DNA of 64,000 bases from a virus (lineage: Duplodnaviria > Heunggongvirae > Uroviricota > Caudoviricetes). Below are positions 1 through 64,000 of this stretch, one piece after another. The notes beneath the pieces were generated by a model, which was not told where the DNA came from, did no database searches, and saw only the letters and a list, made by a program, of their open reading frames with translations. Numbering within the stretch: the first letter of the stretch is position 1; the number at the start of each line of letters is the position of its first letter. Where the stretch lies: IMG/VR virus record IMGVR_UViG_3300035208_001992; one strand, 5' to 3'. Position numbers and translations under genes: made by a program.

Positions 1-58
1 ACTCCATGATCGGTGGTCTGTCGATCTCTCCAGATAAGCTCAAGCAGTACAACTAACA

Positions 59-235
59 ATGTCAAATCGCGTAGCAGAAGCGGTTGAGGCAATGTCGAAG
101 GGCTCATTCCGTGAGTCCTTCTTTGCTACAACTCAAGCAAATGCAATCAAGCGCGCTGACGCGTACAAGCAGCAAGAGGCTAAGCTCGTTCCATCAAATG
201 CGCAATTGAACAGGCCATACGTCTATGTCGACTAA
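59..235 (+). CDS. small hypothetical protein (58 aa, MSNRVAEAVEAMSKGSF...)
   Basis: Read manually: ATG 59 to TAA 235; below the ORF-track cut-off; fills the gap before the next gene. Confidence 0.5.
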   Translation: MSNRVAEAVEAMSKGSFRESFFATTQANAIKRADAYKQQEAKLVPSNAQLNRPYVYVD

Positions 236-947
236 GGAAGATGCAATGTCAAACTTTGAGCGATTTAGTTCCATGGTATCCATCAATCACATGAAAGACC
301 AGCTGATCGAGATCGATGGGCTTGAATACACTGCTACAATCAAACACAGCATATTCTTCCTTGGCATCAATGGTCGCTTTAATGGACTTGTTGTGTACAT
401 CGGCGGAGAAGACATTCAGATCCTTCCTTGTGAAGATCGTGCTGGATTCAGAGTCAAACGGATAACGCGTATCATTGGTTGCAATCCTTATCGGATCCTA
501 TTTGAAGGCATCGTCAATATGGATTTGCCTGATGATTCATTGCGCACACTCGAGATCTTCTTGAAGCACTGCGTGGCTGCCGCATATCCGCAGCTAACAA
601 TCAACTGGAAAGGACCAGTCATGGCAACATTCGAGGATGATCAGGTCAGCTTGACCTATGGTGAAGAGAACGGAGACATTGGTTGGGCTTACGCGCAGCT
701 TGCCGAGAAGAAGCTCGTTGCTCGTCGCGGCTGGAACGGCAAAGGCCTGTTCCTGTTCTTGGTCGACGGCTCAGAGTTCGAGGTCAATCGCGCGCCATTG
801 CTCGGAATCTTCCCGGCTGGCACCAAGATCAAGTACAACTCCCATGTCGACATCCGCAATCCTGACGGATCGATCAGTACATGGGCACCATCTGGATCTG
901 ATGGGCAGGCAAAAGACTGGGTGTCTGTCTCGCTCACAGTCAAGTGA
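225..947 (+). CDS. DUF2829-domain protein (Tad2-like nucleotide-signal sponge) at C-terminus; probable internal start at 621
   Basis: C-terminal ARRGWNGKGLFLFLV...W.PSGSD..AKDW matches the DUF2829 signature; AAGGA RBS precedes ATG 621 (108-aa product). Confidence 0.75.
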   Translation: MSTKEDAMSNFERFSSMVSINHMKDQLIEIDGLEYTATIKHSIFFLGINGRFNGLVVYIGGEDIQILPCEDRAGFRVKRITRIIGCNPYRILFEGIVNMDLPDDSLRTLEIFLKHCVAAAYPQLTINWKGPVMATFEDDQVSLTYGEENGDIGWAYAQLAEKKLVARRGWNGKGLFLFLVDGSEFEVNRAPLLGIFPAGTKIKYNSHVDIRNPDGSISTWAPSGSDGQAKDWVSVSLTVK

Positions 948-963
948 TTGCAACTTGATCTTC

Positions 964-1000
964 GGAGGGAATGGCGTAAGCTGTTCCCTCCTTTTGTTTT
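964..1000 (+). terminator. intrinsic terminator
   Basis: GGAGGGAATGGC-GTAA-GCTGTTCCCTCC stem with GNRA loop followed by TTTTGTTTT. Confidence 0.85.
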
Positions 1001-1078
1001 CTAAACAGCTGTTCCAGGCGCTGCAAGGCTAAAAGCCACTGGTAAACTACAACGTGAAACACTAACATCGAGGTCGTA

Positions 1079-2083
1079 ATGGAAATCAAAGACATTCAAG
1101 ACGTGAAGAGGTCACCGAACTTGCTCGAGTTCAGTAGATCATTGTCACTGGATACAACAAGGCAGATCGTGATTTTGAGCAAGATCATTGGAGAGGTATG
1201 CTCCATTTGCTCAGACAATGCTCACGTCGAGATGCTTGACGGAAAAGACTTCGATTTAGATCGCATTGTATTCACTGAGCACGGCGTGTGTCCAAAATGC
1301 AAGCAATCAGCCATGCAACGCATTCAACGCGGCTATTCAAAGCAGATCAGCCGAGCTGCGCTAGAGGTCGGTCTTCGTGGAGGCAAGAACGTTGGACTAG
1401 CCTTGTTGACACTATATGCAGAGCTTAAGTTGATGACTCTTACGCGTGACGGAGTTTGCGTTCCAGCTTACAAGTACTACAATTTTGCTGAAGGCACCAT
1501 GCTTTTGAACACGTGGCACTCAACATCAATGGTTGTTGCAGTAAACGAATACAAAGAATACGTCCATGAATTTCGTAAGCATTCTAAGCAGCACAAAGCG
1601 TATCTAAGCGTGCTTGATTACGCAAGCAACATCATCGGTAAACCGCTATATGAACTAACAGAATCAATCTTTGTTGATCATCGAGCTGGCTTCACATCGA
1701 TGCCTGAGTATAATGACATTCGTGGAGTCAGAGGCAAGACCAGATTTTTCACTGCAATAAATGATCTCGCATGGTCCGAAGATTGTGATCAAACAAAGTT
1801 GTGGAACGCCTGTGACATTGGTTCAAAGACTATGCAGATGGCAGCACGTCACGCTTTGTCACCTGCTGACGAGGTCTTTGGCGGAACTGTTGTGCTGCTG
1901 TCATCACGTCGTGATCGCTCTGACGTCTTCAACGCCATTGACGTTGACTACAAGACGTATAAAGCATCATTCGCTTCATGGGAGTTCAACAATGCACATC
2001 CACAATTCAATCGCCAATCGCTTGACGCTGAATACGTAAAAGATCCAGCTCGGGCAGCACGCGATTTCGAAAACGTCGTGTGA
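1079..2083 (+). CDS. degenerate terminase large-subunit ATPase-domain paralogue (no nuclease domain)
   Basis: Walker A-like GLRGGKN, RG.T..F.AIND in the Walker B position (DE lost), LLSS coupling-motif position, SWEFN...DP.RA.RDF end-of-ATPase motif, two CxxC; stops at 334 aa. Confidence 0.6.
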   Translation: MEIKDIQDVKRSPNLLEFSRSLSLDTTRQIVILSKIIGEVCSICSDNAHVEMLDGKDFDLDRIVFTEHGVCPKCKQSAMQRIQRGYSKQISRAALEVGLRGGKNVGLALLTLYAELKLMTLTRDGVCVPAYKYYNFAEGTMLLNTWHSTSMVVAVNEYKEYVHEFRKHSKQHKAYLSVLDYASNIIGKPLYELTESIFVDHRAGFTSMPEYNDIRGVRGKTRFFTAINDLAWSEDCDQTKLWNACDIGSKTMQMAARHALSPADEVFGGTVVLLSSRRDRSDVFNAIDVDYKTYKASFASWEFNNAHPQFNRQSLDAEYVKDPARAARDFENVV

Positions 2084-2085
2084 GT

Positions 2086-2103
2086 CTAACATTGTAAATA
2101 TAC
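2086..2103 (+). promoter_or_regulatory. putative phage promoter/regulatory motif CTAACATTGTAAATATAC
   Basis: Identical 18-mer occurs on the - strand at 42366-42383 upstream of nrdJ. Confidence 0.55.
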
Positions 2104-2134
2104 AGAGGGCGGTCGAAATGACTGCCCTCTTTTT
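2104..2134 (+). terminator. intrinsic terminator-like hairpin
   Basis: AGAGGGCGGTC-GAAAT-GACTGCCCTCT followed by TTTT. Confidence 0.75.
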
Positions 2135-2155
2135 CAATTCCAAGAAGGCAAACGC

Positions 2156-2590
2156 ATGAACCAGACTCTTGAACAAGACAACGTGCCAGCTCCTCGATTC
2201 GAGCCAACAGCTGATCTCGCGACTACAACAGATGCACTTGAGATCATCTTCGGCTACCAGAACAAGCTTCAAGAGCGCCTCGGTACTTGGGAAAAGGTTG
2301 ATTCAAGTCCGCAAATGCGTCAGCAGTTCATCAATCAGATGATCTTGGCGATGCAAGAAGAGACCATCGAGATCATGCGCGAGACGGCTTACAAGAACCC
2401 AGAGTTCATGCCGTTCGGTTGGAAGAAGACACAAATTGGCGATCCAGACAAGTTCAAGGAAGAGCTTGTTGATCAGCTGCACTTCTTTGTGAACTTGTGT
2501 ATCATCGCAAATATGGGGCCTGCAGAATTGCTCAGCCGGTATCTCAATAAGAACGCAATCAATCACGCACGTCAGGATTCAGGGTACTAA
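2156..2590 (+). CDS. all-alpha NTP pyrophosphatase (dimeric dUTPase/dCTPase, MazG-like)
   Basis: EETIE...W.K...EELVDQLHFF...Y..KN.IN..RQ..GY motifs. Confidence 0.85.
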   Translation: MNQTLEQDNVPAPRFEPTADLATTTDALEIIFGYQNKLQERLGTWEKVDSSPQMRQQFINQMILAMQEETIEIMRETAYKNPEFMPFGWKKTQIGDPDKFKEELVDQLHFFVNLCIIANMGPAELLSRYLNKNAINHARQDSGY

Positions 2591-2591
2591 C

Positions 2592-2876
2592 ATGTCAATG
2601 ACAGCCACCGCATTTCTGATCTTGATCGTCGTGATGCTATTGCGCGGACTGCTCATGATTCTCGACATCTGCTCCGAGAGTTGGATCCGTTCGAGGATCG
2701 ACCATCTTGAACGTCGCATCGAGAAGCTCAGAGTCGATGCGCAACAGCATTGGAGTGATTCAGACTACTTCGATGCTGGATCATTTGATCTTAGCGTCGC
2801 ATCACTTGAGAAACAGATTTCGAAATATGAGACGCGATTGAAGCGAATTGTCGAACTCAAAGCAATCAATCCATAA
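2592..2876 (+). CDS. hypothetical membrane-anchored protein
   Basis: N-terminal hydrophobic segment followed by coiled coil. Confidence 0.6.
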   Translation: MSMTATAFLILIVVMLLRGLLMILDICSESWIRSRIDHLERRIEKLRVDAQQHWSDSDYFDAGSFDLSVASLEKQISKYETRLKRIVELKAINP

Positions 2877-2934
2877 CAAGCAAGACGCGTCAAGCGCTTG
2901 ACGTGTCGTTCAACGCAAACCATGAAAGAACGCC

Positions 2935-3885
2935 ATGCTTACGATCATAGTTGAAGCTCCTGACTGCACTGGTAAAACTACGCTCCTTGCAAATCTTCGA
3001 GACAAGCTCTCAGCCGAGCTTAGTGTTCTTGGCAACTTGAACAAGTTCGAAGACATTCACTGCACGTATCCGCCAAAGGGTCTTACACAGCTCGAGCAGA
3101 TTGCTCACCAGCGCAACGAGTACGATGACTATATCGACGCGATCAATGATCAGAACGCAGCTAACAAGATTTGGTTGTTCGATCGGTTCATGACTGGTGA
3201 GCTCATCTATGGTCCAAAGTATCGCAACTACTCGCCTGACTACATTCACGCGTTTGAGCAACGCCTGAACATTGATCAGACATACTTCATTACGTTGGTG
3301 GCCGATCCTAAAGTCATTGAGAGCCGCTTCGACGGCGAGTTCATCAAGGCCGAAGACATTGCCTGGCTTGTCGAAGAATACAAATCGCAATTCGAGCAGT
3401 GCCAGATCAAACGCAAGCTTCTGCTCGACGTTTCGCAGCTCAATCCGCAGCAAGTCTGCAACGTCGTGTACAAATTCATTCGACGTGGTTTCAATCGGCA
3501 TCGGCTTGACTTAATTCGATCAACGCTGACGCTCGCAGCAGATGGACTCGATGATCTCCATTTGATGCCATACGTCGACGGAATCTTCAAGCTCAAACGC
3601 CAGCTTCACATCGCGCAATGTGGCAATCGAATCATCGAGCACTTCGAGCAAATGCCAGAATCGATGGGCATTGTGTCTCTAGTGCGGCCAGTCAACTTTG
3701 TCATGCGCAATGGTTTCTACCTCGAGGTCAAGGCTAACACACTTACGCACACGTCAGAAGCTGACAACACTGTGTACAAGCTTGTGTCGCACAACGAAGA
3801 GCACTCGATCGTCTTTGCCGAGCGCGAGGACGGCACGCAGATCTCCATCCATGGTTCAAACGTACAGCACATCTCGTTCATCTGA
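2935..3885 (+). CDS. deoxynucleoside monophosphate (thymidylate-type) kinase with C-terminal extension
   Basis: IIVEAPDCTGKTT P-loop, FDRF..GE.IYG motif. Confidence 0.85.
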   Translation: MLTIIVEAPDCTGKTTLLANLRDKLSAELSVLGNLNKFEDIHCTYPPKGLTQLEQIAHQRNEYDDYIDAINDQNAANKIWLFDRFMTGELIYGPKYRNYSPDYIHAFEQRLNIDQTYFITLVADPKVIESRFDGEFIKAEDIAWLVEEYKSQFEQCQIKRKLLLDVSQLNPQQVCNVVYKFIRRGFNRHRLDLIRSTLTLAADGLDDLHLMPYVDGIFKLKRQLHIAQCGNRIIEHFEQMPESMGIVSLVRPVNFVMRNGFYLEVKANTLTHTSEADNTVYKLVSHNEEHSIVFAEREDGTQISIHGSNVQHISFI

Positions 3886-3893
3886 GGACAATC

Positions 3894-4586
3894 ATGAAAC
3901 CCTACGTCATCGAAGCAGACAACACAAACGAAGCATTCAAGAAGATCTGTCAAGCTCTTCTCACAGATGGGAAGCCGAGCTCACCACGTGGTCAGTTAAC
4001 TCTTGAATTGCGCAATGCTTGGGTATCAATTGCGAATCCTGGTGACGGCGTTTGCACGTTGCCAGCGCGTGAAACAGACATCGAATACCTCAATGGTGAA
4101 CTTGACTGGTATCTGTCTGGATCGCTGAATGTCGCTGACATCGAGAAGCACTCGAAGTTCTGGACAAAGCTTGCAGACACTAACGGCACAGTCAATTCAA
4201 ACTACGGCTTCCTTGCTTTGATTGAGAAGCACGGCGGCAAGTCACAGCTCGAGTGGGTCATTGACTCGCTGAAAGATGACTCTGACACGCGCCAAGCTGT
4301 GATCAATTACAATCAGCCACGTCACAAGTACAGAGGCAACAAGGATTTCGTCTGCACGTTGACGCAAGAGTTCCGCGCTGCAGACAACAAGCTTGACTCG
4401 CACGTGCACATGCGCTCGAACGATTTGATTTTCGGGCTCACATATGATCTGCCTTGGTTTGTTGGATTGCAGCGCAGGGCTGCTGTAGCAGCTGGGCTTG
4501 AGATCGGCAGCTATTCGCATCAAGCATCTTCACTTCACATTTACGAGCGCCACTTCGAGATGGCCAGGCTCATCGCTGATTCATGA
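3894..4586 (+). CDS. thymidylate-synthase-fold dCMP hydroxymethylase-like enzyme (T4 gp42-like)
   Basis: E..WYLSGSL, NSNYG, DTRQA, catalytic DFVCT, MRSND..G..YD (Asp at the specificity position), SLHIYERHF. Confidence 0.8.
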   Translation: MKPYVIEADNTNEAFKKICQALLTDGKPSSPRGQLTLELRNAWVSIANPGDGVCTLPARETDIEYLNGELDWYLSGSLNVADIEKHSKFWTKLADTNGTVNSNYGFLALIEKHGGKSQLEWVIDSLKDDSDTRQAVINYNQPRHKYRGNKDFVCTLTQEFRAADNKLDSHVHMRSNDLIFGLTYDLPWFVGLQRRAAVAAGLEIGSYSHQASSLHIYERHFEMARLIADS

Positions 4587-4780
4587 TGGCTACGTTCGAA
4601 TCGAAATATGACATCGCTGATGAAGTAACTGTCATCCCAATAGACGTCAAAGGCTTTGTTGACGCGATCCGGTTCGATTCGAACGACGTGTCCTACGCCG
4701 TTGTCTATTGGTATGACGGCAGTAGGAACTACATGTGGTGCTCCGAACGAGAGCTTAAGCAGGAGGTCAAATGCCGGTAG
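4583..4780 (+). CDS. small hypothetical protein (SH3-like beta barrel predicted)
   Basis: ATGA overlap with upstream gene; KYDIADEV..GFV pattern. Confidence 0.6.
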   Translation: MMATFESKYDIADEVTVIPIDVKGFVDAIRFDSNDVSYAVVYWYDGSRNYMWCSERELKQEVKCR

Positions 4781-5403
4781 TAAAGTCGTTCACTGTTAGT
4801 GATCATGATCTAAAGGAGACGATTGACACCCTGCTTGCTAGAGCTTATCGACTGCAGTACATGTTCTCGCCAGTTCCTGGTAAGATCAGCGCAGTTGCGC
4901 AACGCAAGCACGCCGCGCAAAAGTGCAACTCAATTTTGGCAGTTGCGTTGAAGCTCTATATAGGAGCAGGACAACCAAAATTCAACGACGCTGACATCGA
5001 CAAGGCTGTTGACGACATGTTGAAGCCTCTTATAGCGCCTAGTGACGTGTCCAAAGCTTTGCATGATCAGCCTATTGAAATAGATGGAAAGCTCTATAAG
5101 CGTCTGTCACTTGACGCGTTTAAGGAATTCACAAAATACTCTGACTATGACATCGCGCATCCAGAGTGCAGTCCACGAAAGTTTTACTACACTTTGAGTG
5201 AAGTTGTCAAAGACGAGCGTCTTTACAAAGACTGGCTAGGCAGACCAATAACCAGATTTGAGAAACGCGATCCTTTGATTGATGACTCAATTCGACCAGG
5301 ATATGTGCGTGCAGAAGGAGCTGAAGCTGTATGGTATCCTGACGGCAAAGTTTTCTATTTCGATAATTGGGTTTATGAGCCATGCGAGACTAACGCAGTA
5401 TGA
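4771..5403 (+). CDS. hypothetical protein
   Basis: 210-aa ORF with AGGAGG RBS. Confidence 0.7.
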   Translation: MPVVKSFTVSDHDLKETIDTLLARAYRLQYMFSPVPGKISAVAQRKHAAQKCNSILAVALKLYIGAGQPKFNDADIDKAVDDMLKPLIAPSDVSKALHDQPIEIDGKLYKRLSLDAFKEFTKYSDYDIAHPECSPRKFYYTLSEVVKDERLYKDWLGRPITRFEKRDPLIDDSIRPGYVRAEGAEAVWYPDGKVFYFDNWVYEPCETNAV

Positions 5404-5711
5404 CAGCAGCAAGCGATGTAGCATACTACAGCAAATTCCCACGTGAGAAGGTAGAAGGATGGTTGACGTTCTTCACCACAAAGCAGAATGATCTATGGCC
5501 GCATCTGCGCGGCTTCGAATGCGGTCCATGCATTGGTCATTGCAGCCTTCCATGCCACACCAGTGAAACGCCCAACGGCATTGGACCAGTCAACTGGCAA
5601 GCTAAGCCTTGCACTGAGATCATTGCCAAGCTGCGTCGTGGTCTTGGACTCGACGCAGTCACTAGTACAGAAACCACAACTGAAGACGCGCTCGAAGGCG
5701 TAGCCATCTAA
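5400..5711 (+). CDS. hypothetical protein (Cys/His-rich)
   Basis: ATGA-coupled ORF. Confidence 0.55.
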   Translation: MTAASDVAYYSKFPREKVEGWLTFFTTKQNDLWPHLRGFECGPCIGHCSLPCHTSETPNGIGPVNWQAKPCTEIIAKLRRGLGLDAVTSTETTTEDALEGVAI

Positions 5712-5728
5712 CAACTCAAGAGAACAAC

Positions 5729-6217
5729 ATGAAGAAGCACAAGCATACTTTCAAGATCGGTCTTCGCGACGAGATCACTGATTTCGTCACTGGCGCAACC
5801 GGCGTAGTTATATCATGCGCCAATCACAATACAGGCTGTGACACATACGAAATCGCGCCAAAGACAATCAAAGATGGCGTTCCGGCTGACTCATATTATC
5901 TCCAAGAGCCGCGAGTCGTCGGTGGTAAATCATTCAGCGTTGAGTTCGCATTCGAAACAGGCGCAGAGGTTCAAGACAAGATTCATGGCTTCAAAGGCGT
6001 TGTCACTCTTCGTCTCGCACCGCTTTGCGGCATGAACCGCTATGGACTCACGAAGTATTCCGCTGACAAAACGCCACTTGCAAAGGACGACCGTGACTTC
6101 GTGTATTACGACGAATGTCAGCTTGAACTCGTCAAGAGTGACGTCGTGAAGATGAGTAAAGCTGATCGTCCAGGTGGACCAGGAAAGAATCCTGGCAATC
6201 CAAATCTGCGTCCTTAA
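5729..6217 (+). CDS. hypothetical protein with two tandem homologous domains
   Basis: FKIG..EITD.VTGATGVV...GCDTY and FETG.EVQD.IHGFKGVV...GMNRY repeats. Confidence 0.7.
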   Translation: MKKHKHTFKIGLRDEITDFVTGATGVVISCANHNTGCDTYEIAPKTIKDGVPADSYYLQEPRVVGGKSFSVEFAFETGAEVQDKIHGFKGVVTLRLAPLCGMNRYGLTKYSADKTPLAKDDRDFVYYDECQLELVKSDVVKMSKADRPGGPGKNPGNPNLRP

Positions 6218-6352
6218 GTTAGGTGGCAAAGACTGAGAAAGCAAACGCAGATTTCGAGCGTTCAGTTTGGCGACAACGCGCCAAGTTCATCAGAGAAGCG
6301 ACTTCGAAAGAGCGAGCAGCTCTGAGCGCAGCGAAGAGAAAGGATCGATAAG

Positions 6353-6862
6353 ATGGCAAAGCGCTTCAACCAGACAGACGTCGACAATGCTGTGCATCAA
6401 GCATGCATAATTGCATGCGTCAACGTAGGCGATAATCCTTTCAAGCTTGACACAGTCGAAGTCTATGAAGGCGTCAAACTCGACACGTCTTATCAAATGC
6501 TGGCGCCTGGCGTAAGCGTCGCTAACGCTGTACATACGTTGCCGAGAACTGAAAAGCGATACCATTGGGAGAGCTTCATCGATGAGATCGAGCGCTTCGT
6601 GCACATCCAGAGAGCCTGTCAAGCAGCTGGATTGACTACGCGTTCAGGTCGTCCTGAATTCATAGTTGCACAGTGTGACTGGACCGAGATCGATCTTGGT
6701 GACGGCGACTTCGAGTGGAGCCAAGGAGACTGGCATGCACTTGAGCCAAATCACGCTGGTCTTCATGACTTCTACGATGAACGGATATGGGAAGTGCACA
6801 AGGTCTTAGACGAAGATGGTCATAACCATCCAATCATTGCAATGCTGAGGTTACGATCATGA
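6353..6862 (+). CDS. hypothetical protein
   Basis: 169-aa ORF with AAGGA RBS. Confidence 0.65.
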   Translation: MAKRFNQTDVDNAVHQACIIACVNVGDNPFKLDTVEVYEGVKLDTSYQMLAPGVSVANAVHTLPRTEKRYHWESFIDEIERFVHIQRACQAAGLTTRSGRPEFIVAQCDWTEIDLGDGDFEWSQGDWHALEPNHAGLHDFYDERIWEVHKVLDEDGHNHPIIAMLRLRS

Positions 6863-7164
6863 GAACATCATTTGTTGTCACAGACATAGCTGACAAGATG
6901 CACGTCATAAACGTGTCAAATGAATTTCTGCCTGGCAGTGCTAAAGACAATGAACAACTTGTCTACAACATTGCAGTTAGCCGTCAAATCAGACCTCTTA
7001 GGATTGAACGCGCGCAATCCGTGCATGACGTTGATGAGGCTGTGATCTCAAGCGGATCACAACACATTGAATATCAGTCTGTTCCATCACATGGGGATGT
7101 CGCTTCATCTATGATTCGCGCGTCACTTTCAAGAGAACTTTTGCATGAACGCCAGTGGGGATAG
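6859..7164 (+). CDS. hypothetical protein
   Basis: ATGA-coupled ORF. Confidence 0.55.
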   Translation: MRTSFVVTDIADKMHVINVSNEFLPGSAKDNEQLVYNIAVSRQIRPLRIERAQSVHDVDEAVISSGSQHIEYQSVPSHGDVASSMIRASLSRELLHERQWG

Positions 7165-7912
7165 CAAGATGGATTCAATCACCAAGTACACTGAACTGTC
7201 GCAATCACAAAACAGTCACGCGCCAGGCATCTATGAAGTCGAAGATTGCATGATCGTGAAGCTTAGAGATCGATCAGCGTTTAAGATACCGCTGGAAGAG
7301 TACATTGGAGACGGTGGTTGCAATTTCTTCAGCAATCATGAATTGTACGTGATGCATGAAGCTCACATTGGTAATTTACGCATTCATAGAGTCTTTCCAA
7401 AAGAAGACATACTGTTTGTTGGCAATCCGCTCAATCCGTATTCGCTGTTCGCGCGTGAGTGCTTCGGGTTAGCCACGGTTGTTCCACAATCAATACAACC
7501 AGTTGCGATCGCAGCCAAAGTAAATGATCCATTCAATAACGAACTGCCCAACGTCTTTCGAGAAGACTCGCAGTTACTTGCTGATCTTCAATTGCTTGTG
7601 CGGCGTCAACAGCAAAACGCAAAGACAGTGCTCGAGATCTTTGGCGAGGCTTGCACGTCAGACTCAGAACACTACAAGACGTATGAATCTCAAGTAGAAT
7701 CATTCAGACGAACTGATAAGCATCTAGAGGCAACGCTCGCTGAACTGAAGTCAAGGTCTCTTGACAAGCTTCGCAAGCAGATCAAAGAAATGGAGCTGAA
7801 ACGCGAGCGAGAAAACAATATGCTTGACGTGTCAGAGCCGTGCATTCTCGTTTCACGTGCATGGTTGTTCGAGCAACTTAGCGCGCTCGCAAAGAGCAAC
7901 AAAAGCCAATAG
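7145..7912 (+). CDS. hypothetical protein with C-terminal coiled coil (start may be 7169)
   Basis: 255-aa ORF in operon. Confidence 0.65.
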   Translation: MNASGDSKMDSITKYTELSQSQNSHAPGIYEVEDCMIVKLRDRSAFKIPLEEYIGDGGCNFFSNHELYVMHEAHIGNLRIHRVFPKEDILFVGNPLNPYSLFARECFGLATVVPQSIQPVAIAAKVNDPFNNELPNVFREDSQLLADLQLLVRRQQQNAKTVLEIFGEACTSDSEHYKTYESQVESFRRTDKHLEATLAELKSRSLDKLRKQIKEMELKRERENNMLDVSEPCILVSRAWLFEQLSALAKSNKSQ

Positions 7913-8282
7913 CTTGAGCGCCAGCGCATATGATGAACTCTGGCGTCGCGTAGACGCCTTCATGAAGCGCACTAACGCTTGCGCTATATCTGACGGCACT
8001 TGTTTGAACTACCGACAAGGAGACTCAGAAAACTTCTGCTGCACTGAATGTCAGCATCTGAGCGCTATTGGCTGCATCGCAAAGAAGCCTCTTACTTGCC
8101 GCGTATGGCTTTGTCAAGCGTCTGTAAACGCTCTCAACGACGATGATCGCGCAACGTACTTTAAGTTGTATGACACCGTCTACAACTCACCGTTCTTTAT
8201 GCATCGTACGTCAAAGACGCAAGTGATCGAAGCTTTGAAAGGCTTGATGACATATGAATGTGACAGAACTAAAACTAGGTGA
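7824..8282 (+). CDS. Cys-rich putative metal-binding protein (start uncertain)
   Basis: C..C...CCxxCxHL...GC...LTCRVWLC cluster. Confidence 0.55.
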   Translation: MTCQSRAFSFHVHGCSSNLARSQRATKANSLSASAYDELWRRVDAFMKRTNACAISDGTCLNYRQGDSENFCCTECQHLSAIGCIAKKPLTCRVWLCQASVNALNDDDRATYFKLYDTVYNSPFFMHRTSKTQVIEALKGLMTYECDRTKTR

Positions 8283-8499
8283 CATTGCAGAAACTGCAAG
8301 CTCAAAGTATTGCTGGTTGTACAATCCTCATCTAGAATCATGGATGTTTCACAAGATCGATGTTCAAGAAGGCACTGCTGTTTGGTTCACGCTCAACGAG
8401 ATCATGTCTAGAGACGCTATCATCACTGGAAATGTTCTCGACTCTTGGCGTGGCGCTATAATGCGCAGCAAAGCAATGCACCCAGAATTGAAAGCCTAA
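8254..8499 (+). CDS. hypothetical protein
   Basis: ORF in operon. Confidence 0.5.
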   Translation: MNVTELKLGDIAETASSKYCWLYNPHLESWMFHKIDVQEGTAVWFTLNEIMSRDAIITGNVLDSWRGAIMRSKAMHPELKA

Positions 8500-8503
8500 T
8501 GAC

Positions 8504-9175
8504 ATGAATGAGCAACCAACTAACACCAGCGCAGCGCAAAGAATGATGCAGCGCGATCATTCCAAAGGTGCTTTTGTACGCGGTGGTGTCGAAGTTCTCG
8601 ACATGCCATTGAACGCATTCTACGAACCGCCGATGTACTGGGAGCACGGACCTGCGCGAGAGCTCTACGAGCGCGTCGGTAGCATGAACTACGTCGAGAT
8701 CTTGAAGTATTTCATTTGGTTGATGCAACAAAAGGTTCATCCAGATCGCGCGCATGAACCAATTATTGTCACGCTTGAAGATCAATTCGTTCAAAGCGTA
8801 CGCGATGGGTTCTTCGGTGCTTGTCTAAAAGACGGCGACCTAGTTCTCCTTAATGCTAGTGCTGGATTATGGGCCAATTACTACAGATTCAGTGTGAAGC
8901 CACTTTCATGTTCTGTGACAAGCGGCCACTTCGACAACGCGATTCCGAAAAGATCATTAAAGCCACTTCATGACGGAGACGCTAACCGTGCATATCAGAA
9001 GCTAGTTCAACTTGGTCAAATCATGTGGCGCGCAGCTCGTGCGCACACGCTGCTGGACGATAGCTGGATCAAGCCGTCAATTGATGAATTCCGCGCTGGC
9101 CGATCTATCGTATGGGAGACACGTAGCGTCATTGTCCAAAAGGACTTTCCAACGTTTGTGCAAGAAGTCAAATAG
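8504..9175 (+). CDS. hypothetical protein
   Basis: 223-aa ORF in operon. Confidence 0.65.
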   Translation: MNEQPTNTSAAQRMMQRDHSKGAFVRGGVEVLDMPLNAFYEPPMYWEHGPARELYERVGSMNYVEILKYFIWLMQQKVHPDRAHEPIIVTLEDQFVQSVRDGFFGACLKDGDLVLLNASAGLWANYYRFSVKPLSCSVTSGHFDNAIPKRSLKPLHDGDANRAYQKLVQLGQIMWRAARAHTLLDDSWIKPSIDEFRAGRSIVWETRSVIVQKDFPTFVQEVK

Positions 9176-9183
9176 GAAACAGC

Positions 9184-9468
9184 ATGGCTAAACTAACTTT
9201 GCCGCAAGTGCCAGTTGCCGAATACTATCGAAACGTTGTCGTTGGTGACTATGTGCTATATGGCTCTGGTGGTTATCCACACTTCATAGAGGTGATTGAT
9301 TCGCAAGTCGTTGATGACGTTCACGTCCATGCATCACTGCGCGGCAATATGATCCAGCTTGATGGATTTGGCGCGAACGCAAAGATCCTGTTCAAACTAG
9401 ACGAGATTGCTCTCGTCATCAAAGGCAGTACTCAAACCAAGCAAGGTCGATCCGATGGTCCAATCTAA
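9184..9468 (+). CDS. hypothetical protein
   Basis: ORF with AGGA RBS. Confidence 0.6.
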   Translation: MAKLTLPQVPVAEYYRNVVVGDYVLYGSGGYPHFIEVIDSQVVDDVHVHASLRGNMIQLDGFGANAKILFKLDEIALVIKGSTQTKQGRSDGPI

Positions 9469-9883
9469 AGCAGCTGCTCATTTCCGTAAGCGCTTTGATC
9501 TTGCTAAGAGCAATGGCTTCGTAATGCCATTGATCGTCTTAGAGCATCGCAAGACTAACGTACGAGCAATGCTGAAGATCAGCGATTCACGCGTGGCTGC
9601 GAAGATCCCGCGTAAACTGAAGAAGCGCATGCTTCATGGCACTGGCTTGACTTGGTTTCGCGTATGTCTCAACACGTTCTTGCGCACCGTAGAAGACTTC
9701 CTTGACAAGAGGCTTGACAAGCTCCACGCAAAGGCAATCGATAGTATGCTCCAACAAGAGGACGATCACTTGCTGAACTTCATGAAAGCTGCTGCGTTTG
9801 CTGTAAGTGATCAAGAGCCTATTGAAGTACGAGGTCACACTGTCGTCGAGCCTGTCGCATACATCATGTGCCAAATACCATGA
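9407..9883 (+). CDS. hypothetical basic protein (start likely 9455)
   Basis: ORF in operon; KIPRKLKKR motif common in small phage proteins. Confidence 0.55.
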   Translation: MLSSSKAVLKPSKVDPMVQSKAAAHFRKRFDLAKSNGFVMPLIVLEHRKTNVRAMLKISDSRVAAKIPRKLKKRMLHGTGLTWFRVCLNTFLRTVEDFLDKRLDKLHAKAIDSMLQQEDDHLLNFMKAAAFAVSDQEPIEVRGHTVVEPVAYIMCQIP

Positions 9884-9898
9884 CTTGGAGATAAGCAG

Positions 9899-10084
9899 AT
9901 GGACAACTCAACTGAAACTCCGCAAAGCAATTACAAAGGATGGACGATGAGTCAATACAATGCAGGCCTACACTGCATTGTGCGCGATGAGAACGGAAAG
10001 TTCGTTTTAGTTCCATTCAGGAACGCTCCACCAGAGGCTCAAAAACGCTCTCTTGCAGCGTTAGTAAGAGGCACTCGAGCATGA
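9899..10084 (+). CDS. hypothetical protein
   Basis: GGAG RBS; ATGA overlap with next gene. Confidence 0.55.
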   Translation: MDNSTETPQSNYKGWTMSQYNAGLHCIVRDENGKFVLVPFRNAPPEAQKRSLAALVRGTRA

Positions 10085-10473
10085 ACAACGAGCTTGCATC
10101 AATCATTGGTGATCAGATCATGTCAACAATGAAGCGCATTGGCTTTGCGCGTCTATTTTTGATATACAGTTTCTTTCAACGGCACCGGCATATCCTGACT
10201 TATGCTGCAGCTAAAAATATTGGCTTTGCGCACAAGTTAGTGATGGTAACTCCAGTATTCATTGACATAGACCTATTGTCAATCGATCATGAAACCGTGA
10301 CTAAACTCGATCGCGCAGACATCAATGCTGTGACGTTTACACAACATGGTCAAGTGATCGACATTCCATACGGGTACATTAGAGATTGGTCTGGTCAAGG
10401 AACGAATACTGAATTCATCACTAGTGGCTTTTATCTATGCGGGCCAACTGACGAAGACGTAGAATATGCCTGA
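10081..10473 (+). CDS. hypothetical protein
   Basis: ORF in operon. Confidence 0.55.
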   Translation: MNNELASIIGDQIMSTMKRIGFARLFLIYSFFQRHRHILTYAAAKNIGFAHKLVMVTPVFIDIDLLSIDHETVTKLDRADINAVTFTQHGQVIDIPYGYIRDWSGQGTNTEFITSGFYLCGPTDEDVEYA

Positions 10474-10936
10474 AGATTCAATCACAGCCTTCCGTGGTGA
10501 GTACCGTTGGCTGAGCAATTTCTGGCGTGTCTACGTCGTACTTGAAGGTGTTGTGTTCCCATCAGTTGAGAACGCATACCAAGCCGCCAAGTTCATTGAC
10601 GGCCGCGAGAGATTCGTCAAGATCAGCGAGGCAGCGGCAAAGGAACTAGGACACGCGAATCCACCTAGACAGAACTGGGAAACGATCAAAGTCTCAGTCA
10701 TGCGTATGCTGTTAGCTCAGAAGTTCGAAAGCGGAACTGAGCTTGCGCAGAAGTTGATCGCAACTCATCCGAAGAAGATCATCGAAGGCAATACCTGGAA
10801 TGACACGTTCTGGGGAGTTTGTCATGGCAAAGGCAAGAACATGCTCGGTAAGTTACTCATGGAGCGTAGAGACATCTTGCGATTGTCTGCGTCAGCGAGT
10901 GATCTACAAGCCGAGCTGCAGAAAGCGTGGGAATAG
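10466..10936 (+). CDS. NADAR family (YbiA-like) ADP-ribosyl/N-glycoside hydrolase
   Basis: F.G..WLSNF, FPSVENAYQAAK, KF, IEGNTWNDTFWG...GKNMLGKLLME.R motifs. Confidence 0.92.
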   Translation: MPEDSITAFRGEYRWLSNFWRVYVVLEGVVFPSVENAYQAAKFIDGRERFVKISEAAAKELGHANPPRQNWETIKVSVMRMLLAQKFESGTELAQKLIATHPKKIIEGNTWNDTFWGVCHGKGKNMLGKLLMERRDILRLSASASDLQAELQKAWE

Positions 10937-11145
10937 TCATGGCTGGAAGCCTCATTATACCAACGCGCAAGCGTAAGCGCAAAGAAGCAGGGCAACGTCA
11001 GTTCGCTGTCCATGACGACGTCGGCAAATGGCTCTGCAACGTGTTAGCTATCGACAAGAACGAAGCTGTCGTTACCGCAAAGAAGAGTCACCGAACAGCT
11101 AGACACGCAATAGCACTTGACGTGCACGAGAGGAACATATGCTGA
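10927..11145 (+). CDS. small hypothetical protein
   Basis: ORF in operon. Confidence 0.5.
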   Translation: MGIVMAGSLIIPTRKRKRKEAGQRQFAVHDDVGKWLCNVLAIDKNEAVVTAKKSHRTARHAIALDVHERNIC

Positions 11146-11432
11146 TTGGCATGAGCGTCATTCACAGGCTACTTAAGAACGAGATTGATACTGTCAATAT
11201 CCCAATAGCCACACCGATTACGCGCACTCAAGACGATTGCGATGGCGATTTGAAAGACGCAATCAGCGTCACGATCATGCCAGACGGCGATGTACACTTG
11301 CGATTCCTGAAACCAGGATCGAAACGATTCAGGACGTTTGTCGGAGGTGGTGAGTCACAGAGGACTCGACGAGCACTCGTCATTTTGGCAGAGGCCATGC
11401 GTTTGGACAATTTAGGCAGGAGTGAGACATGA
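11139..11432 (+). CDS. hypothetical protein
   Basis: RTQDDCDG...RFRT..GGG.S.RTR.AL..LAEA...DN pattern seen in small phage proteins. Confidence 0.6.
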   Translation: MLIGMSVIHRLLKNEIDTVNIPIATPITRTQDDCDGDLKDAISVTIMPDGDVHLRFLKPGSKRFRTFVGGGESQRTRRALVILAEAMRLDNLGRSET

Positions 11433-12034
11433 CAGACGAAAACAAGTCAGAGATGTACAATCGCGTATATGCCGAGCTTAGCGCAGAATTCGAGCAAACA
11501 GCGATTGATTTGCTCAAATGGCTTGAAGACGCACGGAAGCATACTAACGCGCGTCAGCAGGCCAATGTCTTGACGACCAGGCTTGTCACTACAGCCATCG
11601 GTTACTTTAGTCGCCAGATCTGTGGTGTTGATACGCCATTGCATAGCTGGTCAGAAGCAATTGCAGTCATTATGCAACACAAAGACGCAGCGAGCTTGCA
11701 GAGTGCTACAGCTAGCTCTGACGAGGTCGTAGCAGACGTAGAACCTACCGACGTGACTGACATCGATGAAGGTCACAAGCAGAATCACGTCATACCATTG
11801 CGCAATGCAAGTGGCAACCGTGAATCGAAAGATCCGCTAGTGCTCTTCTTGTACTTGTTGATGCGCGACAAGTTGCCAACAGGTGAAGTCGAGCAGTTGA
11901 CGATCAACACGCTTGAGGCTATTCCAAAAGACGGAGTGCTGTTCACTAACGGCTTCCTTGTCGATTACGCAACGAACATCACCGAGCGCTTGCAAGATGC
12001 GTCTAAGCCAAAGCCAAAAGCCGCTAAGACTTAA
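11429..12034 (+). CDS. hypothetical protein (last gene of the + strand block)
   Basis: AGGAG RBS, ATGA overlap, followed by terminator. Confidence 0.7.
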   Translation: MTDENKSEMYNRVYAELSAEFEQTAIDLLKWLEDARKHTNARQQANVLTTRLVTTAIGYFSRQICGVDTPLHSWSEAIAVIMQHKDAASLQSATASSDEVVADVEPTDVTDIDEGHKQNHVIPLRNASGNRESKDPLVLFLYLLMRDKLPTGEVEQLTINTLEAIPKDGVLFTNGFLVDYATNITERLQDASKPKPKAAKT

Positions 12035-12071
12035 GTAGCTACTGCGATACCAAAGCATAAGAGAATACAAG

Positions 12072-12107
12072 AAAGGCCCTGCCGGAATCGTCCGACAGGG
12101 CCTTTTT
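12072..12107. terminator. bidirectional intrinsic terminator at convergence of + and - gene blocks
   Basis: AAAGGCCCTGCCGGA-ATCG-TCCGACAGGGCCTTTTT. Confidence 0.85.
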
Positions 12108-12244
12108 GCATTTGTGTGGAAAGCGTCGCAGCAATGATTGAATGGATCCGCGACAGCGCCTCTTGTCCCCCTACGTTGCTGCCAGCGTGCCGCTGCCAGT
12201 CACGCTAGGTGCGTACGTACAAGAGGACGTGTCGTATTGTTGGA

Positions 12245-12913
12245 TCAGTAGTGGTAGCGATTGTGGACTTGACGCATGAGCTTCACGCGCTTCGGGTCCT
12301 TGCGCTTATGTAGCTTCTTGCGCAAGGCCTGCTTGCGGCGGTATGTGCGTCCAGCTGAGGTCTTCAGCCAGCGAGCGTGAAGCTTGCGAGCGCGCATGCG
12401 CTCACCGATTGATTTCATATGGAACGGGCCGCCGACGATCACGGTCTCGCAGTTAGCTGCAACGAGCTTTGCGTCCAAGAAGTCGAGCACTGTCGAGTAC
12501 GCGAAATTCGTGGTCGCGTCGTGCTTGACGTTGCGGCCAGCAGCCTTCAGCACCTTGGTGCGTAGGTCATCGATGGCTTCGCCGCGCTTGACGAGCTTGT
12601 CGAGGAACGCGTCATCGCCAATGAGGCTGTCATCATCGACGTCTTCGCTGGCCGAGTCGATCAGGTCATCAGCATGGTCACAGAGCCAGCTGACGCGCTC
12701 ATCGGATGTGAGCATCAGTAGATCGTCGACGTTGTCGCAGTTCTGCAGCTTCTTGATCGCGTTCTGCAATGCAGCGGGAAGATTGCTACGCATCTTCGCG
12801 GCGTGAATTGCCTTATTGACATGCTCGAGCATGTCTTGGAATAGGCTAATGGCGCTCTTGACGAGCTCCTTCTCGGTCTGTGACAGCATACATGAGCTCC
12901 TATTTGAAGACAA
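12245..12913 (-). CDS. hypothetical protein with acidic middle and very basic C-terminus (possible head core/DNA-binding protein); start likely 12889
   Basis: C/G-ending codon bias like the other highly expressed genes; K/R-rich tail RRKQALRKKLHKRKDPKR. Confidence 0.7.
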   Translation of the reverse strand: MSSNRSSCMLSQTEKELVKSAISLFQDMLEHVNKAIHAAKMRSNLPAALQNAIKKLQNCDNVDDLLMLTSDERVSWLCDHADDLIDSASEDVDDDSLIGDDAFLDKLVKRGEAIDDLRTKVLKAAGRNVKHDATTNFAYSTVLDFLDAKLVAANCETVIVGGPFHMKSIGERMRARKLHARWLKTSAGRTYRRKQALRKKLHKRKDPKRVKLMRQVHNRYHY

Positions 12914-12977
12914 ACCAGTCTTGGGTGGCCTACTCGGCCGTACAATAGGAGTTATCTCTAACTTTAGCTATAGACAC

Positions 12978-13013
12978 AAAAAGAGGCACCTAGCAATTAA
13001 GCCAGGTGCCTCT
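12978..13013 (-). terminator. intrinsic terminator
   Basis: AGAGGCACCTAGC...GCCAGGTGCCTCT stem preceded by A-tract (U-tract on - strand). Confidence 0.8.
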
Positions 13014-13026
13014 ATTTGACTGAGAA

Positions 13027-13758
13027 TCAATCAACACGTTCAGCCGTGATGATTCGCTCAATCGTCGGCGCGATTCTCGTAGCGATCTTCCTTTGCAGTT
13101 CGTCACTGAGATCTGCGCGGACAAGCTTAACGGCTGTAAGCACCGTAGTAGCTAACGCAGAACAATCAAGTTGTTCTTTTGCGCGCCGCTTGATTATAGT
13201 GTTCCTATGTTCTTGGACGTGCGCTTTCCTTTGATCGCGTTTTGCGAGTTCGAACGGATCGAACATCCCGTCCACGATCAGCCACTTTCGGCATGAAGGA
13301 TTCGAGCCGTCAGCATAACCGATTGCTTTGATGAATGAAAGCGTTTTGTTTATGTCATCACAAACGAACGGATCGTTGACCAAATGATCTTCACTCGTTC
13401 GCCTGTTGACATTGCCACAAGCGAGAATCGAGCGCTTGTCTGTCACAAGCAAATATGCCATGTACTCAAGCGACGCCATATGATTGCCATTGCCTTTGTT
13501 AGCGCCTGCTCGTATAGCAATGATCGTCACAAAGTAATTATCAGCGTCAAGTCGGCGATATACTTTGGCAAAGCTGTTATTGAATGGAATGCGTTGTCCA
13601 TTTCTAAAGTCAAAGCATGGTCGCCATATTTCTGACAAATCTTTAGCTGTCGGCATTTGCACAGCAGCAACTATGAGTTTGTCATTCTGCGTCGGCTTAC
13701 GCGTAATTTGTACTACCAGTTTTACTGGCTTTACGGACTTCGTTTGTTTCGCGGTCAT
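13027..13758 (-). CDS. hypothetical protein
   Basis: 243-aa ORF, AAGGAG RBS. Confidence 0.7.
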   Translation of the reverse strand: MTAKQTKSVKPVKLVVQITRKPTQNDKLIVAAVQMPTAKDLSEIWRPCFDFRNGQRIPFNNSFAKVYRRLDADNYFVTIIAIRAGANKGNGNHMASLEYMAYLLVTDKRSILACGNVNRRTSEDHLVNDPFVCDDINKTLSFIKAIGYADGSNPSCRKWLIVDGMFDPFELAKRDQRKAHVQEHRNTIIKRRAKEQLDCSALATTVLTAVKLVRADLSDELQRKIATRIAPTIERIITAERVD

Positions 13759-14371
13759 GGATACTCCTTATTGATGGACGACAATGTGAATAATCAAACT
13801 TGATCGTATGTTTATCGATCACTTTCATGATCGCATTGATACGTGCTTTGCTGCCAGCGAGATACATCGCAAACTGTCTTGACCACTGCTCATGCATGCC
13901 AGTCACTGGATTAACGAATGTACCGTTCAATAGCGTAGTGAATTGACTAAGCGTAAATAGACTAACATCAATTGGCAATCTGATGATGCTGTCGTCTATT
14001 TTACCTTTTATGTCAGACATCGCGCATAAAACCAACGCATTATTTTCTTCATTTTGCTTAAGGCTAAGCGCTTTGTCATATGGTTGCGTACTACCAACAT
14101 TTGCGTTAGCTACAACTTCAATTCTCGGTCTGAAATTGTTATCAATAATCTTGCCTGTGCTTTTGCCGCCACCACCTTGCATTCGAATTAGTATACTTGA
14201 CATGTTAGGGTCGCGCTTAAATTCGAGCTGTTCCGCTATAACAGAGCCTTTAAGCTCGCCATTTTGGATTTTGTAATTGTGTTCGTATGATCTAAGAACG
14301 CGCTGCCGAAGCCCGCTCACAATATCCGAAATTGGTCGCAACGCTATTCCTTGAAAAATACGCATGTCCAT
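13697..14371 (-). CDS. hypothetical protein (visibly AT-richer)
   Basis: 224-aa ORF. Confidence 0.6.
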   Translation of the reverse strand: MDMRIFQGIALRPISDIVSGLRQRVLRSYEHNYKIQNGELKGSVIAEQLEFKRDPNMSSILIRMQGGGGKSTGKIIDNNFRPRIEVVANANVGSTQPYDKALSLKQNEENNALVLCAMSDIKGKIDDSIIRLPIDVSLFTLSQFTTLLNGTFVNPVTGMHEQWSRQFAMYLAGSKARINAIMKVIDKHTIKFDYSHCRPSIRSIHDRETNEVRKASKTGSTNYA

Positions 14372-14391
14372 GCAGTAACGCCCTTTCTTGA

Positions 14392-15237
14392 CTACTCGTC
14401 AGAAGATTTCTTTACAAAGCAACGCGGATGGCTCTCGATTGCCGTCTTGATCTGAAGCTGCGCGGCCTCTATGATACGAGGGTCAACAGGCTTGCTCGCA
14501 TTGGTCTTGAACAGCAAGCGATCGATTGGACCAAGCCCGATTGTCATGCGTCTGGTTCCGTCCGTATCGAGCCAACTGCAAACGAACGAGTCGACAACGA
14601 AGCGACTTGCATACGTGCCTTCCAGTTCTTCATGATCGGTCAACAGCATGCCTTGGCTCATCTTTGCAGGCCATTGCAGCGTGTCTGGCAGCCATGGCGG
14701 CATCACAAAGTTCTCGACGTCTCCACAAAGCATGGCAGCTTCGGCTGGTGCTACATTCTCTTCATCGACGTGCTTTGCACGTTCCTGTCGGTCTTCGATG
14801 GCGCGCAGCACTAACTTCGCAAATGCACTGTAGCTGTCATTGAGCTGCGAGATCCGGTCTCTCGACATGTCATAGACGGACAGTGCGTCTTGTCCACGCA
14901 GCGACACGGTCAACGCGCGATCAGGATCGACAGGAATCGAGACGATTGCATACGAATCATGCCCGACTGGAATCAGCGGAATGCCTGTGCCATCACCAGC
15001 GATCATGCGATAGCCAGCAACGCGCGGCCAACGCTCCAAGAAATCCAGATACGTGTCATCATCGGCCTTCGTGATCGACTCAGGCTGCTTGTCCATCGTT
15101 ATGCGAGTGGCTCCTGCCCAACGCCGTTCGTTCCGTGACTTCTTGCTCATTTCTTTGCCCCATTCAGTTGATGATTTCGTGAATCTCGAATTCGCACTCG
15201 TTTGCAGCCCATTTGCTTGTTCAGCAATGTGCAGCAT
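14392..15237 (-). CDS. hypothetical protein (start may be 15150; first ~12 aa look like the missing C-terminus of the upstream SLOG protein)
   Basis: 281-aa ORF. Confidence 0.65.
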   Translation of the reverse strand: MLHIAEQANGLQTSANSRFTKSSTEWGKEMSKKSRNERRWAGATRITMDKQPESITKADDDTYLDFLERWPRVAGYRMIAGDGTGIPLIPVGHDSYAIVSIPVDPDRALTVSLRGQDALSVYDMSRDRISQLNDSYSAFAKLVLRAIEDRQERAKHVDEENVAPAEAAMLCGDVENFVMPPWLPDTLQWPAKMSQGMLLTDHEELEGTYASRFVVDSFVCSWLDTDGTRRMTIGLGPIDRLLFKTNASKPVDPRIIEAAQLQIKTAIESHPRCFVKKSSDE

Positions 15238-15238
15238 G

Positions 15239-15568
15239 TCACCATGTCGTTCCAGTTCCGCCTGGAAAAGCTAGCAGCACAATTTGCTCACCTGCTGCAA
15301 GCTTAAGCGCTAACTTAAGCATCTCTCTGTTTCTCAGCGGTCCTGCTTTCTTGTAGTCGCGCTTCCATTTAGCTGGTATGCGCGCGGCATTCCACTCATT
15401 GTCGACTGCCCATGCCAATGCTATGGAATCCGCACCCAAAGCACCACCGCTGACGATAAACGCGTCATCTTGCGTAAACCGCGTCTTGTTAAGCGTGTCT
15501 TGGATCATGCGGTAGGCATAGTTGCGGTCATTGTAGTCACGACCGCCGCAGACGATCAAGACATTCAT
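15239..15568 (-). CDS. SLOG superfamily YspA-like / DUF2493 protein, apparently frameshifted at its C-terminal motif
   Basis: VLIVCGGRDY, IVSGGALGAD.A..WA, PAKW....AGPLRNREM, LAFPGGTGT motifs. Confidence 0.85.
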   Translation of the reverse strand: MNVLIVCGGRDYNDRNYAYRMIQDTLNKTRFTQDDAFIVSGGALGADSIALAWAVDNEWNAARIPAKWKRDYKKAGPLRNREMLKLALKLAAGEQIVLLAFPGGTGTTW

Positions 15569-16092
15569 CGCTTGCTCTCTTCAGCTTCAGCTGCCTTTGC
15601 TGCGATCAAGATCTGACGCATCCACTCAATGTCGACTTGCTGCGTGCGAGCCTTGCCTGGATCTTCACGCTTGAGTTGCTTCAATCGCGTGACCATCTTC
15701 ATGCAGACGAAGTCAGACGGTTCATTTACAAGGTCGATGAGCCCCTTGTTAGACTCAAACTGCCTTTTGACGTGCCAATAGATCTCGTCAGCAGCGCTTG
15801 TGTCCATGTACAGCGTGATGTCACTGTGCTTGAAGCTGAAGGATGTTGTGCTAGACTCTTCGAAGCTACCTTTGTGCCTGTAACACGTCTCCATCAGCGC
15901 AATCGACTCCTTCAAATAGCTCATGTGATGTTCAGCTATTTGAGTCATGCTCGCTTTGTTTGACCTAGCAAAGAGCACGGTCCGATCATCAGGATCTTGC
16001 AGCTCAGTCGACTTGTAGAGCAATAGCGTGCCTGTTGCCACGTTGATGTCCAACACAATGTTGGTGGCTTTGTCAGCGAATTCGATGATCAT
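15565..16092 (-). CDS. hypothetical protein
   Basis: ATGA-coupled ORF. Confidence 0.6.
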   Translation of the reverse strand: MIIEFADKATNIVLDINVATGTLLLYKSTELQDPDDRTVLFARSNKASMTQIAEHHMSYLKESIALMETCYRHKGSFEESSTTSFSFKHSDITLYMDTSAADEIYWHVKRQFESNKGLIDLVNEPSDFVCMKMVTRLKQLKREDPGKARTQQVDIEWMRQILIAAKAAEAEESKR

Positions 16093-16374
16093 TTAGTTCA
16101 ACTCCAGTAATTCAGCTTTAGCTCCACATGTTGTGCAGACATAATGCCGTTTTGTTGTCACTAGTCCACTAACACCGTATAGCTTCCAACGATGCTTTGG
16201 TTTCAGCTTTTCGCAATCGTCAAGCAAGCGTTTCTCGGCATTGCAGAACTCGCAAAAGGCCTTTGGATTGCGGACGCCAATTTCTTCGATCGTGAACCAA
16301 TGCACGTTGAACAGCGCATGGAGTAGCTTGCGGATCAATCCGTGGACGAACGAGATCATTGGACAAATTTCCAA
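16093..16374 (-). CDS. small Zn-ribbon-like protein
   Basis: CEFC and CTTCG motifs. Confidence 0.55.
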   Translation of the reverse strand: MEICPMISFVHGLIRKLLHALFNVHWFTIEEIGVRNPKAFCEFCNAEKRLLDDCEKLKPKHRWKLYGVSGLVTTKRHYVCTTCGAKAELLELN

Positions 16375-17066
16375 GTCAAGAACGCCTTACGGCATTTAGG
16401 ACAAGCTAACAACGCATGGAAGTCGCTGCGCGTGCCATCGTCGAAGCGCTCTGGATCTGATTCCTCATTCCATTTACGTACTGCTCTAGCTGGGACATAG
16501 TGATTATGCTTGTCTTGGTGTCTCACAACTAAGAAGGCTTCCTTGCCATGTCCAATCTTAGCTGAGTATTGGCAGTGCGGACAAGTATCGACGTCTTTGG
16601 CCACTGGCTGCGGCGTTGGTTCACCTTCAATGACTTCACAAGACAACGGATAAAGCTCTCTTCTATCCATCGTTATCTTGTGCGGCCGGCAACGTCCTTC
16701 AGCAGTCTCGCAGACAACTAGATTTTCGTTATACACGAGCTTGTTGACCGCGTAGACATCGCAACGAGGAAGTTTTTCAATGTTGCTCATTGTCCTTACA
16801 TCACTACATAAGTAGTAAGTGTCGCCGTTTGAGCACTCAACTACTCGATGAGCATGGATCACAAGTTCACTGCTATCTTTGAACAGCACCTTGAATGATT
16901 TACCGTCCAATTTTGACACCGTCCTTTTGTTCAAACCAAGCTTGTCTGAGATGAAGATTATGCAATTACGCAAATCGCAGCCTATCCTGAATGGACAACA
17001 ACGACACGTTCCAGCATTGATCGCTTTCTTCACTCTCGCTAACTTCGTGTCATCGTCCGTCGACAT
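16356..17066 (-). CDS. Cys-rich hypothetical protein (start refined to MSTDDD)
   Basis: CRCCPF, CPHC, CPKC motifs; refined start minimises overlap. Confidence 0.6.
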   Translation of the reverse strand: MSTDDDTKLARVKKAINAGTCRCCPFRIGCDLRNCIIFISDKLGLNKRTVSKLDGKSFKVLFKDSSELVIHAHRVVECSNGDTYYLCSDVRTMSNIEKLPRCDVYAVNKLVYNENLVVCETAEGRCRPHKITMDRRELYPLSCEVIEGEPTPQPVAKDVDTCPHCQYSAKIGHGKEAFLVVRHQDKHNHYVPARAVRKWNEESDPERFDDGTRSDFHALLACPKCRKAFLTWKFVQ

Positions 17067-18126
17067 GCACGGATCCGAATGATGCTTCCTTCGCAATGAA
17101 GTTCTCAAGAGGTGAGACGTCAAACGCATCAATGAGATACGCAACTCCATCCTTCATGTACACGATCAACGGGTCGACATTGCGTGGCTCTTCAAATACG
17201 CGTACGTCAGCTGTCCAGCTATGAGCCTCTTCAAGCAGGAATAGATGTTTCTGCTCTTTAGACAGCATGCACGCGCCATAGCGATCGTCATCACCATGCA
17301 TTTTATGCCAAGCTATATCAAGCTTCTTCAGCAAGTTTCGAGTCGACTGAGGAATGATGCCTTTGAATTCGTGCCGAAGTGTGATGATCATCCGCTTGTC
17401 AGCTTCGACAACCTTCTTGATCTCTTGCTTCGCTTCAACTTTTGTGCTTTCACGAATCAAGCGCATCAAGCCAGCCATGCAACCACTTGAAATGCAAAGC
17501 AATGTGCTGACTGTAGCTAACATCGTCCATTCCATTATTGCAGTTGCAATAGCACAGAACAAGCTCACTGCCGCAATCAGGACAAAGTAGTCAGAGCCAT
17601 TTGTCAGCGCTGCAGCATTGTCGACGGCTTTTTGCTCTAGCTTTGACGATGTCTCTTGCTTCGTCTCATTGAGAAGGCTTGCCTTCAGTTCATTGAAGAC
17701 TTCAGTTGGATAGGCCAACAGCATTTCACGACCTGAATGATAATGCTTCACTGCTGTCGACGCTTGACAGACACACAAAGACGTACCCGTGTCAATCTCG
17801 ATCTCACAGATGTTGCCGTTGCCATATATCTGGTAAACAGCGAAAGCTGGCATGGTGACGCCATTGATTTTCTTCGTAGCGCTTTTGACGAAGTTCCAAT
17901 CGATACGAGGGAAACGCATGTCCTCTATTTCGAGGTACGGCTGGACATCACTTGGCCATTTCAATTCAGGCAGTGCTGCTCTTTCTAACGGCGTCAACTT
18001 CAGCCGTTCTTGATCAATCTTTGTCAGTCTGTCCATGACGGTCTTTCGTTCATTGCGCCAAGCGTCAAGATCTGTGCGTGTCTTCGTAGATACTACATTG
18101 CGAAGTGTTGGAGCTAACGTTGTCAT
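17050..18126 (-). CDS. hypothetical membrane protein
   Basis: Two adjacent hydrophobic helices in the middle; C-terminal DPLIV motif. Confidence 0.7.
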   Translation of the reverse strand: MTTLAPTLRNVVSTKTRTDLDAWRNERKTVMDRLTKIDQERLKLTPLERAALPELKWPSDVQPYLEIEDMRFPRIDWNFVKSATKKINGVTMPAFAVYQIYGNGNICEIEIDTGTSLCVCQASTAVKHYHSGREMLLAYPTEVFNELKASLLNETKQETSSKLEQKAVDNAAALTNGSDYFVLIAAVSLFCAIATAIMEWTMLATVSTLLCISSGCMAGLMRLIRESTKVEAKQEIKKVVEADKRMIITLRHEFKGIIPQSTRNLLKKLDIAWHKMHGDDDRYGACMLSKEQKHLFLLEEAHSWTADVRVFEEPRNVDPLIVYMKDGVAYLIDAFDVSPLENFIAKEASFGSVHVDGR

Positions 18127-18332
18127 GGCGTGACCTCATCTGCTTGTTGTTCGTCTTCATCATCTTCTTTTGGATCGTCCATACGCCAGCGTGATCTGGC
18201 AGCGTCATCTTCGTCGGTTGGTCGTTGACTTGTACTGCCAACAATGACTCCTGCGTAAAACAGTAGGCCAGCAGCAACCATGCAGCCGCCAACGATCAAG
18301 AAAGTCATGCTATTGCTCCTTGTTGTGCGCAT
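18123..18332 (-). CDS. small membrane protein (start likely 18308)
   Basis: Hydrophobic helix plus acidic tail. Confidence 0.5.
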   Translation of the reverse strand: MRTTRSNSMTFLIVGGCMVAAGLLFYAGVIVGSTSQRPTDEDDAARSRWRMDDPKEDDEDEQQADEVTP

Positions 18333-18508
18333 GCTCGCCTGAGCACACTTCTGACATTGTAGATTGCTCGACGATCTGACGGCGTGTTTGCTGTGATGAT
18401 CGTTGCTCCAGTATCTGGATTGCGGAACTTCAAGTGCTTGTTAGTTCCATGCAGCTCAAATCCATTGTTGCGCATCAATTGCACAAGCTCTCGATTCTGC
18501 TTGCGCAT
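18305..18508 (-). CDS. HicA-like dsRBD-fold mRNA interferase homologue
   Basis: L.QLM..NGF......KHLKF..P.....I...TPSDRRA..N pattern. Confidence 0.7.
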   Translation of the reverse strand: MRKQNRELVQLMRNNGFELHGTNKHLKFRNPDTGATIITANTPSDRRAIYNVRSVLRRACAQQGAIA

Positions 18509-18510
18509 GG

Positions 18511-19101
18511 TCAAACCTTTGCTTTCACAATGTTGTGCGCCCAAATATAGAACATGGCTGCGAACAGCTTAAGTCTCCACTCGCTACGGTCATAATGGAC
18601 ATCGCCATGCTTGATTAGGACGCCAGACGCGTCATCGCCGACAGTTACGATACTGTTGATTCGTCCAACAACGAGATCACCATTGACTGCCTTGACTAAG
18701 CACGGCGTCGTCAAGAAATCGATGCTTAGGCCTGCGCAGATGTTCTTCTCTTTGTGCACAAGCATCGATCTATCGAATAGCGAAATGCTTAGACGCGTGA
18801 AGCTTGAACCAGCATTTGCTGTATCAACGTGTGCCACAACATTTGATGACTTAGGTAGTTCAACTGTTGACTCGACGTTGTGCACTGGACTCGAGACACG
18901 CATTTTTATCTCGTCTAGCTCATTTTGGAGTTGTTTGCATACGCCGTTCACTTTGACGCGATCTGGATCAAGCTGTACTCCGTTTGTTTCGGCATTTATC
19001 TCAGCGAACCCGGGGATGATTGTTAGCATCGGTGTTCTGACGACGATCGGCTCGCGATCACGCGGCAGATTTGCAATTTTCCAAGCGTCAGCGTACTTCA
19101 T
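18511..19101 (-). CDS. hypothetical protein
   Basis: GAGGA RBS, 196 aa. Confidence 0.6.
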   Translation of the reverse strand: MKYADAWKIANLPRDREPIVVRTPMLTIIPGFAEINAETNGVQLDPDRVKVNGVCKQLQNELDEIKMRVSSPVHNVESTVELPKSSNVVAHVDTANAGSSFTRLSISLFDRSMLVHKEKNICAGLSIDFLTTPCLVKAVNGDLVVGRINSIVTVGDDASGVLIKHGDVHYDRSEWRLKLFAAMFYIWAHNIVKAKV

Positions 19102-19110
19102 GTTTTGTCC

Positions 19111-19887
19111 TCAGTCTTTGAGTGTTGCGCCAAGCATATGCATTGCTGCAAGCATGTTGGCAGTTTGCTTAGTTCGAGCTGCAGCCTGCATCTCTTTGAG
19201 TTTGTCCATGATCTTTGCTGTCGTTATGACAGACACGTCAAACTGGCCAAAGTCATGCTTTAGCGCAATAGCTTTGTTGGCAATCGTGACAAGCAACAGT
19301 GCTGCTTCTTCAAGCTCTCTGTCGTCAGAATTTGCCAAGACCATCGTCACGTTCTCGAACGCGAAGTCAAGCATTACGCCAAGCGTAGCGTTGGATGCGA
19401 TCTCCAGTAGGCCAGCACTCAATGGTTCATCGCCCGCATCGCCTTGAAGACGCTCGATGACTATGCTGAAGATCTTCTTGATGTTTATTGCAAGACCAGA
19501 AACAGCTTTTTCTTGCTCAGCTACTTTAGCAGCTAACGCATTGTAGCGCTGTTCAACGCTGTCTGCATGACCAAGAATCGACGCAATGCGACGATCTTTG
19601 CAGAACTCGACTCGCATTGCGTCTGCTGATACAGAAGCAGCATGGATACCGCGCTTGGCGCAAGAGTCTGCGTAGCGCTTCACTGCGCTCTCATACTTTT
19701 GCAACTGCTCAGCGTAGCAAGCTCTGATGGCTGCAACGTTCGTGGCCTTGCGCGTTGCGACTAGCGTCTTCGCGTCTTCAATGAGCTCGGTCTTTACTTT
19801 CTCTAAGTCAAATTCACCGCTCTCGAACAACGCAACAATTGTCTTGGTGTTCATTGGATAGGTCTTCTCCTCTTGTGATTGAAGCAT
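19111..19887 (-). CDS. hypothetical alpha-helical protein (start likely 19854)
   Basis: GAGGAG RBS before MNTKT. Confidence 0.65.
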   Translation of the reverse strand: MLQSQEEKTYPMNTKTIVALFESGEFDLEKVKTELIEDAKTLVATRKATNVAAIRACYAEQLQKYESAVKRYADSCAKRGIHAASVSADAMRVEFCKDRRIASILGHADSVEQRYNALAAKVAEQEKAVSGLAINIKKIFSIVIERLQGDAGDEPLSAGLLEIASNATLGVMLDFAFENVTMVLANSDDRELEEAALLLVTIANKAIALKHDFGQFDVSVITTAKIMDKLKEMQAAARTKQTANMLAAMHMLGATLKD

Positions 19888-20053
19888 AGATTATGACGGC
19901 ACTACCTAAAATTCCAGCTATTGCGATTAGCGTCACTACTATAGACGGCTTTGCTCTGGTCTCGTAGTTTTCCCAAAGCATCTTAGTCGACGCTGCAATA
20001 ACGCAAATGCCAACAAGCGCATGGAATCCAGCGTCTAGTTGCGGATTCAGCAT
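19814..20053 (-). CDS. small two-TM membrane protein
   Basis: Two hydrophobic segments. Confidence 0.5.
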   Translation of the reverse strand: MLNPQLDAGFHALVGICVIAASTKMLWENYETRAKPSIVVTLIAIAGILGSAVIIYASITRGEDLSNEHQDNCCVVRER

Positions 20054-20388
20054 CAGTACATTCCGGCTAACGCTTGCTCAAGCGTCAAATGTTGATCGCT
20101 TGCGAATTTACGGCGTTCAGCAAGTGGCTTATAGCGTTCAGGTTTGCCGAGCTCGACAGCTACGGCTTTCACGAATGCTTCGTACTCAGCTTCGGTTGGA
20201 GCTCCATACACCTCACCTTGCGGGAATACTTCATATGGCTCAAGCCAGAAGCAAGCATCGCAACGCTCTCCAAGATCATTGGAGTCATCGCAAGCAGTAC
20301 GCAATAGCTCCGAAATGCGATCACGCAGCTTGTCAACCGGCATCTCAATCTTCACAGCGAGTTGTCTGAGCTGTTCTTCATTGATCAT
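20053..20388 (-). CDS. hypothetical protein
   Basis: Coupled ORF. Confidence 0.6.
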   Translation of the reverse strand: MINEEQLRQLAVKIEMPVDKLRDRISELLRTACDDSNDLGERCDACFWLEPYEVFPQGEVYGAPTEAEYEAFVKAVAVELGKPERYKPLAERRKFASDQHLTLEQALAGMY

Positions 20389-20744
20389 GCGTGTTCATCC
20401 CCACTGTTGTAAATGATCTTGTTGAGCGGCACAGCGTCTGTGAACACTGGCATGCCTCCAGCGCGCAGTGCATCGAAGTCCATGTAGTTGATTTCCCATG
20501 CATTCACCAGCACAAGTTGCTGGACAGGAATGCCATCAACCTTGAAGGCATAGTCCCAGCTACCACGCAACTTGATCATCAGATCGCCGATGGACGCGGC
20601 CTTAGCCAGCATGTTAGAGTTGAGCGGCTGAGTGCTGAAATCACCTGTGTCAAGCTCGGCGCCGTCACCATTGGATGACCCATCAGTCTTATCGAATATG
20701 ATGATGCCGCCCTTCACCGAGATCAAGTAGTTCTTCTCATGCAT
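20385..20744 (-). CDS. hypothetical protein
   Basis: Coupled ORF, GAGGA RBS. Confidence 0.6.
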   Translation of the reverse strand: MHEKNYLISVKGGIIIFDKTDGSSNGDGAELDTGDFSTQPLNSNMLAKAASIGDLMIKLRGSWDYAFKVDGIPVQQLVLVNAWEINYMDFDALRAGGMPVFTDAVPLNKIIYNSGDEHA

Positions 20745-21294
20745 TGCGGTAGTATCCTCTGTTGATGATTTTGTTGATCCAAAGCGGTATTGTCCAACGC
20801 AGATAGAACCTCGTACCGATCTTTGGTCGGTAGTAGATCACGCGCCAACTTGTATGCGACTTACTTATTGGCCATGACACACCAAAACCTGTCTTAAATC
20901 CAAGAGTCGTAGGCTTGTGCTTGTCATCGCAATACGAGCATGCGCATAGCTCGTGATGTTGCTCGAACAGGACGCCAAACGGCAAAGCGCGCTCGCGCAT
21001 TGGCGAGCAACAGAAGCGTCTCCATGATTCCAAGAAGCCTTCGATGTTCGCCTTGCCGACAGGGTTAGCCGAATGCACGTGGTATTCTGGAACAGGTCCA
21101 TGCGGATGTCTCTGTTGCAACGCTTTCACGAACTTGAGTCCAGTATCGTCACCGCCAAGATCATGATCGAGACTCATGCACGCTGGCAAGCCATTGATGC
21201 GCACATAATCAAGCGCTTCAACGCTCGAACGTACAAGCACGAAATGTCTATTTGGAACATCTCGCATATCGTCAAGATACAGGTTATAGCTCAT
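20737..21294 (-). CDS. cyclic-phosphate-processing receiver-domain protein with C-terminal extension (start refined to MSYNLYLDD)
   Basis: LYLDD.R..P, SLDHDLGGDDTG, VHSANPVG motifs. Confidence 0.8.
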   Translation of the reverse strand: MSYNLYLDDMRDVPNRHFVLVRSSVEALDYVRINGLPACMSLDHDLGGDDTGLKFVKALQQRHPHGPVPEYHVHSANPVGKANIEGFLESWRRFCCSPMRERALPFGVLFEQHHELCACSYCDDKHKPTTLGFKTGFGVSWPISKSHTSWRVIYYRPKIGTRFYLRWTIPLWINKIINRGYYRNA

Positions 21295-21967
21295 TTGTAA
21301 TTCCCTTGATTGCGGCTGCGACATCGTCAAATTTGAACCATCCATTTTCGACAACGTCAGCACACGTGAATTTAGTTCCGTCTTTGAAGTCAAGCAGCGC
21401 GGTTTCGTCATTCCAAACGGTCGTACCGAGCTTGTTGATGATATCATGGTAGTCCAATGAGAGCATACCAAATGTGAATTGAAACGCGTCCAAGAACATC
21501 GAACTGAACATCTGATCGCGCCAGTTAGCGTCCACGCGATCAACGATTGAGTTGAGATCTATTCTGTGCTTGAACATGACCAATTGATCATGCAAGGTTA
21601 TAGATCCAGGTTTTGCAATATACAGCTGATTAGGCTTAGTTTGGTCAGCGACAATGAACGGCATCGTTCGTGAGAAGTCACTTGTTGAATTTGCTCGGTC
21701 ACTAACGCGACCAGCGTACCTCATATTCAAGATCGGGTATGCAATGCTATTTATGAGTCTTGGTCTGCGATCATCCCACATACGGTCAAGATCGCTCATA
21801 GCTTCACTCACGTTGACCATAGTAGTCATAAATGTGCTGCGATCTGTCTCGATCTTGACGTCGAGTCCTTTCAGCTTGCATAGATTCATGCCAGGCGTGA
21901 TCGCTTGCTTCATCAGTGACTCAACAAAGTCTCTGCCAGTGATCTTCTCGAACGCACGACCTCTCAT
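21284..21967 (-). CDS. MxRHxxE-array member 1 (divergent leader MRGRAFE)
   Basis: Glu7, KLKGLDVKI beta motif, DVVENGWFKF C-terminal motif; GGAGG RBS. Confidence 0.7.
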   Translation of the reverse strand: MRGRAFEKITGRDFVESLMKQAITPGMNLCKLKGLDVKIETDRSTFMTTMVNVSEAMSDLDRMWDDRRPRLINSIAYPILNMRYAGRVSDRANSTSDFSRTMPFIVADQTKPNQLYIAKPGSITLHDQLVMFKHRIDLNSIVDRVDANWRDQMFSSMFLDAFQFTFGMLSLDYHDIINKLGTTVWNDETALLDFKDGTKFTCADVVENGWFKFDDVAAAIKGITNEL

Positions 21968-22009
21968 TGAGATACCTCCATCTATAAGATCCTTGCAAAG
22001 TTGCGACGT

Positions 22010-22963
22010 TTACAACTTGTTAACGTCTGTAGACATCGCTGTCATAATCACGTCTCGCGTAGACTCGTCAGCATCTGTGAACATATTATGTAACTGCCTA
22101 TTGTTGCTCATTTCTTGAGCAAGATCCATGAAGCGCTGATCTTCCATTGCAAGTAAGTTGCCTAATGCAACGTCAAAGTGACCATGGTTAGCTTGTATTC
22201 CAACATTGTATGCGATTGAGCCAAGGTCCATTACGTACTCATGATTCATCACAATTGGAGATTCAGATTGAACGTCACTAAGGTTGACAATTTCGTTTTT
22301 GACTTGGCTAACGTTTCGCTTTATCCGCGCTATGTAGATGCACTCAACTAAAGCCGTCAAATCAATATGCCCATTAGTGATCAAACGCAATAGGCCGAAC
22401 TTTTCTCCGCTAGTACGAATCAGCGCAGCTGGCTCACCGATGTAGTCGATCACAGCATCGTCAATCACATGGTCGACTCGCGCATCAAGTACGAGCTTGA
22501 CCATGTGAATTATTGCACGCAACTTAGCAGACACAGGTAAAGCTTCGATGAACTCTTCAGGACTTAAGTTCAGACTCACGGGTTCAATCAAGGTCCGTTG
22601 AGATGACCAGCTTGTCATTGCACCGTGACGTGATCCTGACGCGCTCCATTCGTCCTTCACATATGTGTCGTAGCCGACAGTCAACTTGCCGTCGATCAAA
22701 GACACGATCCCAATTGGAATGCGTACGCGATCAGAGATGCCGAACCAGGTCTCAAGATACATGAAGCTAACATATGCATGATCGTGCTCACCAATTTGCT
22801 CACGATCGAACACTTGGCGAAGCTCATAAATTCTGTCAGACTTCTGCGGTGGAACTATGTCACACTTAAGTCCAAGCAATTCAATTGGCTGGCGCTCTGA
22901 GCAATACGAAATCGCCCTATTGAGTTCCCAACCTGTTGTTCGTTCAGGCATGTGTCTAGCCAT
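22010..22963 (-). CDS. MxRHxxE-array member 2 (MARHMPE)
   Basis: Leader; IELLGLKC; EFIEALP. Confidence 0.85.
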   Translation of the reverse strand: MARHMPERTTGWELNRAISYCSERQPIELLGLKCDIVPPQKSDRIYELRQVFDREQIGEHDHAYVSFMYLETWFGISDRVRIPIGIVSLIDGKLTVGYDTYVKDEWSASGSRHGAMTSWSSQRTLIEPVSLNLSPEEFIEALPVSAKLRAIIHMVKLVLDARVDHVIDDAVIDYIGEPAALIRTSGEKFGLLRLITNGHIDLTALVECIYIARIKRNVSQVKNEIVNLSDVQSESPIVMNHEYVMDLGSIAYNVGIQANHGHFDVALGNLLAMEDQRFMDLAQEMSNNRQLHNMFTDADESTRDVIMTAMSTDVNKL

Positions 22964-23831
22964 CGAATTGCCTTCCGTTTGCTTGTATGATCAATTGCTT
23001 GTACAACTCGATCTCGTGCCTCAGCATCATTTCAGTGTCTCTGAATTTTAGTTGCTGCCAGTTACGCATAAAATCAGTGATAGATATGTTGATGCTCGGT
23101 GCAATCTGTTTGCTTTGTTGAATGACGCCGCTACTAACAACGTCACGCTTGTACGCGGTCAACACGAAACACTCACTACGGACGCATGCGTCGATCCATG
23201 TCTCATAGCGTTTTGACGGTGAAGTCCAACTTGCACCTTCTACTGTCTCACAGTGCATGATGTGCTTCATAGTCGCTAGGCACGCGTCATAATATGTCGC
23301 AAGACCATCCCGGTCATAATCGATGTTGAGCACTTTGTTCATGCATTGCAGCATCAAATAACCAAACCCGCGAAAGATCTGGTCGCGCTTGAGTTCAGCT
23401 GTCTCTTCCAAATTTCGTCTAATCAGCTCGATCGATTCTGGCATGTCATCATCGCCACGCATAAGATTGCTTGCCAAGCAACCGCGAGTCTGGCACCAAT
23501 AGGCCATGCTATGTATGTGCATAGAATGCGGACCATCGCCAACCAAATTACGCGTAAGCTTTCCTTGTCGCTCACTAAATTTGATATTCGCCGACGCGTA
23601 AGCTTGGACGTAGCATGGCAATATCATGTATGCTATGCTACTAACTGGCGGAATGATTCCATCGTTGCCTGCTTTAGCATAAAACCATTCAGCTAAGCTC
23701 TTCTCTATGTCTGGCTCAACATACAACGGGATCTGTATTCCACGGAAGTTCACGGTCTCGATTTCGCGAAGCTTGTTGAGTTGCGAACGCGTTTTAGCGA
23801 ACTCATCGACTTCATGCATATGTCTAGGCAT
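22956..23831 (-). CDS. MxRHxxE-array member 3 (MPRHMHE)
   Basis: Leader; VNFRGIQI. Confidence 0.85.
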   Translation of the reverse strand: MPRHMHEVDEFAKTRSQLNKLREIETVNFRGIQIPLYVEPDIEKSLAEWFYAKAGNDGIIPPVSSIAYMILPCYVQAYASANIKFSERQGKLTRNLVGDGPHSMHIHSMAYWCQTRGCLASNLMRGDDDMPESIELIRRNLEETAELKRDQIFRGFGYLMLQCMNKVLNIDYDRDGLATYYDACLATMKHIMHCETVEGASWTSPSKRYETWIDACVRSECFVLTAYKRDVVSSGVIQQSKQIAPSINISITDFMRNWQQLKFRDTEMMLRHEIELYKQLIIQANGRQFDG

Positions 23832-24489
23832 ATTTCAAAATCTCCGTTGTCATTGCTTTAGCGTCGAACTCGCCATTCGACACAAATTGTTCAAGCATGA
23901 ACGAGTTTGGACGCCGATGTTTGACTACATACGCAGTGTCACGATCGAAGTACACGCAACTACCGTTTTTGACAAAAACTGTATTATAGCCAACTCTGAC
24001 TTCATACTTGGTTGGGCGAGCTAAGTCGCAAAATAGTCCTAAAAGATGCGTAGCCATAACATAATCGATTGCCTTGAACTTAGCGTGATCTGGCTGCAAG
24101 GCAATCAGATCAGCAAGCGAACCGATCTTTGTAGTAGGATCGATTTGGTCCAATCTGCAATCGTCACGATTGTGCTCTTCCCAGTACACGCTCGGCATGC
24201 GATAATCTTCAACCATTGCAGTGAAGCCAAGAATTGGAGTGCTAACATAAGTACGCGTTTTAGAAGCAAGATGTACTGCATAGTCATTAAAGCACGTTCG
24301 CCAATCATCACGGATCAATATCATGCCGTCTTTGCGCGGCGCATTGAAGAACGCATCAAGCGTAGTCAGGTCACCTACGCTGTACTCAAGCTTGATCCCA
24401 TGCAGATCAATCTCGACTTTGTCTTCACGGCGATACAGCAATTTTCGGAACAGCTCATCGCTTTGGTTTTCAGCCATGCGCCGCGTCAT
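23824..24489 (-). CDS. MxRHxxE-array member 4 (MTRRMAE)
   Basis: Leader variant; IDLHGIKL; FVSNGEFD. Confidence 0.8.
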   Translation of the reverse strand: MTRRMAENQSDELFRKLLYRREDKVEIDLHGIKLEYSVGDLTTLDAFFNAPRKDGMILIRDDWRTCFNDYAVHLASKTRTYVSTPILGFTAMVEDYRMPSVYWEEHNRDDCRLDQIDPTTKIGSLADLIALQPDHAKFKAIDYVMATHLLGLFCDLARPTKYEVRVGYNTVFVKNGSCVYFDRDTAYVVKHRRPNSFMLEQFVSNGEFDAKAMTTEILKYA

Positions 24490-25181
24490 TCTTTGATCCC
24501 AAGAATATGTTCAATGATCGTATCTATGACTTTCAGCTGCGCAATCGAAAACCAGATTGTGCGATCACTATTGACTTTCCACGGCTGGTTGTCATTTGTG
24601 TGATCAACGCATAGGCTTGTTAGCCAAATCCCTGTTGGTACTTCACCTGCAATCAACTGACCATCATCATTGATGTTGTCTACGTTTGACAGCCATGGCA
24701 GCATCTGTCCATTGCATTGAATTGCAGCGCTGATCACGTTTCTCACAAGGTGGATTGCGACGCGCTTCTTGAGGTATTGTGGCATCTGATCAATTACTTC
24801 TTGCGCGCTAGCTGCCATGTCAATATCGAATGCAGCTTCATGAGGATGCGCACTAGACGCAGCATCTTGTTGCGATGAAGATATGTCATAGAAAACGCGC
24901 TCGTCATCACCTCCAAACACGAAGGCAAGGTGATCATAGTTCTCACGCGTATTGGCTGAGTTGAAACCAACGGGACGCCAAGATTCAACAACTGCAAATC
25001 TCAATGCAACACGAGCCACGTCCTTGTATCCGTGATTCTTCCAGCCAGTACTGTGATATCCGTCTATTTCGATGCTGCATGGCAGTCCATAAAAGCTCAA
25101 TGGATCGTTTTTCTTGCGCATCATCTGCCTGATCCATTCATCTGATTTCATCTTGATAGGCTCTAACATCGCGCGTGTCAT
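24486..25181 (-). CDS. MxRHxxE-array member 5 (MTRAMLE)
   Basis: Leader variant; LSFYGLPC; QEVIDQMP. Confidence 0.8.
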   Translation of the reverse strand: MTRAMLEPIKMKSDEWIRQMMRKKNDPLSFYGLPCSIEIDGYHSTGWKNHGYKDVARVALRFAVVESWRPVGFNSANTRENYDHLAFVFGGDDERVFYDISSSQQDAASSAHPHEAAFDIDMAASAQEVIDQMPQYLKKRVAIHLVRNVISAAIQCNGQMLPWLSNVDNINDDGQLIAGEVPTGIWLTSLCVDHTNDNQPWKVNSDRTIWFSIAQLKVIDTIIEHILGIKE

Positions 25182-25912
25182 GCTGTGTCTCCGCTCATAT
25201 AGTCGATTTCAACGATTCCAGCTTTTTCGAGTTGTTCCATCACGCCTTGTATCTTGCTTTCGATCAATCCTGGATTCTGCGGCTCACATCTTATGCCAGC
25301 AATAGCGAGTCGTTCAATGACATAGTCAAGTTGCAATGTGTGATCACTGAACAACTTAGCTAGTTCAAATGTTATTTGAGGCTTTGATCTTTTGGCATAG
25401 AACACGCCTTCTTTACGTGTGCTAAGCTCAAGTTCTTTGATCACATCTCTGACGCCTGGCAGGCCACGCATAGACGGCGCTGCTTGCCAAATAATTTGCT
25501 TAAGCAGTAAGCCAAGTGCGCTAGGTGGCAAGTCATCTATGATCTTTTGCGTTGTCCACGTTGTGTCAACAGGCTCTGTAAGCCGATAATCTTTGCGCGG
25601 ATACCGCATAAGAAGAGCATCACGCTTCGACTCATAAATCATGAACGGTGTCTTGTAGCGTACGCTGAACTCACTGTTGTAGCACTCTAAGGTCGCGTAG
25701 TATTCAATCTTGAGCCACGCCACTGCATATCTCAGAAAGTGACCATCATTTTCTTCTTCATCGACGTCACCGCGCATCGAAGCCATAGCTAACTCTGATG
25801 ACTCAAGTGTAGCGTCGAGCCCGAATAGCTTCAATGGCCCATGCTGCTCCAACTTCAATATGTATTCATATGCAGTTGGCGGTGCAACAGTTTCACACGC
25901 GTGCCTAGCCAC
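25178..25912 (-). CDS. MxRHxxE-array member 6 (MARHACE, GTG start)
   Basis: Leader; LKLFGLDA; QKIIDDLP. Confidence 0.85.
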   Translation of the reverse strand: MARHACETVAPPTAYEYILKLEQHGPLKLFGLDATLESSELAMASMRGDVDEEENDGHFLRYAVAWLKIEYYATLECYNSEFSVRYKTPFMIYESKRDALLMRYPRKDYRLTEPVDTTWTTQKIIDDLPPSALGLLLKQIIWQAAPSMRGLPGVRDVIKELELSTRKEGVFYAKRSKPQITFELAKLFSDHTLQLDYVIERLAIAGIRCEPQNPGLIESKIQGVMEQLEKAGIVEIDYMSGDTA

Positions 25913-26075
25913 TGACTTGTGCCTGATGAGCAGCAGCCATGACTCGGATCTCGAAGAGGCTATAATCGATTTGCAAGATGTCTAGAGATCTTCTTGCTCC
26001 ATGGTGGAAGATTGACCGAAGCGGCTGTGGTAGGTCAACTGACCGATCTGGAACTTCACAGGCGTGTCTTGACAT
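25905..26075 (-). CDS. MxRHxxE-array member 7, mini-gene (56 aa, MSRHACEVPDRSVDLPQ...QVSG)
   Basis: Not in ORF track; read manually; AAGGGAG RBS; stop overlaps next start by 8 nt like other members. Confidence 0.7.
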   Translation of the reverse strand: MSRHACEVPDRSVDLPQPLRSIFHHGARRSLDILQIDYSLFEIRVMAAAHQAQVSG

Positions 26076-26773
26076 GGTACGTGCTCCCTTCTCAATTTGT
26101 AGATGTATTTGCGAAATTGACGAAAGCTTAGTCGCCCATGAGCTAACAGCGCTTCAACTGGTATCTCATGCAGTTTCTTCGTGTAACCGTCACGCCAAAG
26201 TATTGTGCTACGTCCGTCACAGGTCTTCGTGCCAAGCATTCCGCGTGTCATACACCTGTTTTCAGAACGCAGCCAGATAAGGACGTTGGCGGCCACTGCT
26301 GGAATGATGAGATCAGCATGGTGCTCAATCACGTCTTGCCACGAATTGAACTGGCTTGCGTCAAAATCAAATTCTTCAGCTTTGTCAGTTTCAGTTATCG
26401 TGTTGCCAACGATTGAGTACTTGCGTATTGTGATCTTTGGCTTATACGTGTCTGAGCATACGTCAACCAGTGACATCGATCGATAGCTTTTTCCGAACTG
26501 CTCCAATTCGAGCCTTATGCTCATGACACCAGTTCGTCTAACATCTTTGCGACGTTCAGCTGTTTCTACTAGCTCGTTGATGCGCTCTTCGACTGACTCA
26601 TTCACGCGTGCATCATGGCTCATGTCATTGGCTTCAACGTCATCGTATGTAGGAACCACGCCACATGACTTGACAGAGAAGTCAAGACCGAGTATTCGCA
26701 CAATGCCACTTCGCAATTTGTAAGCCTTGCGCAGTTGAGCGTGAGGATCTATCTCACGCATGTGCCTAGCCAT
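25982..26773 (-). CDS. MxRHxxE-array member 8 (MARHMRE)
   Basis: Leader; VRILGLDF. Confidence 0.85.
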   Translation of the reverse strand: MARHMREIDPHAQLRKAYKLRSGIVRILGLDFSVKSCGVVPTYDDVEANDMSHDARVNESVEERINELVETAERRKDVRRTGVMSIRLELEQFGKSYRSMSLVDVCSDTYKPKITIRKYSIVGNTITETDKAEEFDFDASQFNSWQDVIEHHADLIIPAVAANVLIWLRSENRCMTRGMLGTKTCDGRSTILWRDGYTKKLHEIPVEALLAHGRLSFRQFRKYIYKLRREHVPCQDTPVKFQIGQLTYHSRFGQSSTMEQEDL

Positions 26774-27587
26774 TTCGGAAGCAGTATGTTGTTGCGAGTC
26801 TTCGGTTGCGTCTGAAATCGCTACCGCAGATCTCAGTCAATTTTGCTGATACAGCATTAGCAACGTCAAAATCGATTTTGCCATCGTTCACTGGTATCGC
26901 GAGTCTTTCTGCGCACCTTTTGAAATCTCTTCCACGCATGACAAATTCTGCGTTGTTGTCATCTTGGCTTTTTGCATAGCAAGTGCTCTCCAACGTTTCG
27001 GCGTCGCGCGCGTCATAGAGGCATCGATATAACACAGAGCTAAGTATGATCTCGCCATTGCCGGACGTATCAACATCGTTGATCAAGTCAAGACATAAAT
27101 CAGCGTCTTTCATCGTATACACGTGTTTCAAACCGCGTGATGTTAGCAGTTGTGAAACCATAGTGTTTGTCATGCCGCGCTCGTCCAGCGTTAAGTACTT
27201 CAACAGCGTTTCAGGCGTGTTACCAAATTTCATTTGATCAGCTAGAAACGGATGCGCTGCATGCAATTTGTAGTTGTAAGCGTCAGAATTTGGACAACAA
27301 TAAGTTGTTTGACCGCCTACTGACCAATCTCTTGGCAATGCAGAAATTAGACCTGCAACGTCATGTATTGGACCAAGCAATCTCCAGTTGATGAGTCGCC
27401 GTGCTTCACCACGAGTAGTCAAGCCAACTACTAAAGCTTCAATACTTTCCTCATCAACGTCATAGACGCTGAACAATTCAATGTCGATACCGCAGAAACG
27501 CATGATAGGACGATCTTTGACAGCACGCACAACATCAGTTGCTGTTGTGCAATCTGGATCGTATTGCTCAGCCATTCGTCTAGCCAT
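26766..27587 (-). CDS. MxRHxxE-array member 9 (MARRMAE)
   Basis: Leader; MRFCGIDI; VNDGKIDF. Confidence 0.85.
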   Translation of the reverse strand: MARRMAEQYDPDCTTATDVVRAVKDRPIMRFCGIDIELFSVYDVDEESIEALVVGLTTRGEARRLINWRLLGPIHDVAGLISALPRDWSVGGQTTYCCPNSDAYNYKLHAAHPFLADQMKFGNTPETLLKYLTLDERGMTNTMVSQLLTSRGLKHVYTMKDADLCLDLINDVDTSGNGEIILSSVLYRCLYDARDAETLESTCYAKSQDDNNAEFVMRGRDFKRCAERLAIPVNDGKIDFDVANAVSAKLTEICGSDFRRNRRLATTYCFRNG

Positions 27588-28299
27588 GTGTTAGCTCCAC
27601 TGCTTTTTCGAATACCAGATCTGTATTGAACTTACCATGTCCGTCTGTGATGTCATCTATGCTGTACTTCAGCTTCATACGAGTGTTTTCAACGCGTATG
27701 ACTTCGTCAAGAGACTCACCAGGCAGAATTGACGTCATAGTGTTGAAGCAGAACGGGCCATCTCCACCGCTTAGCCAAGGTTTTGCTAGTTCACAATCGT
27801 TTGAAAGGCGCACGCGCAGCTCCTTTATGAAGTCTGCACCAAGTATGTACGTGGCTGAACGCTCGGGCAAGCCTGCAACCAACGCCGCTAAGCTTGAAAC
27901 GCATTTGACGACTGAGTGTTCGCTCGGATCTATTGCTTGGCAGAAGAAAGCGCCTTCTTGGATGCGCTTTGGCGCCGATACGTAATAGAAACGTCGGTCA
28001 CATGCTGAAGTGAAGATGAATTGCTTGAATGGTCGTGCTGGCTCGCCTTTCATTGTTAGTGTCAAGAGAGGCTTCCACGCGTCACTGCCACGCGGAAACA
28101 GCATACTAGCTGCTGTGTCTTCAACAGCGAAATTTGAGAGCGCATATTGAAGCATTGTCAAGTGACTTGACGAGTTGACATTGTAGTCGACACCATGGAG
28201 TTTGATTTCTTTGCTTGCGATTAGCATGTCAATGATCAACGCTGCGTACTCAATAGGATCGCTGGGTACAGTGTTGCGTTCACATGCATGCCTAGCCAT
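27580..28299 (-). CDS. MxRHxxE-array member 10 (MARHACE; start refined)
   Basis: Leader; IKLHGVDY; ALVAGLP; DITDGHGKF. Confidence 0.85.
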   Translation of the reverse strand: MARHACERNTVPSDPIEYAALIIDMLIASKEIKLHGVDYNVNSSSHLTMLQYALSNFAVEDTAASMLFPRGSDAWKPLLTLTMKGEPARPFKQFIFTSACDRRFYYVSAPKRIQEGAFFCQAIDPSEHSVVKCVSSLAALVAGLPERSATYILGADFIKELRVRLSNDCELAKPWLSGGDGPFCFNTMTSILPGESLDEVIRVENTRMKLKYSIDDITDGHGKFNTDLVFEKAVELTHG

Positions 28300-29002
28300 C
28301 GTTGTCGGCTCCAAGCAGCTTCAATGCACTAGCGATGTTCGATCGCAATTGATCATTGCTCGAGATGAGCACACCTGTGCTATGCAATGATCCAACAAGA
28401 TCTCGCAACGTGTTCTCAAGCTGCTTCACGCGATCGCTATATGCTTGCAAGGTACGTGGCGGCTCGAAATCGATGTTGAAGATGCGTCTACGAGTGTCTT
28501 TTCTTGACGCAAGCAGAAACTTCTTGCTGTCCTGGTTAAGATCACCGACCAACGTCAATTGACATACTGCGCTTAAGCTTTCAAAATACTCACCATTGTT
28601 AGTGAATACGATGCGCTTGGATCCATTGCCACTATTGATCTGGTTGAATATCATTGAAGCAGGATTGCGTACAGAGTCAAAATGAGCAGCACTCTTCAAG
28701 TACGGAAACAGATCAAGGTATATGATGATCCCTTGAGCGCTTGCGCGACCAAGCAATGGGTTACCTGGGCCATTGCCATCATGCGTCACGGACACGTTGT
28801 GTAGGCAAAACACAGACGGATCTATGCGTGTCCGCCAGCGTCCAGGTATGACTAAGACGCTACGTGACTTGTCTGCGTCAGCATAAGCAGTGATAAGCCA
28901 TGATGCGAATGAACTGAACAACGCAGCATTGCTCTCAATTCCAGTCAAATCAATGACCGTGTGCTGTTGAAGCGTTCCAAACATGTTTTCAAGATCAAGC
29001 AT
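28292..29002 (-). CDS. hypothetical protein, only non-member gene inside the array
   Basis: 236 aa, lacks leader; possible degenerate alpha/beta P-loop-like fold (IIIYLD, IVFTNN). Confidence 0.7.
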   Translation of the reverse strand: MLDLENMFGTLQQHTVIDLTGIESNAALFSSFASWLITAYADADKSRSVLVIPGRWRTRIDPSVFCLHNVSVTHDGNGPGNPLLGRASAQGIIIYLDLFPYLKSAAHFDSVRNPASMIFNQINSGNGSKRIVFTNNGEYFESLSAVCQLTLVGDLNQDSKKFLLASRKDTRRRIFNIDFEPPRTLQAYSDRVKQLENTLRDLVGSLHSTGVLISSNDQLRSNIASALKLLGADNDG

Positions 29003-30026
29003 TCAGTACTCCAAGTGTTAGTGAATCGCCCATCGCGACTATTCGATTTCTACCGCGAGTTTCGCGGGTGATGAAATTCATCTCATCAATTACGATTGTT
29101 GGATGGTCTTCATCTTTGTCATGCGCTTGTCCATGAGCGTCACGTCTCGCTCGTCTTTGCTGCTGCGCGTAGTCACCAAGCGCGAACATCGATTTTCCGG
29201 CACCTCGTGAAATGGTCATAGCTCCAACGTGCTTGTCACCTATGACCTTCATGATAAACTCTGATTGACGCTTCTCTTCACGCGCAATACCAAGTTTGAC
29301 GACTTCAACTGCTGCTCGTGCAGCATCACCCTGCAGGTTGCCGTCAACTAATAGATCCTTCAGCATCCAGCTATGCTTGTTCTTTTCTTTGCCGCCAACA
29401 AGTTCAATGAATTCAATACGTACATCGTCATCATTGCTGCCAACGTGAGTCAAGTTCATAAAGTTTCGTACAACATACTCAGTGCCCTTGATTGAGTAGT
29501 TAGTCAGTTGATCTTTCTTTGCCAAGTATGTGAACAAATAACTCAAGTAGTTCTCAAGTATGCTCAACTTTATGCTCATTGGCAACTGGTCTGTCTCTGC
29601 TTGCAAGTCGCTCGAACGCACAGAGTGCATTGACGGCATATTCATTAAGCGACTGCCAATAGGCGCAAACCACATGCTACCGCTCATCGACTCGACGTTG
29701 ATGAAAGGCTCAATGACAGGTTGCCCGCCAATTTTGATGATCTTGCCGTTCAACGATAGTGCTGTAAGCACGAACGGGCGCATTGACGCTTGCATTGACA
29801 GATATGGTACGCACGTTTTTGAATGCTCAAGCCAATTGACGATGTTTTCTATGAATGGCACGTCTTTCTGATCTGTCATATACGCGTAATCGATCCCATT
29901 GAACGGTGCTTGTGAGATCAAACAGATTTTGACGCCACAAAGACTGATGAACAAGTTGTCAGCAACCTTGCGATCAATACTGCGGATCACTGCGTATTCA
30001 TCGACTTCGTGCATATGTCTGGTCAT
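28995..30026 (-). CDS. MxRHxxE-array member 11 (MTRHMHE) with C-terminal Walker A/B-like extension
   Basis: Leader; ISLCGVKI; TDQLP; DLLVDGNL; tail ISRGAGKSMF...TIVIDEMNF. Confidence 0.85.
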   Translation of the reverse strand: MTRHMHEVDEYAVIRSIDRKVADNLFISLCGVKICLISQAPFNGIDYAYMTDQKDVPFIENIVNWLEHSKTCVPYLSMQASMRPFVLTALSLNGKIIKIGGQPVIEPFINVESMSGSMWFAPIGSRLMNMPSMHSVRSSDLQAETDQLPMSIKLSILENYLSYLFTYLAKKDQLTNYSIKGTEYVVRNFMNLTHVGSNDDDVRIEFIELVGGKEKNKHSWMLKDLLVDGNLQGDAARAAVEVVKLGIAREEKRQSEFIMKVIGDKHVGAMTISRGAGKSMFALGDYAQQQRRARRDAHGQAHDKDEDHPTIVIDEMNFITRETRGRNRIVAMGDSLTLGVLNA

Positions 30027-30675
30027 ACGTCATTCTCCTGTTTGTCAGCATACTTCAGTTTGTGTTGGCAATAAAGCTCAACTAACTTTGTTGGTGATAC
30101 CGCTTTGTCAACTATGAGATCATCAAGCGGCACATACGTTGATGACCAGCACTGTTGTTGTTGATCAACATGAAACCTCAACACGTCCGATGGATTATTG
30201 ACTTGAAACATCGACATAGTCAGCGGTTCGGTTTTGAGGATCAAGAAATCCACAGTGTCGAGCTTGTCATCGCCAGCTAGACACTCATAATCATTCTTGT
30301 GCACGCAAACGCCATCGATCCAAGCGTCAACAACTGCTACCTTAGCTATACTCATTCGCGTGCTTTGTGGCAGCGCATCAACAAAGCGTTGCGGCGTTGT
30401 AGCGGTAACTAGTGCGTCATTGACGACAAAGCAATCATCAGCAACTGCCGACGTTAGATACAAGCGCCGACCTAGCTTGCATTCTAGCAACAGCGATCCG
30501 ACGACCAATAAACTGCTTTGATGAATAGTGCCTGCTGACAAAAATGTCTAAGACGGCTATCGTCTGAGTAAACCATCATGAATTCTATTCCGTAGATTTC
30601 AACCATGTTCGACTTACTGATCGCCGAAACTAGTTGAATCCACAGAGGTCTTTGCTCATACGCATGACGCGGCAC
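30023..30675 (-). pseudogene. MxRHxxE-array member 12 (MPRHAYE), split by a single frameshift near 30540
   Basis: 63-aa leader ORF (VEIYGIEF) overlaps 172-aa ORF (QRFVDALP, DLIVDKAV); joined length ~217 aa; T5 run at 30540-30544. Confidence 0.75.
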
Positions 30676-31300
30676 CGGTCACCTCATCGTCAAAGTAGTG
30701 GACCATGCTATTGAATTTCAGCTGCTCAACAAATTTTGTCGTAGCCTGTCCCGTGGCATCTATGATCTCCAAGTCATTTATGTTCAGACCATGAACACTC
30801 GAGTATCGCGTCGACAAGCTAAATTCGCCTTCTAGTGACTGCAATGTGAGTATTAGGTCGCCGTCGACCTCACCATGGTTGATTCGACGATGTACGGCTG
30901 TTGTCACTATCTTATGCAAAACGCTAGTGACGATCTCAATTGGAAAGCTGTCGATCACTTGCTGTGCGTTTGAACCCATGAATTGAATCACAATGCTACC
31001 AAAGTCATGCATTGCCGTGCCAGAGTCTTTATTGACGTTCAACAATGATACTGCATGTGCTTTGTTTGGCCATGAGAGCGTCAAATAGTCTGGGTCGAAC
31101 ATGAGCTGCTGCGGATCTGGCGTTCGACGATCTGGCATGTTCCATGGACCTACGTGTGCACGTATCTTCAAGTCCTTGGCTACCATCAAAAATTGACGGC
31201 CTAAGAACGTTACTGGTTCTGGGCCGTCATTTACTAGACGTCTTAGCATCTTTGCGAGATGCTGAGCAGGATTCAGTTCTTCATAGGCATGTCTTGCCAC
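30656..31300 (-). CDS. MxRHxxE-array member 13 (MARHAYE, GTG start)
   Basis: Leader; VTFLGRQF; QQVIDSFP; AAGGAG RBS. Confidence 0.85.
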   Translation of the reverse strand: MARHAYEELNPAQHLAKMLRRLVNDGPEPVTFLGRQFLMVAKDLKIRAHVGPWNMPDRRTPDPQQLMFDPDYLTLSWPNKAHAVSLLNVNKDSGTAMHDFGSIVIQFMGSNAQQVIDSFPIEIVTSVLHKIVTTAVHRRINHGEVDGDLILTLQSLEGEFSLSTRYSSVHGLNINDLEIIDATGQATTKFVEQLKFNSMVHYFDDEVTGAASCV

Positions 31301-31345
31301 TTGCGCTCCTTTCTATTGCTAATAGTCATTTACTCAGTCGCAAGT

Positions 31346-31981
31346 TTACGCATGGTTAACGTCTAACATTTTGAATGAATCTTGTAAGATCTTAGCAATT
31401 TTAGCATCGTCAATCTCGTGACCAGTCACAATCTCTGCGATGTCATCAACGATCGCTCTATGTCCATCAGAGCTGATCAATGTCAAGTCGTAAGATTCAT
31501 TGTCATCACTGAGATTCACGACTACTCGTCTTTTAGCAATGCAACCAGCAACGCGATAATAGCGAGCTCTCATCAGCACCTTTAGAGACTTCAATCTGTC
31601 TGTAAGCGGTAAGTTGTCGATGTAGTGCTGCAAACCAACAGGTGCTTGACTAGGCCGGCCTTGCACGGCGTTAATCACAGCCGACTCGAAAAGCGTTGTC
31701 AATGAACATGGCATCGGCACACGCACAATTGTCGACGTGGTCAGTAATGTACTGTCGGCTAAACAGGTCCAGCCAGGTTGCAAATAAAAGAAGTCACCAG
31801 AATTGTCGAAACCAATTCGGGCGCCAACGCTTATTCTGAGCACTGTGTTAATGCCAAATAGTCTTACGATGCAATCCACATATTGAATATACTCGAACTC
31901 GTTTGTCATCACTGGCCCACGTCGAAACATGCCAACGATGATTTGGTCGATCATCAGTTGCTCATGCGCGTGTCTGGCCAT
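31346..31981 (-). CDS. MxRHxxE-array member 14 (MARHAHE; start refined)
   Basis: Leader; VRLFGINT; QHYIDNLP; AGGAGG RBS. Confidence 0.85.
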   Translation of the reverse strand: MARHAHEQLMIDQIIVGMFRRGPVMTNEFEYIQYVDCIVRLFGINTVLRISVGARIGFDNSGDFFYLQPGWTCLADSTLLTTSTIVRVPMPCSLTTLFESAVINAVQGRPSQAPVGLQHYIDNLPLTDRLKSLKVLMRARYYRVAGCIAKRRVVVNLSDDNESYDLTLISSDGHRAIVDDIAEIVTGHEIDDAKIAKILQDSFKMLDVNHA

Positions 31982-32513
31982 TGCGTTGCCTCCTAGGCTT
32001 CGTGATCCTAGCGATGATAGGAGCGATCTTGTTTTCGTTGATACTGCCGTCGCTGATGACGTCACTTAATTTCACTATTTGCGACTTGAGCGTTTTGTTG
32101 AAACCAATGATTACACTACGGCTGTATCCAACGATCGTACTGTTACGCGTGTAGCAGACACTGACGTATTTGTTGTCTTTCACGCCCATCTCTTCGATGC
32201 ATGCTCTGACCGCATGCTCGATTAGATCCACTTTGATTTCGCTCAACACATTCTTGATCACGCTTTTAGCGATGTTCAACGGATCAACTATGGTGCTAGT
32301 GAAAAGATAGTAGTAGGCGTCATCTCCTTGGTGAAGATGAGCAACATCGACTCTGCCACGCCAAGGAGCTGCGCTTGGAACAGCATACAGCAGACCAACA
32401 GGATCCAAACGCAATTCAAAGATGATGCCGTCCAGCTTGAACTCTTGACCAGCGCATACAGCGCGTCGCACGCGCGAGCCGTTAGTTAGTGGTTCATACG
32501 CGTGTCTACTCAT
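31962..32513 (-). CDS. MxRHxxE-array member 15 (MSRHAYE; start refined)
   Basis: Leader; FKLDGIIF; DVISDGSIN. Confidence 0.85.
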   Translation of the reverse strand: MSRHAYEPLTNGSRVRRAVCAGQEFKLDGIIFELRLDPVGLLYAVPSAAPWRGRVDVAHLHQGDDAYYYLFTSTIVDPLNIAKSVIKNVLSEIKVDLIEHAVRACIEEMGVKDNKYVSVCYTRNSTIVGYSRSVIIGFNKTLKSQIVKLSDVISDGSINENKIAPIIARITKPRRQRNGQTRA

Positions 32514-33153
32514 CTTCGTGCAACCTCTCGCGGTAACTGCCAAGCACCCACTTAAGAACAGCCTCACCATCGATTTTGCTATTCACTGTGATGTCGGCTA
32601 TTTTGACGTTTGTTCTTTCTATGTCAAAATGCCTTTTGTAGCGCTTATTTGGTGGCAGCCATAACGCAGATAAGCTTAAGCGATTATTGCACCATACAGA
32701 AAAGATCAAATCGCTATGCACATACATACTATGCGTGCGCCTAACAGCTATGGAACTTGGCAGTTCATCGTTGAACGGTAGCAAACTTGATTTCACGAGC
32801 ATATCAATGATGCTTGACTTCGTTGGGCCAGGCATGCCATTCGTCAGCTGCATCTCATCAGTTGCAGTAAAGGCATACATTCCAGTGGCAGTGCGCGAGT
32901 ACACAATGTCATTGCGCTCATAAGATTCACGTGCAATGTTGATCTTTGACAATGATTCGGGATCATGACAGTCAATCATCACACGTCCAAAATCATGCGT
33001 GGCTTCTTCACCATCTTCATTCATGAAATAGAATGGCTCTTCATGTGAGCAGACTAAGGCATTCAACCCACAAATTTCGATTGTTGCTGGCTTGCTGACA
33101 AGTGATCGAGCCCAGTCTATAGGTTGCATTCGTTCGTACATGTGCCTAGCCAT
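32506..33153 (-). CDS. MxRHxxE-array member 16 (MARHMYE; start refined)
   Basis: Leader; IEICGLNA; DITVNSKID. Confidence 0.85.
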   Translation of the reverse strand: MARHMYERMQPIDWARSLVSKPATIEICGLNALVCSHEEPFYFMNEDGEEATHDFGRVMIDCHDPESLSKINIARESYERNDIVYSRTATGMYAFTATDEMQLTNGMPGPTKSSIIDMLVKSSLLPFNDELPSSIAVRRTHSMYVHSDLIFSVWCNNRLSLSALWLPPNKRYKRHFDIERTNVKIADITVNSKIDGEAVLKWVLGSYRERLHEDE

Positions 33154-33310
33154 GTGATGCAGTCTCCATTTGTTCGCGATCATGCAGCATTCGAGCAAGC
33201 ACTTGGTCACTAACTTGCAAGGTTTGGAATGGCTTCAAAGTTCCGTTCATTTGCATAAAACTCACAACGATTTCTACTATGCCTGGCACTTCACATGCGT
33301 GCCTAGCCAT
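33146..33310 (-). CDS. MxRHxxE-array member 17, mini-gene (54 aa, MARHACEVPGIVEIVV...ASHG)
   Basis: Not in ORF track; read manually; 8-nt overlaps at both ends. Confidence 0.75.
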   Translation of the reverse strand: MARHACEVPGIVEIVVSFMQMNGTLKPFQTLQVSDQVLARMLHDREQMETASHG

Positions 33311-33485
33311 GAGACATCAACCTAGCTGCAGGTGGCCTGATCTGTATAAGTGATTCGGTGAACTGTTTGAACATCTTCTCAGCATCGACTTGCCCAAACG
33401 TTGACACTTCGTCAAACGCGCACCAAACTCGCGTGCCGCCGCGCAATCGCTGAACATCAGGTACTTCACAACCGTGTCCAGCCAT
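33303..33485 (-). CDS. MxRHxxE-array member 18, mini-gene (60 aa, MAGHGCEVPD...; start refined)
   Basis: AGGAG RBS; contains LRGGTRVWCAFDE. Confidence 0.75.
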   Translation of the reverse strand: MAGHGCEVPDVQRLRGGTRVWCAFDEVSTFGQVDAEKMFKQFTESLIQIRPPAARLMSHG

Positions 33486-33630
33486 TTGAGATCTCCTGTC
33501 GACGACGTCTTTCTTCCATTGCTTCATTTATCCATTTTGGTGACAAGTCATAGACTCGTATCATGCGCCCGTCATTGCGCTCAATTGTCATGACATTTTC
33601 GTCTTTCACTTCTGCGCCGTGTCTAGCCAT
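33466..33630 (-). CDS. MxRHxxE-array member 19, mini-gene (54 aa, MARHGAEVKDENVM...WTRL)
   Basis: Not in ORF track; read manually; GGAGG RBS. Confidence 0.75.
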   Translation of the reverse strand: MARHGAEVKDENVMTIERNDGRMIRVYDLSPKWINEAMEERRRRQEISNGWTRL

Positions 33631-34262
33631 TTGGCAACCTCCGCTTCTTTGAATTTGTCAAAGCATATAAGTGCTCGCTCGAACAGGAAGTGTTCGTCAA
33701 GAGCGCCGTCTTTGATGCATTCATCTAACTTACAAATAGGCATAGGCATGATCATGCGTCTGTCACTTGTCATTATCGCAAAGCCGATCAGCAAGTCATG
33801 ACTACTTAAGTTGTATGTAATCAGCGAACGCAACAACGTATCACGAGAAATGCTGGTGATTTTTTTGATGCTAGATAAGATGTCGTAGCGCGCGATGATT
33901 GAAGATCTGACGTGGCAACCGATTACGTTAGAAATCAAGTTGTCAGGAGCGCAATCAATCAACTCTTGCGCGTTAATGCTGGATGGAACATTGACACGAT
34001 TAGACATGTTGTACGTGCCAGCGCCATCGTCCTCTGTCGAATTGAATCGTGCAATAACGCTTTCACCAAGATCATGCCTGAATAACCATGTCACGTTGAG
34101 CCATTGACTGTCCGCAATTATGACGCGATCTTCATCGTAATCTGAGCCACAACGCCTCCACACTTTGCCATTAAGTCCATGCATAGTCGCGTCTATTGGA
34201 CAAGCTAACGCGTTCATCCAGCGAGTCATTGGTTGACACTGTTCGTATGCGTGTCTAGGCAT
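33606..34262 (-). CDS. MxRHxxE-array member 20 (MPRHAYE; start refined)
   Basis: Leader; ATMHGLNG; QELIDCAP; CIKDGALD. Confidence 0.85.
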   Translation of the reverse strand: MPRHAYEQCQPMTRWMNALACPIDATMHGLNGKVWRRCGSDYDEDRVIIADSQWLNVTWLFRHDLGESVIARFNSTEDDGAGTYNMSNRVNVPSSINAQELIDCAPDNLISNVIGCHVRSSIIARYDILSSIKKITSISRDTLLRSLITYNLSSHDLLIGFAIMTSDRRMIMPMPICKLDECIKDGALDEHFLFERALICFDKFKEAEVAKWLDTAQK

Positions 34263-34911
34263 GGGTAGTATACAGCTTTCCAAATACAGCTTCAATCTGG
34301 TCTTTGGTTTGCTGCTTGAACGACAAGACCAAACGCATTATTCTATAGCGATCGAAATCACCATCACGCAACAGCGACGACAATGGAGCGCTTGCTGTTT
34401 CGGAGACGTTGAAGTGCGTGCTTGTCGCGCCAATCACAGCAAATTTTACATGCAACGCGTCTTGCGCGTCTTCACTGATGACAACGTCCATCTTTGAGAC
34501 GCAGTCACTCACATAGCTACTACGCCGAGACAAATCGAACGTTTTCACAACGTAATCCTGAAAGGCATATCGCAGCAACTGCAACTTCTTGGACTTCGGA
34601 AGTTCGTCGACAATCTGCTGTGGCTCGCGACAATCCAATGGCTGACGTATACTAGTGAATCGGTCATTGCCTTCACGCCAGTTAGCCACAAAGTAATCGC
34701 GAGAACTCAAATATGATGTGTCAATAATCAAGCTCTTGAATGGGAATGTCATAAGCATGTCGCACTTGTCTTGATCTGTACCAGGCACTCCAATGAGCCA
34801 ATCGAGCCTGAGCACACAGTTGACTCCGCAAAGTTTGACGTGTTGCGGTGTAGCAAGGCACTTCACTTGATCTTCCCATATTTGTCGATGTTCGACTGCA
34901 TGCCTGCTCAT
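34255..34911 (-). CDS. MxRHxxE-array member 21 (MSRHAVE)
   Basis: Leader; VKLCGVNC; QQIVDELP; LLRDGDFD. Confidence 0.85.
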   Translation of the reverse strand: MSRHAVEHRQIWEDQVKCLATPQHVKLCGVNCVLRLDWLIGVPGTDQDKCDMLMTFPFKSLIIDTSYLSSRDYFVANWREGNDRFTSIRQPLDCREPQQIVDELPKSKKLQLLRYAFQDYVVKTFDLSRRSSYVSDCVSKMDVVISEDAQDALHVKFAVIGATSTHFNVSETASAPLSSLLRDGDFDRYRIMRLVLSFKQQTKDQIEAVFGKLYTTHA

Positions 34912-35540
34912 GCTTGTGCTCCAACGCGTTTGTCTTCGACAATTAAGCGCTTTTCAAGTAGTGACAGACTTAGCAATTTAGGCAAGTTGAACTTACCGTC
35001 TTCGCACACGTCAGCAATAGTGATCACAGCAACACCATGATGCTTGACATAGTCACTCAACCTTCTTGTGATATAGCATTCTTTGAGGTCACAGCTGACA
35101 ACGATTGACATCAAGCCAAACGTGATCTCGTATCCGATCGATCTGGCGTACAATATAAGGGCGTTAGTCAAGATCGACTCGAACACATTTCTGAGGTCAG
35201 TCGCAGGTATTGCGTCGACCAATGATTGAAGCGACGAGCTGCATATTGCATCAGCATGTCCGTTGATGTACTTAGATGCGGCGTCATGCTGGTAGATGAA
35301 AACATCGCTCTCGTCATCATACCAAGCAATAGCACAACCGTACTTGTTTTGACCGTAGCTCAACGCAAGACGGTCAGTCGTCTTAGGAACGAGCTCGTCG
35401 AACTTGCGCGTTGCATCTGCATTGAACATGCGTGCGCTCAAATCAATCAAGCCAACGTGTACAACGTTGTTGTGTTGGATCATTTTGAGAAGATCTTGGT
35501 ATTTGAGCACTTTACCGATCTCGCACATATGTCTAGCCAT
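34908..35540 (-). CDS. MxRHxxE-array member 22 (MARHMCE)
   Basis: Leader; QSLVDAIP; DVCEDGKFN. Confidence 0.85.
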   Translation of the reverse strand: MARHMCEIGKVLKYQDLLKMIQHNNVVHVGLIDLSARMFNADATRKFDELVPKTTDRLALSYGQNKYGCAIAWYDDESDVFIYQHDAASKYINGHADAICSSSLQSLVDAIPATDLRNVFESILTNALILYARSIGYEITFGLMSIVVSCDLKECYITRRLSDYVKHHGVAVITIADVCEDGKFNLPKLLSLSLLEKRLIVEDKRVGAQA

Positions 35541-36228
35541 GTCCGATTACTCCTACCTCGTCAGATGGCACTGTTACTCCAGCAGTGTTGAATCCGTTCA
35601 ATGTAAGCTGCTCAAGCACATACTTGTCAACGCGCTTCACGTTCTCGACTAAGCTAGACATTGTACAGATTTTCTTGGCGTGGACAAGCACATCATAGTC
35701 ACCGTTGCGCCAGACTAACTTTGTGAATTTGTTGTCGCTTCTTACCATTCTTATGTTCGGCAGGTCGAGAATCAATGATGCAACATATTCAACTATGGTG
35801 AACAAAATCTGAGACAATGCATAATAGTGTTGTTGCGTGCCAGTGAATTCATCAACAAGATCTTGAAGTCTGCCACAAAACGCTGTTGGTAATTTGTACC
35901 AGCTATTCTCAGAACCGGAACTGAACAGCTGCATGTCAGGTTGGTATGTGCCACGACAAATTCGCGCTAGCGTGACTGATCTCGTAATGAACTTAAGAGG
36001 AGCACTAAGATCAAGATTGAGCATCGCAACGCTAACCGGCATGATATTGAACTCATTGTCAAGCATGCTCACTTGCTCTTCACCAGACATACGAGTCATT
36101 GTGAAGAATGCACTGCTTACTGTGGCATCAATTCCGCAAAGTTTGATCGACAATTGCTGGTTGCCGCGATCGAGATACTCCACCAAGCGATCACGTGGAC
36201 TGACTCGTTCTGTCATGTGTCTAGCCAT
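35533..36228 (-). CDS. MxRHxxE-array member 23 (MARHMTE; start refined)
   Basis: Leader; IKLCGIDA; QDLVDEFT; GGAGG RBS. Confidence 0.85.
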   Translation of the reverse strand: MARHMTERVSPRDRLVEYLDRGNQQLSIKLCGIDATVSSAFFTMTRMSGEEQVSMLDNEFNIMPVSVAMLNLDLSAPLKFITRSVTLARICRGTYQPDMQLFSSGSENSWYKLPTAFCGRLQDLVDEFTGTQQHYYALSQILFTIVEYVASLILDLPNIRMVRSDNKFTKLVWRNGDYDVLVHAKKICTMSSLVENVKRVDKYVLEQLTLNGFNTAGVTVPSDEVGVIGHG

Positions 36229-36983
36229 TACAGCAACCTCCGCGTATGATGCAGCTTCCAAATTTCGTCGTCTTTCACAGCAATGATGTCTTTCAACTTT
36301 GCCTCATCAAATTTCACAGCTTTAGCAGCAGACAGCGTGATGACGTCGACTCGACGTTCAGCGCTCGCGTTTGTCATGACGACAAAGTCTTTCTTGACTC
36401 GACGTATATGGAATCTAGAGCCTTCCAATGAGTACGCCAGCACATAGTTGAGCAGCATTCTAGCTAACAGCGCGTCTTTGTCTTTAGCGCTGAGCTCATT
36501 CAACTGTTGCTTAATCACGTCCTGTCCAACGACCAGGTTGAATGGTTCTAAATCGCATGCTGGGTCTACGCGCCCGAACACGCGTCTACCACCATCAAAA
36601 TTCGAACCATATAGCAAAGTCACCACATCGAATTGGTCGTCGGACGTTGCCGCAACAAACGGGACGTCGATCGACGTTGCAGTCTGTGTGGTCGACTTTA
36701 TTGATGCGAAGAACATTTCAGCAAAGCTACTGTAGCTCTTCCAACCGTCACGCGTTGTAACTGCATTGATCGGAAAATGAGCAGTGCTTGGATCAGAGCA
36801 ATCGTCTAGTACGAGCTCAACTGTTTCTCTAAGATTGCTATCGACATATGTAAGTCTCTTTGCCGCTGAAGTAACGATGATCGGCAATCCATCGATCTCT
36901 AACTCGACTGGATCAGCGTACTTGATGAGTGCTTCAGCAAGCATATCTCGTCCACAAGCCTTTTCAGTCATATGCCTAGGCAT
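36228..36983 (-). CDS. MxRHxxE-array member 24 (MPRHMTE)
   Basis: Leader; LEIDGLPI; QQLNELS. Confidence 0.85.
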   Translation of the reverse strand: MPRHMTEKACGRDMLAEALIKYADPVELEIDGLPIIVTSAAKRLTYVDSNLRETVELVLDDCSDPSTAHFPINAVTTRDGWKSYSSFAEMFFASIKSTTQTATSIDVPFVAATSDDQFDVVTLLYGSNFDGGRRVFGRVDPACDLEPFNLVVGQDVIKQQLNELSAKDKDALLARMLLNYVLAYSLEGSRFHIRRVKKDFVVMTNASAERRVDVITLSAAKAVKFDEAKLKDIIAVKDDEIWKLHHTRRLL

Positions 36984-37623
36984 GATGCCTCAACAGTTTC
37001 TTGCGCTCCAATTCAGCGCGTAAGAACGTGAGCGGATGCTGGTACGACGCAAGTGTTCTGACGCTGCTGACAACTACATGCGTTGAAAGGAAGAGTGCAG
37101 CATCATCATTTCCAATAGGCTTGGCATAGCAAGTTTTTGTTCCTCCATCTTTGCAAAAGTTAGCGAGTGCTGCCAAGACGCATTTGCAACCAAACCAGAA
37201 TTTGGTCTCATTGCTTAGCATGTCAAACGCTTCTCGTATGCTATTGACGGATCGATATGATACTGCTTGCATCTCAATCGTTGATGACCTAGCCCAATCA
37301 GATGCTGTTTCAGCGTTCATCACTGCGATGTAAAACAAGCCAGATCCAAAGTTTGTGGCGAGGAAAGAATGCCAGTCAGTTGGAAGACGCTTCTCGTCCA
37401 AGCTGCCATCTGTCAGTTGCGCGTCACCGAGGTTGAACATCATGTTGGACGACGTGTTCTTTGCAAAAGCATATGCACTCTTCACAACTGTTTCAACATT
37501 AACGCGACATGGACGGACGTTCATTTGCAGATTGCCGAATAGTGGCACGCGTTCTTCTTGGCATTCGAACACTCGTTTGATCTGGTCTTCGAACGTTACT
37601 TGCTCAGCCATGTGTCTAGCCAT
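36976..37623 (-). CDS. MxRHxxE-array member 25 (MARHMAE)
   Basis: Leader; VPLFGNLQM; SIREAFDMLS. Confidence 0.85.
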   Translation of the reverse strand: MARHMAEQVTFEDQIKRVFECQEERVPLFGNLQMNVRPCRVNVETVVKSAYAFAKNTSSNMMFNLGDAQLTDGSLDEKRLPTDWHSFLATNFGSGLFYIAVMNAETASDWARSSTIEMQAVSYRSVNSIREAFDMLSNETKFWFGCKCVLAALANFCKDGGTKTCYAKPIGNDDAALFLSTHVVVSSVRTLASYQHPLTFLRAELERKKLLRHHA

Positions 37624-38293
37624 GAAGTGGGCTCCAATTCCGTATCAGTTCATTGCGTAGTTTAGCATATGGACGATCTGGCTCATGTATGATGCTTGCA
37701 ACGTCACTAACAATGACGCTACCCTTTTGAGTATCATACAGTTCGATCAATCCGTCTGCGTTCAAGTGCATTCCAATGCGTTGCGGTACGTTACCGCATG
37801 CACCACCGAATTCCTGAGCAACATACATGTTGAGCTCATCTTGGTACTCGCGTGTGATGAACATGTCTTTGTGACATTTGCTCAAGCAATTAAACGCGTC
37901 TTGTATCGACTGCACTTCTAAATATGGCACAAGCTCACTGTCATTTCTTGTAGCATACATCCAAGCTAGCGCACTTGGACGTCTTAGCGCAAAATGCTGT
38001 GACCTATACGATATGCCGTCCACTGACAGCAGACCATAACGACTCAAATCTTGTTTGGTCACAATCCTGTCATCGCTTGAAGGCCACATAATATATGATT
38101 CAATAATTGGCCTGCTAACTTGGTCAGGCATGTTCACGAACATCTTACGTTCTATAGGCTCGCGTTGATTGAGCGACGTGTAGATCTTTATCTTCAGCTC
38201 TTTGTTCAACTCGAATGTCTGTGGTTCACTATTGTGTAGGACGCAAAGACAATGGAAGAAGCTTGGTCTAGTTTCAGTAGCATGCCGACTCAC
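37616..38293 (-). CDS. MxRHxxE-array member 26 (MSRHATE, GTG start)
   Basis: Leader; AAGGAG RBS; close paralogue of member 28. Confidence 0.85.
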   Translation of the reverse strand: MSRHATETRPSFFHCLCVLHNSEPQTFELNKELKIKIYTSLNQREPIERKMFVNMPDQVSRPIIESYIMWPSSDDRIVTKQDLSRYGLLSVDGISYRSQHFALRRPSALAWMYATRNDSELVPYLEVQSIQDAFNCLSKCHKDMFITREYQDELNMYVAQEFGGACGNVPQRIGMHLNADGLIELYDTQKGSVIVSDVASIIHEPDRPYAKLRNELIRNWSPLHG

Positions 38294-38320
38294 AGCAGAT
38301 CTCCTTTGTTGATGACGTTG

Positions 38321-38890
38321 TTAGAACCAGCGTTCAACCTCTTCAATATCTATCATGTGATTCGACACCAGTGCGCTGAGCATTATCTCAGGTGAGACGA
38401 AGAGCATCTCTTCAATGAAGCAGTGAGCGACTAGTCCAATGTCTTTTCCATGCGTGTTAGCAGTCAGGCGAGTCAAATGTGCTTGCCTGACTGCTTTGAT
38501 CCGCTTACCTTCATGACCAATCTTGCTGAATCTTGATCGTCGCAAAACGCCTTTGACCATCTCAGTAGCAACTATGCCTTGATGCGCTTCTGACATGTCA
38601 TCAATCAACTGCTGTGGATCAGCGCTGTGCATGGTAAGTTCTTCGTCAATCATTATCATGTACTCGCTGCTCAACTTCTTGTGGCCGATCATGACGTTGA
38701 ACTCATTGACGCGCTTCAATCGAACAGCATGTGATAACTCCAAGTCACTCTCATCGCCTTCGTACACGTTTTCAAATGTGTCGATGACCATAGTGCATTC
38801 GATGTCATGGAACATCACCGTTTGCTCTTCACGCAAGTTGCTGGCCAATCGCGTCCAGCACGACAGTTCTTCTGGCATATGCCTAGACAT
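38321..38890 (-). CDS. MxRHxxE-array member 27 (MSRHMPE; start refined)
   Basis: Leader; VMFHDIEC; QQLIDDMS. Confidence 0.85.
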   Translation of the reverse strand: MSRHMPEELSCWTRLASNLREEQTVMFHDIECTMVIDTFENVYEGDESDLELSHAVRLKRVNEFNVMIGHKKLSSEYMIMIDEELTMHSADPQQLIDDMSEAHQGIVATEMVKGVLRRSRFSKIGHEGKRIKAVRQAHLTRLTANTHGKDIGLVAHCFIEEMLFVSPEIMLSALVSNHMIDIEEVERWF

Positions 38891-39548
38891 GAGTACGACT
38901 CCATTGACGTACAAATTCATCGTAGAATTTGACGTACGGTTCATCAACCTCATTGATGATCTGTGACACGTCACTAATGATCACTTCTTCACAGGTGGAG
39001 TACGTTACGTCTAAGACATCTTCATTTATGACAACATTCAAAAACGTGCGTACGTCATTTATGCCGCGCTTCACTGAAAGATCTATTGCGAGTCTAAGGA
39101 AGAACTCGCTCGTGATGATCACGTCTTTGGTTAGCTTACTCAAGCACTCCCAAGTTTGTTTGATGGATCTGATGTCTTTGCACAACACGCTTTTGGATCC
39201 TTCAGCAAACGGATAAATCCTGGCATATGCGTTTGGCGTTCTCAACAGCATCTCTTCTGAAGCGAGTGATTCACTAGATGCCATCAGCAAGACGAATCGT
39301 GACGCTGGTCCTAATTCTGGATCAGTTCTAGTTTCGTTGGTTGTCCACGTTGCCCAGCCGTTGACTATTGGATGATGCAGTGTCTTGGATGTGTCTTGTG
39401 GGTACAGTATGTCATCAATAGATGCTGGAGTAGCGCTAACGCGCATCTGCAAATCACTGTTCAATACGAATATCTGCGGATCGCAGCGTTTGATGTCACA
39501 TAGGCAATTGTAGATGTCATCACGATCTTCGAATGCATGTCTAGCCAA
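38883..39548 (-). CDS. MxRHxxE-array member 28, first gene of the array (MARHAFE, TTG start)
   Basis: Leader; AAGGAG RBS. Confidence 0.85.
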   Translation of the reverse strand: MARHAFEDRDDIYNCLCDIKRCDPQIFVLNSDLQMRVSATPASIDDILYPQDTSKTLHHPIVNGWATWTTNETRTDPELGPASRFVLLMASSESLASEEMLLRTPNAYARIYPFAEGSKSVLCKDIRSIKQTWECLSKLTKDVIITSEFFLRLAIDLSVKRGINDVRTFLNVVINEDVLDVTYSTCEEVIISDVSQIINEVDEPYVKFYDEFVRQWSRTHV

Positions 39549-39593
39549 CTGTTGATCTCCTTCAGTAGCAGTGATGATACCTAGTACTAATCA

Positions 39594-39606
39594 CTATTTA
39601 CACATT
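39594..39606 (-). promoter_or_regulatory. putative promoter for the array (TGTAAATA core)
   Basis: - strand AATGTGTAAATAG between a terminator and the first array gene; shares the TGTAAATA core with 2086-2103 and 42366-42383. Confidence 0.4.
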
Positions 39607-39640
39607 GCATTGTTTACGCCTGGTTAACAGCGGCCAATAG

Positions 39641-39681
39641 AAACAAAAGAGGCCGGCACCCTCATCGGATACCGGCCTCTT
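39641..39681 (-). terminator. intrinsic terminator downstream of nrdJ
   Basis: AAGAGGCCGGCACC...GGATACCGGCCTCTT stem with A-tract on the left. Confidence 0.8.
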
Positions 39682-39706
39682 GCCTCAATTTGTGCTACTT
39701 AAGTTG

Positions 39707-42211
39707 TCAACAGCGCGAGTGACCGCATGCTGTACAATGCTGACATCCTTCTTCACGAATGAACGATGCACTGCCACACGACGGGCAGATGTCAGGCGCT
39801 GGCGTCTTTGCCTTTGCACGCTTACGCGCAGTAGCAGTCACTGCTGCAGCAAGCTCAGGCAAAGTAGATGGTGCAAGCTCACCAACCGTCTGCATCTTGA
39901 TGATCTCTTCCGTGATCTCGACGATCGCACGAGAGACTGCTTCTGGCATCGACCGGACTTGGTTCTTGCCGAAGCCGACGGAGTTAGCTCCGCCAATGCC
40001 GTTGAACTGCTCTGCAATCTCGCTGAGACGCTCCATTGGCGTCATCGGTCCATTGATCTGCAATGCCAATGAGCAAGCACGACCAATACCCTCTGCCATC
40101 GACGTGATGTCTGATCCAGCTTTGCCTGCTGTGATGAAGATCTCTACTGGACTGCCGTTCGCATCGACGTTCACTGTGACGAAGACGCGTCCAACTGGAC
40201 TTTCCTTTTCGATGGTGAGACCGCGAGCCATCTTTGGACGCTCACGCATCTTGATGATCGGCTCTTTCTTGTGCTTCTTGTCTTCAGCTTCTGCTTTGTC
40301 CTTGTCGCTCGGCTTCGTTGACAGCACCTGTTCGCTACGCGAACCATCGCGGTAGATCGTACCGCCTTTGCAGCCAAGCTTGTACATGAGCTCGTACAGC
40401 TCGCGTGTCTGGTCGACAGTGTAGTCGTTCGGCACATTGCATGTCTTCGAGATGCTGCTGTCGATCCAACGCTGCAACGTTGCTTGGACACTGACGTGTT
40501 CTTCAGGTGTCAGATCCATAGCACTAACGAACCACTTCGGCAGATCCTTTGCGTTTGGATTTGCAGCACGCCATTCAGCGACGATGTCGACGTCGATCTC
40601 AGTCGAACCAAGACGAGAATTGCGAGTGAACGTCCAAGCGTAGTATGGTTCAATGCCTGTGGACGTGTTCACCATCGTGCCAGTCGTACCTGTTGGAGCA
40701 ACAGTCAACAACGTCACGTTGCGCAGTCCATTTTCCTTGATTGCCTTGCGCACGTTTGCTGGAAGGCGCTTTGCATATCCAGACTGCAGCAACTTGCTGG
40801 CGTCGAATTTCGGGAACGATGACTTCTCTTGCGCGATTGCGCTCGACATGAGATACGCTTCCGACGCGATGAACTCGCCAAGCTTGTCGACAAACTCGTT
40901 GCCGCGCTTTGATCCGTACGCTAGCTCAAGCTTGATGAGCATCTCTGCAAGACCCATGATGCCGAGACCAATACGACGCTCGTCGAGCTGTTGTGTCTTG
41001 ATCTCGTCCATGAAGTAGTGATTGAGATCAACCACGTTGTCCAAGAACCGTACAGCATATCTAACAGCAAGTCCAAGACTTTCCCAGTCAACCGACTTGT
41101 TCGGAAATACGAAACGGCTGAGGTTGAGCGCTCCCAAATTGCAGCAACCATAAGCAGGGAGCCCCTGCTCAGCGCACGGATTGCACGAAACGATCGGTGC
41201 AAAGTACGCTGAGTTTGATTCCTTGTTGTAACGCTCGATGAAGAAGATTCCTGGTTCGGCTGAGGCCCATGCTGATTCGATGATCTGGTTCCAAACGTCA
41301 CGAGCCTTCAACGTCTTGTAGATGATTGTCTTGTATCCGTTCGACTTCCACTGCTTGAGATCACCATTCCAATCGATGTAGTGGTCATCACCAGTGTCTG
41401 GGAACTCGAGATTCCAATCTGCGTCGGCTTCAACGGCCGTCATGAACTCGTCAGAGATGCCGACCGAGATGTTGGCATTCACAATCTTTCCATCTTCGCG
41501 CTTTGCGTTGATGAAGTCGATGATGTCAGGATGCCAGTCATTCAGGATGAGCATCAAAGCACCGCGACGTGATCCACCTTGTTCGATGAGTCCAGTCGTG
41601 AAGCTGTAGAGGCCGCCCCAGCTAACAGAGCCAGATGACCTGCCATTGACGCCTTTGACATATGCATAGCGCGGCCGTAAGCTTGACAAGTTGACACCAA
41701 CGCCACCGCCGCGGCTCATGATCTCAGTCATCTCGCCTAGCGTATCAAGGATGCCACTACGGCTGTCTTTTGGAGATGGAATCACGTAGCAATTGAAGAG
41801 TGACAGCTGTTGGTCTGTTCCAGCTGCAGCTAGAATGCGTCCGCCTGGAACGAAGCGCCAATCGTCAAGCAGCCACTCGAAGTTGCGTGTCCAAGTGTCA
41901 CGCTCATCTTCGTCTTCGACTGACGCGACGCCACGAGCAGTACGAGCCATTGCTTGCTCAGCTGTTAGCTCGAGAGGCTTGTCAACACTGTCCCAGTCTT
42001 GGGTTGTGGTCGTTCCGTCTCGGAGCTCGATTTCAACTTGCTTGCCGTAGCCATCATGCTTGACTACTTTGCCGATGACGCGTTGACGCGATTTCTGATC
42101 GACACAAACAAGAACAACGTCACCGGTTTCCAGTGATTCTTTCTTCGTGTCTTTCAATGCATAACGATCGAGGAAGATTTTTTCGCCAAGCTCGTTCATC
42201 GGGTTGCTCAT
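39707..42211 (-). CDS. nrdJ: class II (adenosylcobalamin-dependent) ribonucleotide reductase with C-terminal TSCPD domain and Zn ribbon
   Basis: PGGRIL, FNCYV, GGGVGVN.S.LRP, RRGALM, NPCAEQ, RIGLGIMG, APTGT, SISKT.N, YRDGSR; C-terminal CPSCG...EEGCQHCTACGHSRC; no beta subunit nearby. Confidence 0.93.
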   Translation of the reverse strand: MSNPMNELGEKIFLDRYALKDTKKESLETGDVVLVCVDQKSRQRVIGKVVKHDGYGKQVEIELRDGTTTTQDWDSVDKPLELTAEQAMARTARGVASVEDEDERDTWTRNFEWLLDDWRFVPGGRILAAAGTDQQLSLFNCYVIPSPKDSRSGILDTLGEMTEIMSRGGGVGVNLSSLRPRYAYVKGVNGRSSGSVSWGGLYSFTTGLIEQGGSRRGALMLILNDWHPDIIDFINAKREDGKIVNANISVGISDEFMTAVEADADWNLEFPDTGDDHYIDWNGDLKQWKSNGYKTIIYKTLKARDVWNQIIESAWASAEPGIFFIERYNKESNSAYFAPIVSCNPCAEQGLPAYGCCNLGALNLSRFVFPNKSVDWESLGLAVRYAVRFLDNVVDLNHYFMDEIKTQQLDERRIGLGIMGLAEMLIKLELAYGSKRGNEFVDKLGEFIASEAYLMSSAIAQEKSSFPKFDASKLLQSGYAKRLPANVRKAIKENGLRNVTLLTVAPTGTTGTMVNTSTGIEPYYAWTFTRNSRLGSTEIDVDIVAEWRAANPNAKDLPKWFVSAMDLTPEEHVSVQATLQRWIDSSISKTCNVPNDYTVDQTRELYELMYKLGCKGGTIYRDGSRSEQVLSTKPSDKDKAEAEDKKHKKEPIIKMRERPKMARGLTIEKESPVGRVFVTVNVDANGSPVEIFITAGKAGSDITSMAEGIGRACSLALQINGPMTPMERLSEIAEQFNGIGGANSVGFGKNQVRSMPEAVSRAIVEITEEIIKMQTVGELAPSTLPELAAAVTATARKRAKAKTPAPDICPSCGSASFIREEGCQHCTACGHSRC

Positions 42212-42365
42212 GTGCGTTCTCCAAGTGGGTTCGATTTAGCTTGTAGGTTGGCTTGCGACCGGGAGTGGCCGCGTGAAGACAACTCGGCACAACCAAGGCG
42301 CAGAGTCGAGGTCAAATTTTGGTCGAATGTTTGAATTGATAAGTTGGAAGTTGGCTACTCACTAG

Positions 42366-42383
42366 GTATATTTACAATGTTAG
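42366..42383 (-). promoter_or_regulatory. putative phage promoter/regulatory motif CTAACATTGTAAATATAC upstream of nrdJ
   Basis: Exact reverse complement of 2086-2103. Confidence 0.55.
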
Positions 42384-43171
42384 CCTGGCATGATTCCAAG
42401 AGATCCACTGTAACGGCGCTTCATAGACTGTTGCAAGATGCGCAAGCGCCTGACAAGTTCTAGCCGTGCTCTTGGCGTTGTGTTCTCGATGAATCTCTTG
42501 TACTTCGGCGGCAACAGTTTCGCTTCGATCGATTCGATCATCAATGATTCTGGCGGAGCTTTGATGAAGAGCGCAATCTTAGTGCTATCAGCCTTGCCAC
42601 CAATCGACGCTTCGTCAAGAAGACGAGCACCGCGTTGCTCGAGGATGTAAATGATCTCTTCGATGTATGCCCGTATCTCAGTTGGCGATCCATGATACGC
42701 TTTGTCGTGCTCAGGCGTCTTCTTCTCGAGGCCACGCGTACGCGTAGTTGCTGCCTGCTTCACGAACTTTGACTTCTTTGACATATAGTCGACAGCATGT
42801 ACTATCTCATGCACGATCGAGCCACGATACGCGTCAAAGTACACGGTCGAGAACGGTACATGAGGCACGCCACGAGCATCGATCACGTGCTTTTGCATTA
42901 TGGACAGCCGCACGCGCATATGCTCTTTTGAGAAACCAGCACGCACTGATTTATCATCGTCAGGCTTGATTTCGAACTTCAAATTCAATGGCACGTCAAG
43001 AGACTTGATCATGCCATGCGGGCCTTGCACATTACGTAGCACTAAGACTACAGACTTATCTTCAAGTCGCAGTCCGTAGGCGTCAACGCACTTAGACACG
43101 ATCTGACTTTCGATTTCATGCGTCAATGGCGAGTGATCAAAAGAGGCACCGGCAATCGTTTGCTGGTCCAT
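42380..43171 (-). CDS. putative zincin-like metalloprotein (HExxH)
   Basis: SIVHEIVHAVD followed by YH.SPTEIRAY. Confidence 0.65.
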   Translation of the reverse strand: MDQQTIAGASFDHSPLTHEIESQIVSKCVDAYGLRLEDKSVVLVLRNVQGPHGMIKSLDVPLNLKFEIKPDDDKSVRAGFSKEHMRVRLSIMQKHVIDARGVPHVPFSTVYFDAYRGSIVHEIVHAVDYMSKKSKFVKQAATTRTRGLEKKTPEHDKAYHGSPTEIRAYIEEIIYILEQRGARLLDEASIGGKADSTKIALFIKAPPESLMIESIEAKLLPPKYKRFIENTTPRARLELVRRLRILQQSMKRRYSGSLGIMPG

Positions 43172-43182
43172 ACTTGCTCTCC

Positions 43183-43222
43183 AAAAGAAAGAGGGTCCTG
43201 CTGCAATGCAACAGAACCCTCT
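43183..43222 (-). terminator. intrinsic terminator
   Basis: AGAGGGTCCTGCTGC-AAT-GCAACAGAACCCTCT with A-tract on the left. Confidence 0.75.
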
Positions 43223-43238
43223 AGTTCATAATTTGGCG

Positions 43239-44045
43239 TTAGCCCAGTTGGCTAGCGGGGATTACCATGTTCGACACAGGACGTGCTTCTGTGCTGAGTT
43301 CAGCAGCAGTGACCGTGTTGATCTTGATCGACTTCGGCGTGCTTTCAATAGCGTCTTCAGACTTGCGCTTCTCTTCGGCAATGCCTTGCGCAGCAAGTTT
43401 GCACTTGTTTTCGCATTCGGCGCGCACACTTGCAGGAACGTCATCGACAGTTGCAGCTTCACCAAGACGGCCCATCTCCTTGAGACGATCGAGAGCGTCG
43501 GCAAGTTCGATTTCAAGCAGCTCGGTGTACTGCTGTTGCTCAAACTCGTCGAGTGCTGTCTTCTTCGCCAGCACAGCGTCTTCAGCAGCGCGCTTTTCAG
43601 CGTCGCGTGCAGACTTGTCAGCGTCCCATGCGCGCTTCCACTCGACGTATTCGACCGGAGGATTCCGTTCATCGAGCTCGCGGATGTTAGCCATCGCGTC
43701 GAAGAACGCCTCCCAACGAATCCAGAAGTTGACCGTGCCGCGAACGGTCCAGTCGAAGCGCTTGAGACCGGCCATGACGAAGTCGCGCTCTTCAGCAGTG
43801 AGCACGATGAACGTTGCGTCCTTCATTGGACCATCAGGGTGCTTGAGCTCGGCAAGCTTCTTGCGCAGCTCCCAAACCTCGAAGATCTTCTCGCCTTGCG
43901 CGATGGACTCGAGAGCGAGCTGAACGCCATACAGACCAGAGATCACTTCGCGCAAGACGCGCTTGACGACCTTCTTGTCTTCGACCACGTCGACAATGGC
44001 CTGTGCTTCTGGTAGGGAGATGATGAACTTGTTGCTTGACATCAA
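43239..44045 (-). CDS. hypothetical protein, coiled-coil rich
   Basis: GAGG RBS; strong codon bias. Confidence 0.75.
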   Translation of the reverse strand: MMSSNKFIISLPEAQAIVDVVEDKKVVKRVLREVISGLYGVQLALESIAQGEKIFEVWELRKKLAELKHPDGPMKDATFIVLTAEERDFVMAGLKRFDWTVRGTVNFWIRWEAFFDAMANIRELDERNPPVEYVEWKRAWDADKSARDAEKRAAEDAVLAKKTALDEFEQQQYTELLEIELADALDRLKEMGRLGEAATVDDVPASVRAECENKCKLAAQGIAEEKRKSEDAIESTPKSIKINTVTAAELSTEARPVSNMVIPASQLG

Positions 44046-44119
44046 TTGACCTCACGTTGTTTGTTTGTTGTTTGTTGTTTGAACCATGGCGTCTGCCATA
44101 GAGAGTTAGTCTCAAGAAC

Positions 44120-45028
44120 TCACGCTGTCGGAAGTCCTTGATCTATGAACGGTGCAGTTCTGTCCTGTTGCGGTATGTGATCGCGTATCAATGCTTTCGC
44201 ATTCAACCGATCAGCCATCCAATCAAGAGTCTGTTGCTGCTTGAACATATTGGTGTTGTAGCTGTCAGTGAGCTGTCGCCACGCGTCGAATCCAAGCGTA
44301 GGCGTTGTAGCAACCACCTGCAGCGTGAAGCTCATTGTGAACTCACCTGGATTATCAGCACTCATCGAGAACTGAATGCCGTCAGGCGTGAACCATCCAT
44401 AGAGCAGTAGTCGCGGGAACACTAGCGTCGAGATGCCCATGACAATTCGATTCGCGGTCTGTTGCTGCACCTTGCGAGCGTCTTCGTACGAATTCTCGAC
44501 TTGCTTGACAACGCCACTCTTGCGTACACGCCACTCATTAGCTAACGCGAGCATAGCGTACAAGTTCTGCACGCCGATCGGAACTTTGGCGGAGTACAAT
44601 CCACCAACGCTTGCTTGCATATACTCGCGTTGACCATGACGATGATCTGCAGCCATCTCTTCAGAAGGTGGAGTCATTCCAGTATATTGCTGTGCAAGCG
44701 CGTATTGCTCTTTGGTACTCAAGTCGAACTGTGGAAAGATGTTGCCTGACGACAAGTTGAAACTCACTTGCATCGTGTTGTTCAGCGAACGTGTACGGCG
44801 TCGTCTCCAAATGTACATGTAGCCACAGTTGTTGCCAGCATCTTTTGCAACGCGCAATGGTATGTTGAAGTCAAGCTGTTCTGGATTGATCGTGAGCGCG
44901 ATGTATTTCCCAGCGTCCATCCAGCTTTCGCACGAGATGATCCATGGATCACGCTGTACAACAGCATGCGTTGCGTCGAGCTTCCAGCCTTCAAGGCGTC
45001 TTTGGCTTTCGTCAACTGTGTCGGCCAT
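44120..45028 (-). CDS. putative baseplate/tail-tube-like structural protein, paralogue of 45036-46145
   Basis: Shared INP..L, SGNI.P.F, P.GVQNLYAML, ANRI, FP.L.LYG.F motifs. Confidence 0.55.
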   Translation of the reverse strand: MADTVDESQRRLEGWKLDATHAVVQRDPWIISCESWMDAGKYIALTINPEQLDFNIPLRVAKDAGNNCGYMYIWRRRRTRSLNNTMQVSFNLSSGNIFPQFDLSTKEQYALAQQYTGMTPPSEEMAADHRHGQREYMQASVGGLYSAKVPIGVQNLYAMLALANEWRVRKSGVVKQVENSYEDARKVQQQTANRIVMGISTLVFPRLLLYGWFTPDGIQFSMSADNPGEFTMSFTLQVVATTPTLGFDAWRQLTDSYNTNMFKQQQTLDWMADRLNAKALIRDHIPQQDRTAPFIDQGLPTA

Positions 45029-45035
45029 TGTTCAC

Positions 45036-46145
45036 CTAACTTAGATTGTTGTTCTGGTTCGAAGCAACGTCGCTCGTTCGCGTACCGTCAAGCCTGCTGA
45101 GCAGCGTTGCCGCATATTCAGCTTCGGCTGTTCGCCTGTACTTCTCGTCGAGCTTTATCTTTGCTGCTTCAGCGACTGCGTTCACTTTCACACCAGCATT
45201 CGACGTAAGTCCAGCAACTTGCTTGCGTATCCAATCAGCCGCAGACAGCTGCGTTGGCGCTTTGTCACCATCATAGATGCGATCGTCGCAGACTCCACTC
45301 GGTGTTTGCACAGCTGACGGCATCACAAACGAATCATATCGAGCAGTGCTGCGATACATCCCGTCCTTGTATGCTCGAATCATTGAATCGAATTGCGGCG
45401 CTGTGAGTGACGGATTCGAATCTGTGATCCACAACGAGAACGTCACATCAAAGTTGTTGTAATTATCGGCGCTCTCTGACCATTGCAAACCGCTATCCTC
45501 GAACAGCCCGTACAGCGTCAAGTTCGGGAACGCCAGAGAGTTAGTATTTACAATGATCCGGTTGGCGACGGAGAAAGTTTGTTTCTGTCCGCCAAGTCCA
45601 GTCTCGTTCGAGTCAATGATCCACTTATCGTTCATCAATGACAGCATAGCGTACAAGTTCTGCACGCCAACTGGTATCTTCGAATTGCCGCTATATAGCC
45701 CAACAGGTGATCCGGTCTTTGCAGATACCTTCACGGTCTTGAATCGTCCGTAGACATTGTCGCCAGCTTGCGAGTCACTAGGCTTCATCACGCCTTTACT
45801 CGAGAAGCCAGTGTCATAGTTAGTGTTCGCGTATTGCCAGACCTTCTGCTTAAAGGCTTGATTGAACACAGGCTGGATATTGCCAGAGTTGAACTTGAAT
45901 TGGATGACAGGAAAGTCGAAGACAGAGTTCGTGCGCGTCCAACGCCGCACAGTCATGAATTTGTTGCCCTTCATCGACACTTCAGTCGAGAGGATCTTTA
46001 CCGAAACTTCGAGCGAATCCGGATTTATGGGCAAGATGAGATACGCGCCAGACTTCAGCCAGCGATCTGATGTGATTGTCCACGCGTTGCTACGATCGTC
46101 TTTACCGACGAAGTCAACGTTGTTTGGATCTTGTATTTGTGCCAC
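45036..46145 (-). CDS. putative baseplate/tail-tube-like structural protein, paralogue of 44120-45028
   Basis: Same motif series as adjacent gene. Confidence 0.55.
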   Translation of the reverse strand: MAQIQDPNNVDFVGKDDRSNAWTITSDRWLKSGAYLILPINPDSLEVSVKILSTEVSMKGNKFMTVRRWTRTNSVFDFPVIQFKFNSGNIQPVFNQAFKQKVWQYANTNYDTGFSSKGVMKPSDSQAGDNVYGRFKTVKVSAKTGSPVGLYSGNSKIPVGVQNLYAMLSLMNDKWIIDSNETGLGGQKQTFSVANRIIVNTNSLAFPNLTLYGLFEDSGLQWSESADNYNNFDVTFSLWITDSNPSLTAPQFDSMIRAYKDGMYRSTARYDSFVMPSAVQTPSGVCDDRIYDGDKAPTQLSAADWIRKQVAGLTSNAGVKVNAVAEAAKIKLDEKYRRTAEAEYAATLLSRLDGTRTSDVASNQNNNLS

Positions 46146-46163
46146 ATGAACCCCGATGCAATG

Positions 46164-46195
46164 AGAGAAGGCCCAGGACTATGCCGTCCTGGGCC
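46164..46195 (-). terminator. GC-rich hairpin, probable terminator
   Basis: GGCCCAGGAC-TATGCC-GTCCTGGGCC; weak U-tract. Confidence 0.55.
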
Positions 46196-46215
46196 CAGTT
46201 AGTGGCCTAAACCAC

Positions 46216-46920
46216 TTACTCTGCAGCGACGCTGAGCTGCTGCGTGCAGAGGCCTTGGACCTCTGCATTGTCATGGAGCTCTGTCTTCAAGAAGAGCCAA
46301 TCGGCACGCTTGAGCGAACGAGAGTTGTCCGTGACCTTGTCGATCAGCGTGTCGCTGTCGATTGTCTTTTCCTGGTACTGCAGCACGAGGGCCTTGAGGA
46401 AGTCCTTGACCTGCGAAGCCGCAATCTGCTGCTCAGGCGCACCTGGCGTTAGATTGACAGTCTCGAAAGCAGGCTCCGACCTCATGGACTGCGGAAGCGC
46501 CACGTCGGAATCCTTCGAGAAGCGCGACGCTGTGATCTTCGCGGCCTTGGCGGCCTTGCGTGGATCACGAAGCTCTTCGAGCGCCTTTGTTGGGTCGACG
46601 AGGACGACAGTGCGGTTGTTGATGCTCTGGTCGAGATGAAACGATTCAGCGATCGACTTGTGAGGGACGACAGCTGAGATGTCCTGTGGAATGTCCGTGT
46701 TCTCGACGCGGAACGATTTCTTGCGGCCATCGGCCAGCTTGAAGTCGATCAGGATGACCGCGTTTGTCTTGACATTGTTCCGGACAAAGACCGGAAGTTC
46801 ATGTTTCACAAGAAACTTGACTGTGAGGTCTTCAGGATGATCTATCAAGTGCTTGAGCGCAAGCTCACGCGATTGAAGTTCGTCATGAAGCTTCTGCATG
46901 GGTGACATGTTTTCTGGCAT
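46216..46920 (-). CDS. hypothetical protein
   Basis: 234-aa ORF with strong codon bias. Confidence 0.75.
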   Translation of the reverse strand: MPENMSPMQKLHDELQSRELALKHLIDHPEDLTVKFLVKHELPVFVRNNVKTNAVILIDFKLADGRKKSFRVENTDIPQDISAVVPHKSIAESFHLDQSINNRTVVLVDPTKALEELRDPRKAAKAAKITASRFSKDSDVALPQSMRSEPAFETVNLTPGAPEQQIAASQVKDFLKALVLQYQEKTIDSDTLIDKVTDNSRSLKRADWLFLKTELHDNAEVQGLCTQQLSVAAE

Positions 46921-46996
46921 GGTATTTCTCTCTTGTTGGTTGTTTCAGTCGGTGAAATTGGTAAGTCGGTGAAGTTGTAAGTTGGTTCTCGGCCTC

Positions 46997-49900
46997 CTAG
47001 TTAGCGATGCCAAGGGCGTCATCACTCAGCTTGACCTTCAGTAGCCTGTAGACCCTGCTTGAGATCATGACTGGGTTTCTTAGTGGAGCTCGCAGCGACA
47101 GCCGCTTCACCTCACGTCCGATTCCTTTCTGAGTCACTTCCTTCCAGTAGTATGGTTGCATGCGTCGGAAGCCACAAGCGCTAAGCACCTGTGCTTGCTT
47201 TGCAGTGCAATCAGTTTGGATGATAAGCAACCGTTGATCAACGACGATGTAGCCCAAGTCAATCTCAACAGCACGTGCTGCAGTGATTGCGTTGTACACA
47301 GACACTGTTGCTGTCTGGTCTGGCTTCTCGATCCGTCGTAGAATCCGCATCACCTGCTTGAACTCAGGCGTGTCGAACTCGTCAATGTTTGTCAATGTAG
47401 CACCGCTACGCTGCAGACGCTTGAGCAATATCGGCAACTGAGCTTCAGTCGTGATTGGGAAGAACATGCTGTTGAACATCACGCGGTATCCAGGGATGCC
47501 CTTGATCTTCTTCCAAAGCGGATTGCTCTTTGTTGCTGGGACAACAAGCGTGATCAAACCGTTTTGGTCGCCAATCGCTACTTGCAATGTAGCAGGATCA
47601 TCAGTTAGCTTAGCGTCACGCTGCACTGGTCCTGAGATCGTGCGCTCATTGTCGCCAGGCTCTGGCGCTGGCTTACGCACGCGCTCTTCACCTGTACGGC
47701 GCTGCAGCGCTGCATCTTGCGTTGTTGTGAACTGCTTCGATGCGCGCTTGAACGACATCATCAAGCGGCGATCATCATCATTTGGATTGACGCGATTGTC
47801 ACTGATTGCTGAGTACACAGCGAGCACAGCCTTCGACTTCTTGAAGATCTGATGGAACTTGCCAATCATGACTGCTTCGTAGATCGTCGTCACAAGCGAG
47901 TTGTCGACGCTCAACGGGCGCTTTTCAAGGAACGTGGTCAGCTTCTGATCGAGCCCTTGCTTGCTAGCTGCACGAAGCAGCTTCACAATGCGTTGACGCA
48001 TGATCGTCTCTTCATCGTCCTGTCCGATGTCGCGAAGATCGCGTTCAGCGCGCTGCTCGATCTCTTCCTCAGACACGCGGTTAGTCTGTGGGATGGACAT
48101 CTCTTCTGGCTGAATGCCAGCAGTTGGCCATGGCTCGTAGACCTTGGATGAACCTGCAATGTCGCGATCTTCATGACGGATGTTGTCGTTGTCGAGACCA
48201 TAGAACGTCAAGCGGACGGGCTTCAGTTCACCAGCGCGCTTTTCATCGCGGATGTACATGTAGCCTTGCTTCTTGGCTGCAATGACATACACGACCTTGT
48301 TCTCGATGCTTGTGTTGGGCTCACGCGGAATAAACGTCGGTAAGCCGTGGAACGTGGTTTCACGTGAAGGCTCGCGAATTTCATTGCGACGATCCAATTG
48401 CTTCCACACGAACTTCAGCGGATCACGATCCATCTGCTCTTTGGTATCGCATAGCTTGAGCAAGTACGAAGCGCGCCAGACGTTAGACATCTTGAGCTCG
48501 TACTCGTAGATGCTCTGGTGCAGGTCAAGCAAGTTGACGCTGCGTTGTCCGCTGCTGTACGTGTAATTGACCAAGTTGTACTCGCCAGAGATCTCACCGC
48601 TCGGTCCAGCCGTCTGCGGATTGACTGTGATCTCTTCGATCCACTTGTTCGAGTCGAAGTCAGACGAGACCTTCTTGTTGACGTTCTCACGCGTGATGAG
48701 TCGAGCTAACATAGCAGGCTCGAAGCTCTTCGTGCACAAGATGTTGTCAACGTAAACGTTCTTCGTCTGGCCTGTACGGAAGGCACGTGCGATCGATTGA
48801 TCGAAGTCACCAGTGGTCCACGGAATCGTCAAGCGAATCACGCGGCTCACTGATTGCATGTTCACACCCTCTTTGATCGAATTCTCGACCGCACAGAGGA
48901 TGAATGGCGACTTGTTGTTCGGATCGCAGAACGCATCGAGATGCTCACGGTGCGCAGCGTCGTAGTAAGCAACGTCGCGATCAGTGAACCCGTTCTCTTT
49001 CAGGATACGCACCATGTGCTGCGCGATCAATGCGCGGTCACTCATGATGACGATCTTGCCGATCTTCTCGCTCTCGGGTCCAGCCTGTTCTGCTGGCACA
49101 ACGTAAGTGCCGCCTGTCGATGCGAAGTGCAATCGCACGCGTTCAAGCACCATATTGTCCTTGGGACCACGCAACAGGTCTTCGACGTTGAAGCTCATGC
49201 GTTCGCGAACGGTACGCAGTGCTTCAGTGAAGACCGGGAAGCGCTCAGGCGCCGACACTAACGCGCGAAGCGCCATGAGGCGTCCTGCAACAGTCGACGC
49301 TCGCATGTTTGTTGCAAGATCATTCGACTCGCTCTGCAAGCGTGCGATTTCGCGATCTTCGTCTTCGATCGTGTCGGTCTCATCAACGTCTTCGAGTCCG
49401 TTGTCGTTGTCGGTCTCATTGTTGATGTGACCACCAAGAGCTTCAGTGAATTCGGCTGGGAACTGTTCCTCAGTCGAATCCCAAAGCGTCTTGTAGATAT
49501 TGTAGACAACTGGAGCCTCTTGCTCGAAGTTAGCGAAGAAGAACTTCTCTTCCTTGCGAGGCATTTGGTACAGCCACTCTTCACGGCGCATCGTGATGAC
49601 GCCACGACGCTGGATGTACTGACGTAGCTCCTTGAGCTTGTCATGGTTCCAATCACGGCCGTTGTTCAACGTGTAGCGACGCTTGAAGTCAGCCACAGAA
49701 CCAAGCATCGTCGGGTCAATGAACTTCACCTGGTTGAACATGTCTTGCGGCGAGCGCGAGATGAACGTGCCAGTCATGATGAACTTGTACTTCACACGCG
49801 ATAGTGCCATACAGGCCTTGTGCGCGTAAGAACCAGTCTCGTAGTTGTTCTTGATCTTGTGCGATTCGTCAAGGAACACGATGTTGACGCCGGCTTTGCT

Positions 49901-52900
49901 CAACATGTCCTCGACTACGGGGAACATGTACTCGACCTTGTGATGCACCTTGCCGTTCTGGCCTTGGCGTGTCTCACCAGTGAAGATCTTCACAGCGCTA
50001 TTCGAGTCACCGAGATAGCTGTATGCTGTCAAGATCAGAGTGTTGTCTGGTGCGTCCTTGATGCTCTCCATGATTTCATTCGGAGACTTCAGCTGCTTCA
50101 TGCGCACGTTCTTGTTGCGCAATGTCACAACGTTCAGGCGAGCTGTACCAGCCTTGTTGTTAGGATCACGAGCCGTGAACTTCTTGATTTCGCGGTAGAA
50201 GTTCGTGATGAGTGCATCAGGCATCACGATGAGCGCGCGAGGCTTCACGCCTTGCTCACGCAACATCTCGATTCGACGAATGATGAGCAAGATGGAGATC
50301 AGAGTCTTACCACCGCCCATGTCGACGTCGAGCACGCCCTTGTCAAGCTGGCCAGCCATACCAAGTGCACGCACCTGGTGAGGCTTCAGTTTGAAGAACT
50401 CAGCAACGCCGCGTGAGTTGAGATAGCGACCAAGCCCAGGGAACTTCAGATCGAGGTCTGGATTCTCGAGTGCTTCGAGCTGCTTCTCGATCTTCTCCTT
50501 CGCTTCCTCATAAGGAGGGAAGTCGACGACGCTTTGCTGCGCTGCCATGAGCATCACGCGCAGTTGCGGGATGAACATGCGAGTTGCAAGCGACTTCAGG
50601 TCTTCATTGTCGTCTTCACCAATGAAGGTGTAACCGCGAGCAAGGGAAGATGCCTGTCCATCAATGACCGAGAACAATTTGAAGTACGTGTCGACCATGT
50701 TGTACAAGATTCGACTACCATTGTAAGATGCACGTAGCATCTCAACAGTGATCTCAATCAGGTCAGGCGTTGCGTTGTTAGACGCAGCAATCTGAGCCAT
50801 GCCTTCATCTCGCAACAGGCCACGTGCCCAATCGACACGTAGAGGCTCGAGGCTGATTCCGTACTCATTGGCACTCGCCTCGTAACGAGAGATCGCGTCA
50901 CGAATGTGCTTGCGCTCAAGCGCGACACCACGACTGTGCAAGTCAACGAAGTCGTAGTTGTTGAGTTCAGCAGCGTCATTGAACGTGCGAACGCGCAACT
51001 TGCCGTCTTCCTTCGTGTAGTAGTGGATCATCTTCTGATTGAAGTCCACGAACACAGTGCGACCGGCATACTTGCGCATGAGCTCAGACGAGTCAACTTC
51101 ATCCTTCAGCGACTTCGGCAATGTGCCAGTCACTTCGAAGTCAGGGAACTCAGTACGACGATCGATGTTCTCGGCAACAATGAAGTAGCCTAGCGAGTTC
51201 TTGATCAGCTGCGATTCGATGTTCGGATCATTTTGAGGAGCACGTAGCGAAAGCTCACGGTGCTCAATCATTGGATCGCCAGTGCGTAGCAAGTTGTTGA
51301 GGCAACTTGTGCTCAGGTCATTGATGTTAGACGCAGTGATGACGAATGCGTCATATGTTGCGACCTTCAGCTCTTCAATCTTCATGCCAACGATGCCCCA
51401 GAAACCAATCACCATGTAGCTGACGACTGTTCCAGAGTTTGTGTTCGGCTTGAATTTGTAGACACCAAAGTAGATGCCACCAGCACAGCCATTAGATGCA
51501 TCGCCGACGCGGCCGTTCTTGTTGGCTTCGCCCCAAAGTTCGATGGGGATCGTCCATTCAACCGTACCGTGCTCAGAGCCGTTCATGCTCTTGATGACGC
51601 GCAGTTCACCGGCGGACAACACAAGCTTCGGATCAGCCTTGAACTTGACAAGGTTGAGCTTGCGGAAAAAGCGCTGACGGATGTATTCAGAGCTTACGGC
51701 GTTGTCTTCAGAGTCATGACCCGTCGAATACGTGAAGTTAGCGCCCATGCTGATGCCAAGGCGCTCGTCTGCCTGGTTCTCACCTGGAGCAACGACTTGA
51801 GTCTTGCCAAGAGTGAAACCAATTGCAGCAGCCTGATGTCCATCGAAGAATGCAGCAACGTCTGACGCACTGCCGAACTTTGTGGTGTCAACAGCCTTTG
51901 AAGCGCCATGGACGATTGCCTTGTCGACTTGCTTCACAAGCTTGACGTCAATGCCATAGCGACGCACTGAACGCTTCTTGGACGCAACGTCACTTGAGCG
52001 CTCAGCATCATCTACGCCGTTGTTCTCGCCAGCAAGATCAGCAGCACTTTCGTCTTCTTCGCCTGCAGCCGGAGTGAGATCGAGATCTTCGATGTCTTCA
52101 GCGTCAACATCGACTGTGCGACGTGGCGCAGCTTCAACGAGCTGCATTTCAGTTTGCCGAGTGTCATCAACAAACGCAGTAGCGACGCTGCTAGGGCGAC
52201 GACGCTTCTGGTGATGGAAGTCTGTGTCGACTTGGCCAATCACACCACTGAGATTCTCGAGCCAACCGATATCTCCAGGGTTAGCCTTGTTGTCATCCAT
52301 GTACGACTTGAGCGCACCAGGAAGACGCTGCGCAACAGACCGAGCCATGAGCTTAGCACGCGTGAAACGATTCATGAGAGCCTTTTGGATCTCACGCACC
52401 TGATTGATCTCAAGCTGTGCTTCAGATCTTGTCTGCAGTTCTTCACGACGAGCAGCGCGACGAGCAGAACGAAGTGCTTCGCGCTTTGCTTGTTCACGCG
52501 AGCGCTCAAAGCGCTTCTTGTCTTTTACGCTCAGCTTATGCAAGCGCTCTGCTTCAAGCTCACGCGCGAGCTTCTCAGCGCGTGTTTCACGTACTGGAGC
52601 CACAGGCCTCTTCGGAGGTGCTTGCCGTGAGTTACGTACAGGTGCAGGAGCCGGTTTCGGAGCACGACGAGGCACGGGCACTGGCTTTGCTGGTGCTCTC
52701 TTTGGCGCGGCTTTTGGTGCTGGCTTTGGCGCAGGCTTTGGCAGTGGCTTTGTGCGCCTCACTGGTTCTGGCTCACGCATCGGTCTACGCGCAGCAGGCT
52801 TCATCGGTTTTGCTGGAGCCTTCTTTGGAGCAGGCTTTGGTACTGGCTTCGCAGAACGCTTCGGAGGTGGAGGCGCAGCACGACGTGCAGTGACAATCTT

Positions 52901-52915
52901 TTCAAGCGGCGTCAT
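46997..52915 (-). CDS. large SNF2-family (SF2) helicase/ATPase with Pro/Lys/Ala-rich N-terminus
   Basis: LKPHQ, DVDMGGGKT (motif I), LDESHKIKN (II), MTGTFI (III), EGVNMQ (V), QSIARAFRTGQ (VI). Confidence 0.88.
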   Translation of the reverse strand: MTPLEKIVTARRAAPPPPKRSAKPVPKPAPKKAPAKPMKPAARRPMREPEPVRRTKPLPKPAPKPAPKAAPKRAPAKPVPVPRRAPKPAPAPVRNSRQAPPKRPVAPVRETRAEKLARELEAERLHKLSVKDKKRFERSREQAKREALRSARRAARREELQTRSEAQLEINQVREIQKALMNRFTRAKLMARSVAQRLPGALKSYMDDNKANPGDIGWLENLSGVIGQVDTDFHHQKRRRPSSVATAFVDDTRQTEMQLVEAAPRRTVDVDAEDIEDLDLTPAAGEEDESAADLAGENNGVDDAERSSDVASKKRSVRRYGIDVKLVKQVDKAIVHGASKAVDTTKFGSASDVAAFFDGHQAAAIGFTLGKTQVVAPGENQADERLGISMGANFTYSTGHDSEDNAVSSEYIRQRFFRKLNLVKFKADPKLVLSAGELRVIKSMNGSEHGTVEWTIPIELWGEANKNGRVGDASNGCAGGIYFGVYKFKPNTNSGTVVSYMVIGFWGIVGMKIEELKVATYDAFVITASNINDLSTSCLNNLLRTGDPMIEHRELSLRAPQNDPNIESQLIKNSLGYFIVAENIDRRTEFPDFEVTGTLPKSLKDEVDSSELMRKYAGRTVFVDFNQKMIHYYTKEDGKLRVRTFNDAAELNNYDFVDLHSRGVALERKHIRDAISRYEASANEYGISLEPLRVDWARGLLRDEGMAQIAASNNATPDLIEITVEMLRASYNGSRILYNMVDTYFKLFSVIDGQASSLARGYTFIGEDDNEDLKSLATRMFIPQLRVMLMAAQQSVVDFPPYEEAKEKIEKQLEALENPDLDLKFPGLGRYLNSRGVAEFFKLKPHQVRALGMAGQLDKGVLDVDMGGGKTLISILLIIRRIEMLREQGVKPRALIVMPDALITNFYREIKKFTARDPNNKAGTARLNVVTLRNKNVRMKQLKSPNEIMESIKDAPDNTLILTAYSYLGDSNSAVKIFTGETRQGQNGKVHHKVEYMFPVVEDMLSKAGVNIVFLDESHKIKNNYETGSYAHKACMALSRVKYKFIMTGTFISRSPQDMFNQVKFIDPTMLGSVADFKRRYTLNNGRDWNHDKLKELRQYIQRRGVITMRREEWLYQMPRKEEKFFFANFEQEAPVVYNIYKTLWDSTEEQFPAEFTEALGGHINNETDNDNGLEDVDETDTIEDEDREIARLQSESNDLATNMRASTVAGRLMALRALVSAPERFPVFTEALRTVRERMSFNVEDLLRGPKDNMVLERVRLHFASTGGTYVVPAEQAGPESEKIGKIVIMSDRALIAQHMVRILKENGFTDRDVAYYDAAHREHLDAFCDPNNKSPFILCAVENSIKEGVNMQSVSRVIRLTIPWTTGDFDQSIARAFRTGQTKNVYVDNILCTKSFEPAMLARLITRENVNKKVSSDFDSNKWIEEITVNPQTAGPSGEISGEYNLVNYTYSSGQRSVNLLDLHQSIYEYELKMSNVWRASYLLKLCDTKEQMDRDPLKFVWKQLDRRNEIREPSRETTFHGLPTFIPREPNTSIENKVVYVIAAKKQGYMYIRDEKRAGELKPVRLTFYGLDNDNIRHEDRDIAGSSKVYEPWPTAGIQPEEMSIPQTNRVSEEEIEQRAERDLRDIGQDDEETIMRQRIVKLLRAASKQGLDQKLTTFLEKRPLSVDNSLVTTIYEAVMIGKFHQIFKKSKAVLAVYSAISDNRVNPNDDDRRLMMSFKRASKQFTTTQDAALQRRTGEERVRKPAPEPGDNERTISGPVQRDAKLTDDPATLQVAIGDQNGLITLVVPATKSNPLWKKIKGIPGYRVMFNSMFFPITTEAQLPILLKRLQRSGATLTNIDEFDTPEFKQVMRILRRIEKPDQTATVSVYNAITAARAVEIDLGYIVVDQRLLIIQTDCTAKQAQVLSACGFRRMQPYYWKEVTQKGIGREVKRLSLRAPLRNPVMISSRVYRLLKVKLSDDALGIAN

Positions 52916-52917
52916 TG

Positions 52918-53340
52918 TTAGGCTTCCTCTTCTACTGGACGCAGGAATTCTGCAGTTTCTTCATCGTCAGGCTGGCTTAGGGCAACGGCAGTTTTCAGCG
53001 CGTCAACATTGATCGCGCTTGCTTCACGCCATTTGCGGAATTCATCGAAGCTCTTGAAGTCCATGTCAAGCTCTTCGTTCAGATAATCAAGCGGTGACTG
53101 TGGCTCAACGCCGCGCAGTTCAGCTTGTTCATCATACAAGTCCTGTTGCGATTCAAGACGCTCAGCGTCTGCGAAACGAGGAACAGTGACTGAAAATTTG
53201 CGACACAAAGCGCGAATCTCTGCGCAGAACTGCTGTCTGCTATCTCGATCATACTTTACAAGGTCGTCCTCGCATGTGCAGATCAAGATGTTAGCCAGCT
53301 CCTTAGCGCTGGATACATCGCTGAATATCTTTTCAGTCAT
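52918..53340 (-). CDS. hypothetical protein
   Basis: AGGAG RBS. Confidence 0.7.
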   Translation of the reverse strand: MTEKIFSDVSSAKELANILICTCEDDLVKYDRDSRQQFCAEIRALCRKFSVTVPRFADAERLESQQDLYDEQAELRGVEPQSPLDYLNEELDMDFKSFDEFRKWREASAINVDALKTAVALSQPDDEETAEFLRPVEEEA

Positions 53341-53352
53341 GGCTGCTCCTGA

Positions 53353-53874
53353 TTACTGACGTAGGCCGAGTTCGGCGTCGAGTTGATCATTACTGCGAAG
53401 GCGTTCGATTTGTGTCCCGCCTGCAGCGATTTGTTGAAGCGACGTTGTCTGGTCGTGATCATGGTTGACGATCACGACCGCATGAATCTTGTCATTGAAC
53501 AACAGTCGACGATCTTGTAGCGACATCACCCACCACGCGTTCTTCATCTTTGGGAAGACGTAGCGCACGCCAGCATCATCTTCATATGAGTACATGCCAT
53601 GCGTCAAGTAGCAGATGTCGTTGCGGTCGATCTTCTTGATCGGTGTGAGTACGAAGATGCCCGACGAAGGCGATCCCTTCGTTACCATTGAGTCAATTGA
53701 TGCGAACCAAAACTCTTCGTCTGATGGAAGAATTCCGCGATATTGCGAATCAATGAAGCCGACTTTGCCAAGCGTCTTCGTGAGGATACGGTTCTTCGAG
53801 TGCGGGTTGTCGAGGTTCGCGCGAAACTTCACTAGCGAACTGACATTCCTAATTTTCCGATTGTCGGACATCAT
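53353..53874 (-). CDS. hypothetical protein
   Basis: AGGAG RBS. Confidence 0.7.
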   Translation of the reverse strand: MMSDNRKIRNVSSLVKFRANLDNPHSKNRILTKTLGKVGFIDSQYRGILPSDEEFWFASIDSMVTKGSPSSGIFVLTPIKKIDRNDICYLTHGMYSYEDDAGVRYVFPKMKNAWWVMSLQDRRLLFNDKIHAVVIVNHDHDQTTSLQQIAAGGTQIERLRSNDQLDAELGLRQ

Positions 53875-53910
53875 TGTATGGCTCCTGAGTTGTTAGTTGA
53901 GCGGCTTAAG

Positions 53911-54771
53911 TCAGGCCTTTGCTGGGCTTGTGACCATTTCATTTGTTGCACGAATTGAACCGAGTTGCGCGCTTGCACCTGCTTGTAAGATCACGTCGAA
54001 CGCGAGAGTAAATCGTTCCCAAGCGGTGATGCGATGACGAAGCAACGGGATCTTCCAAGTACCTGCTGCAAGTGATCCATTCAATGAACCATCTACAACC
54101 GAAACAATGTTTTCACCAGGGCGCTTGACATATGATCGCAAAAACGCTTGAGATGACAAACCAACGTCGATACGGATGCAACTCACTGGGTCACGATCAC
54201 ATTCGACTTCAAGTTCATATCGCCAAGTTCGCGTTGTCGACGTTGTGGAAGCAATTGTTGTCCACATATCGTTGTAGCTTATTGAAGCTTCAGCACTGCT
54301 ACCAATTGCGTTTTGTAGACTTTGGAAAAGTCCACGGCTACGGGCACTCGCAATGATACGTGAATCGCTTGCAACTGGAGCAGCTACGAGCATCTCAGTA
54401 GTAAGAGTTAGTCCCCCTCCTGGGTAGAAAATCCAACCAAGAACTACACGGAAATCATCTGCACCGATTTCGAGTGCGCCATCGATTATCTGCAATGATG
54501 GCTGCGCGTACAGCTGCGAATCCAGTTGCCAAACGATGGTCTTTACTGTTGCAGCATTGCCAAAGTCACCAAGACTGGACGCAACTGTATTTGCTTCACT
54601 ATAGAATACGCCTGCGCCAAAGATACCGCTGTTCGCGCCGACTTGCAGTTGGCCATCAGTGATTTGTAGCCAAGGCGCTGATACGAGACCAATGCGTTTG
54701 CCTGCAGCAATTGCGCGATTCAGCGTTGTTGCATGCGCGTCGACATTGCCAACGAGAAATGATGCTTCCAT
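53911..54771 (-). CDS. putative virion structural protein
   Basis: Beta-rich, G/A/S/T-rich composition; within block of large genes. Confidence 0.5.
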   Translation of the reverse strand: MEASFLVGNVDAHATTLNRAIAAGKRIGLVSAPWLQITDGQLQVGANSGIFGAGVFYSEANTVASSLGDFGNAATVKTIVWQLDSQLYAQPSLQIIDGALEIGADDFRVVLGWIFYPGGGLTLTTEMLVAAPVASDSRIIASARSRGLFQSLQNAIGSSAEASISYNDMWTTIASTTSTTRTWRYELEVECDRDPVSCIRIDVGLSSQAFLRSYVKRPGENIVSVVDGSLNGSLAAGTWKIPLLRHRITAWERFTLAFDVILQAGASAQLGSIRATNEMVTSPAKA

Positions 54772-54789
54772 TTGTAGCTTGTCCTGTTG

Positions 54790-56997
54790 TTAGAACGGTT
54801 GAATCACGTATTGATCATCGACAGTTGACGGCCGCACAAAGTAGGCAGCAAAGCCACGGCAACGACCTGAGATGACGAATGAGACAGATTCCCAAGCACC
54901 ATCTATGAATCCAGCAAATAGACTTCCAGTGCAATCATCAGCAAGCGGCACAAGCACTGCTTCTGCGCGATCACCACTTGCGCGACGAATTACGATGCGC
55001 ACTGATCCCTTCTTTGCATAGTTCTGGTCAGTGCCAAATAAAACCACAACAAGCCTTAGCCACTCAGCTGGATTGACGCGAAGTGGAATTTGACGTGACC
55101 GATAGCATTGCGCAACGCCACTTGAGTCTGCAAGCTTTGCGTCAATTACTGGCGTGTTGATTTCACCGCGACCATCCCAATCGATAGTATCAGCTGCAAT
55201 CACTGTCGGCTGCAAGAAGTCTTCAGCCACAACAAGCTGCGCGCGTTGACCGAGACCAAGCGCGTTGTCGATGCCTGGCATCACTTCAGCTGCTTGCTGT
55301 AAGCTTGTGTATCCGTGTTTGCCATCGCGCACAACTGTGAGCACACGTCGCTCGTCGAGCACACTTGTTAGCTTGACACCATCCCAAAAGGCAGATGCAA
55401 GTTGAGCGGTCTTTGCATATGTTGCTTCTTGCTTCAGCATCACAGCAAATAGCGCAGCGCCAACGTTGTCCATTGCGTATTCAGCTGTGTTCAACGCAGT
55501 GACTGAATCGACGCTTGCATATACGTTCTTTGTGAAGTGCACTTGCTTTGGCTCTTCGTAATCGGCCGGCACAGCTGCATCGATCCAGCTGTCGACGTCA
55601 AAGACGAGAACCTCATCTTGATTCAGGCCGTTCACGTCCGTGCCTTCGATTCTGAACGCAACAGTCGACGCAGGATTTGGTGGCATATCTGTCAACGCAA
55701 TTCCAACGCGTCCTGGAGAAGGAATGCTTGTGTCAATCTCGTACCTGACGTTAGCGCTTTGCAGCACTTCAGTGAAAGCCATCACTATTGTTGGATCGAT
55801 GTAGACTTGACCGTTCGTTCCTGCATGGAACGTCAACTGACGAGGCACTGCACCGTACTTGCGTACTGGAACTGTTGTACGCAACAACGCGGTCTTTGCA
55901 AGGCCACCAGTGATCACGATATCATCGTTCGCCACAGCATTGAATGTCACCGAGGTGTTGTCGTACTTTTGCACTGAGCCAGTTGCTGTGCGGCAATACA
56001 CAATCACAAGATCATGCGTTGGACGCGAGTTGATGAGCAGCAACACGTTCTTCGTGCCAGCAATCCAATCAATCGCGATCTCTTGATCACCAGCATAGGC
56101 ACGGAATATGACGTTAGCCATAGTCGTGAGTTCGACGTAGAAGCAGCTCGGTTTCGAGAACCAAGAACGACGCGTCACAGACCCATCAGTGTCGATCTTG
56201 ATTGCGCTTGGCGCGAAAGTGTCACTACAGATGTAGCCAGATATTCCTGGCACAGACTGAGCGCTGCTCAAGATCATGCCAGAATTCGTGAGTTGGTCAT
56301 ATGGCTTTAGCCGACCAACAGACAAGTCATTGATGTCAATTCCATGTGGGTTGCGCACTGTAGGTGTGCCTGAACCAACATAGTTTCGGTGCACAATATC
56401 GCATGCGCTGAACCACGGACGATTCCAAGAATAGCCGTTTGAGTTGTCAGTGATCAGCAGCGGAATGTCTCCATCGGACCAGATCACAACGCCGAGCACA
56501 ACCATCGAATCAAGCACATCACGCGTGAATAGCGTCGAATCGTAGTAGTCGCTAAGCAGCACAGTTGACACAACCACAGACTGGACGAAGCCAACGCTTA
56601 CCGTCTGTCCATCAGTCGTCAACGCGAGCTCATCAGAACGCTTCTCTGTTCGTTGGACATATACGAGCGTTTCTGAACCGCGCGATATCCCTGTTAGCGT
56701 AGCAGTTGTTGCTTCATTCAACGTGATCACGTCGCCTATTGGCGTGACTGCAGAGCCAGGAAACACAGTGACTTTCGAGTAGTCACTTGTATTGAGCACA
56801 GGCCAAAGTGGACGAGCTGTCCCATCAGCATTGTAGCGTGGATCAACAGCGTCGACAATGCCGTAGCCATTGTTCGACATGAAGCGCGTGCGCTCACGCA
56901 TTGAATCTTGCAAGAACATCAAGTGCCGACTAAGTGAATCAGGTGTCATGACTCCTGCGGCAGTATTCACAGACGACAAGAGGCTAGGCTCACTCAT
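54790..56997 (-). CDS. putative virion structural (baseplate/tail) protein
   Basis: 735 aa; V.PG.A..P.G..I and NPHG motifs typical of tail/baseplate proteins. Confidence 0.55.
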   Translation of the reverse strand: MSEPSLLSSVNTAAGVMTPDSLSRHLMFLQDSMRERTRFMSNNGYGIVDAVDPRYNADGTARPLWPVLNTSDYSKVTVFPGSAVTPIGDVITLNEATTATLTGISRGSETLVYVQRTEKRSDELALTTDGQTVSVGFVQSVVVSTVLLSDYYDSTLFTRDVLDSMVVLGVVIWSDGDIPLLITDNSNGYSWNRPWFSACDIVHRNYVGSGTPTVRNPHGIDINDLSVGRLKPYDQLTNSGMILSSAQSVPGISGYICSDTFAPSAIKIDTDGSVTRRSWFSKPSCFYVELTTMANVIFRAYAGDQEIAIDWIAGTKNVLLLINSRPTHDLVIVYCRTATGSVQKYDNTSVTFNAVANDDIVITGGLAKTALLRTTVPVRKYGAVPRQLTFHAGTNGQVYIDPTIVMAFTEVLQSANVRYEIDTSIPSPGRVGIALTDMPPNPASTVAFRIEGTDVNGLNQDEVLVFDVDSWIDAAVPADYEEPKQVHFTKNVYASVDSVTALNTAEYAMDNVGAALFAVMLKQEATYAKTAQLASAFWDGVKLTSVLDERRVLTVVRDGKHGYTSLQQAAEVMPGIDNALGLGQRAQLVVAEDFLQPTVIAADTIDWDGRGEINTPVIDAKLADSSGVAQCYRSRQIPLRVNPAEWLRLVVVLFGTDQNYAKKGSVRIVIRRASGDRAEAVLVPLADDCTGSLFAGFIDGAWESVSFVISGRCRGFAAYFVRPSTVDDQYVIQPF

Positions 56998-56998
56998 C

Positions 56999-58114
56999 TT
57001 ATTTGCTCCTGTTCAGTGCACGCGCGATTCGGTGCAACGCCGAGCCAGTGACTAAGTCAGGCTCGAGTTGCTTGCGGTATTTCTCTTTGAATTCATCGCT
57101 CATGCGTGTGCCATAGTTGCGCTTGATGATTTCCCAAGCTGACGCAGGCAACTCACTTGCAGAACGCTCGAACTGCTTTCGAATAGTGCGTTCGAGCTCA
57201 AGCGTTGATATTTGCGTGTTAGCTGGAGGCTGTGGAGCGACCAGTCGCGGTCCATCAATCATCTCAACATAGCTGTCGAGATCTTCATCATGGTCTTTTG
57301 GCTTTGACGGCACAGCAGGTTTGTTGACTACTGGCTTTGGCTTCACAATGGTTGACGATGGCTTCGATGTTGGAGCAAGTGGTGGCTTTGGCTTCACTGC
57401 TGGTTTCTTCTTCGCAATGCCAGGCTTAGGCGGATACTTCTTACGTTGTGGCTTGTCTTGCTCGTCACGCACGCGTGTACGCGGACGTCCACGGCCCTTG
57501 TGCCCACCTGTCGCTTCGACTAAAGCATCGTCAAGCACAGTCTTGATCTTCTCGAGATCAGGCGTGTTTAGACCTTCGGCTGCAACCAAACGCGAAACGC
57601 CAGCATTGTACTCAAGCGTGACAGACCACTGGTTCTTGCGCGTGCGAAGTTCACGCAGCGCTGTTAGCGTCTCATTGATGGTCTTTGAGAACTTACGCCA
57701 GAAGTAGTTGCTTGCATAGTACGGCGTCAATAGCTGTCGGTCACGCACAATCTTGATTGCAAGAGTTGCACGTGCCGACAGTGCCTTGTCAATGAATGCT
57801 TGCTTGAGACGAGCTTCAACAACTGAGGCCTCTGCAACATTCTCTTCAGCTGGCGCAACATACGGACCAACAATCGCTGATCTACTTGGCTGCCCATCAA
57901 AATCAGGTCTGCTAAGCATATAGTCAGTCCAAACTTCGAGCGTGTCTTTGTTGACGTAAACTGCGCTCACGCCTTTGATTCCAACATCAGTAGCATACTG
58001 TGTTGGTGGCTGTTCATATGTCGTAATGCAATACGCACACCACTTGGCCTTCACTGTGCCAACAGGCTGCTTGTCCTCGTTGCTGAAAACTGGATCCCAA
58101 TTAGGCATCACCAT
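56999..58114 (-). CDS. hypothetical protein with AT-hook-like GRGRPR and Pro/Lys-rich linker
   Basis: KGRGRPRTR; PKP repeats; GGAG RBS. Confidence 0.7.
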   Translation of the reverse strand: MVMPNWDPVFSNEDKQPVGTVKAKWCAYCITTYEQPPTQYATDVGIKGVSAVYVNKDTLEVWTDYMLSRPDFDGQPSRSAIVGPYVAPAEENVAEASVVEARLKQAFIDKALSARATLAIKIVRDRQLLTPYYASNYFWRKFSKTINETLTALRELRTRKNQWSVTLEYNAGVSRLVAAEGLNTPDLEKIKTVLDDALVEATGGHKGRGRPRTRVRDEQDKPQRKKYPPKPGIAKKKPAVKPKPPLAPTSKPSSTIVKPKPVVNKPAVPSKPKDHDEDLDSYVEMIDGPRLVAPQPPANTQISTLELERTIRKQFERSASELPASAWEIIKRNYGTRMSDEFKEKYRKQLEPDLVTGSALHRIARALNRSK

Positions 58115-58339
58115 TCTCCCGAGTGTCTTGAATCAACGTAAGCAAACGCTCAGCGCGCTCAATTGCGAGCACGTTAGTCGAAGTCGCGATCACTTGATTC
58201 GCGCTTTCTTCGAGCTTGGTGAGTTCTTCTTCAGACCAACTGTATCCTGCATTCGTTTCAGGCGCTGACGCTTGCACAACATTTTCAGTTGCAATGCCTG
58301 CGTCTTTCAGCAAGTTTGAAACGATCATCTTATCATACA
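58101..58339 (-). CDS. small hypothetical protein (start refined to MYDKMIV)
   Basis: AGGAG RBS; upstream poly-Q extension is an alternative-frame artefact of the overlapping gene. Confidence 0.55.
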
Positions 58340-58704
58340 TTTGGTCCATCTCCTGTCGGCGCTGGTTGCGCTGCAATTGTTGCAGTTGTTGCGGCTGTTG
58401 CAGCTGTTGCGCTTGCATCACTCGTGTTTGTGATCTTTGTGCTGCCATTGCGGTCGCGCCCGATCTCGACGCCTTTTGTCAAGAAGACGTAGCTCAACAG
58501 TCCAAGCAATACCGTGATCATTGTCTCGGGTGGGTCAAGCTTGATGACCCAAAACCTGAACAAACACGCTGCTAAGATGATGCTTGTCCAAAGCCGTCCG
58601 AAGCTTCCAGTTGAACCGCCCTTGTAGAACGGAGCAATGAAATTGTCCCAAGCTGTGATGATCGTGCTGCTAGCGCGTAGCCGCTCAATTATTGGCGTGC
58701 CCAT
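58333..58704 (-). CDS. two-TM membrane protein, holin-like
   Basis: SFGRL + TM, second TM, K, then Ala/Thr-rich tail; GGAGGG RBS. Confidence 0.5.
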   Translation of the reverse strand: MGTPIIERLRASSTIITAWDNFIAPFYKGGSTGSFGRLWTSIILAACLFRFWVIKLDPPETMITVLLGLLSYVFLTKGVEIGRDRNGSTKITNTSDASATAATAATTATIAAQPAPTGDGPNV

Positions 58705-58728
58705 GAGTTAGCCCTCCATATTATGAGT

Positions 58729-59526
58729 TCAATTCAATGCCAGTATGTCAGGTAAATTACGAGGTCCAAGCTCAAAGTCATAAATGCGCAGTACTTCTGC
58801 ATAACGCGTTATTGGACGCGTAATCACGTATGCTGTTGTTGCGGTTGCACTTTGCGTGTAACCAACAGCAAGCGCCATTGCTTTTACTGTCGCACTTGTG
58901 GTGAGCTCGAATGAGCTTGTGTAAATTGCTGAGCTGCTAGTTGGCTCCGATCCATCAATTGTGTAGTAGATCGTTGAGTTATGCGTTTCACACGTGATCG
59001 TTACCGTGACAGAACCAGAATATGAACCTGCTGCTGGCAAGATGACAGGAGTTGCAGCAGGCACTGGCTCACTTCCAGCTTCAAGCTGTTCAACGAATGC
59101 TTGAATCGGAGATCCAGGCCGTCGATACAAGATCGAAATGAGCTGCAAGTCAGCACTTAGGTCAAATGAGAAATCAGGCAAGCGTACTGCGGGCCACTCA
59201 CTCGTGACAACAGATCCGAGTATGTTGAAATAGATCGTCGTGCCAATGACATACGCGAAAGCAATGCCGCGACTTGTGACGTCTCTCACAAAGAATGCAG
59301 TCACGTTGCTTGCGACTGTTTCTATGCTGCTTAGTGCTAATGGACTTCCAACAATAGCGCGTTGAAGTGCATTGCTTGAGTCAAGCCAATACACGTGCAG
59401 ATTCGCTGATTCAACTAACTGTACGGCGCTACCACGGCCGACAAGCACGCTTGATCGACCATAGCTTAGCGTAATTACGCCGGCGCTTACTTGAGCTGTG
59501 TACGCGCCAACAACGGACGTAATCAT
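58729..59526 (-). CDS. putative virion protein with chitobiase/beta-hexosaminidase C-terminal (Fn3-associated) domain
   Basis: ATPVILP..GSY....VTITC.T..STIYYTIDGSEPT..S.IY...F.L..SATVKAMA. Confidence 0.8.
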   Translation of the reverse strand: MITSVVGAYTAQVSAGVITLSYGRSSVLVGRGSAVQLVESANLHVYWLDSSNALQRAIVGSPLALSSIETVASNVTAFFVRDVTSRGIAFAYVIGTTIYFNILGSVVTSEWPAVRLPDFSFDLSADLQLISILYRRPGSPIQAFVEQLEAGSEPVPAATPVILPAAGSYSGSVTVTITCETHNSTIYYTIDGSEPTSSSAIYTSSFELTTSATVKAMALAVGYTQSATATTAYVITRPITRYAEVLRIYDFELGPRNLPDILALN

Positions 59527-62516
59527 GGACTGACCGCTTTCACGTAGCTGTAATTCAACGTCGCCGTTTTACCAATGTGCGACGCATGCAAATACAGCGT
59601 GTCTTTGTACACGTAGAAATGTGTCTCGTCTGGCGTTGTGCCACCAGCGCCAATATGGAACGTCAATGGAGTGCCGTTGACAGAGCAAGTGATCAACTCA
59701 GGTCGTTCATATTCGACACCGCAATACGATGGACTGTTTATCGCTGGTGGAATTTCAGTAGCAGCAGTCGCTATTTGTAGCGTTGCTTCTGCTGGAATCA
59801 AGTCACCGAGATAGTAGCATGCCGCTTGCATTGTAGACATTGACGTGCTCGGGAATGTCTTGATCTGGTATGCAGTGTACGTGTCAAATGCTTGACCTGC
59901 ACCGAACGTGATCTGCGACCACGGATTTATCAGCTGTGGCGTTGAGTGCGTCTTCCGAGAACGCTTTGCGCGTCCAGCAGTTCCGTGTATCCAATTCGCT
60001 CCGTCCCAATCCAGCTCAATCCCGATCGACGTTGGTATCTGCGTTCCGCAGACAAACAAGCTGTAGCACTTGTCGAGAATCACAACAGTCGAACTGTACT
60101 TTGCGTATTCATAGTCGCACGCGCGTACATACACAGACGCGAACGGAATCGGTCCATAAGGTGACGCGAAATGAGCTTCTTCATTACCAACGCCTTGCCT
60201 TTCAGTCATGCGATCAGTTTTCGGCAACGGATAGAAGTAGATGCGGCAACCAGCGTCATCTAACCTGAAGTCACCAGTCCATGGGCGTGAAGGCCCGTTG
60301 TCTGAGTCACGGAATAGGCCAAGCGTGCCATCCAGTGTTTGCTGAACTAGCCTCACTGGGATCGTCAATATCGAGAAGTGATGATCGTCAATGCGGAAGA
60401 TGCGACTAGTCAACCTGTAGTCAGATTCATATGCATCTTCCCAGTAGCCGAAGTAGTGACGCGTGTTTTTACGACGCATGATTCCGTCTGCGCCGACAGA
60501 GAACCAAGTTAGCGACGTTGGCGTATTGTAGTATGTTCCTGTGTGCAGCACAATCAGGTCACCGTTGCTACGTAGACTTGTTGCGATCACGCTGTGCGTG
60601 TGTCTATCCGAACTATTGATTATTGCACAAGACCAAGCTAGCGTTTGGCCTGTAGCAATTTCGTGTCTCACTGCCCAATTTGGCGGACGATCATCGGCCG
60701 ACACACGATCTTCGATAGCTGTAGTCACCCAAGTCAAATAGCCGTTGACTGCAGTCAACTTGCATGGTGCCACAGTCTTTTGACCATCGCGTGCGCTCGG
60801 CATCGCAACAGGCACGACCACGCGTGCAGTAAAGTCGAACACGCCATTTGTGTGACCGACATACAGCTTTGACAACTCACGATCAACTGCAATTGCTTTG
60901 AGCTTCATGTTGATGCCGGCAGCTGCACCATAAGTAGTCACAGCACGCGTGCTGATTTCATAGAGGACAATGCGCGTCTCGTGGATCATCCAAACGTGTC
61001 CGTTGAACACTTCCATCTGCAACGGTGGCTTAGTCAACGAGCAGAGCACTTCGCTCTCATGTGCCTTACCTAACTCTTGCCGATTGAGCCAGTATTCGAA
61101 GTTGTCGTCCATGGACACATAGTATAGCCATTGGTCTTCAGGCTGTTGCGCCATTGCAAACGAAACAGGTTGCAAGCAGAACTGGCTACTACCATTGTCT
61201 TCTTGCGTTTCAATATCTGATCCTGCCCTGGTCAAGAACGTGCCAAGCTCAAAATATGTCGATTTCGAACCGTCAGGTTTCTTGAACGGCAAGTGAGACG
61301 TTAGCGTAGTATTGATCAAGTCACGTGGATAGCGCTCGATGAAGTACGAGGCTGTGCCTGTAAGTCCAGGTTGATCGATTCGAACAACATCAACTACTGT
61401 TCTTGGAGAACGCGCGACTGCTGTTGTCGTGATCTTGCTCGACGCGTCAGTTGCAAATCCGTAGATCTGACATGACGGCGCAACGACAGGTCCACTGATC
61501 GCGTTGCTGACTCCTGGAACTTTGATTCGATCTTGCGATAGAAAACCAATGATTGGAGAATGCCAAGCACCAACGCGACTGAACGCGACTAGACAAATAC
61601 CGTTCGCGTTCGTGACTGCTGTCGGAAACAGCATGAACTTGAGCAGTCGGCTATTGTAATGAAACTGTGGCGACGCGCTACCAGGTAAATAAGTTGTTCC
61701 AATGAATCGCGCGATCTTTGTATAGTCATCGACTTCCAAGTTAGTCGACAACACGTGTAGCAACCATGGATTTGAACGCTCATAATACGGTACGCGATCG
61801 ATCATATGCGGGCTGTCTGTCGTTTTGCGATCTGTTCCAATGATGCTACCACCATTGGCACTAGGATCTCCAGAATAGCCAACGTTGTAGTCTGATGAAG
61901 CATCGCGTAGACGAGACTCAATCAGCGCAGGTAAAGATTCAAGCGTCAACGGACCTTGCTGCGCAGTCACTTCTGGAATGACCTTTATAGACAAATCAAG
62001 TAACGGATTGAACGCTAGCTCAACAGGATCGATGAGCACAGAAGCGTCAAGTGCTGATATCACCATTGGCGCAAACGGCGTACGTGCAGCTACACCACTG
62101 TTGTTCGCGTCATTTGTTTGATCGTCAGTGCTGTAGTTGTGAGACATATATGTCTGCTGGAGAACAGCACTGTGTTGCATGCTCTCAAGTACGCCGCTTG
62201 TGCTCAAGTCACTGATTGCATCTGCTTGCCGCATACGATTGCGACGAGCATTGTCTAACTCGACGCCATCAAGCAATCTGCCAATGCCAGCAACAGAGCC
62301 AACGTTTGCTGATTGCAACGTAGGCATACCGCGCATCTCAGCGAATGATGAATTTAGCTCAGCTGCTGATCCGCTTAGCGTTGCGCGCGTTACAGGCACA
62401 GGCCTGAGCCCAAGATGCGTGCACGAGTTCATGTAGAACATGTATGATGACATCCAACCGCCGCTTCCGCCGGGGATGCTTGACACCATGCGCTTCAATA
62501 GTTCGACGTTGATCAT
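59523..62516 (-). CDS. large putative virion/tail protein (beta-propeller-like central region)
   Basis: 997 aa; IAVDRELSKLYVGH-type blade motifs. Confidence 0.55.
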   Translation of the reverse strand: MINVELLKRMVSSIPGGSGGWMSSYMFYMNSCTHLGLRPVPVTRATLSGSAAELNSSFAEMRGMPTLQSANVGSVAGIGRLLDGVELDNARRNRMRQADAISDLSTSGVLESMQHSAVLQQTYMSHNYSTDDQTNDANNSGVAARTPFAPMVISALDASVLIDPVELAFNPLLDLSIKVIPEVTAQQGPLTLESLPALIESRLRDASSDYNVGYSGDPSANGGSIIGTDRKTTDSPHMIDRVPYYERSNPWLLHVLSTNLEVDDYTKIARFIGTTYLPGSASPQFHYNSRLLKFMLFPTAVTNANGICLVAFSRVGAWHSPIIGFLSQDRIKVPGVSNAISGPVVAPSCQIYGFATDASSKITTTAVARSPRTVVDVVRIDQPGLTGTASYFIERYPRDLINTTLTSHLPFKKPDGSKSTYFELGTFLTRAGSDIETQEDNGSSQFCLQPVSFAMAQQPEDQWLYYVSMDDNFEYWLNRQELGKAHESEVLCSLTKPPLQMEVFNGHVWMIHETRIVLYEISTRAVTTYGAAAGINMKLKAIAVDRELSKLYVGHTNGVFDFTARVVVPVAMPSARDGQKTVAPCKLTAVNGYLTWVTTAIEDRVSADDRPPNWAVRHEIATGQTLAWSCAIINSSDRHTHSVIATSLRSNGDLIVLHTGTYYNTPTSLTWFSVGADGIMRRKNTRHYFGYWEDAYESDYRLTSRIFRIDDHHFSILTIPVRLVQQTLDGTLGLFRDSDNGPSRPWTGDFRLDDAGCRIYFYPLPKTDRMTERQGVGNEEAHFASPYGPIPFASVYVRACDYEYAKYSSTVVILDKCYSLFVCGTQIPTSIGIELDWDGANWIHGTAGRAKRSRKTHSTPQLINPWSQITFGAGQAFDTYTAYQIKTFPSTSMSTMQAACYYLGDLIPAEATLQIATAATEIPPAINSPSYCGVEYERPELITCSVNGTPLTFHIGAGGTTPDETHFYVYKDTLYLHASHIGKTATLNYSYVKAVSP

Positions 62517-62525
62517 TGTGTGTCC

Positions 62526-63941
62526 TTATCCCAGTGAAATGCGCGCGGCAGTGACTCTGATTCGCTGGTGCTCTAACGCACGAACGATCTGTCGGTTTTG
62601 CCGCAAGTCAAGGTTGTTCAACGGCGTATTCCAACCTAGATTTCCAACTGCAGTGTTTCGATCGTATCCGCACTCTTTCCAAGTCACGCGATGATTTGCA
62701 ACTTGTAGTCCAGAGCCTACTCCGATAACAGTTCCGCCAGTAAGCACTGCGTCAACTTGCGTACGCACTTTGACAAGCGTTGCATACATCGTATTCGTCC
62801 AAATGACGTTGTCATCTCGCGTTTCAATTACGCCAACAATTACGCCAACAAGTAAGCGACCATCAGAAGGCTCGAACGAAATAGCTTCAGCTGAAATCGC
62901 GCGTGTTGCTGGATTGAACCAGACAGCATACGCGCTGTTGTCAGGAACTGTAAGTGCGACTGCGTCAAAACCGGTTGCGACTTGACGCAAAACGAAATCT
63001 GTACCGATCAAGATAGGATCGTGACAACGAATGCGCGAGAACGTTGCGTTAGCAGTATAGCTTAGCAAATCAGTGAGCTGCTTACGCGCGTGCTTAGTGC
63101 TACCAGTTCTGCGAACGCGAACTTCACGCGTGCCAGTGATTGGCGTCAATGTTGTCAGCGATGTCTCAACGCCATCTACAACTGCAGACAATGCAATACC
63201 ACCAACTCGCCCAGACAGCTTAAGCGCGATTTGCTTGCTGTTTGATGACAGCGTAAGACGCGTTGGAGCAGCACCAGAAGAGTAAAGCTCAAGATACACT
63301 GGATACGCTCCAGGTCTGTCAGACGGAACGAACATACGTAGTGACACGCCAGTCTGCACGTCTGAAGAATCGTTGAGCTGGCTGCTTGCGTCAGCTAAGA
63401 ACAATGTGATCGTTGGCAGTGTTGCCTGATTAACATTGCTCTCTGGATACGTCATCAACGCTAAGAAGTCTGTCGTGAGTTTGATCTCAACATCGAAATC
63501 TTGTTCAACATTGATGACACCTGGCAGCGCAGCAGCGAATAATCCGTCAACGCGCGTCGACATGAGAGCTTCATTGAAACCTATGATGGCAGGCGGATTG
63601 ATCGGCACAGGGAACGATCCGTCAGTCAACATGCTGTGACGCAACAACCTAGCGCTGCTTGGATCACGGAAGTCGATTGATGTGCTTTGTTGGACTGAAA
63701 CTGCTGTGCGTGAGCATATGATTGATCCAGGAGCCAATCGCAGTTTTCCGCTTGTAGCAGTTGTAGTGATCACACATGGTATCACAACAGGTGTGCTATC
63801 GCTGAATCCAGACATTGCGTCAGGATTGACTAAGCCTTCAATAGACCATAGCATGCCGCTAACAAAGTCGCCGCTAGTCTCTGTTGACGTTCCAGTTCCA
63901 TCTGTGAGTGAGATTGATCCAGTTGTAATTGAGATCGTCAA
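62526..63941 (-). CDS. putative virion structural protein, probably 5'-truncated by the window edge
   Basis: S/T/G-rich beta-type ORF close to the window end. Confidence 0.55.
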   Translation of the reverse strand: MTISITTGSISLTDGTGTSTETSGDFVSGMLWSIEGLVNPDAMSGFSDSTPVVIPCVITTTATSGKLRLAPGSIICSRTAVSVQQSTSIDFRDPSSARLLRHSMLTDGSFPVPINPPAIIGFNEALMSTRVDGLFAAALPGVINVEQDFDVEIKLTTDFLALMTYPESNVNQATLPTITLFLADASSQLNDSSDVQTGVSLRMFVPSDRPGAYPVYLELYSSGAAPTRLTLSSNSKQIALKLSGRVGGIALSAVVDGVETSLTTLTPITGTREVRVRRTGSTKHARKQLTDLLSYTANATFSRIRCHDPILIGTDFVLRQVATGFDAVALTVPDNSAYAVWFNPATRAISAEAISFEPSDGRLLVGVIVGVIETRDDNVIWTNTMYATLVKVRTQVDAVLTGGTVIGVGSGLQVANHRVTWKECGYDRNTAVGNLGWNTPLNNLDLRQNRQIVRALEHQRIRVTAARISLG

Positions 63942-64000
63942 CGTATTCGATCCATCTGCAATAAGTATCGCACCAGACGTGACAACTTCAGCAGATGGTG

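Follow-up and report, generated by a model that had tools for sequence, protein, structure and literature searches.

An uncultivated jumbo phage of about 306 kb (longest contig, 305,891 bp) carries an 18 kb array whose roughly 24 paralogous products, soluble proteins of 183-343 aa, share a conserved N-terminal heptapeptide leader and make up a lineage-specific family that is diversifying rapidly. This is a new protein family; its predicted alpha/beta fold has no known relative, as no neighbour was found in Pfam, PHROG, PDB, BFVD or the ESM-Atlas. The array lies in a 64-kb window (the whole stretch of DNA analysed, 64,000 nucleotides), which also contains a terminase piece distantly related to jumbo-phage terminases (22-27% identity).

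The 28 start positions given in a preliminary description of this DNA are all on the minus strand and all translate to M/V/L-x-[R/G]-[H/R/A]-[M/A/G]-x-E, and the residue counts reported there were reproduced (Glu7 28/28, Arg3 26/28, His4 24/28); position 5 is Met in 13 leaders, Ala in 13 and Gly in two. When every ATG, GTG and TTG in the six frames of the window was searched, exactly these 28 starts were recovered and no more. The core R-H-[MAG]-x-E has three additional six-frame occurrences in the window, none of them at a start. Of the 28 leader starts, 24 have an SD-like motif ahead of them. The description of the array as 28 genes holds for the leaders but not for its composition, which is of 23 intact long genes, one gene split by a frameshift, and four mini-genes of 54-60 aa.

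All features of the array are on the minus strand. Directly past the RNR gene, a G+C-rich hairpin followed by a T-run can be read at 39641..39679; it is terminator-like and would set RNR apart from the array, at whose head lies a promoter-like motif, GTTAACCAGGCGTAAAC (39612..39628). Member 1 (38883..39548, 221 aa, leader LARHAFE) has a TTG start and is followed by members 2 (38321..38890, 189 aa, MSRHMPE), 3 (37616..38293, 225 aa, VSRHATE; 32% identical to member 1), 4 (36976..37623, 215 aa, MARHMAE), 5 (36228..36983, 251 aa, MPRHMTE), 6 (35533..36228, 231 aa, MARHMTE), 7 (34908..35540, 210 aa, MARHMCE), 8 (34255..34911, 218 aa, MSRHAVE) and 9 (33606..34262, 218 aa, MPRHAYE). Next come three mini-genes, at 33466..33630 (54 aa, MARHGAE), where the family HMM matches the leader only, at 33303..33485 (60 aa, MAGHGCE), and at 33146..33310 (54 aa, MARHACE), the last with an N-terminus similar to that of the member at 25178-25912 (37% identity over 59 aa). 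Three more members (32506..33153, 215 aa, MARHMYE; 31962..32513, 183 aa, MSRHAYE; 31346..31981, 211 aa, MARHAHE) precede the second copy of the promoter-like motif, GTTAACCATGCGTAAAC (31344..31360), which heads a second sub-operon.

This sub-operon continues with a 214-aa member (30656..31300, VARHAYE) and the split member, whose N-terminal piece (30484..30675, 63 aa, VPRHAYE) matches HMM positions 2-43 (E 1.9e-5) and whose C-terminal piece (30023..30541), in a different frame, matches positions 103-184 (E 1e-6). The longest member (28995..30026, 343 aa, MTRHMHE) is adjacent to the single array gene lacking the leader (28292..29002, 236 aa), which falls outside the family by HMM and has no Pfam hits. 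Members at 27580..28299 (239 aa, MARHACE), 26766..27587 (273 aa, MARRMAE) and 25982..26773 (263 aa, MARHMRE) are followed by the fourth mini-gene (25905..26075, 56 aa, MSRHACE), which overlaps the 3' end of the preceding member in a different frame, and then by members at 25178..25912 (244 aa, VARHACE), 24486..25181 (231 aa, MTRAMLE), 23824..24489 (221 aa, MTRRMAE), 22956..23831 (291 aa, MPRHMHE) and 22010..22963 (317 aa, MARHMPE; 31% identical to its orthologue P0028 in the L001 array). A degenerate third copy of the promoter-like motif (22008..22024) stands ahead of the terminal gene, in the same place as in the L001 and L005 arrays. The terminal member (21284..21967, 227 aa) has a relaxed leader, MRGRAFE, and belongs to the best-conserved subfamily, with 41-50% identity to P0032, P0035, P0036 and L001:11028.

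The bodies had been described as hypervariable and barely alignable, which was an overstatement: by MAFFT alignment and HMM, the 23 intact long members form one diverged paralogue family. Beyond the leader they share three weak blocks: at about residue 35, h-x-h-x-G-[LIV]; centrally, Q-x-[LIV]-[IV]-D-x-h-P; and, towards the C-terminus, L..L..[DN]-G. They also share a single predicted alpha/beta fold: the order of secondary-structure elements is identical in AF2 models of the members at 30656..31300 (pLDDT 72.9) and 21284..21967 (pLDDT 86). Because the bodies constitute one family with one predicted fold, portability of the leader as a tag between unrelated proteins is not established. In both models residues 1-10 are coil before the first helix, with pLDDT values of 77-80, below those of the following residues; the leader thus looks accessible in the predicted structures, which would favour a cleavable tag.

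Arrays with the same leader also occur in three other metagenomic phage lineages. Among 52 long members from the four lineages, Met1 is found in 52, Arg3 in 51, His4 in 45 and Glu7 in 51, with Met, Ala or Gly at position 5 in 29, 21 and two, respectively. The leader was kept while the bodies of orthologues diverged to 25-31% identity, compared with 66.7% for the adjacent RNR, and it also occurs without a body in mini-genes of 54-67 aa. Array size and content differ among related phages (28 members here, 8-10 or more elsewhere), suggesting frequent duplication and turnover.

A possible role for the leader is suggested by a second motif found outside the window, in DNA joined to it through overlaps of 99.98-100% identity and thus contiguous in the same genome. 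Five adjacent genes (1,929 aa in total), located 46-53 kb upstream, contain 12 occurrences of V-x-A-R-[V/T]-[A/S/G]-x-E (core [A]-R-[V/T]-[A/S/G]-x-E), where 0.22 would be expected; the motif was absent from the real ORFs of the window. The sites lie either between modules, as in one polyprotein-like gene of five modules and 707 aa, or at N-termini, in propeptide-like positions 10-24 aa from the start, and their positions are kept in homologues of 24-37% identity. The SPN3US protease gp245 cuts after A-X-E with a preference for Val at P4, removing N-terminal propeptides from its substrates, and the second motif fits this A-x-E rule with P4 Val of giant-phage prohead proteases (PMC10052503), which makes the upstream sites putative head sites. 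The leader, as A-R-H-[A/M/G]-x-E, falls into the register of these sites, with Ala at P6, Arg at P5 and Glu at P1, and with a small P3 residue in about half of the members.

The explanation that we favour, if tentatively, is that the leader is a protease site and that the proteins would be taken up into the capsid, lose the leader by a cut behind Glu7 and reach the host cell together with the DNA. The heptapeptide M-[A/S/P/T]-R-H-[A/M/G]-x-E would then be a minimal N-terminal propeptide bearing the site of the phage's own maturation protease, A-R-phi-small-x-E, and this site a version, with His at P4, of those upstream (V-x-A-R-[V/T/I]-[A/S/G]-x-E). Incorporation into the head is proposed because giant-phage prohead proteases, like that of T4, cut assembled substrates within the prohead (PMC5694885, PMC10052503); the trimmed proteins would enter the cell as T4 internal proteins do. 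The cleavage tag suggested in the preliminary description gains real if indirect support from the second motif, but there are systematic differences between the leader and the putative head sites: His occupies P4 in 45 of 52 members and V/T/I in none, Met occupies P3 in 29 of 52, outside both the published S/A/G set and the 24 head-type sites seen in this analysis, and the P8 hydrophobic residue is missing. A prohead protease gene was not found in the window and the ~31 kb beyond it (roughly 95 kb in all).

The closest known systems are the internal proteins of T4 (Ip1-3 and the variable ip loci of T-even phages), likewise diverse, non-essential-looking proteins from variable loci with a short conserved N-terminal leader ending in Glu. 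The leader is the only part that Ip1-3 have in common and it directs packaging (PMC12373910, PMC3012670); the prohead protease removes it, and the injected proteins block type IV restriction of hmC DNA (PMC3012670, PMC12373910, PMC5694885). The leader described here is of 7 aa, whereas CTS propeptides of T4 head proteins have 10-20 residues (PMC5694885), and its sequence (M-A-R-H-[AM]-x-E) is unrelated. There are 28 tandem copies, whereas T4 has three and about ten types are known, and the bodies are homologous, with one fold, unlike the Ips, which lack homology. The present proteins are also larger (~220 aa) and mildly acidic (pI mostly 5-6), while T4 internal proteins are basic, which counts against a similar role.

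In phiKZ-related giant phages, prohead proteases (SPN3US gp245, phiKZ gp175) cleave after [S/A/G]-x-E with a preference for Val at P4, and these systems also feature N-terminal propeptides with multiple internal cuts, ejection proteins and paralogue families among the head proteins (PMC10052503, PMC5694885). The rule covers the V-x-A-R-V-A-x-E sites upstream and those array leaders that have Ala or Gly at position 5. The leader's conserved Ala-Arg pair (P6-P5), its His (P4) and its Met (P3) are absent from the published motif, and most SPN3US propeptides are longer (20-127 aa). Large arrays of head-protein paralogues have a precedent in SPN3US paralog family B, which has 20 members, every one of them detected in the head, and 17 of which are encoded in tandem (gp138-154; PMC5694885). 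Like the present array, it comprises many diverged paralogues side by side in a giant-phage genome. Family B lacks a common N-terminal heptapeptide and is not named among the nine protease-processed SPN3US head proteins reported (PMC10052503); the two families are not homologous (hhalign probability 0.05%).

The main alternative, which we regard as unlikely though the strongest of its kind, is a cytoplasmic family that is never packaged and whose N-terminus is a working part of the protein. The N-terminus could dock to one common phage or host partner, or, after Met removal, expose X-R-H, which is shaped like an amino-terminal Cu/Ni-binding motif; residue 2 is A/S/P/T/G in 47 of 52 long members and so nearly always permits this removal (rule in PMC10052503). 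Given the single predicted fold and the three further motifs, the leader may be just the best-conserved block, and could be a functional part of the shared fold and not a detachable tag. The genomic neighbourhood points the same way. The array is surrounded by early-type genes, namely RNR, an SNF2 helicase and a dCMP hydroxymethylase resembling T4 gp42 (best PDB hit, E 6e-23), and beyond it lie cREC_REC and YAcAr genes, typical of nucleotide-signal conflict systems. The promoter-like motif has three matches in the window (0.24 expected), every one inside the array, and is also kept ahead of the L001 and L005 arrays; the array genes appear to form operons driven by this array-specific element. 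Since no match was seen in 31 kb of structural-looking genes beyond the window, and the neighbours belong to nucleotide metabolism, co-expression with head genes is not indicated. Against a cytoplasmic role, Glu7 and Arg3 are better conserved than His4 (replaced in 7/52), an unexpected pattern in a metal site of the X-X-His type; the models show the leader as coil outside the fold, mini-genes retain it without a body, and its register match with the A-R-x-small-x-E sites of the same genome would be a coincidence.

Improbable, in our judgement, is that the leader is a protease site cut for timing or as a decoy, an explanation resting on the same motif evidence as head loading. With the late appearance of the protease, cleavage could activate or inactivate the proteins, or the many copies could soak up or mimic a protease activity watched by host sensors. 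Phage proteases activate CBASS immunity according to a 2026 preprint (PMC12991175), which suggests that protease substrates can matter outside head assembly. However, the known prohead proteases act within the prohead, as noted above, and the loss of seven predicted-unstructured residues is an unlikely on/off switch.

The codons of the leader indicate constraint at two levels. The preliminary description held that selection acts on the peptide, and this applies to His4 (CAT 11, CAC 13), Ala5 (four codons) and Glu7 (GAA 20, GAG 8), where synonymous codons are mixed and their use resembles that in gene bodies. The Ala2 and Arg3 codons carry a DNA-level constraint as well: AGR encodes Arg3 in 22 of the 26 leaders that have it (27% in bodies, p 1e-9), and GCT encodes Ala2 in 13 of 15 (34% in bodies, p 4e-5). 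This bias arises because at 15 of the 28 junctions the genes share an 8-nt overlap, ATG-NNT-AGR, in which the upstream gene ends on the TAG contained in NNT-AGR; the embedded stop partly explains the conservation of Ala2 and Arg3, which weakens the cleavage-tag reading. As judged from these overlaps, most array genes are translationally coupled. That the conserved start is mainly a nucleic-acid feature, a coupling cassette or recombination microhomology with the peptide as by-product, would agree with the identical overlaps, the bias confined to codons 2-3 and the variable array size, but it is very improbable and largely refuted by the codon data, as His4, position 5 and Glu7 are fixed as amino acids with free synonymous sites, Arg3 is also encoded by CGN, the leader is present at junctions lacking the overlap, and the peptide, not the DNA, is conserved over four lineages.

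The dCMP hydroxymethylase provides a context for comparison with internal proteins, as it would produce the DNA chemistry that injected T-even proteins defend. If the family is delivered with the DNA, it is plausible that the proteins have a diversified role as infection begins, and inhibition of defence enzymes would be a guess at what that role may be.

All 28 starts of the array (21284-39548, minus strand) translate to M/V/L-x-[R/G]-[H/R/A]-[M/A/G]-x-E at the head of an open frame of 54-343 codons. When every ATG, GTG and TTG in the six frames of the 64-kb window was scanned, the leader pattern matched these 28 starts and no others, and the R-H-[MAG]-x-E core recurred three more times in the six-frame translation, never at a start. 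The leader starts listed in the preliminary description are borne out by this translation and search, far beyond chance. Shine-Dalgarno-like motifs lie 5-14 nt before the start in 24 of the 28 genes. These positions, the Ala and Gly variants of the leader and its conservation in relatives identify the leader start as the true one. Protein databases conceal the leader, since many public gene calls (P0001, P0005, P0007 and others) begin at Met5 or further in; the Met5 mis-starts affect the variants with Met at that position.

Outside the window, the leader is shared by 26 further long members from three other lineages. On metagenomic contigs of relatives (L001/L002, L003 and L005/L006), each array comprises 8-10 leader genes. 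An exhaustive profile search of 1.84 billion representatives returned only the window's own proteins and six outside relatives, all starting M-[AP]-R-H-[AM]-[CT]-[EK], apart from two long, apparently spurious repeat proteins. Among the 52 long members of the four lineages, the leader reads Met (52), Ala, Pro, Ser, Arg, Thr or Gly (29, 7, 6, 5, 3 and 2), Arg (51), His (45), Met, Ala or Gly (29, 21 and 2), any residue, and Glu (51). At position 6 (P2) the leaders of L001 and L005 favour Cys and those of L003 Val. No close relative is present in INPHARED, which gave no match for the RNR region (megablast) or for the member at 35533-36228 (tblastn, 50,697 phage records); none turned up in IMG/VR, where protein, leader DNA-pattern and orthologue-alignment scans gave chance single matches only, and the terminal-gene alignment found nothing in the JGI metagenome_contigs.

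The phage is uncultivated and comes from metagenome contigs; its array proteins are present on a 305,891-bp contig that carries P0008 and P0037, and samples containing it include those behind SRR6484787, SRR18595299 and ERZ27247350. A class II RNR gene lies directly upstream of the array, and the window also encodes a 1,972-aa SNF2 helicase and a terminase piece with 22-27 % identity to terminases of 195-230-kb jumbo phages. This piece, a 334-aa ORF (1079-2083, plus strand), covers only part of the 690-940-aa jumbo-phage large terminases and possibly comes from a split or interrupted gene. Large neighbouring ORFs gave no informative match among PDB sequences. In L001 the array likewise follows the RNR gene. 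Between the window and L001 the RNR is 66.7 % identical, the terminal gene 45 % and the array orthologues 25-31 %; none of the L001 array members in the comparison significantly matches the RNR-proximal half of the window array, so the array has expanded and its turnover is fast.

The bodies behind the leader had been called hypervariable and barely alignable. They do evolve fast: significant pairs within the window are few by blastp, phmmer and jackhmmer (38293/39548, 32 % identity; 25912/36228, 27 %), and jackhmmer restricted to the window did not converge. They are nevertheless a single family, apparently with a new fold, as became clear with MAFFT, an HMM and the outside sequences. With the HMM of 49 members, every one of the 23 intact long genes scores between E 1e-16 and 1e-36, and all else in the window is noise above E 0.4. 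The multiple alignment contains three extra weak blocks, one around residue 35 (h-x-h-x-G-[LIV]), a central one (Q-x-[LIV]-[IV]-D-x-h-P) and one close to the C-terminus (L..L..[DN]-G). By the same HMM, the 63-aa ORF at 30484-30675 and a leaderless ORF in another frame (30023-30541, 172 aa) are halves of one frameshift-split member. This member (30023-30675, minus) is a pseudogene or a frameshift-requiring gene and not an obvious assembly error, because L025, an independent assembly, has the identical sequence. The sole array gene lacking the leader (28292-29002) is not a family member by the HMM, and four true mini-genes (54-60 aa) keep the leader and nothing else of the family.

Of the bodies for which a fold comparison had been proposed, two were modelled with AF2, those of 30656-31300 (pLDDT 72.9) and of the terminal gene, 21284-21967 (pLDDT 86, pTM 0.83). 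Both models run from an N-terminal coil of roughly 10 residues through a helix and a beta-hairpin to a variable insert, then through a long helical pair and a small sheet to a C-terminal helix, and neither has a convincing PDB neighbour (Foldseek; VIA-align best Z 5.4 and 4.2). Nothing above noise emerged from Foldseek against PDB and BFVD, from ESM Atlas searches by shape and features or from wide VIA-align searches; the first model found nothing in BFVD or, by shape, in ESM Atlas. The family profile has no match among PDB sequences, and no Pfam or PHROG family is common to the 52 members. Residues 120-208 of the first model aligned with the N-terminal domain of three chimallins (PhuN; Z 5.4, 4.8 and 4.6, rmsd 3.2-4.0 over 86-87 aa), under the tool's noise guide of 8; no chimallin was listed for the second, better model, and the lead was not reproduced. 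The relative L003, from SRR28640812, encodes next to its array region a TubZ/RepX-like tubulin (L003:16609-17742, minus; E 5.6e-13 to RepX) with no PhuZ structure among its matches. Since this tubulin carries no specific PhuZ signal, nucleus-forming biology is not indicated.

The product of 3894-4586 (plus strand) has a thymidylate-synthase fold; its best solved relative is T4 dCMP hydroxymethylase (E 6e-23), against E 1e-13 to 1e-15 for thymidylate synthases, and its RSND motif aligns to the T4 counterpart. The DNA of this phage probably contains hydroxymethylcytosine. Just upstream of the gene lies a dNMP-kinase-like one (2935-3885). The gene immediately after the array (20737-21294, minus) has a cREC_REC domain, a cyclic-phosphate processing receiver (PF20274, E 6e-22), and a few kb beyond it comes a YAcAr/SLOG gene. 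Both also follow the arrays of L001 and L005, the cREC_REC gene directly, and L025 has an equivalent cREC_REC gene; the two may serve counter-defence acting on nucleotide signals.

A terminator-like hairpin directly follows the RNR gene, ahead of the array, and the array head bears the motif GTTAAC-N5-GTAAAC (39612-39628, minus) with a TATTAG or similar element about 20-25 nt downstream. Further copies lie at 31344-31360 and, degenerate, at 22008-22024 (both minus). These three matches, all inside the array, compare with 0.24 expected in the window. The same motif precedes the arrays and terminal genes of L001 (3804, 10971) and L005 (1065, 8400); it is absent from 31 kb of structural-looking DNA past the window, and in about 95 kb of the genome it occurs in the array only. 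Its distribution points to an array-specific promoter- or operator-like element. As a clue to timing it was rejected, for it occurs at arrays alone and has no tie to early or late genes.

The DNA past the window end is contiguous with it, through overlaps of 11-15 kb at 99.98-100 %. At about 64-75 kb in extended coordinates (L027 and L029, minus) it encodes a glycosyltransferase and two very large proteins (1,480 and 1,966 aa) in which the carbohydrate-binding modules Fn3_assoc and CHB_HEX_C_1 are repeated. The two giants look like fibre or surface proteins, so the structural module starts just past the window. Further on, five adjacent genes (379, 285, 404, 149 and 707 aa; L031:2783-9884, about 85.2-92.3 kb, minus strand as in the array) carry a second motif, [A]-R-[V/T]-[A/S/G]-x-E; their 1,929 residues contain 12 sites where 0.22 would be expected. 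N-terminal sites stand 10-24 residues from the start (VISTARTGME, MTALEIVEARVSAE, MSLLVSARTAAE). Five modules of 121-150 aa give the 707-aa gene a polyprotein-like build, and the motif stands at its four internal junctions; the motif keeps its position in homologues from other phages (P0038-P0040, 24-37 % identity), and the modules have no detectable homology to the array family.

The logo of 24 such sites outside the array is V-x-A-R-[V/T/I]-[A/S/G]-x-E, and the real ORFs of the window contain no site of this V-x-A-R type. The SPN3US protease gp245 cuts after A-X-E with Val preferred at P4, removing N-terminal propeptides and cutting propeptides at more than one site (PMC10052503). All 24 sites fully fit the rule of [S/A/G]-x-E, often with Val at P4, in agreement with this published specificity, and the V-x-A-R-[V/T]-[A/S/G]-x-E copies are probable maturation-protease sites. 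No gp175/gp245/gp21-type protease was found by Pfam or PHROG in about 40 larger window ORFs and ten L031 proteins.

If the leader is numbered for a cut after Glu7, it shares with these sites Ala at P6, Arg at P5 and Glu at P1, and Ala or Gly at P3 in 23 of the 52 members. The most economical reading makes it a minimal propeptide, cut by the protease of the polyprotein-like genes or by a paralogue; SPN3US-type phages have a diverged paralogue of their protease (PMC5694885). Giant-phage and T4 prohead proteases act within the prohead (PMC5694885, PMC10052503), so that a cleaved family would be incorporated in the head and then delivered with the phage DNA. Cleavage joined to head packaging is quite possible, falling a little short of an even chance. 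The reading is weakened because the leader shows systematic differences to the head-type sites (His in place of Val at P4, P8 absent, and Met in the remaining 29 members at P3) and because the ORFs and proteins scanned yielded no protease gene.

The same reading also loses ground because all members share one fold, of which the N-terminus could be a functional block, because the array proteins are acidic, and because the array sits among nucleotide-metabolism genes with a promoter-like motif of its own. These features would suit a cytoplasmic family with a functional N-terminus, for instance an X-R-His metal site, and the residues in common with the probable protease sites would then be a coincidence; such a family is a rather unlikely but serious candidate. 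A leader that is cleaved from proteins that stay out of the head would retain the shared Ala, Arg and Glu, and conflicts with the prohead location of known proteases of this type; we consider it improbable.

The codons of the leader bear on a third alternative. Selection had been placed on the peptide, and synonymous codon use at His4, position 5 and Glu7, which is like that of the gene bodies, bears this out. Codons 2-3 carry an added nucleotide constraint: AGR encodes Arg3 in 22 of 26 genes, compared with 27 % in the bodies (p 1e-9), and GCT encodes Ala2 in 13 of 15, compared with 34 % (p 4e-5). At 15 of the 28 junctions the genes overlap by the same 8 nt, ATG-NNT-AGR, so that the TAG stop of the upstream gene falls within leader codons 2-3, which accounts for both biases. 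A conserved start that is mainly a nucleic-acid feature, consistent with these two codons and contradicted by the codon data for the others, is very improbable.

The literature precedents found are T4 and phiKZ/SPN3US only. T-even phages already offer the principle of one short leader conserved across a diversified protein set. T4 capsid-targeting propeptides have 10-20 residues (PMC5694885), and the internal proteins Ip1-3, with only the packaging leader in common, block different type IV restriction enzymes directed against hydroxymethylcytosine DNA (PMC12373910, PMC3012670). As in the array, the T4 leader stands on diverse proteins of a variable locus; the T4 bodies lack homology, whereas the array bodies are homologous. 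By the PHROG, Pfam and tblastn comparisons, the array bodies have no homology to known Ip or other phage families. Leader removal after Glu, as in T4, would be consistent with the sequence, which has Glu7 in 51/52 members and the register of the A-R-x-small-x-E sites of this genome. The gp42-like enzyme of the window makes the analogy attractive, as context rather than evidence. SPN3US has a 20-member paralogue family of head proteins (PMC5694885), and hhalign of the 49-sequence family alignment found no homology to its paralog family B (gp138-154; probability 0.05 %, E 0.8).

The leader and its embedded stop, the family with its predicted fold, the array size and the co-occurrence of a second, related class of motif in one genome appear to be undescribed. 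Whatever the mechanism, the array represents a protein family that is new at the level of the fold and has no entry in Pfam or PHROGs. It also has a dual-coding junction, the stop codon lying within the conserved leader, and the Met5 starts of gene callers hide this leader from public protein sets. In its boldest and somewhat unlikely form, a seven-residue "load and trim" code, A-R-H-small-x-E, would suffice to route any protein into a jumbo-phage head, making this the largest known injected library (about 24-28 proteins per genome, with faster turnover than core genes), of new fold and aimed at host defences against hydroxymethylcytosine DNA, while a second code, V-x-A-R-V-A-x-E, would process polyprotein head components of the same virion. 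The T4 capsid-targeting sequence has already been tested for packaging foreign cargo, and a true head-loading and cleavage tag would here be a very short one, testable in the same way. Two motif classes in one genome would then be tied to a maturation protease, the internal-protein repertoire of uncultivated jumbo phages would become predictable from sequence alone, and the protein arsenal injected by this lineage would far exceed that of any characterised phage in size and in pace of evolution.

Follow-up and report, generated by a model that had tools for sequence, protein, structure and literature searches.

An array of about two dozen adjoining minus-strand genes of an uncultured ~300-kb phage raises the question of what its proteins have in common, since their bodies look unrelated beyond a leader of seven residues. 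We analyzed a stretch of 64,000 nucleotides (the window), in which the array at 21284-39548 comprises 24 long genes that carry the leader, including a frameshifted copy and another whose leader is a variant; a further long gene (28292-29002), leaderless and unrelated; and four mini-genes with the leader only. A sequence-only reading had proposed that the long members arose by repeated tandem duplication and strong diversification of one scaffold of ~210-250 aa; the measured members are more variable in size, at 183-343 aa. In the opposing explanation, the genes are unrelated cassettes that share the leader only, as T4 internal proteins do, and the motifs described in that reading are chance look-alikes picked by eye. 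The low similarity of the bodies favors the latter, with only three significant pairs among the 26 ORFs in plain BLASTP and a pairwise identity of 10-20% within the alignment. Because BLASTP was significant for three pairs only, the case for a common origin depends on profiles and on a large number of weak signals that agree with one another.

An HMM of the long members had been proposed as a check in the sequence-only reading. We used leave-one-cluster-out HMMs built from 54 sequences of four phages, from which the leader was removed and the tested gene and its close relatives were excluded. Eighteen of the 24 long members outscored every one of the 200 shuffles, and four more were equaled by 1-4 of the 200. 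With a window-only leave-one-out HMM lacking the first eight residues, no more than 3 of 300 shuffles scored as high for 20/26 ORFs. Comparison of each group with the rest by hhalign gave P values of 2.7e-9 to 0.025, against 0.09-0.83 for reversed controls. When the halves were scored separately, 17/23 N-terminal and 14/23 C-terminal halves were above all shuffles. The features are listed below, with x/200 (or x/300) denoting the shuffles that scored as high.

39647-39681, minus strand: terminator-like 15-bp hairpin separating reductase gene and array
38883-39548, minus strand: array gene 1, 221 aa, TTG start, with leader; subfamily of 37616-38293 (BLASTP 3e-28)
38321-38890, minus strand: core member, 189 aa; leave-out HMM 15.9 bits, 0/200; N-terminal and C-terminal parts each 0/200
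37616-38293, minus strand: leader-bearing gene, 225 aa, GTG start; 38883 subfamily; body HMM 183/200
36976-37623, minus strand: core member, 215 aa; HMM 10.2 bits, 0/200
36228-36983, minus strand: core member, 251 aa; HMM 9.1 bits, 0/200; C-terminal part 0/200
35533-36228, minus strand: core member, 231 aa; HMM 15.1 bits, 0/200; BLASTP 3e-5 against 25178-25912
34908-35540, minus strand: core member, 210 aa; HMM 32.2 bits, 0/200; strict motifs 2 and 3
34255-34911, minus strand: core member, 218 aa, the most typical and the one modeled; 34.4 bits, 0/200; hhalign P=2.7e-9; motifs 1-3
33606-34262, minus strand: core member, 218 aa; HMM 9.0 bits, 0/200; C-terminal part 0/200
33146-33630, minus strand: three overlapping leader-only mini-genes of 54, 60, and 54 aa, outside the long family; from translations
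32506-33153, minus strand: core member, 215 aa; HMM 16.7 bits, 0/200; both halves 0/200
31962-32513, minus strand: core member, 183 aa; HMM 16.1 bits, 0/200
31346-31981, minus strand: probable member, 211 aa; 4/200; hhalign P=4.4e-4; C-terminal part 0/200
30656-31300, minus strand: core member, 214 aa, GTG start; HMM 14.6 bits, 0/200
30023-30675, minus strand: frameshift-broken member; three-frame translation; C fragment 0/200
28995-30026, minus strand: core member, 343 aa, with a C-terminal extension of ~115 aa; 0/200; hhalign P=3.5e-5 over 187 columns
28292-29002, minus strand: embedded non-member gene, 236 aa, without leader; HMM 102/300; hhalign P=0.13
27580-28299, minus strand: probable member, 239 aa; 3/200; hhalign P=7.8e-4; N-terminal part 0/200
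26766-27587, minus strand: probable member, 273 aa; 1/200; hhalign P=0.011; N-terminal part 0/200
25982-26773, minus strand: core member, 263 aa; HMM 8.1 bits, 0/200; hhalign P=9.8e-4
25905-26075, minus strand: fourth leader-only mini-ORF, 56 aa; from translation
25178-25912, minus strand: core member, 244 aa, GTG start; HMM 22.2 bits, 0/200
24486-25181, minus strand: core member, 231 aa; HMM 16.9 bits, 0/200; both halves 0/200
23824-24489, minus strand: core member, 221 aa; HMM 17.6 bits, 0/200
22956-23831, minus strand: probable member, 291 aa; 4/200; hhalign P=0.025; N-terminal part 0/200, C-terminal part 27/200
22010-22963, minus strand: core member, 317 aa, with a C-terminal extension; HMM 23.0 bits, 0/200; orthologue L029 10001-10975
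21284-21967, minus strand: last and best conserved member, 227 aa, variant leader; HMM 9.3 bits, 0/200

The leader-free HMMs, the hhalign comparisons, and the half-by-half tests bore out one homologous scaffold over unrelated cassettes. These results indicate, at the level of sequence, that homology extends past the 7-residue leader into the bodies. The array is therefore best read, with a probability of about 0.8, as a tandem multigene family in which at least 22 of the 24 long genes appear to be very old copies of a single ancestral gene, whose product was a soluble protein of ~200 residues from an undescribed family. For 22956-23831, whose nearest relative is 28995-30026, the support was confined to the N-terminal part. 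Searches of Pfam and PHROGs gave single weak matches and no family common to the members, NCBIfam and PADLOC gave no match for the family, and PF12699 was absent among the Pfam matches of all 26 ORFs at E up to 0.1. We searched 1.84 billion representative proteins exhaustively with the profile. Of the 34 matches, 24 were the query proteins themselves and 10 were new, and nothing outside the family was recovered. The new proteins came from at least three other uncultured phages; the leader was present in 10/10 and all three motifs in most, and those that were looked up sit in tandem arrays like that of the window.

All 19 strings that the sequence-only reading had quoted for its three motifs were found in the minus-strand translations, in the order given there. 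Strict patterns were written after the data had been seen, and 500 within-protein shuffles of the 26 ORFs served as the control. Motif 1, h-x-h-x-G-h within the first 60 residues, occurred in 16/26 ORFs, always at residues 17-39 (shuffles: mean 1.8, maximum 7); motif 2, Q-x-x-[ILV]-D-x-x-P, in 8/26 (mean 0.17, maximum 2); and motif 3, [DN]-G-x-h-[DNQ] in the C-terminal half, in 8/26 (mean 0.73, maximum 3). The three motifs follow one fixed order across the long members, with counts far above chance. Spacing was regular from the start to the motif-1 G (30.8 ± 3.2 residues), and the indel-rich segment between the motif-1 hairpin and the motif-2 helix ranged from 54 to 144 residues. In an alignment of 56 sequences that included the relatives in other phages, the motif-1 column held G in 47/56; the motif-2 columns Q in 33/56, D in 36/56 (with E in 8 more), and P in 29/55; and the motif-3 columns D/N in 48/55, G in 35/54, and a hydrophobic residue in 51/54. 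Further columns not listed in the earlier reading were also conserved, namely a W in 33/34 sequences having a residue at that position, a K in 26/48, and a beta-turn D in 47/51. The leader was conserved at Arg (50/56), His (46/55), and Glu (51/55). The conserved Gly, Gln, Asp, Pro, and Lys residues are encoded by all synonymous codons, which argues that selection acts on the protein, and the leader Arg is encoded by AGA, AGG, and CGN codons alike; core and leader are both kept by selection at the protein rather than the DNA level. Although 28292-29002 and the four mini-genes are truly unrelated to the family, unrelated cassettes are a very improbable explanation of the long genes, given that leader-free leave-out profiles recover 18-22/24 members, that both halves score alone while reversed controls fail, that the family profile picks new members from other phages out of so large a protein set, and that motif order and spacing are fixed.

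The AlphaFold (AF2) model of 34255-34911 had a pLDDT of 69.6 and a pTM of 0.65; locally, pLDDT reached 88-94 over the motif blocks and fell to 36-45 for residues 41-90. Within the confidently modeled core, the motif-1 Gly sits where an N-terminal beta-hairpin turns; a short helix is formed by the Q-x-h-h-D-x-h-P block, whose Pro caps the long helix of a C-terminal alpha/beta domain; and the conserved Asp lies in a beta-turn, with the D-G-x-h-D turn placed just before the last helices. The stretch between motifs 1 and 2 was modeled without confidence. A second model, of 37616-38293 (pTM 0.38), agrees with the first in the C-terminal half, the two being not independent because they were built from overlapping family alignments. 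The proposed fold is based on these two models, one of medium and one of low confidence, and may not extend to all members. In a structure search with the models no known fold was matched, the best Z for any PDB chain being 5.0. Eight type III secretion chaperones were among the top 50 PDB representatives (Z 3.3-4.3 over ~70-80 residues, within the tool's range for unrelated models); class I chaperones of this kind share the alpha-beta-beta-beta-alpha order of the C-terminal domain (model residues ~105-205), but they show no sequence similarity and have nothing that corresponds to the N-terminal hairpin or the variable insert.

Strong conservation is seen at several acidic and basic positions, and the C-terminal domain weakly resembles nucleases (D212, Z 3.2 and 4.8; EcoRI, DpnI, and McrBC, Z 3.4-3.6), as would be expected of an enzyme family, such as nuclease-like alpha/beta proteins with an Asp, Asp, Lys active site whose copies differ in substrate. 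However, every Z was 5 or below and was rated by the search tool as reflecting common arrangements, the model places the conserved Asp, Gly, and Pro at turns and helix caps, positions typical of structural residues, and the domain and defense-system databases named above gave no family match. In addition, the conserved Asp (47/51) has no conserved (D/E)-x-K after it. We consider an enzyme improbable. A PD-(D/E)xK nuclease was rejected as a candidate, as the catalytic D ... (D/E)-x-K constellation was not found and (D/E)-x-K occurs in 12/56 sequences at scattered positions.

The claim of one scaffold for all long members held for 22/24; by sequence it failed for 37616-38293 and 38883-39548, in which 183/200 and 23/200 shuffles, respectively, scored as high as the gene with the body HMM. 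Together with L027 937-1560, these genes may form a second body type, whose N-terminal half or whole body would be of other origin and joined to a portable leader. Consistent with such a mosaic, hhalign of this subfamily against the remaining family gave a control-like P of 0.17, and the 37616-38293 model (pLDDT 58.5 overall) lies below 50 for the N-terminal 120 residues. Moreover, the leader heads the mini-proteins and is missing from some true body homologues in related phages, so leader and body are separable. On the other hand, the single local hhalign match of the subfamily is motif 2, in register, and its size and array position match those of the family. Residues 131-220 of the 37616-38293 model (pLDDT 72-87) have the helix/strand order of the 34255 model, and the two models, which as family-alignment models are not independent, share 11 of their top 50 PDB chains (~0.05 expected by chance) and the rank-1 chain over the identical range. 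In the predictions, only the modeled C-terminal half of 37616-38293 resembles the family. A mosaic origin of this subfamily seems to us rather unlikely.

Membership of 28292-29002 was rejected, since its hhalign match was out of register, like a reversed control; its orthologue is L029 4911-5645 (40% identity). In the frameshifted member, the leader and hairpin are in the N fragment (30484-30675) and motifs 2 and 3 in the C fragment (30023-30541). Its intact relative is L027 2569-3198 (match 1e-18), and the frameshifted sequence recurs unchanged in independent assemblies.

Tandem duplication with strong diversification, as had been proposed, agrees with the decay of similarity with array distance (Spearman -0.23, 0/5000 permutations as low) and with the differing member numbers between phages, about 9 and about 15 in related phages versus 24 in the window. 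In two long contigs the array directly follows a class II ribonucleotide reductase gene, the same neighbor as in the window. L029 orthologues are roughly collinear and correspond to the distal half of the array only; they include L029 4039-4908 for 28995-30026 and L029 11028-11735 for 21284-21967 (45-48% identity). Array orthologues are 25-45% identical, compared with 54-67% for flanking genes. Every other copy found was 100% identical, so no close relative was available for dN/dS; an arms race, as put forward in the sequence-only reading, is a hypothetical driver of the divergence. These comparisons support the view that the copies arose by local duplication and diverged fast, and that the member set turns over between related phages. 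The array's own predicted transcription unit begins at the terminator-like hairpin at 39647-39681, and L029 keeps this hairpin and the sequence directly following it.

T-even internal proteins have only the packaging leader in common, and each inhibits one GmrSD variant; in T4 each acts against a single variant of a defense enzyme of the host (PMC12373910, PMC3012670). Like T-even Ip1-3, the array genes are clustered and non-essential-looking and share at the N terminus a short conserved leader whose last residue is Glu, and the gene set varies between related phages. Unlike the T4 proteins, which show no homology beyond the leader, the array bodies form one family, with 24 copies here versus 3-10 for T-even Ips. 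The leader here has seven residues and differs in sequence from the T4 capsid-targeting sequence, and Pfam and PHROG comparison of the members revealed no sequence similarity to T4 Ip families. Multi-copy homologous proteins of a jumbo phage also recall phiKZ_IP (PF12699) and SPN3US gp53/gp54. The head protease of the giant phage SPN3US cleaves after A-x-E (PMC10052503), and the last three residues of the leader fit this pattern in about half of the members; the paralogous ejection and inner-body proteins of giant phages are cut by a head protease after A/S/G-x-E. Unlike these inner-body proteins, the array adjoins nucleotide-metabolism genes, not head genes.

The window genes and models contain no known domain and no structural match pointing to function. 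The conserved core could serve as a scaffold shared by the paralogues, while the variable insert and surface would give each its own target, so that the array would encode a repertoire of proteins that bind or inhibit host factors; we put the chances of this at about even. The array is as expected of a diversified set of putative host-directed proteins. The common leader, ending in an almost invariant Glu, would hand all members to one machine, most likely prohead packaging with trimming by the head protease, and the proteins would then be injected with the DNA by analogy with T4 internal proteins; this route is possible but doubtful. Several points speak against packaging. The neighbors of the array are genes of nucleotide metabolism and replication; the propeptides reported for giant phages span 20-254 residues (PMC10052503), all of them longer than the seven residues here; and Met, not Ala, Ser, or Gly, stands three residues before the Glu in half of the leaders. 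In its fullest form, the proposal is a leader-addressed effector library on a single scaffold. About two dozen variants of a new fold would each be tuned by a hypervariable insert to a different host defense or host factor, and the same 7-residue peptide would route all of them into the head, for trimming behind the Glu and for injection before genes are expressed; this is a speculative proposal that we think unlikely as a whole. If true, it would correspond, on the phage side, to a diversified immune-evasion repertoire, exceeding the T4 Ip set in size and differing from it in construction.

The leader M-x-R-H-[AM]-x-E starts 22 long genes and the four mini-genes, and its variant in 21284-21967 is M-R-G-R-A-F-E. 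The 60-aa mini-gene of 33146-33630 had an HMM score no better than its own shuffles. Mini-ORF 25905-26075 overlaps the 3' end of 25982-26773 in a different frame and terminates at the usual 8-nt junction, and mini-genes of a like kind are found in L027 at 2215-2569.

The array is flanked by a class II ribonucleotide reductase gene and a cREC_REC-like gene, with an unbroken minus-strand gene row between them. The leader M-x-R-H-[AM]-x-E starts 22 long array ORFs. Most array genes overlap the next gene by 8 nt, and the last one overlaps the cREC_REC-like gene (20737-21294) by 11 nt. The flanking genes and the atypical ORFs of the array are listed below.

Flanking genes and atypical ORFs of the array
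39707-42211, minus strand: class II ribonucleotide reductase gene, flanking the array
33146-33630 and 25905-26075, minus strand: four mini-ORFs of 54-60 aa, with leader but no family body
30023-30675, minus strand: frameshifted member, with leader and hairpin in one frame and the rest in another (break near 30540-30560)
28292-29002, minus strand: leaderless long ORF inside the array
21284-21967, minus strand: ORF beginning with a variant of the leader
20737-21294, minus strand: cREC_REC-like gene just after the array; 54% identical to its orthologue on the related contig L029, in which PF20274 is found

Since the genes around the array include a helicase, a thymidylate kinase and a terminase fragment, the window is phage DNA. 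A terminator-like 15-bp hairpin lies 3' of the reductase gene and none comparable was found within the array, so that the array appears to be transcribed as a single long unit, for which 39549-39706 may contain the promoter region. On the minus strand of this interval, a T-run and a block of about 25 nt after the terminator hairpin are nearly identical to L029 3727-3830. At array junctions (e.g. 22956-22963, 26766-26773 and 36976-36983), leader codons 2-3 (N-C-T A-G-R) hold the TAG stop of the upstream gene, and upstream proteins therefore end in His-Gly or His-Ala; the ribosome-binding GGAG sits within the last codons of the upstream array gene. In the four mini-ORFs C-E-V often follows the leader; the mini-ORF at 25905-26075 lies partly over the end of the gene before it, in a different frame, and mini-genes of similar type are present in a relative (L027 2215-2569). 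Because independent assemblies share the frameshifted sequence of 30023-30675, this member is either a pseudogene or a gene needing recoding.

Plain BLASTP detected just three pairs among the array ORFs, so the family resembles a set of unrelated cassettes. The sequence-only reading had proposed one scaffold marked by three motifs, which were tested here in the strict forms h-x-h-x-G-h (motif 1, a hairpin), Q-x-x-[ILV]-D-x-x-P (motif 2) and [DN]-G-x-h-[DNQ] in the C-terminal half (motif 3). Every motif string that it quoted is present. Of the 26 ORFs, 16, 8 and 8 have strict forms of motifs 1, 2 and 3, respectively, compared with means of 1.8, 0.17 and 0.73 (maxima 7, 2 and 3) in shuffled proteins. 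Since these patterns were composed after the data had been seen, blind recovery is the stronger test. A leave-one-out analysis was performed within the window, in which the first 8 residues were removed, a profile was built from the other ORFs and 300 self-shuffles were scored for each left-out ORF; for 20 of 26 ORFs, three or fewer shuffles scored as high. In an enlarged test, 54 bodies (the proteins without leader) from four phages were pooled and whole BLASTP clusters were left out, so that close relatives could not rescue a member. The profile recovered 18 of 24 window members above all 200 shuffles, and four more (26766, 27580, 22956 and 31346) were matched by 1-4 of 200 shuffles. Profile-profile comparison of groups with the rest gave P=2.7e-9 for 34255, P=3.5e-5 for the 28995 group (full-length match) and P=4e-4 to 0.025 for the borderline groups, and reversed-sequence controls gave P=0.09-0.83. 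When the two halves were tested separately, the N half (after the leader through the hairpin) beat all shuffles in 17 of 23 members and the C half (motif 2 to the end) in 14 of 23, indicating that the signal is not merely an extended leader. In a 56-sequence alignment, a Trp, a Lys and a beta-turn Asp are conserved in addition to the proposed positions. These results demonstrate that the array is one family with a conserved core and a variable insert. The claim of one scaffold in place of unrelated cassettes holds for at least 22 of the 24 long members; 37616 and 38883 were not recovered by sequence, and 28292 is unrelated.

All synonymous codons are in use at the conserved Gly, Gln, Asp, Pro and Lys positions, which argues for protein-level selection and an old divergence and against a DNA element or recent gene conversion. 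In the leader, Arg is encoded by AGA, AGG and CGN, and His and Glu by both of their codons. Judged by codon usage, leader and core are both shown to be under protein-level constraint.

The two unrecovered members, 37616-38293 and 38883-39548, are clear mutual paralogues (3e-28) and are also paralogous to one gene of the related contig L027. The family profile does not recover either of them, and their sole profile-profile match to the family (P=0.17) lies on motif 2 in register. For 28292-29002, an orthologue with 40% identity was found (L029 4911-5645), and no relation to the array family. It is a foreign gene, with an equally orphan family of its own, kept in both phages beside a member with a long C-terminal extension: 28292 follows 28995-30026 as L029 4911-5645 directly follows 4039-4908. 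The two may form a functional pair. A P-loop considered in the extension of 28995-30026 was rejected, because G-A-G-K is followed by Ser in the window and by Leu in the orthologue. Some true body homologues in relatives (L029 8484-9167, L032 10787-11497 and L027 1569-2222) are leaderless or begin at the second Met of the leader, so leader and body are separable; in L029 9160-10008 the leader terminates in Asp, not Glu.

A structure of 34255-34911 was predicted by AlphaFold2 with the 24-member alignment (mean pLDDT 69.6, pTM 0.65); the single-sequence model of ESM Atlas itself had a pTM of 0.61. The motifs are the most confident parts of the model. Gly29 is placed at the hairpin turn between strands 23-27 and 30-36, Q98-D102 form a short helix, P105 caps the long helix 106-124, D151 lies between two strands, and D183-G-x-F-D187 comes just before the last helices. 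Residues 41-90 have a pLDDT of 36-45 and lie within the stretch between motifs 1 and 2, whose length ranges from 54 to 144 residues across members. The predicted picture is that of a constant core with a variable insert. With this model, Foldseek found nothing in PDB and BFVD at E up to 0.001, ESM Atlas gave a TM of 0.38 or less, and the best Z of VIA-align against 48,161 PDB chains was 5.0; these fold libraries offered no convincing match, and no known fold can be named. A sequence-profile search of PDB likewise gave no match at E up to 1. In its alpha-beta-beta-beta-alpha order the C-terminal domain bears a faint resemblance to type III secretion chaperones. For the outlier 37616-38293, the model built from the 56-sequence alignment was of low quality overall (pLDDT 58.5, pTM 0.38), with a pLDDT of 72-87 for residues 131-220, where the order of elements is that of the 34255 C-terminal domain. 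Among the 48,161 chains, the two models have 11 of their top 50 PDB matches in common (about 0.05 expected by chance), and the rank-1 chain is identical over the same range. These predictions support a common C-terminal domain but do not prove it, because the alignments behind the two models overlap.

A search of 1.84 billion representative proteins with a profile built from the 24 long members (E up to 0.001) yielded 34 matches, of which 24 are the queries themselves and ten are new. All ten new proteins carry the leader, and most have the three motifs in order. They sit in overlapping tandem arrays on other metagenomic contigs, and on contigs of 135 kb and 102 kb the array directly follows the reductase gene, as in the window. 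The reductases of the window and its relatives are 64-68% identical, indicating different phages of one clade. These results show that uncultured jumbo phages of one small clade share the family and carry it at an equivalent place in the genome; the longest contig with array proteins has 305,891 bp. The phage of the window is present in samples SRR6484787 and SRR18595299, and relatives are recorded as JGI 3300045340 Ga0490011_000003 and Logan SRR28640812_96480. Three contigs (L001-L003) and a checked cluster variant (P0006, on a 278-kb contig) do not differ from the window, and all remaining relatives are saturated for dN/dS. The junction DNA pattern gave only single chance matches in IMG/VR and the metagenome contigs, and a protein-pattern scan of the latter, with the most conserved member as query, gave no relative. 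Word-indexed protein searches with family alignments brought up hardly anything beyond the proteins of the window itself, and a whole-array megablast had no match among GenBank phages.

Among window members, similarity drops with array distance (Spearman -0.23; 0 of 5000 permutations as low). Orthologues in L029 are confined to the distal part of the array, one half of it (28995 to 21284), in roughly collinear order; because the proximal 15 window genes lack them, the window phage has the larger array. Identity between the window and orthologues is 25-45% in the array and 54-67% in flanking genes. Duplication and turnover of array members are thereby shown, and the sequence comparisons fit repeated local duplication, loss and fast divergence. 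The repeated tandem duplication proposed earlier agrees with the decay of similarity and the differences in array size.

No function has been assigned to most giant-phage genes, and annotation usually treats such an array as a set of unrelated hypothetical proteins. Searches of Pfam, PHROGs, NCBIfam and PADLOC yielded isolated weak matches on single members and no family common to them; additional PHROG scans of 28995, 28292 and their orthologues gave no match, and PDB sequence searches with three large neighbouring ORFs nothing useful for typing the phage. The protein family is new, although tagged paralogue arrays in giant phages were already known. Eighteen kb of orphan genes become one object, with an alignment, a profile and a model in which constant core and variable region are defined. 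The family is now testable, as one structure, a partner screen and a virion proteome would speak for all members, and the role of the tag is separated from that of the bodies, two questions confused by the leader alone.

Array members are predicted to be soluble, mildly acidic proteins with no catalytic signature. Most likely, they would bind different targets via their variable parts, and the common leader would deliver all of them to one machine. We give a probability of about one half that the array is a binder repertoire. Should the bodies prove to be inhibitors of specific targets, the array would offer a ready set of probes for host defence systems. The strongest precedent comes from the internal proteins of T-even phages, which have only a packaging leader in common and each block one GmrSD variant (PMC12373910, PMC3012670); their bodies are unrelated, whereas those of the array are one scaffold. 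Giant-phage head proteases cleave after A-x-E (PMC10052503), a site that fits half of the array leaders; packaging of the array proteins in the head, as this analogy suggests, is judged less likely than not.

Two observations concern the surrounding genomes. ORF 1079-2083 (plus strand) matched a terminase large-subunit profile only at positions 408-642 of 940, and the terminase gene there may be split or interrupted. Near the array on the 102-kb contig, L031 13539-17742 encodes a TubZ/PhuZ-like tubulin, a Tad2-like protein, thymidylate synthase and dUTPase, and with such a tubulin it may be asked whether phages of this clade form a phage nucleus.
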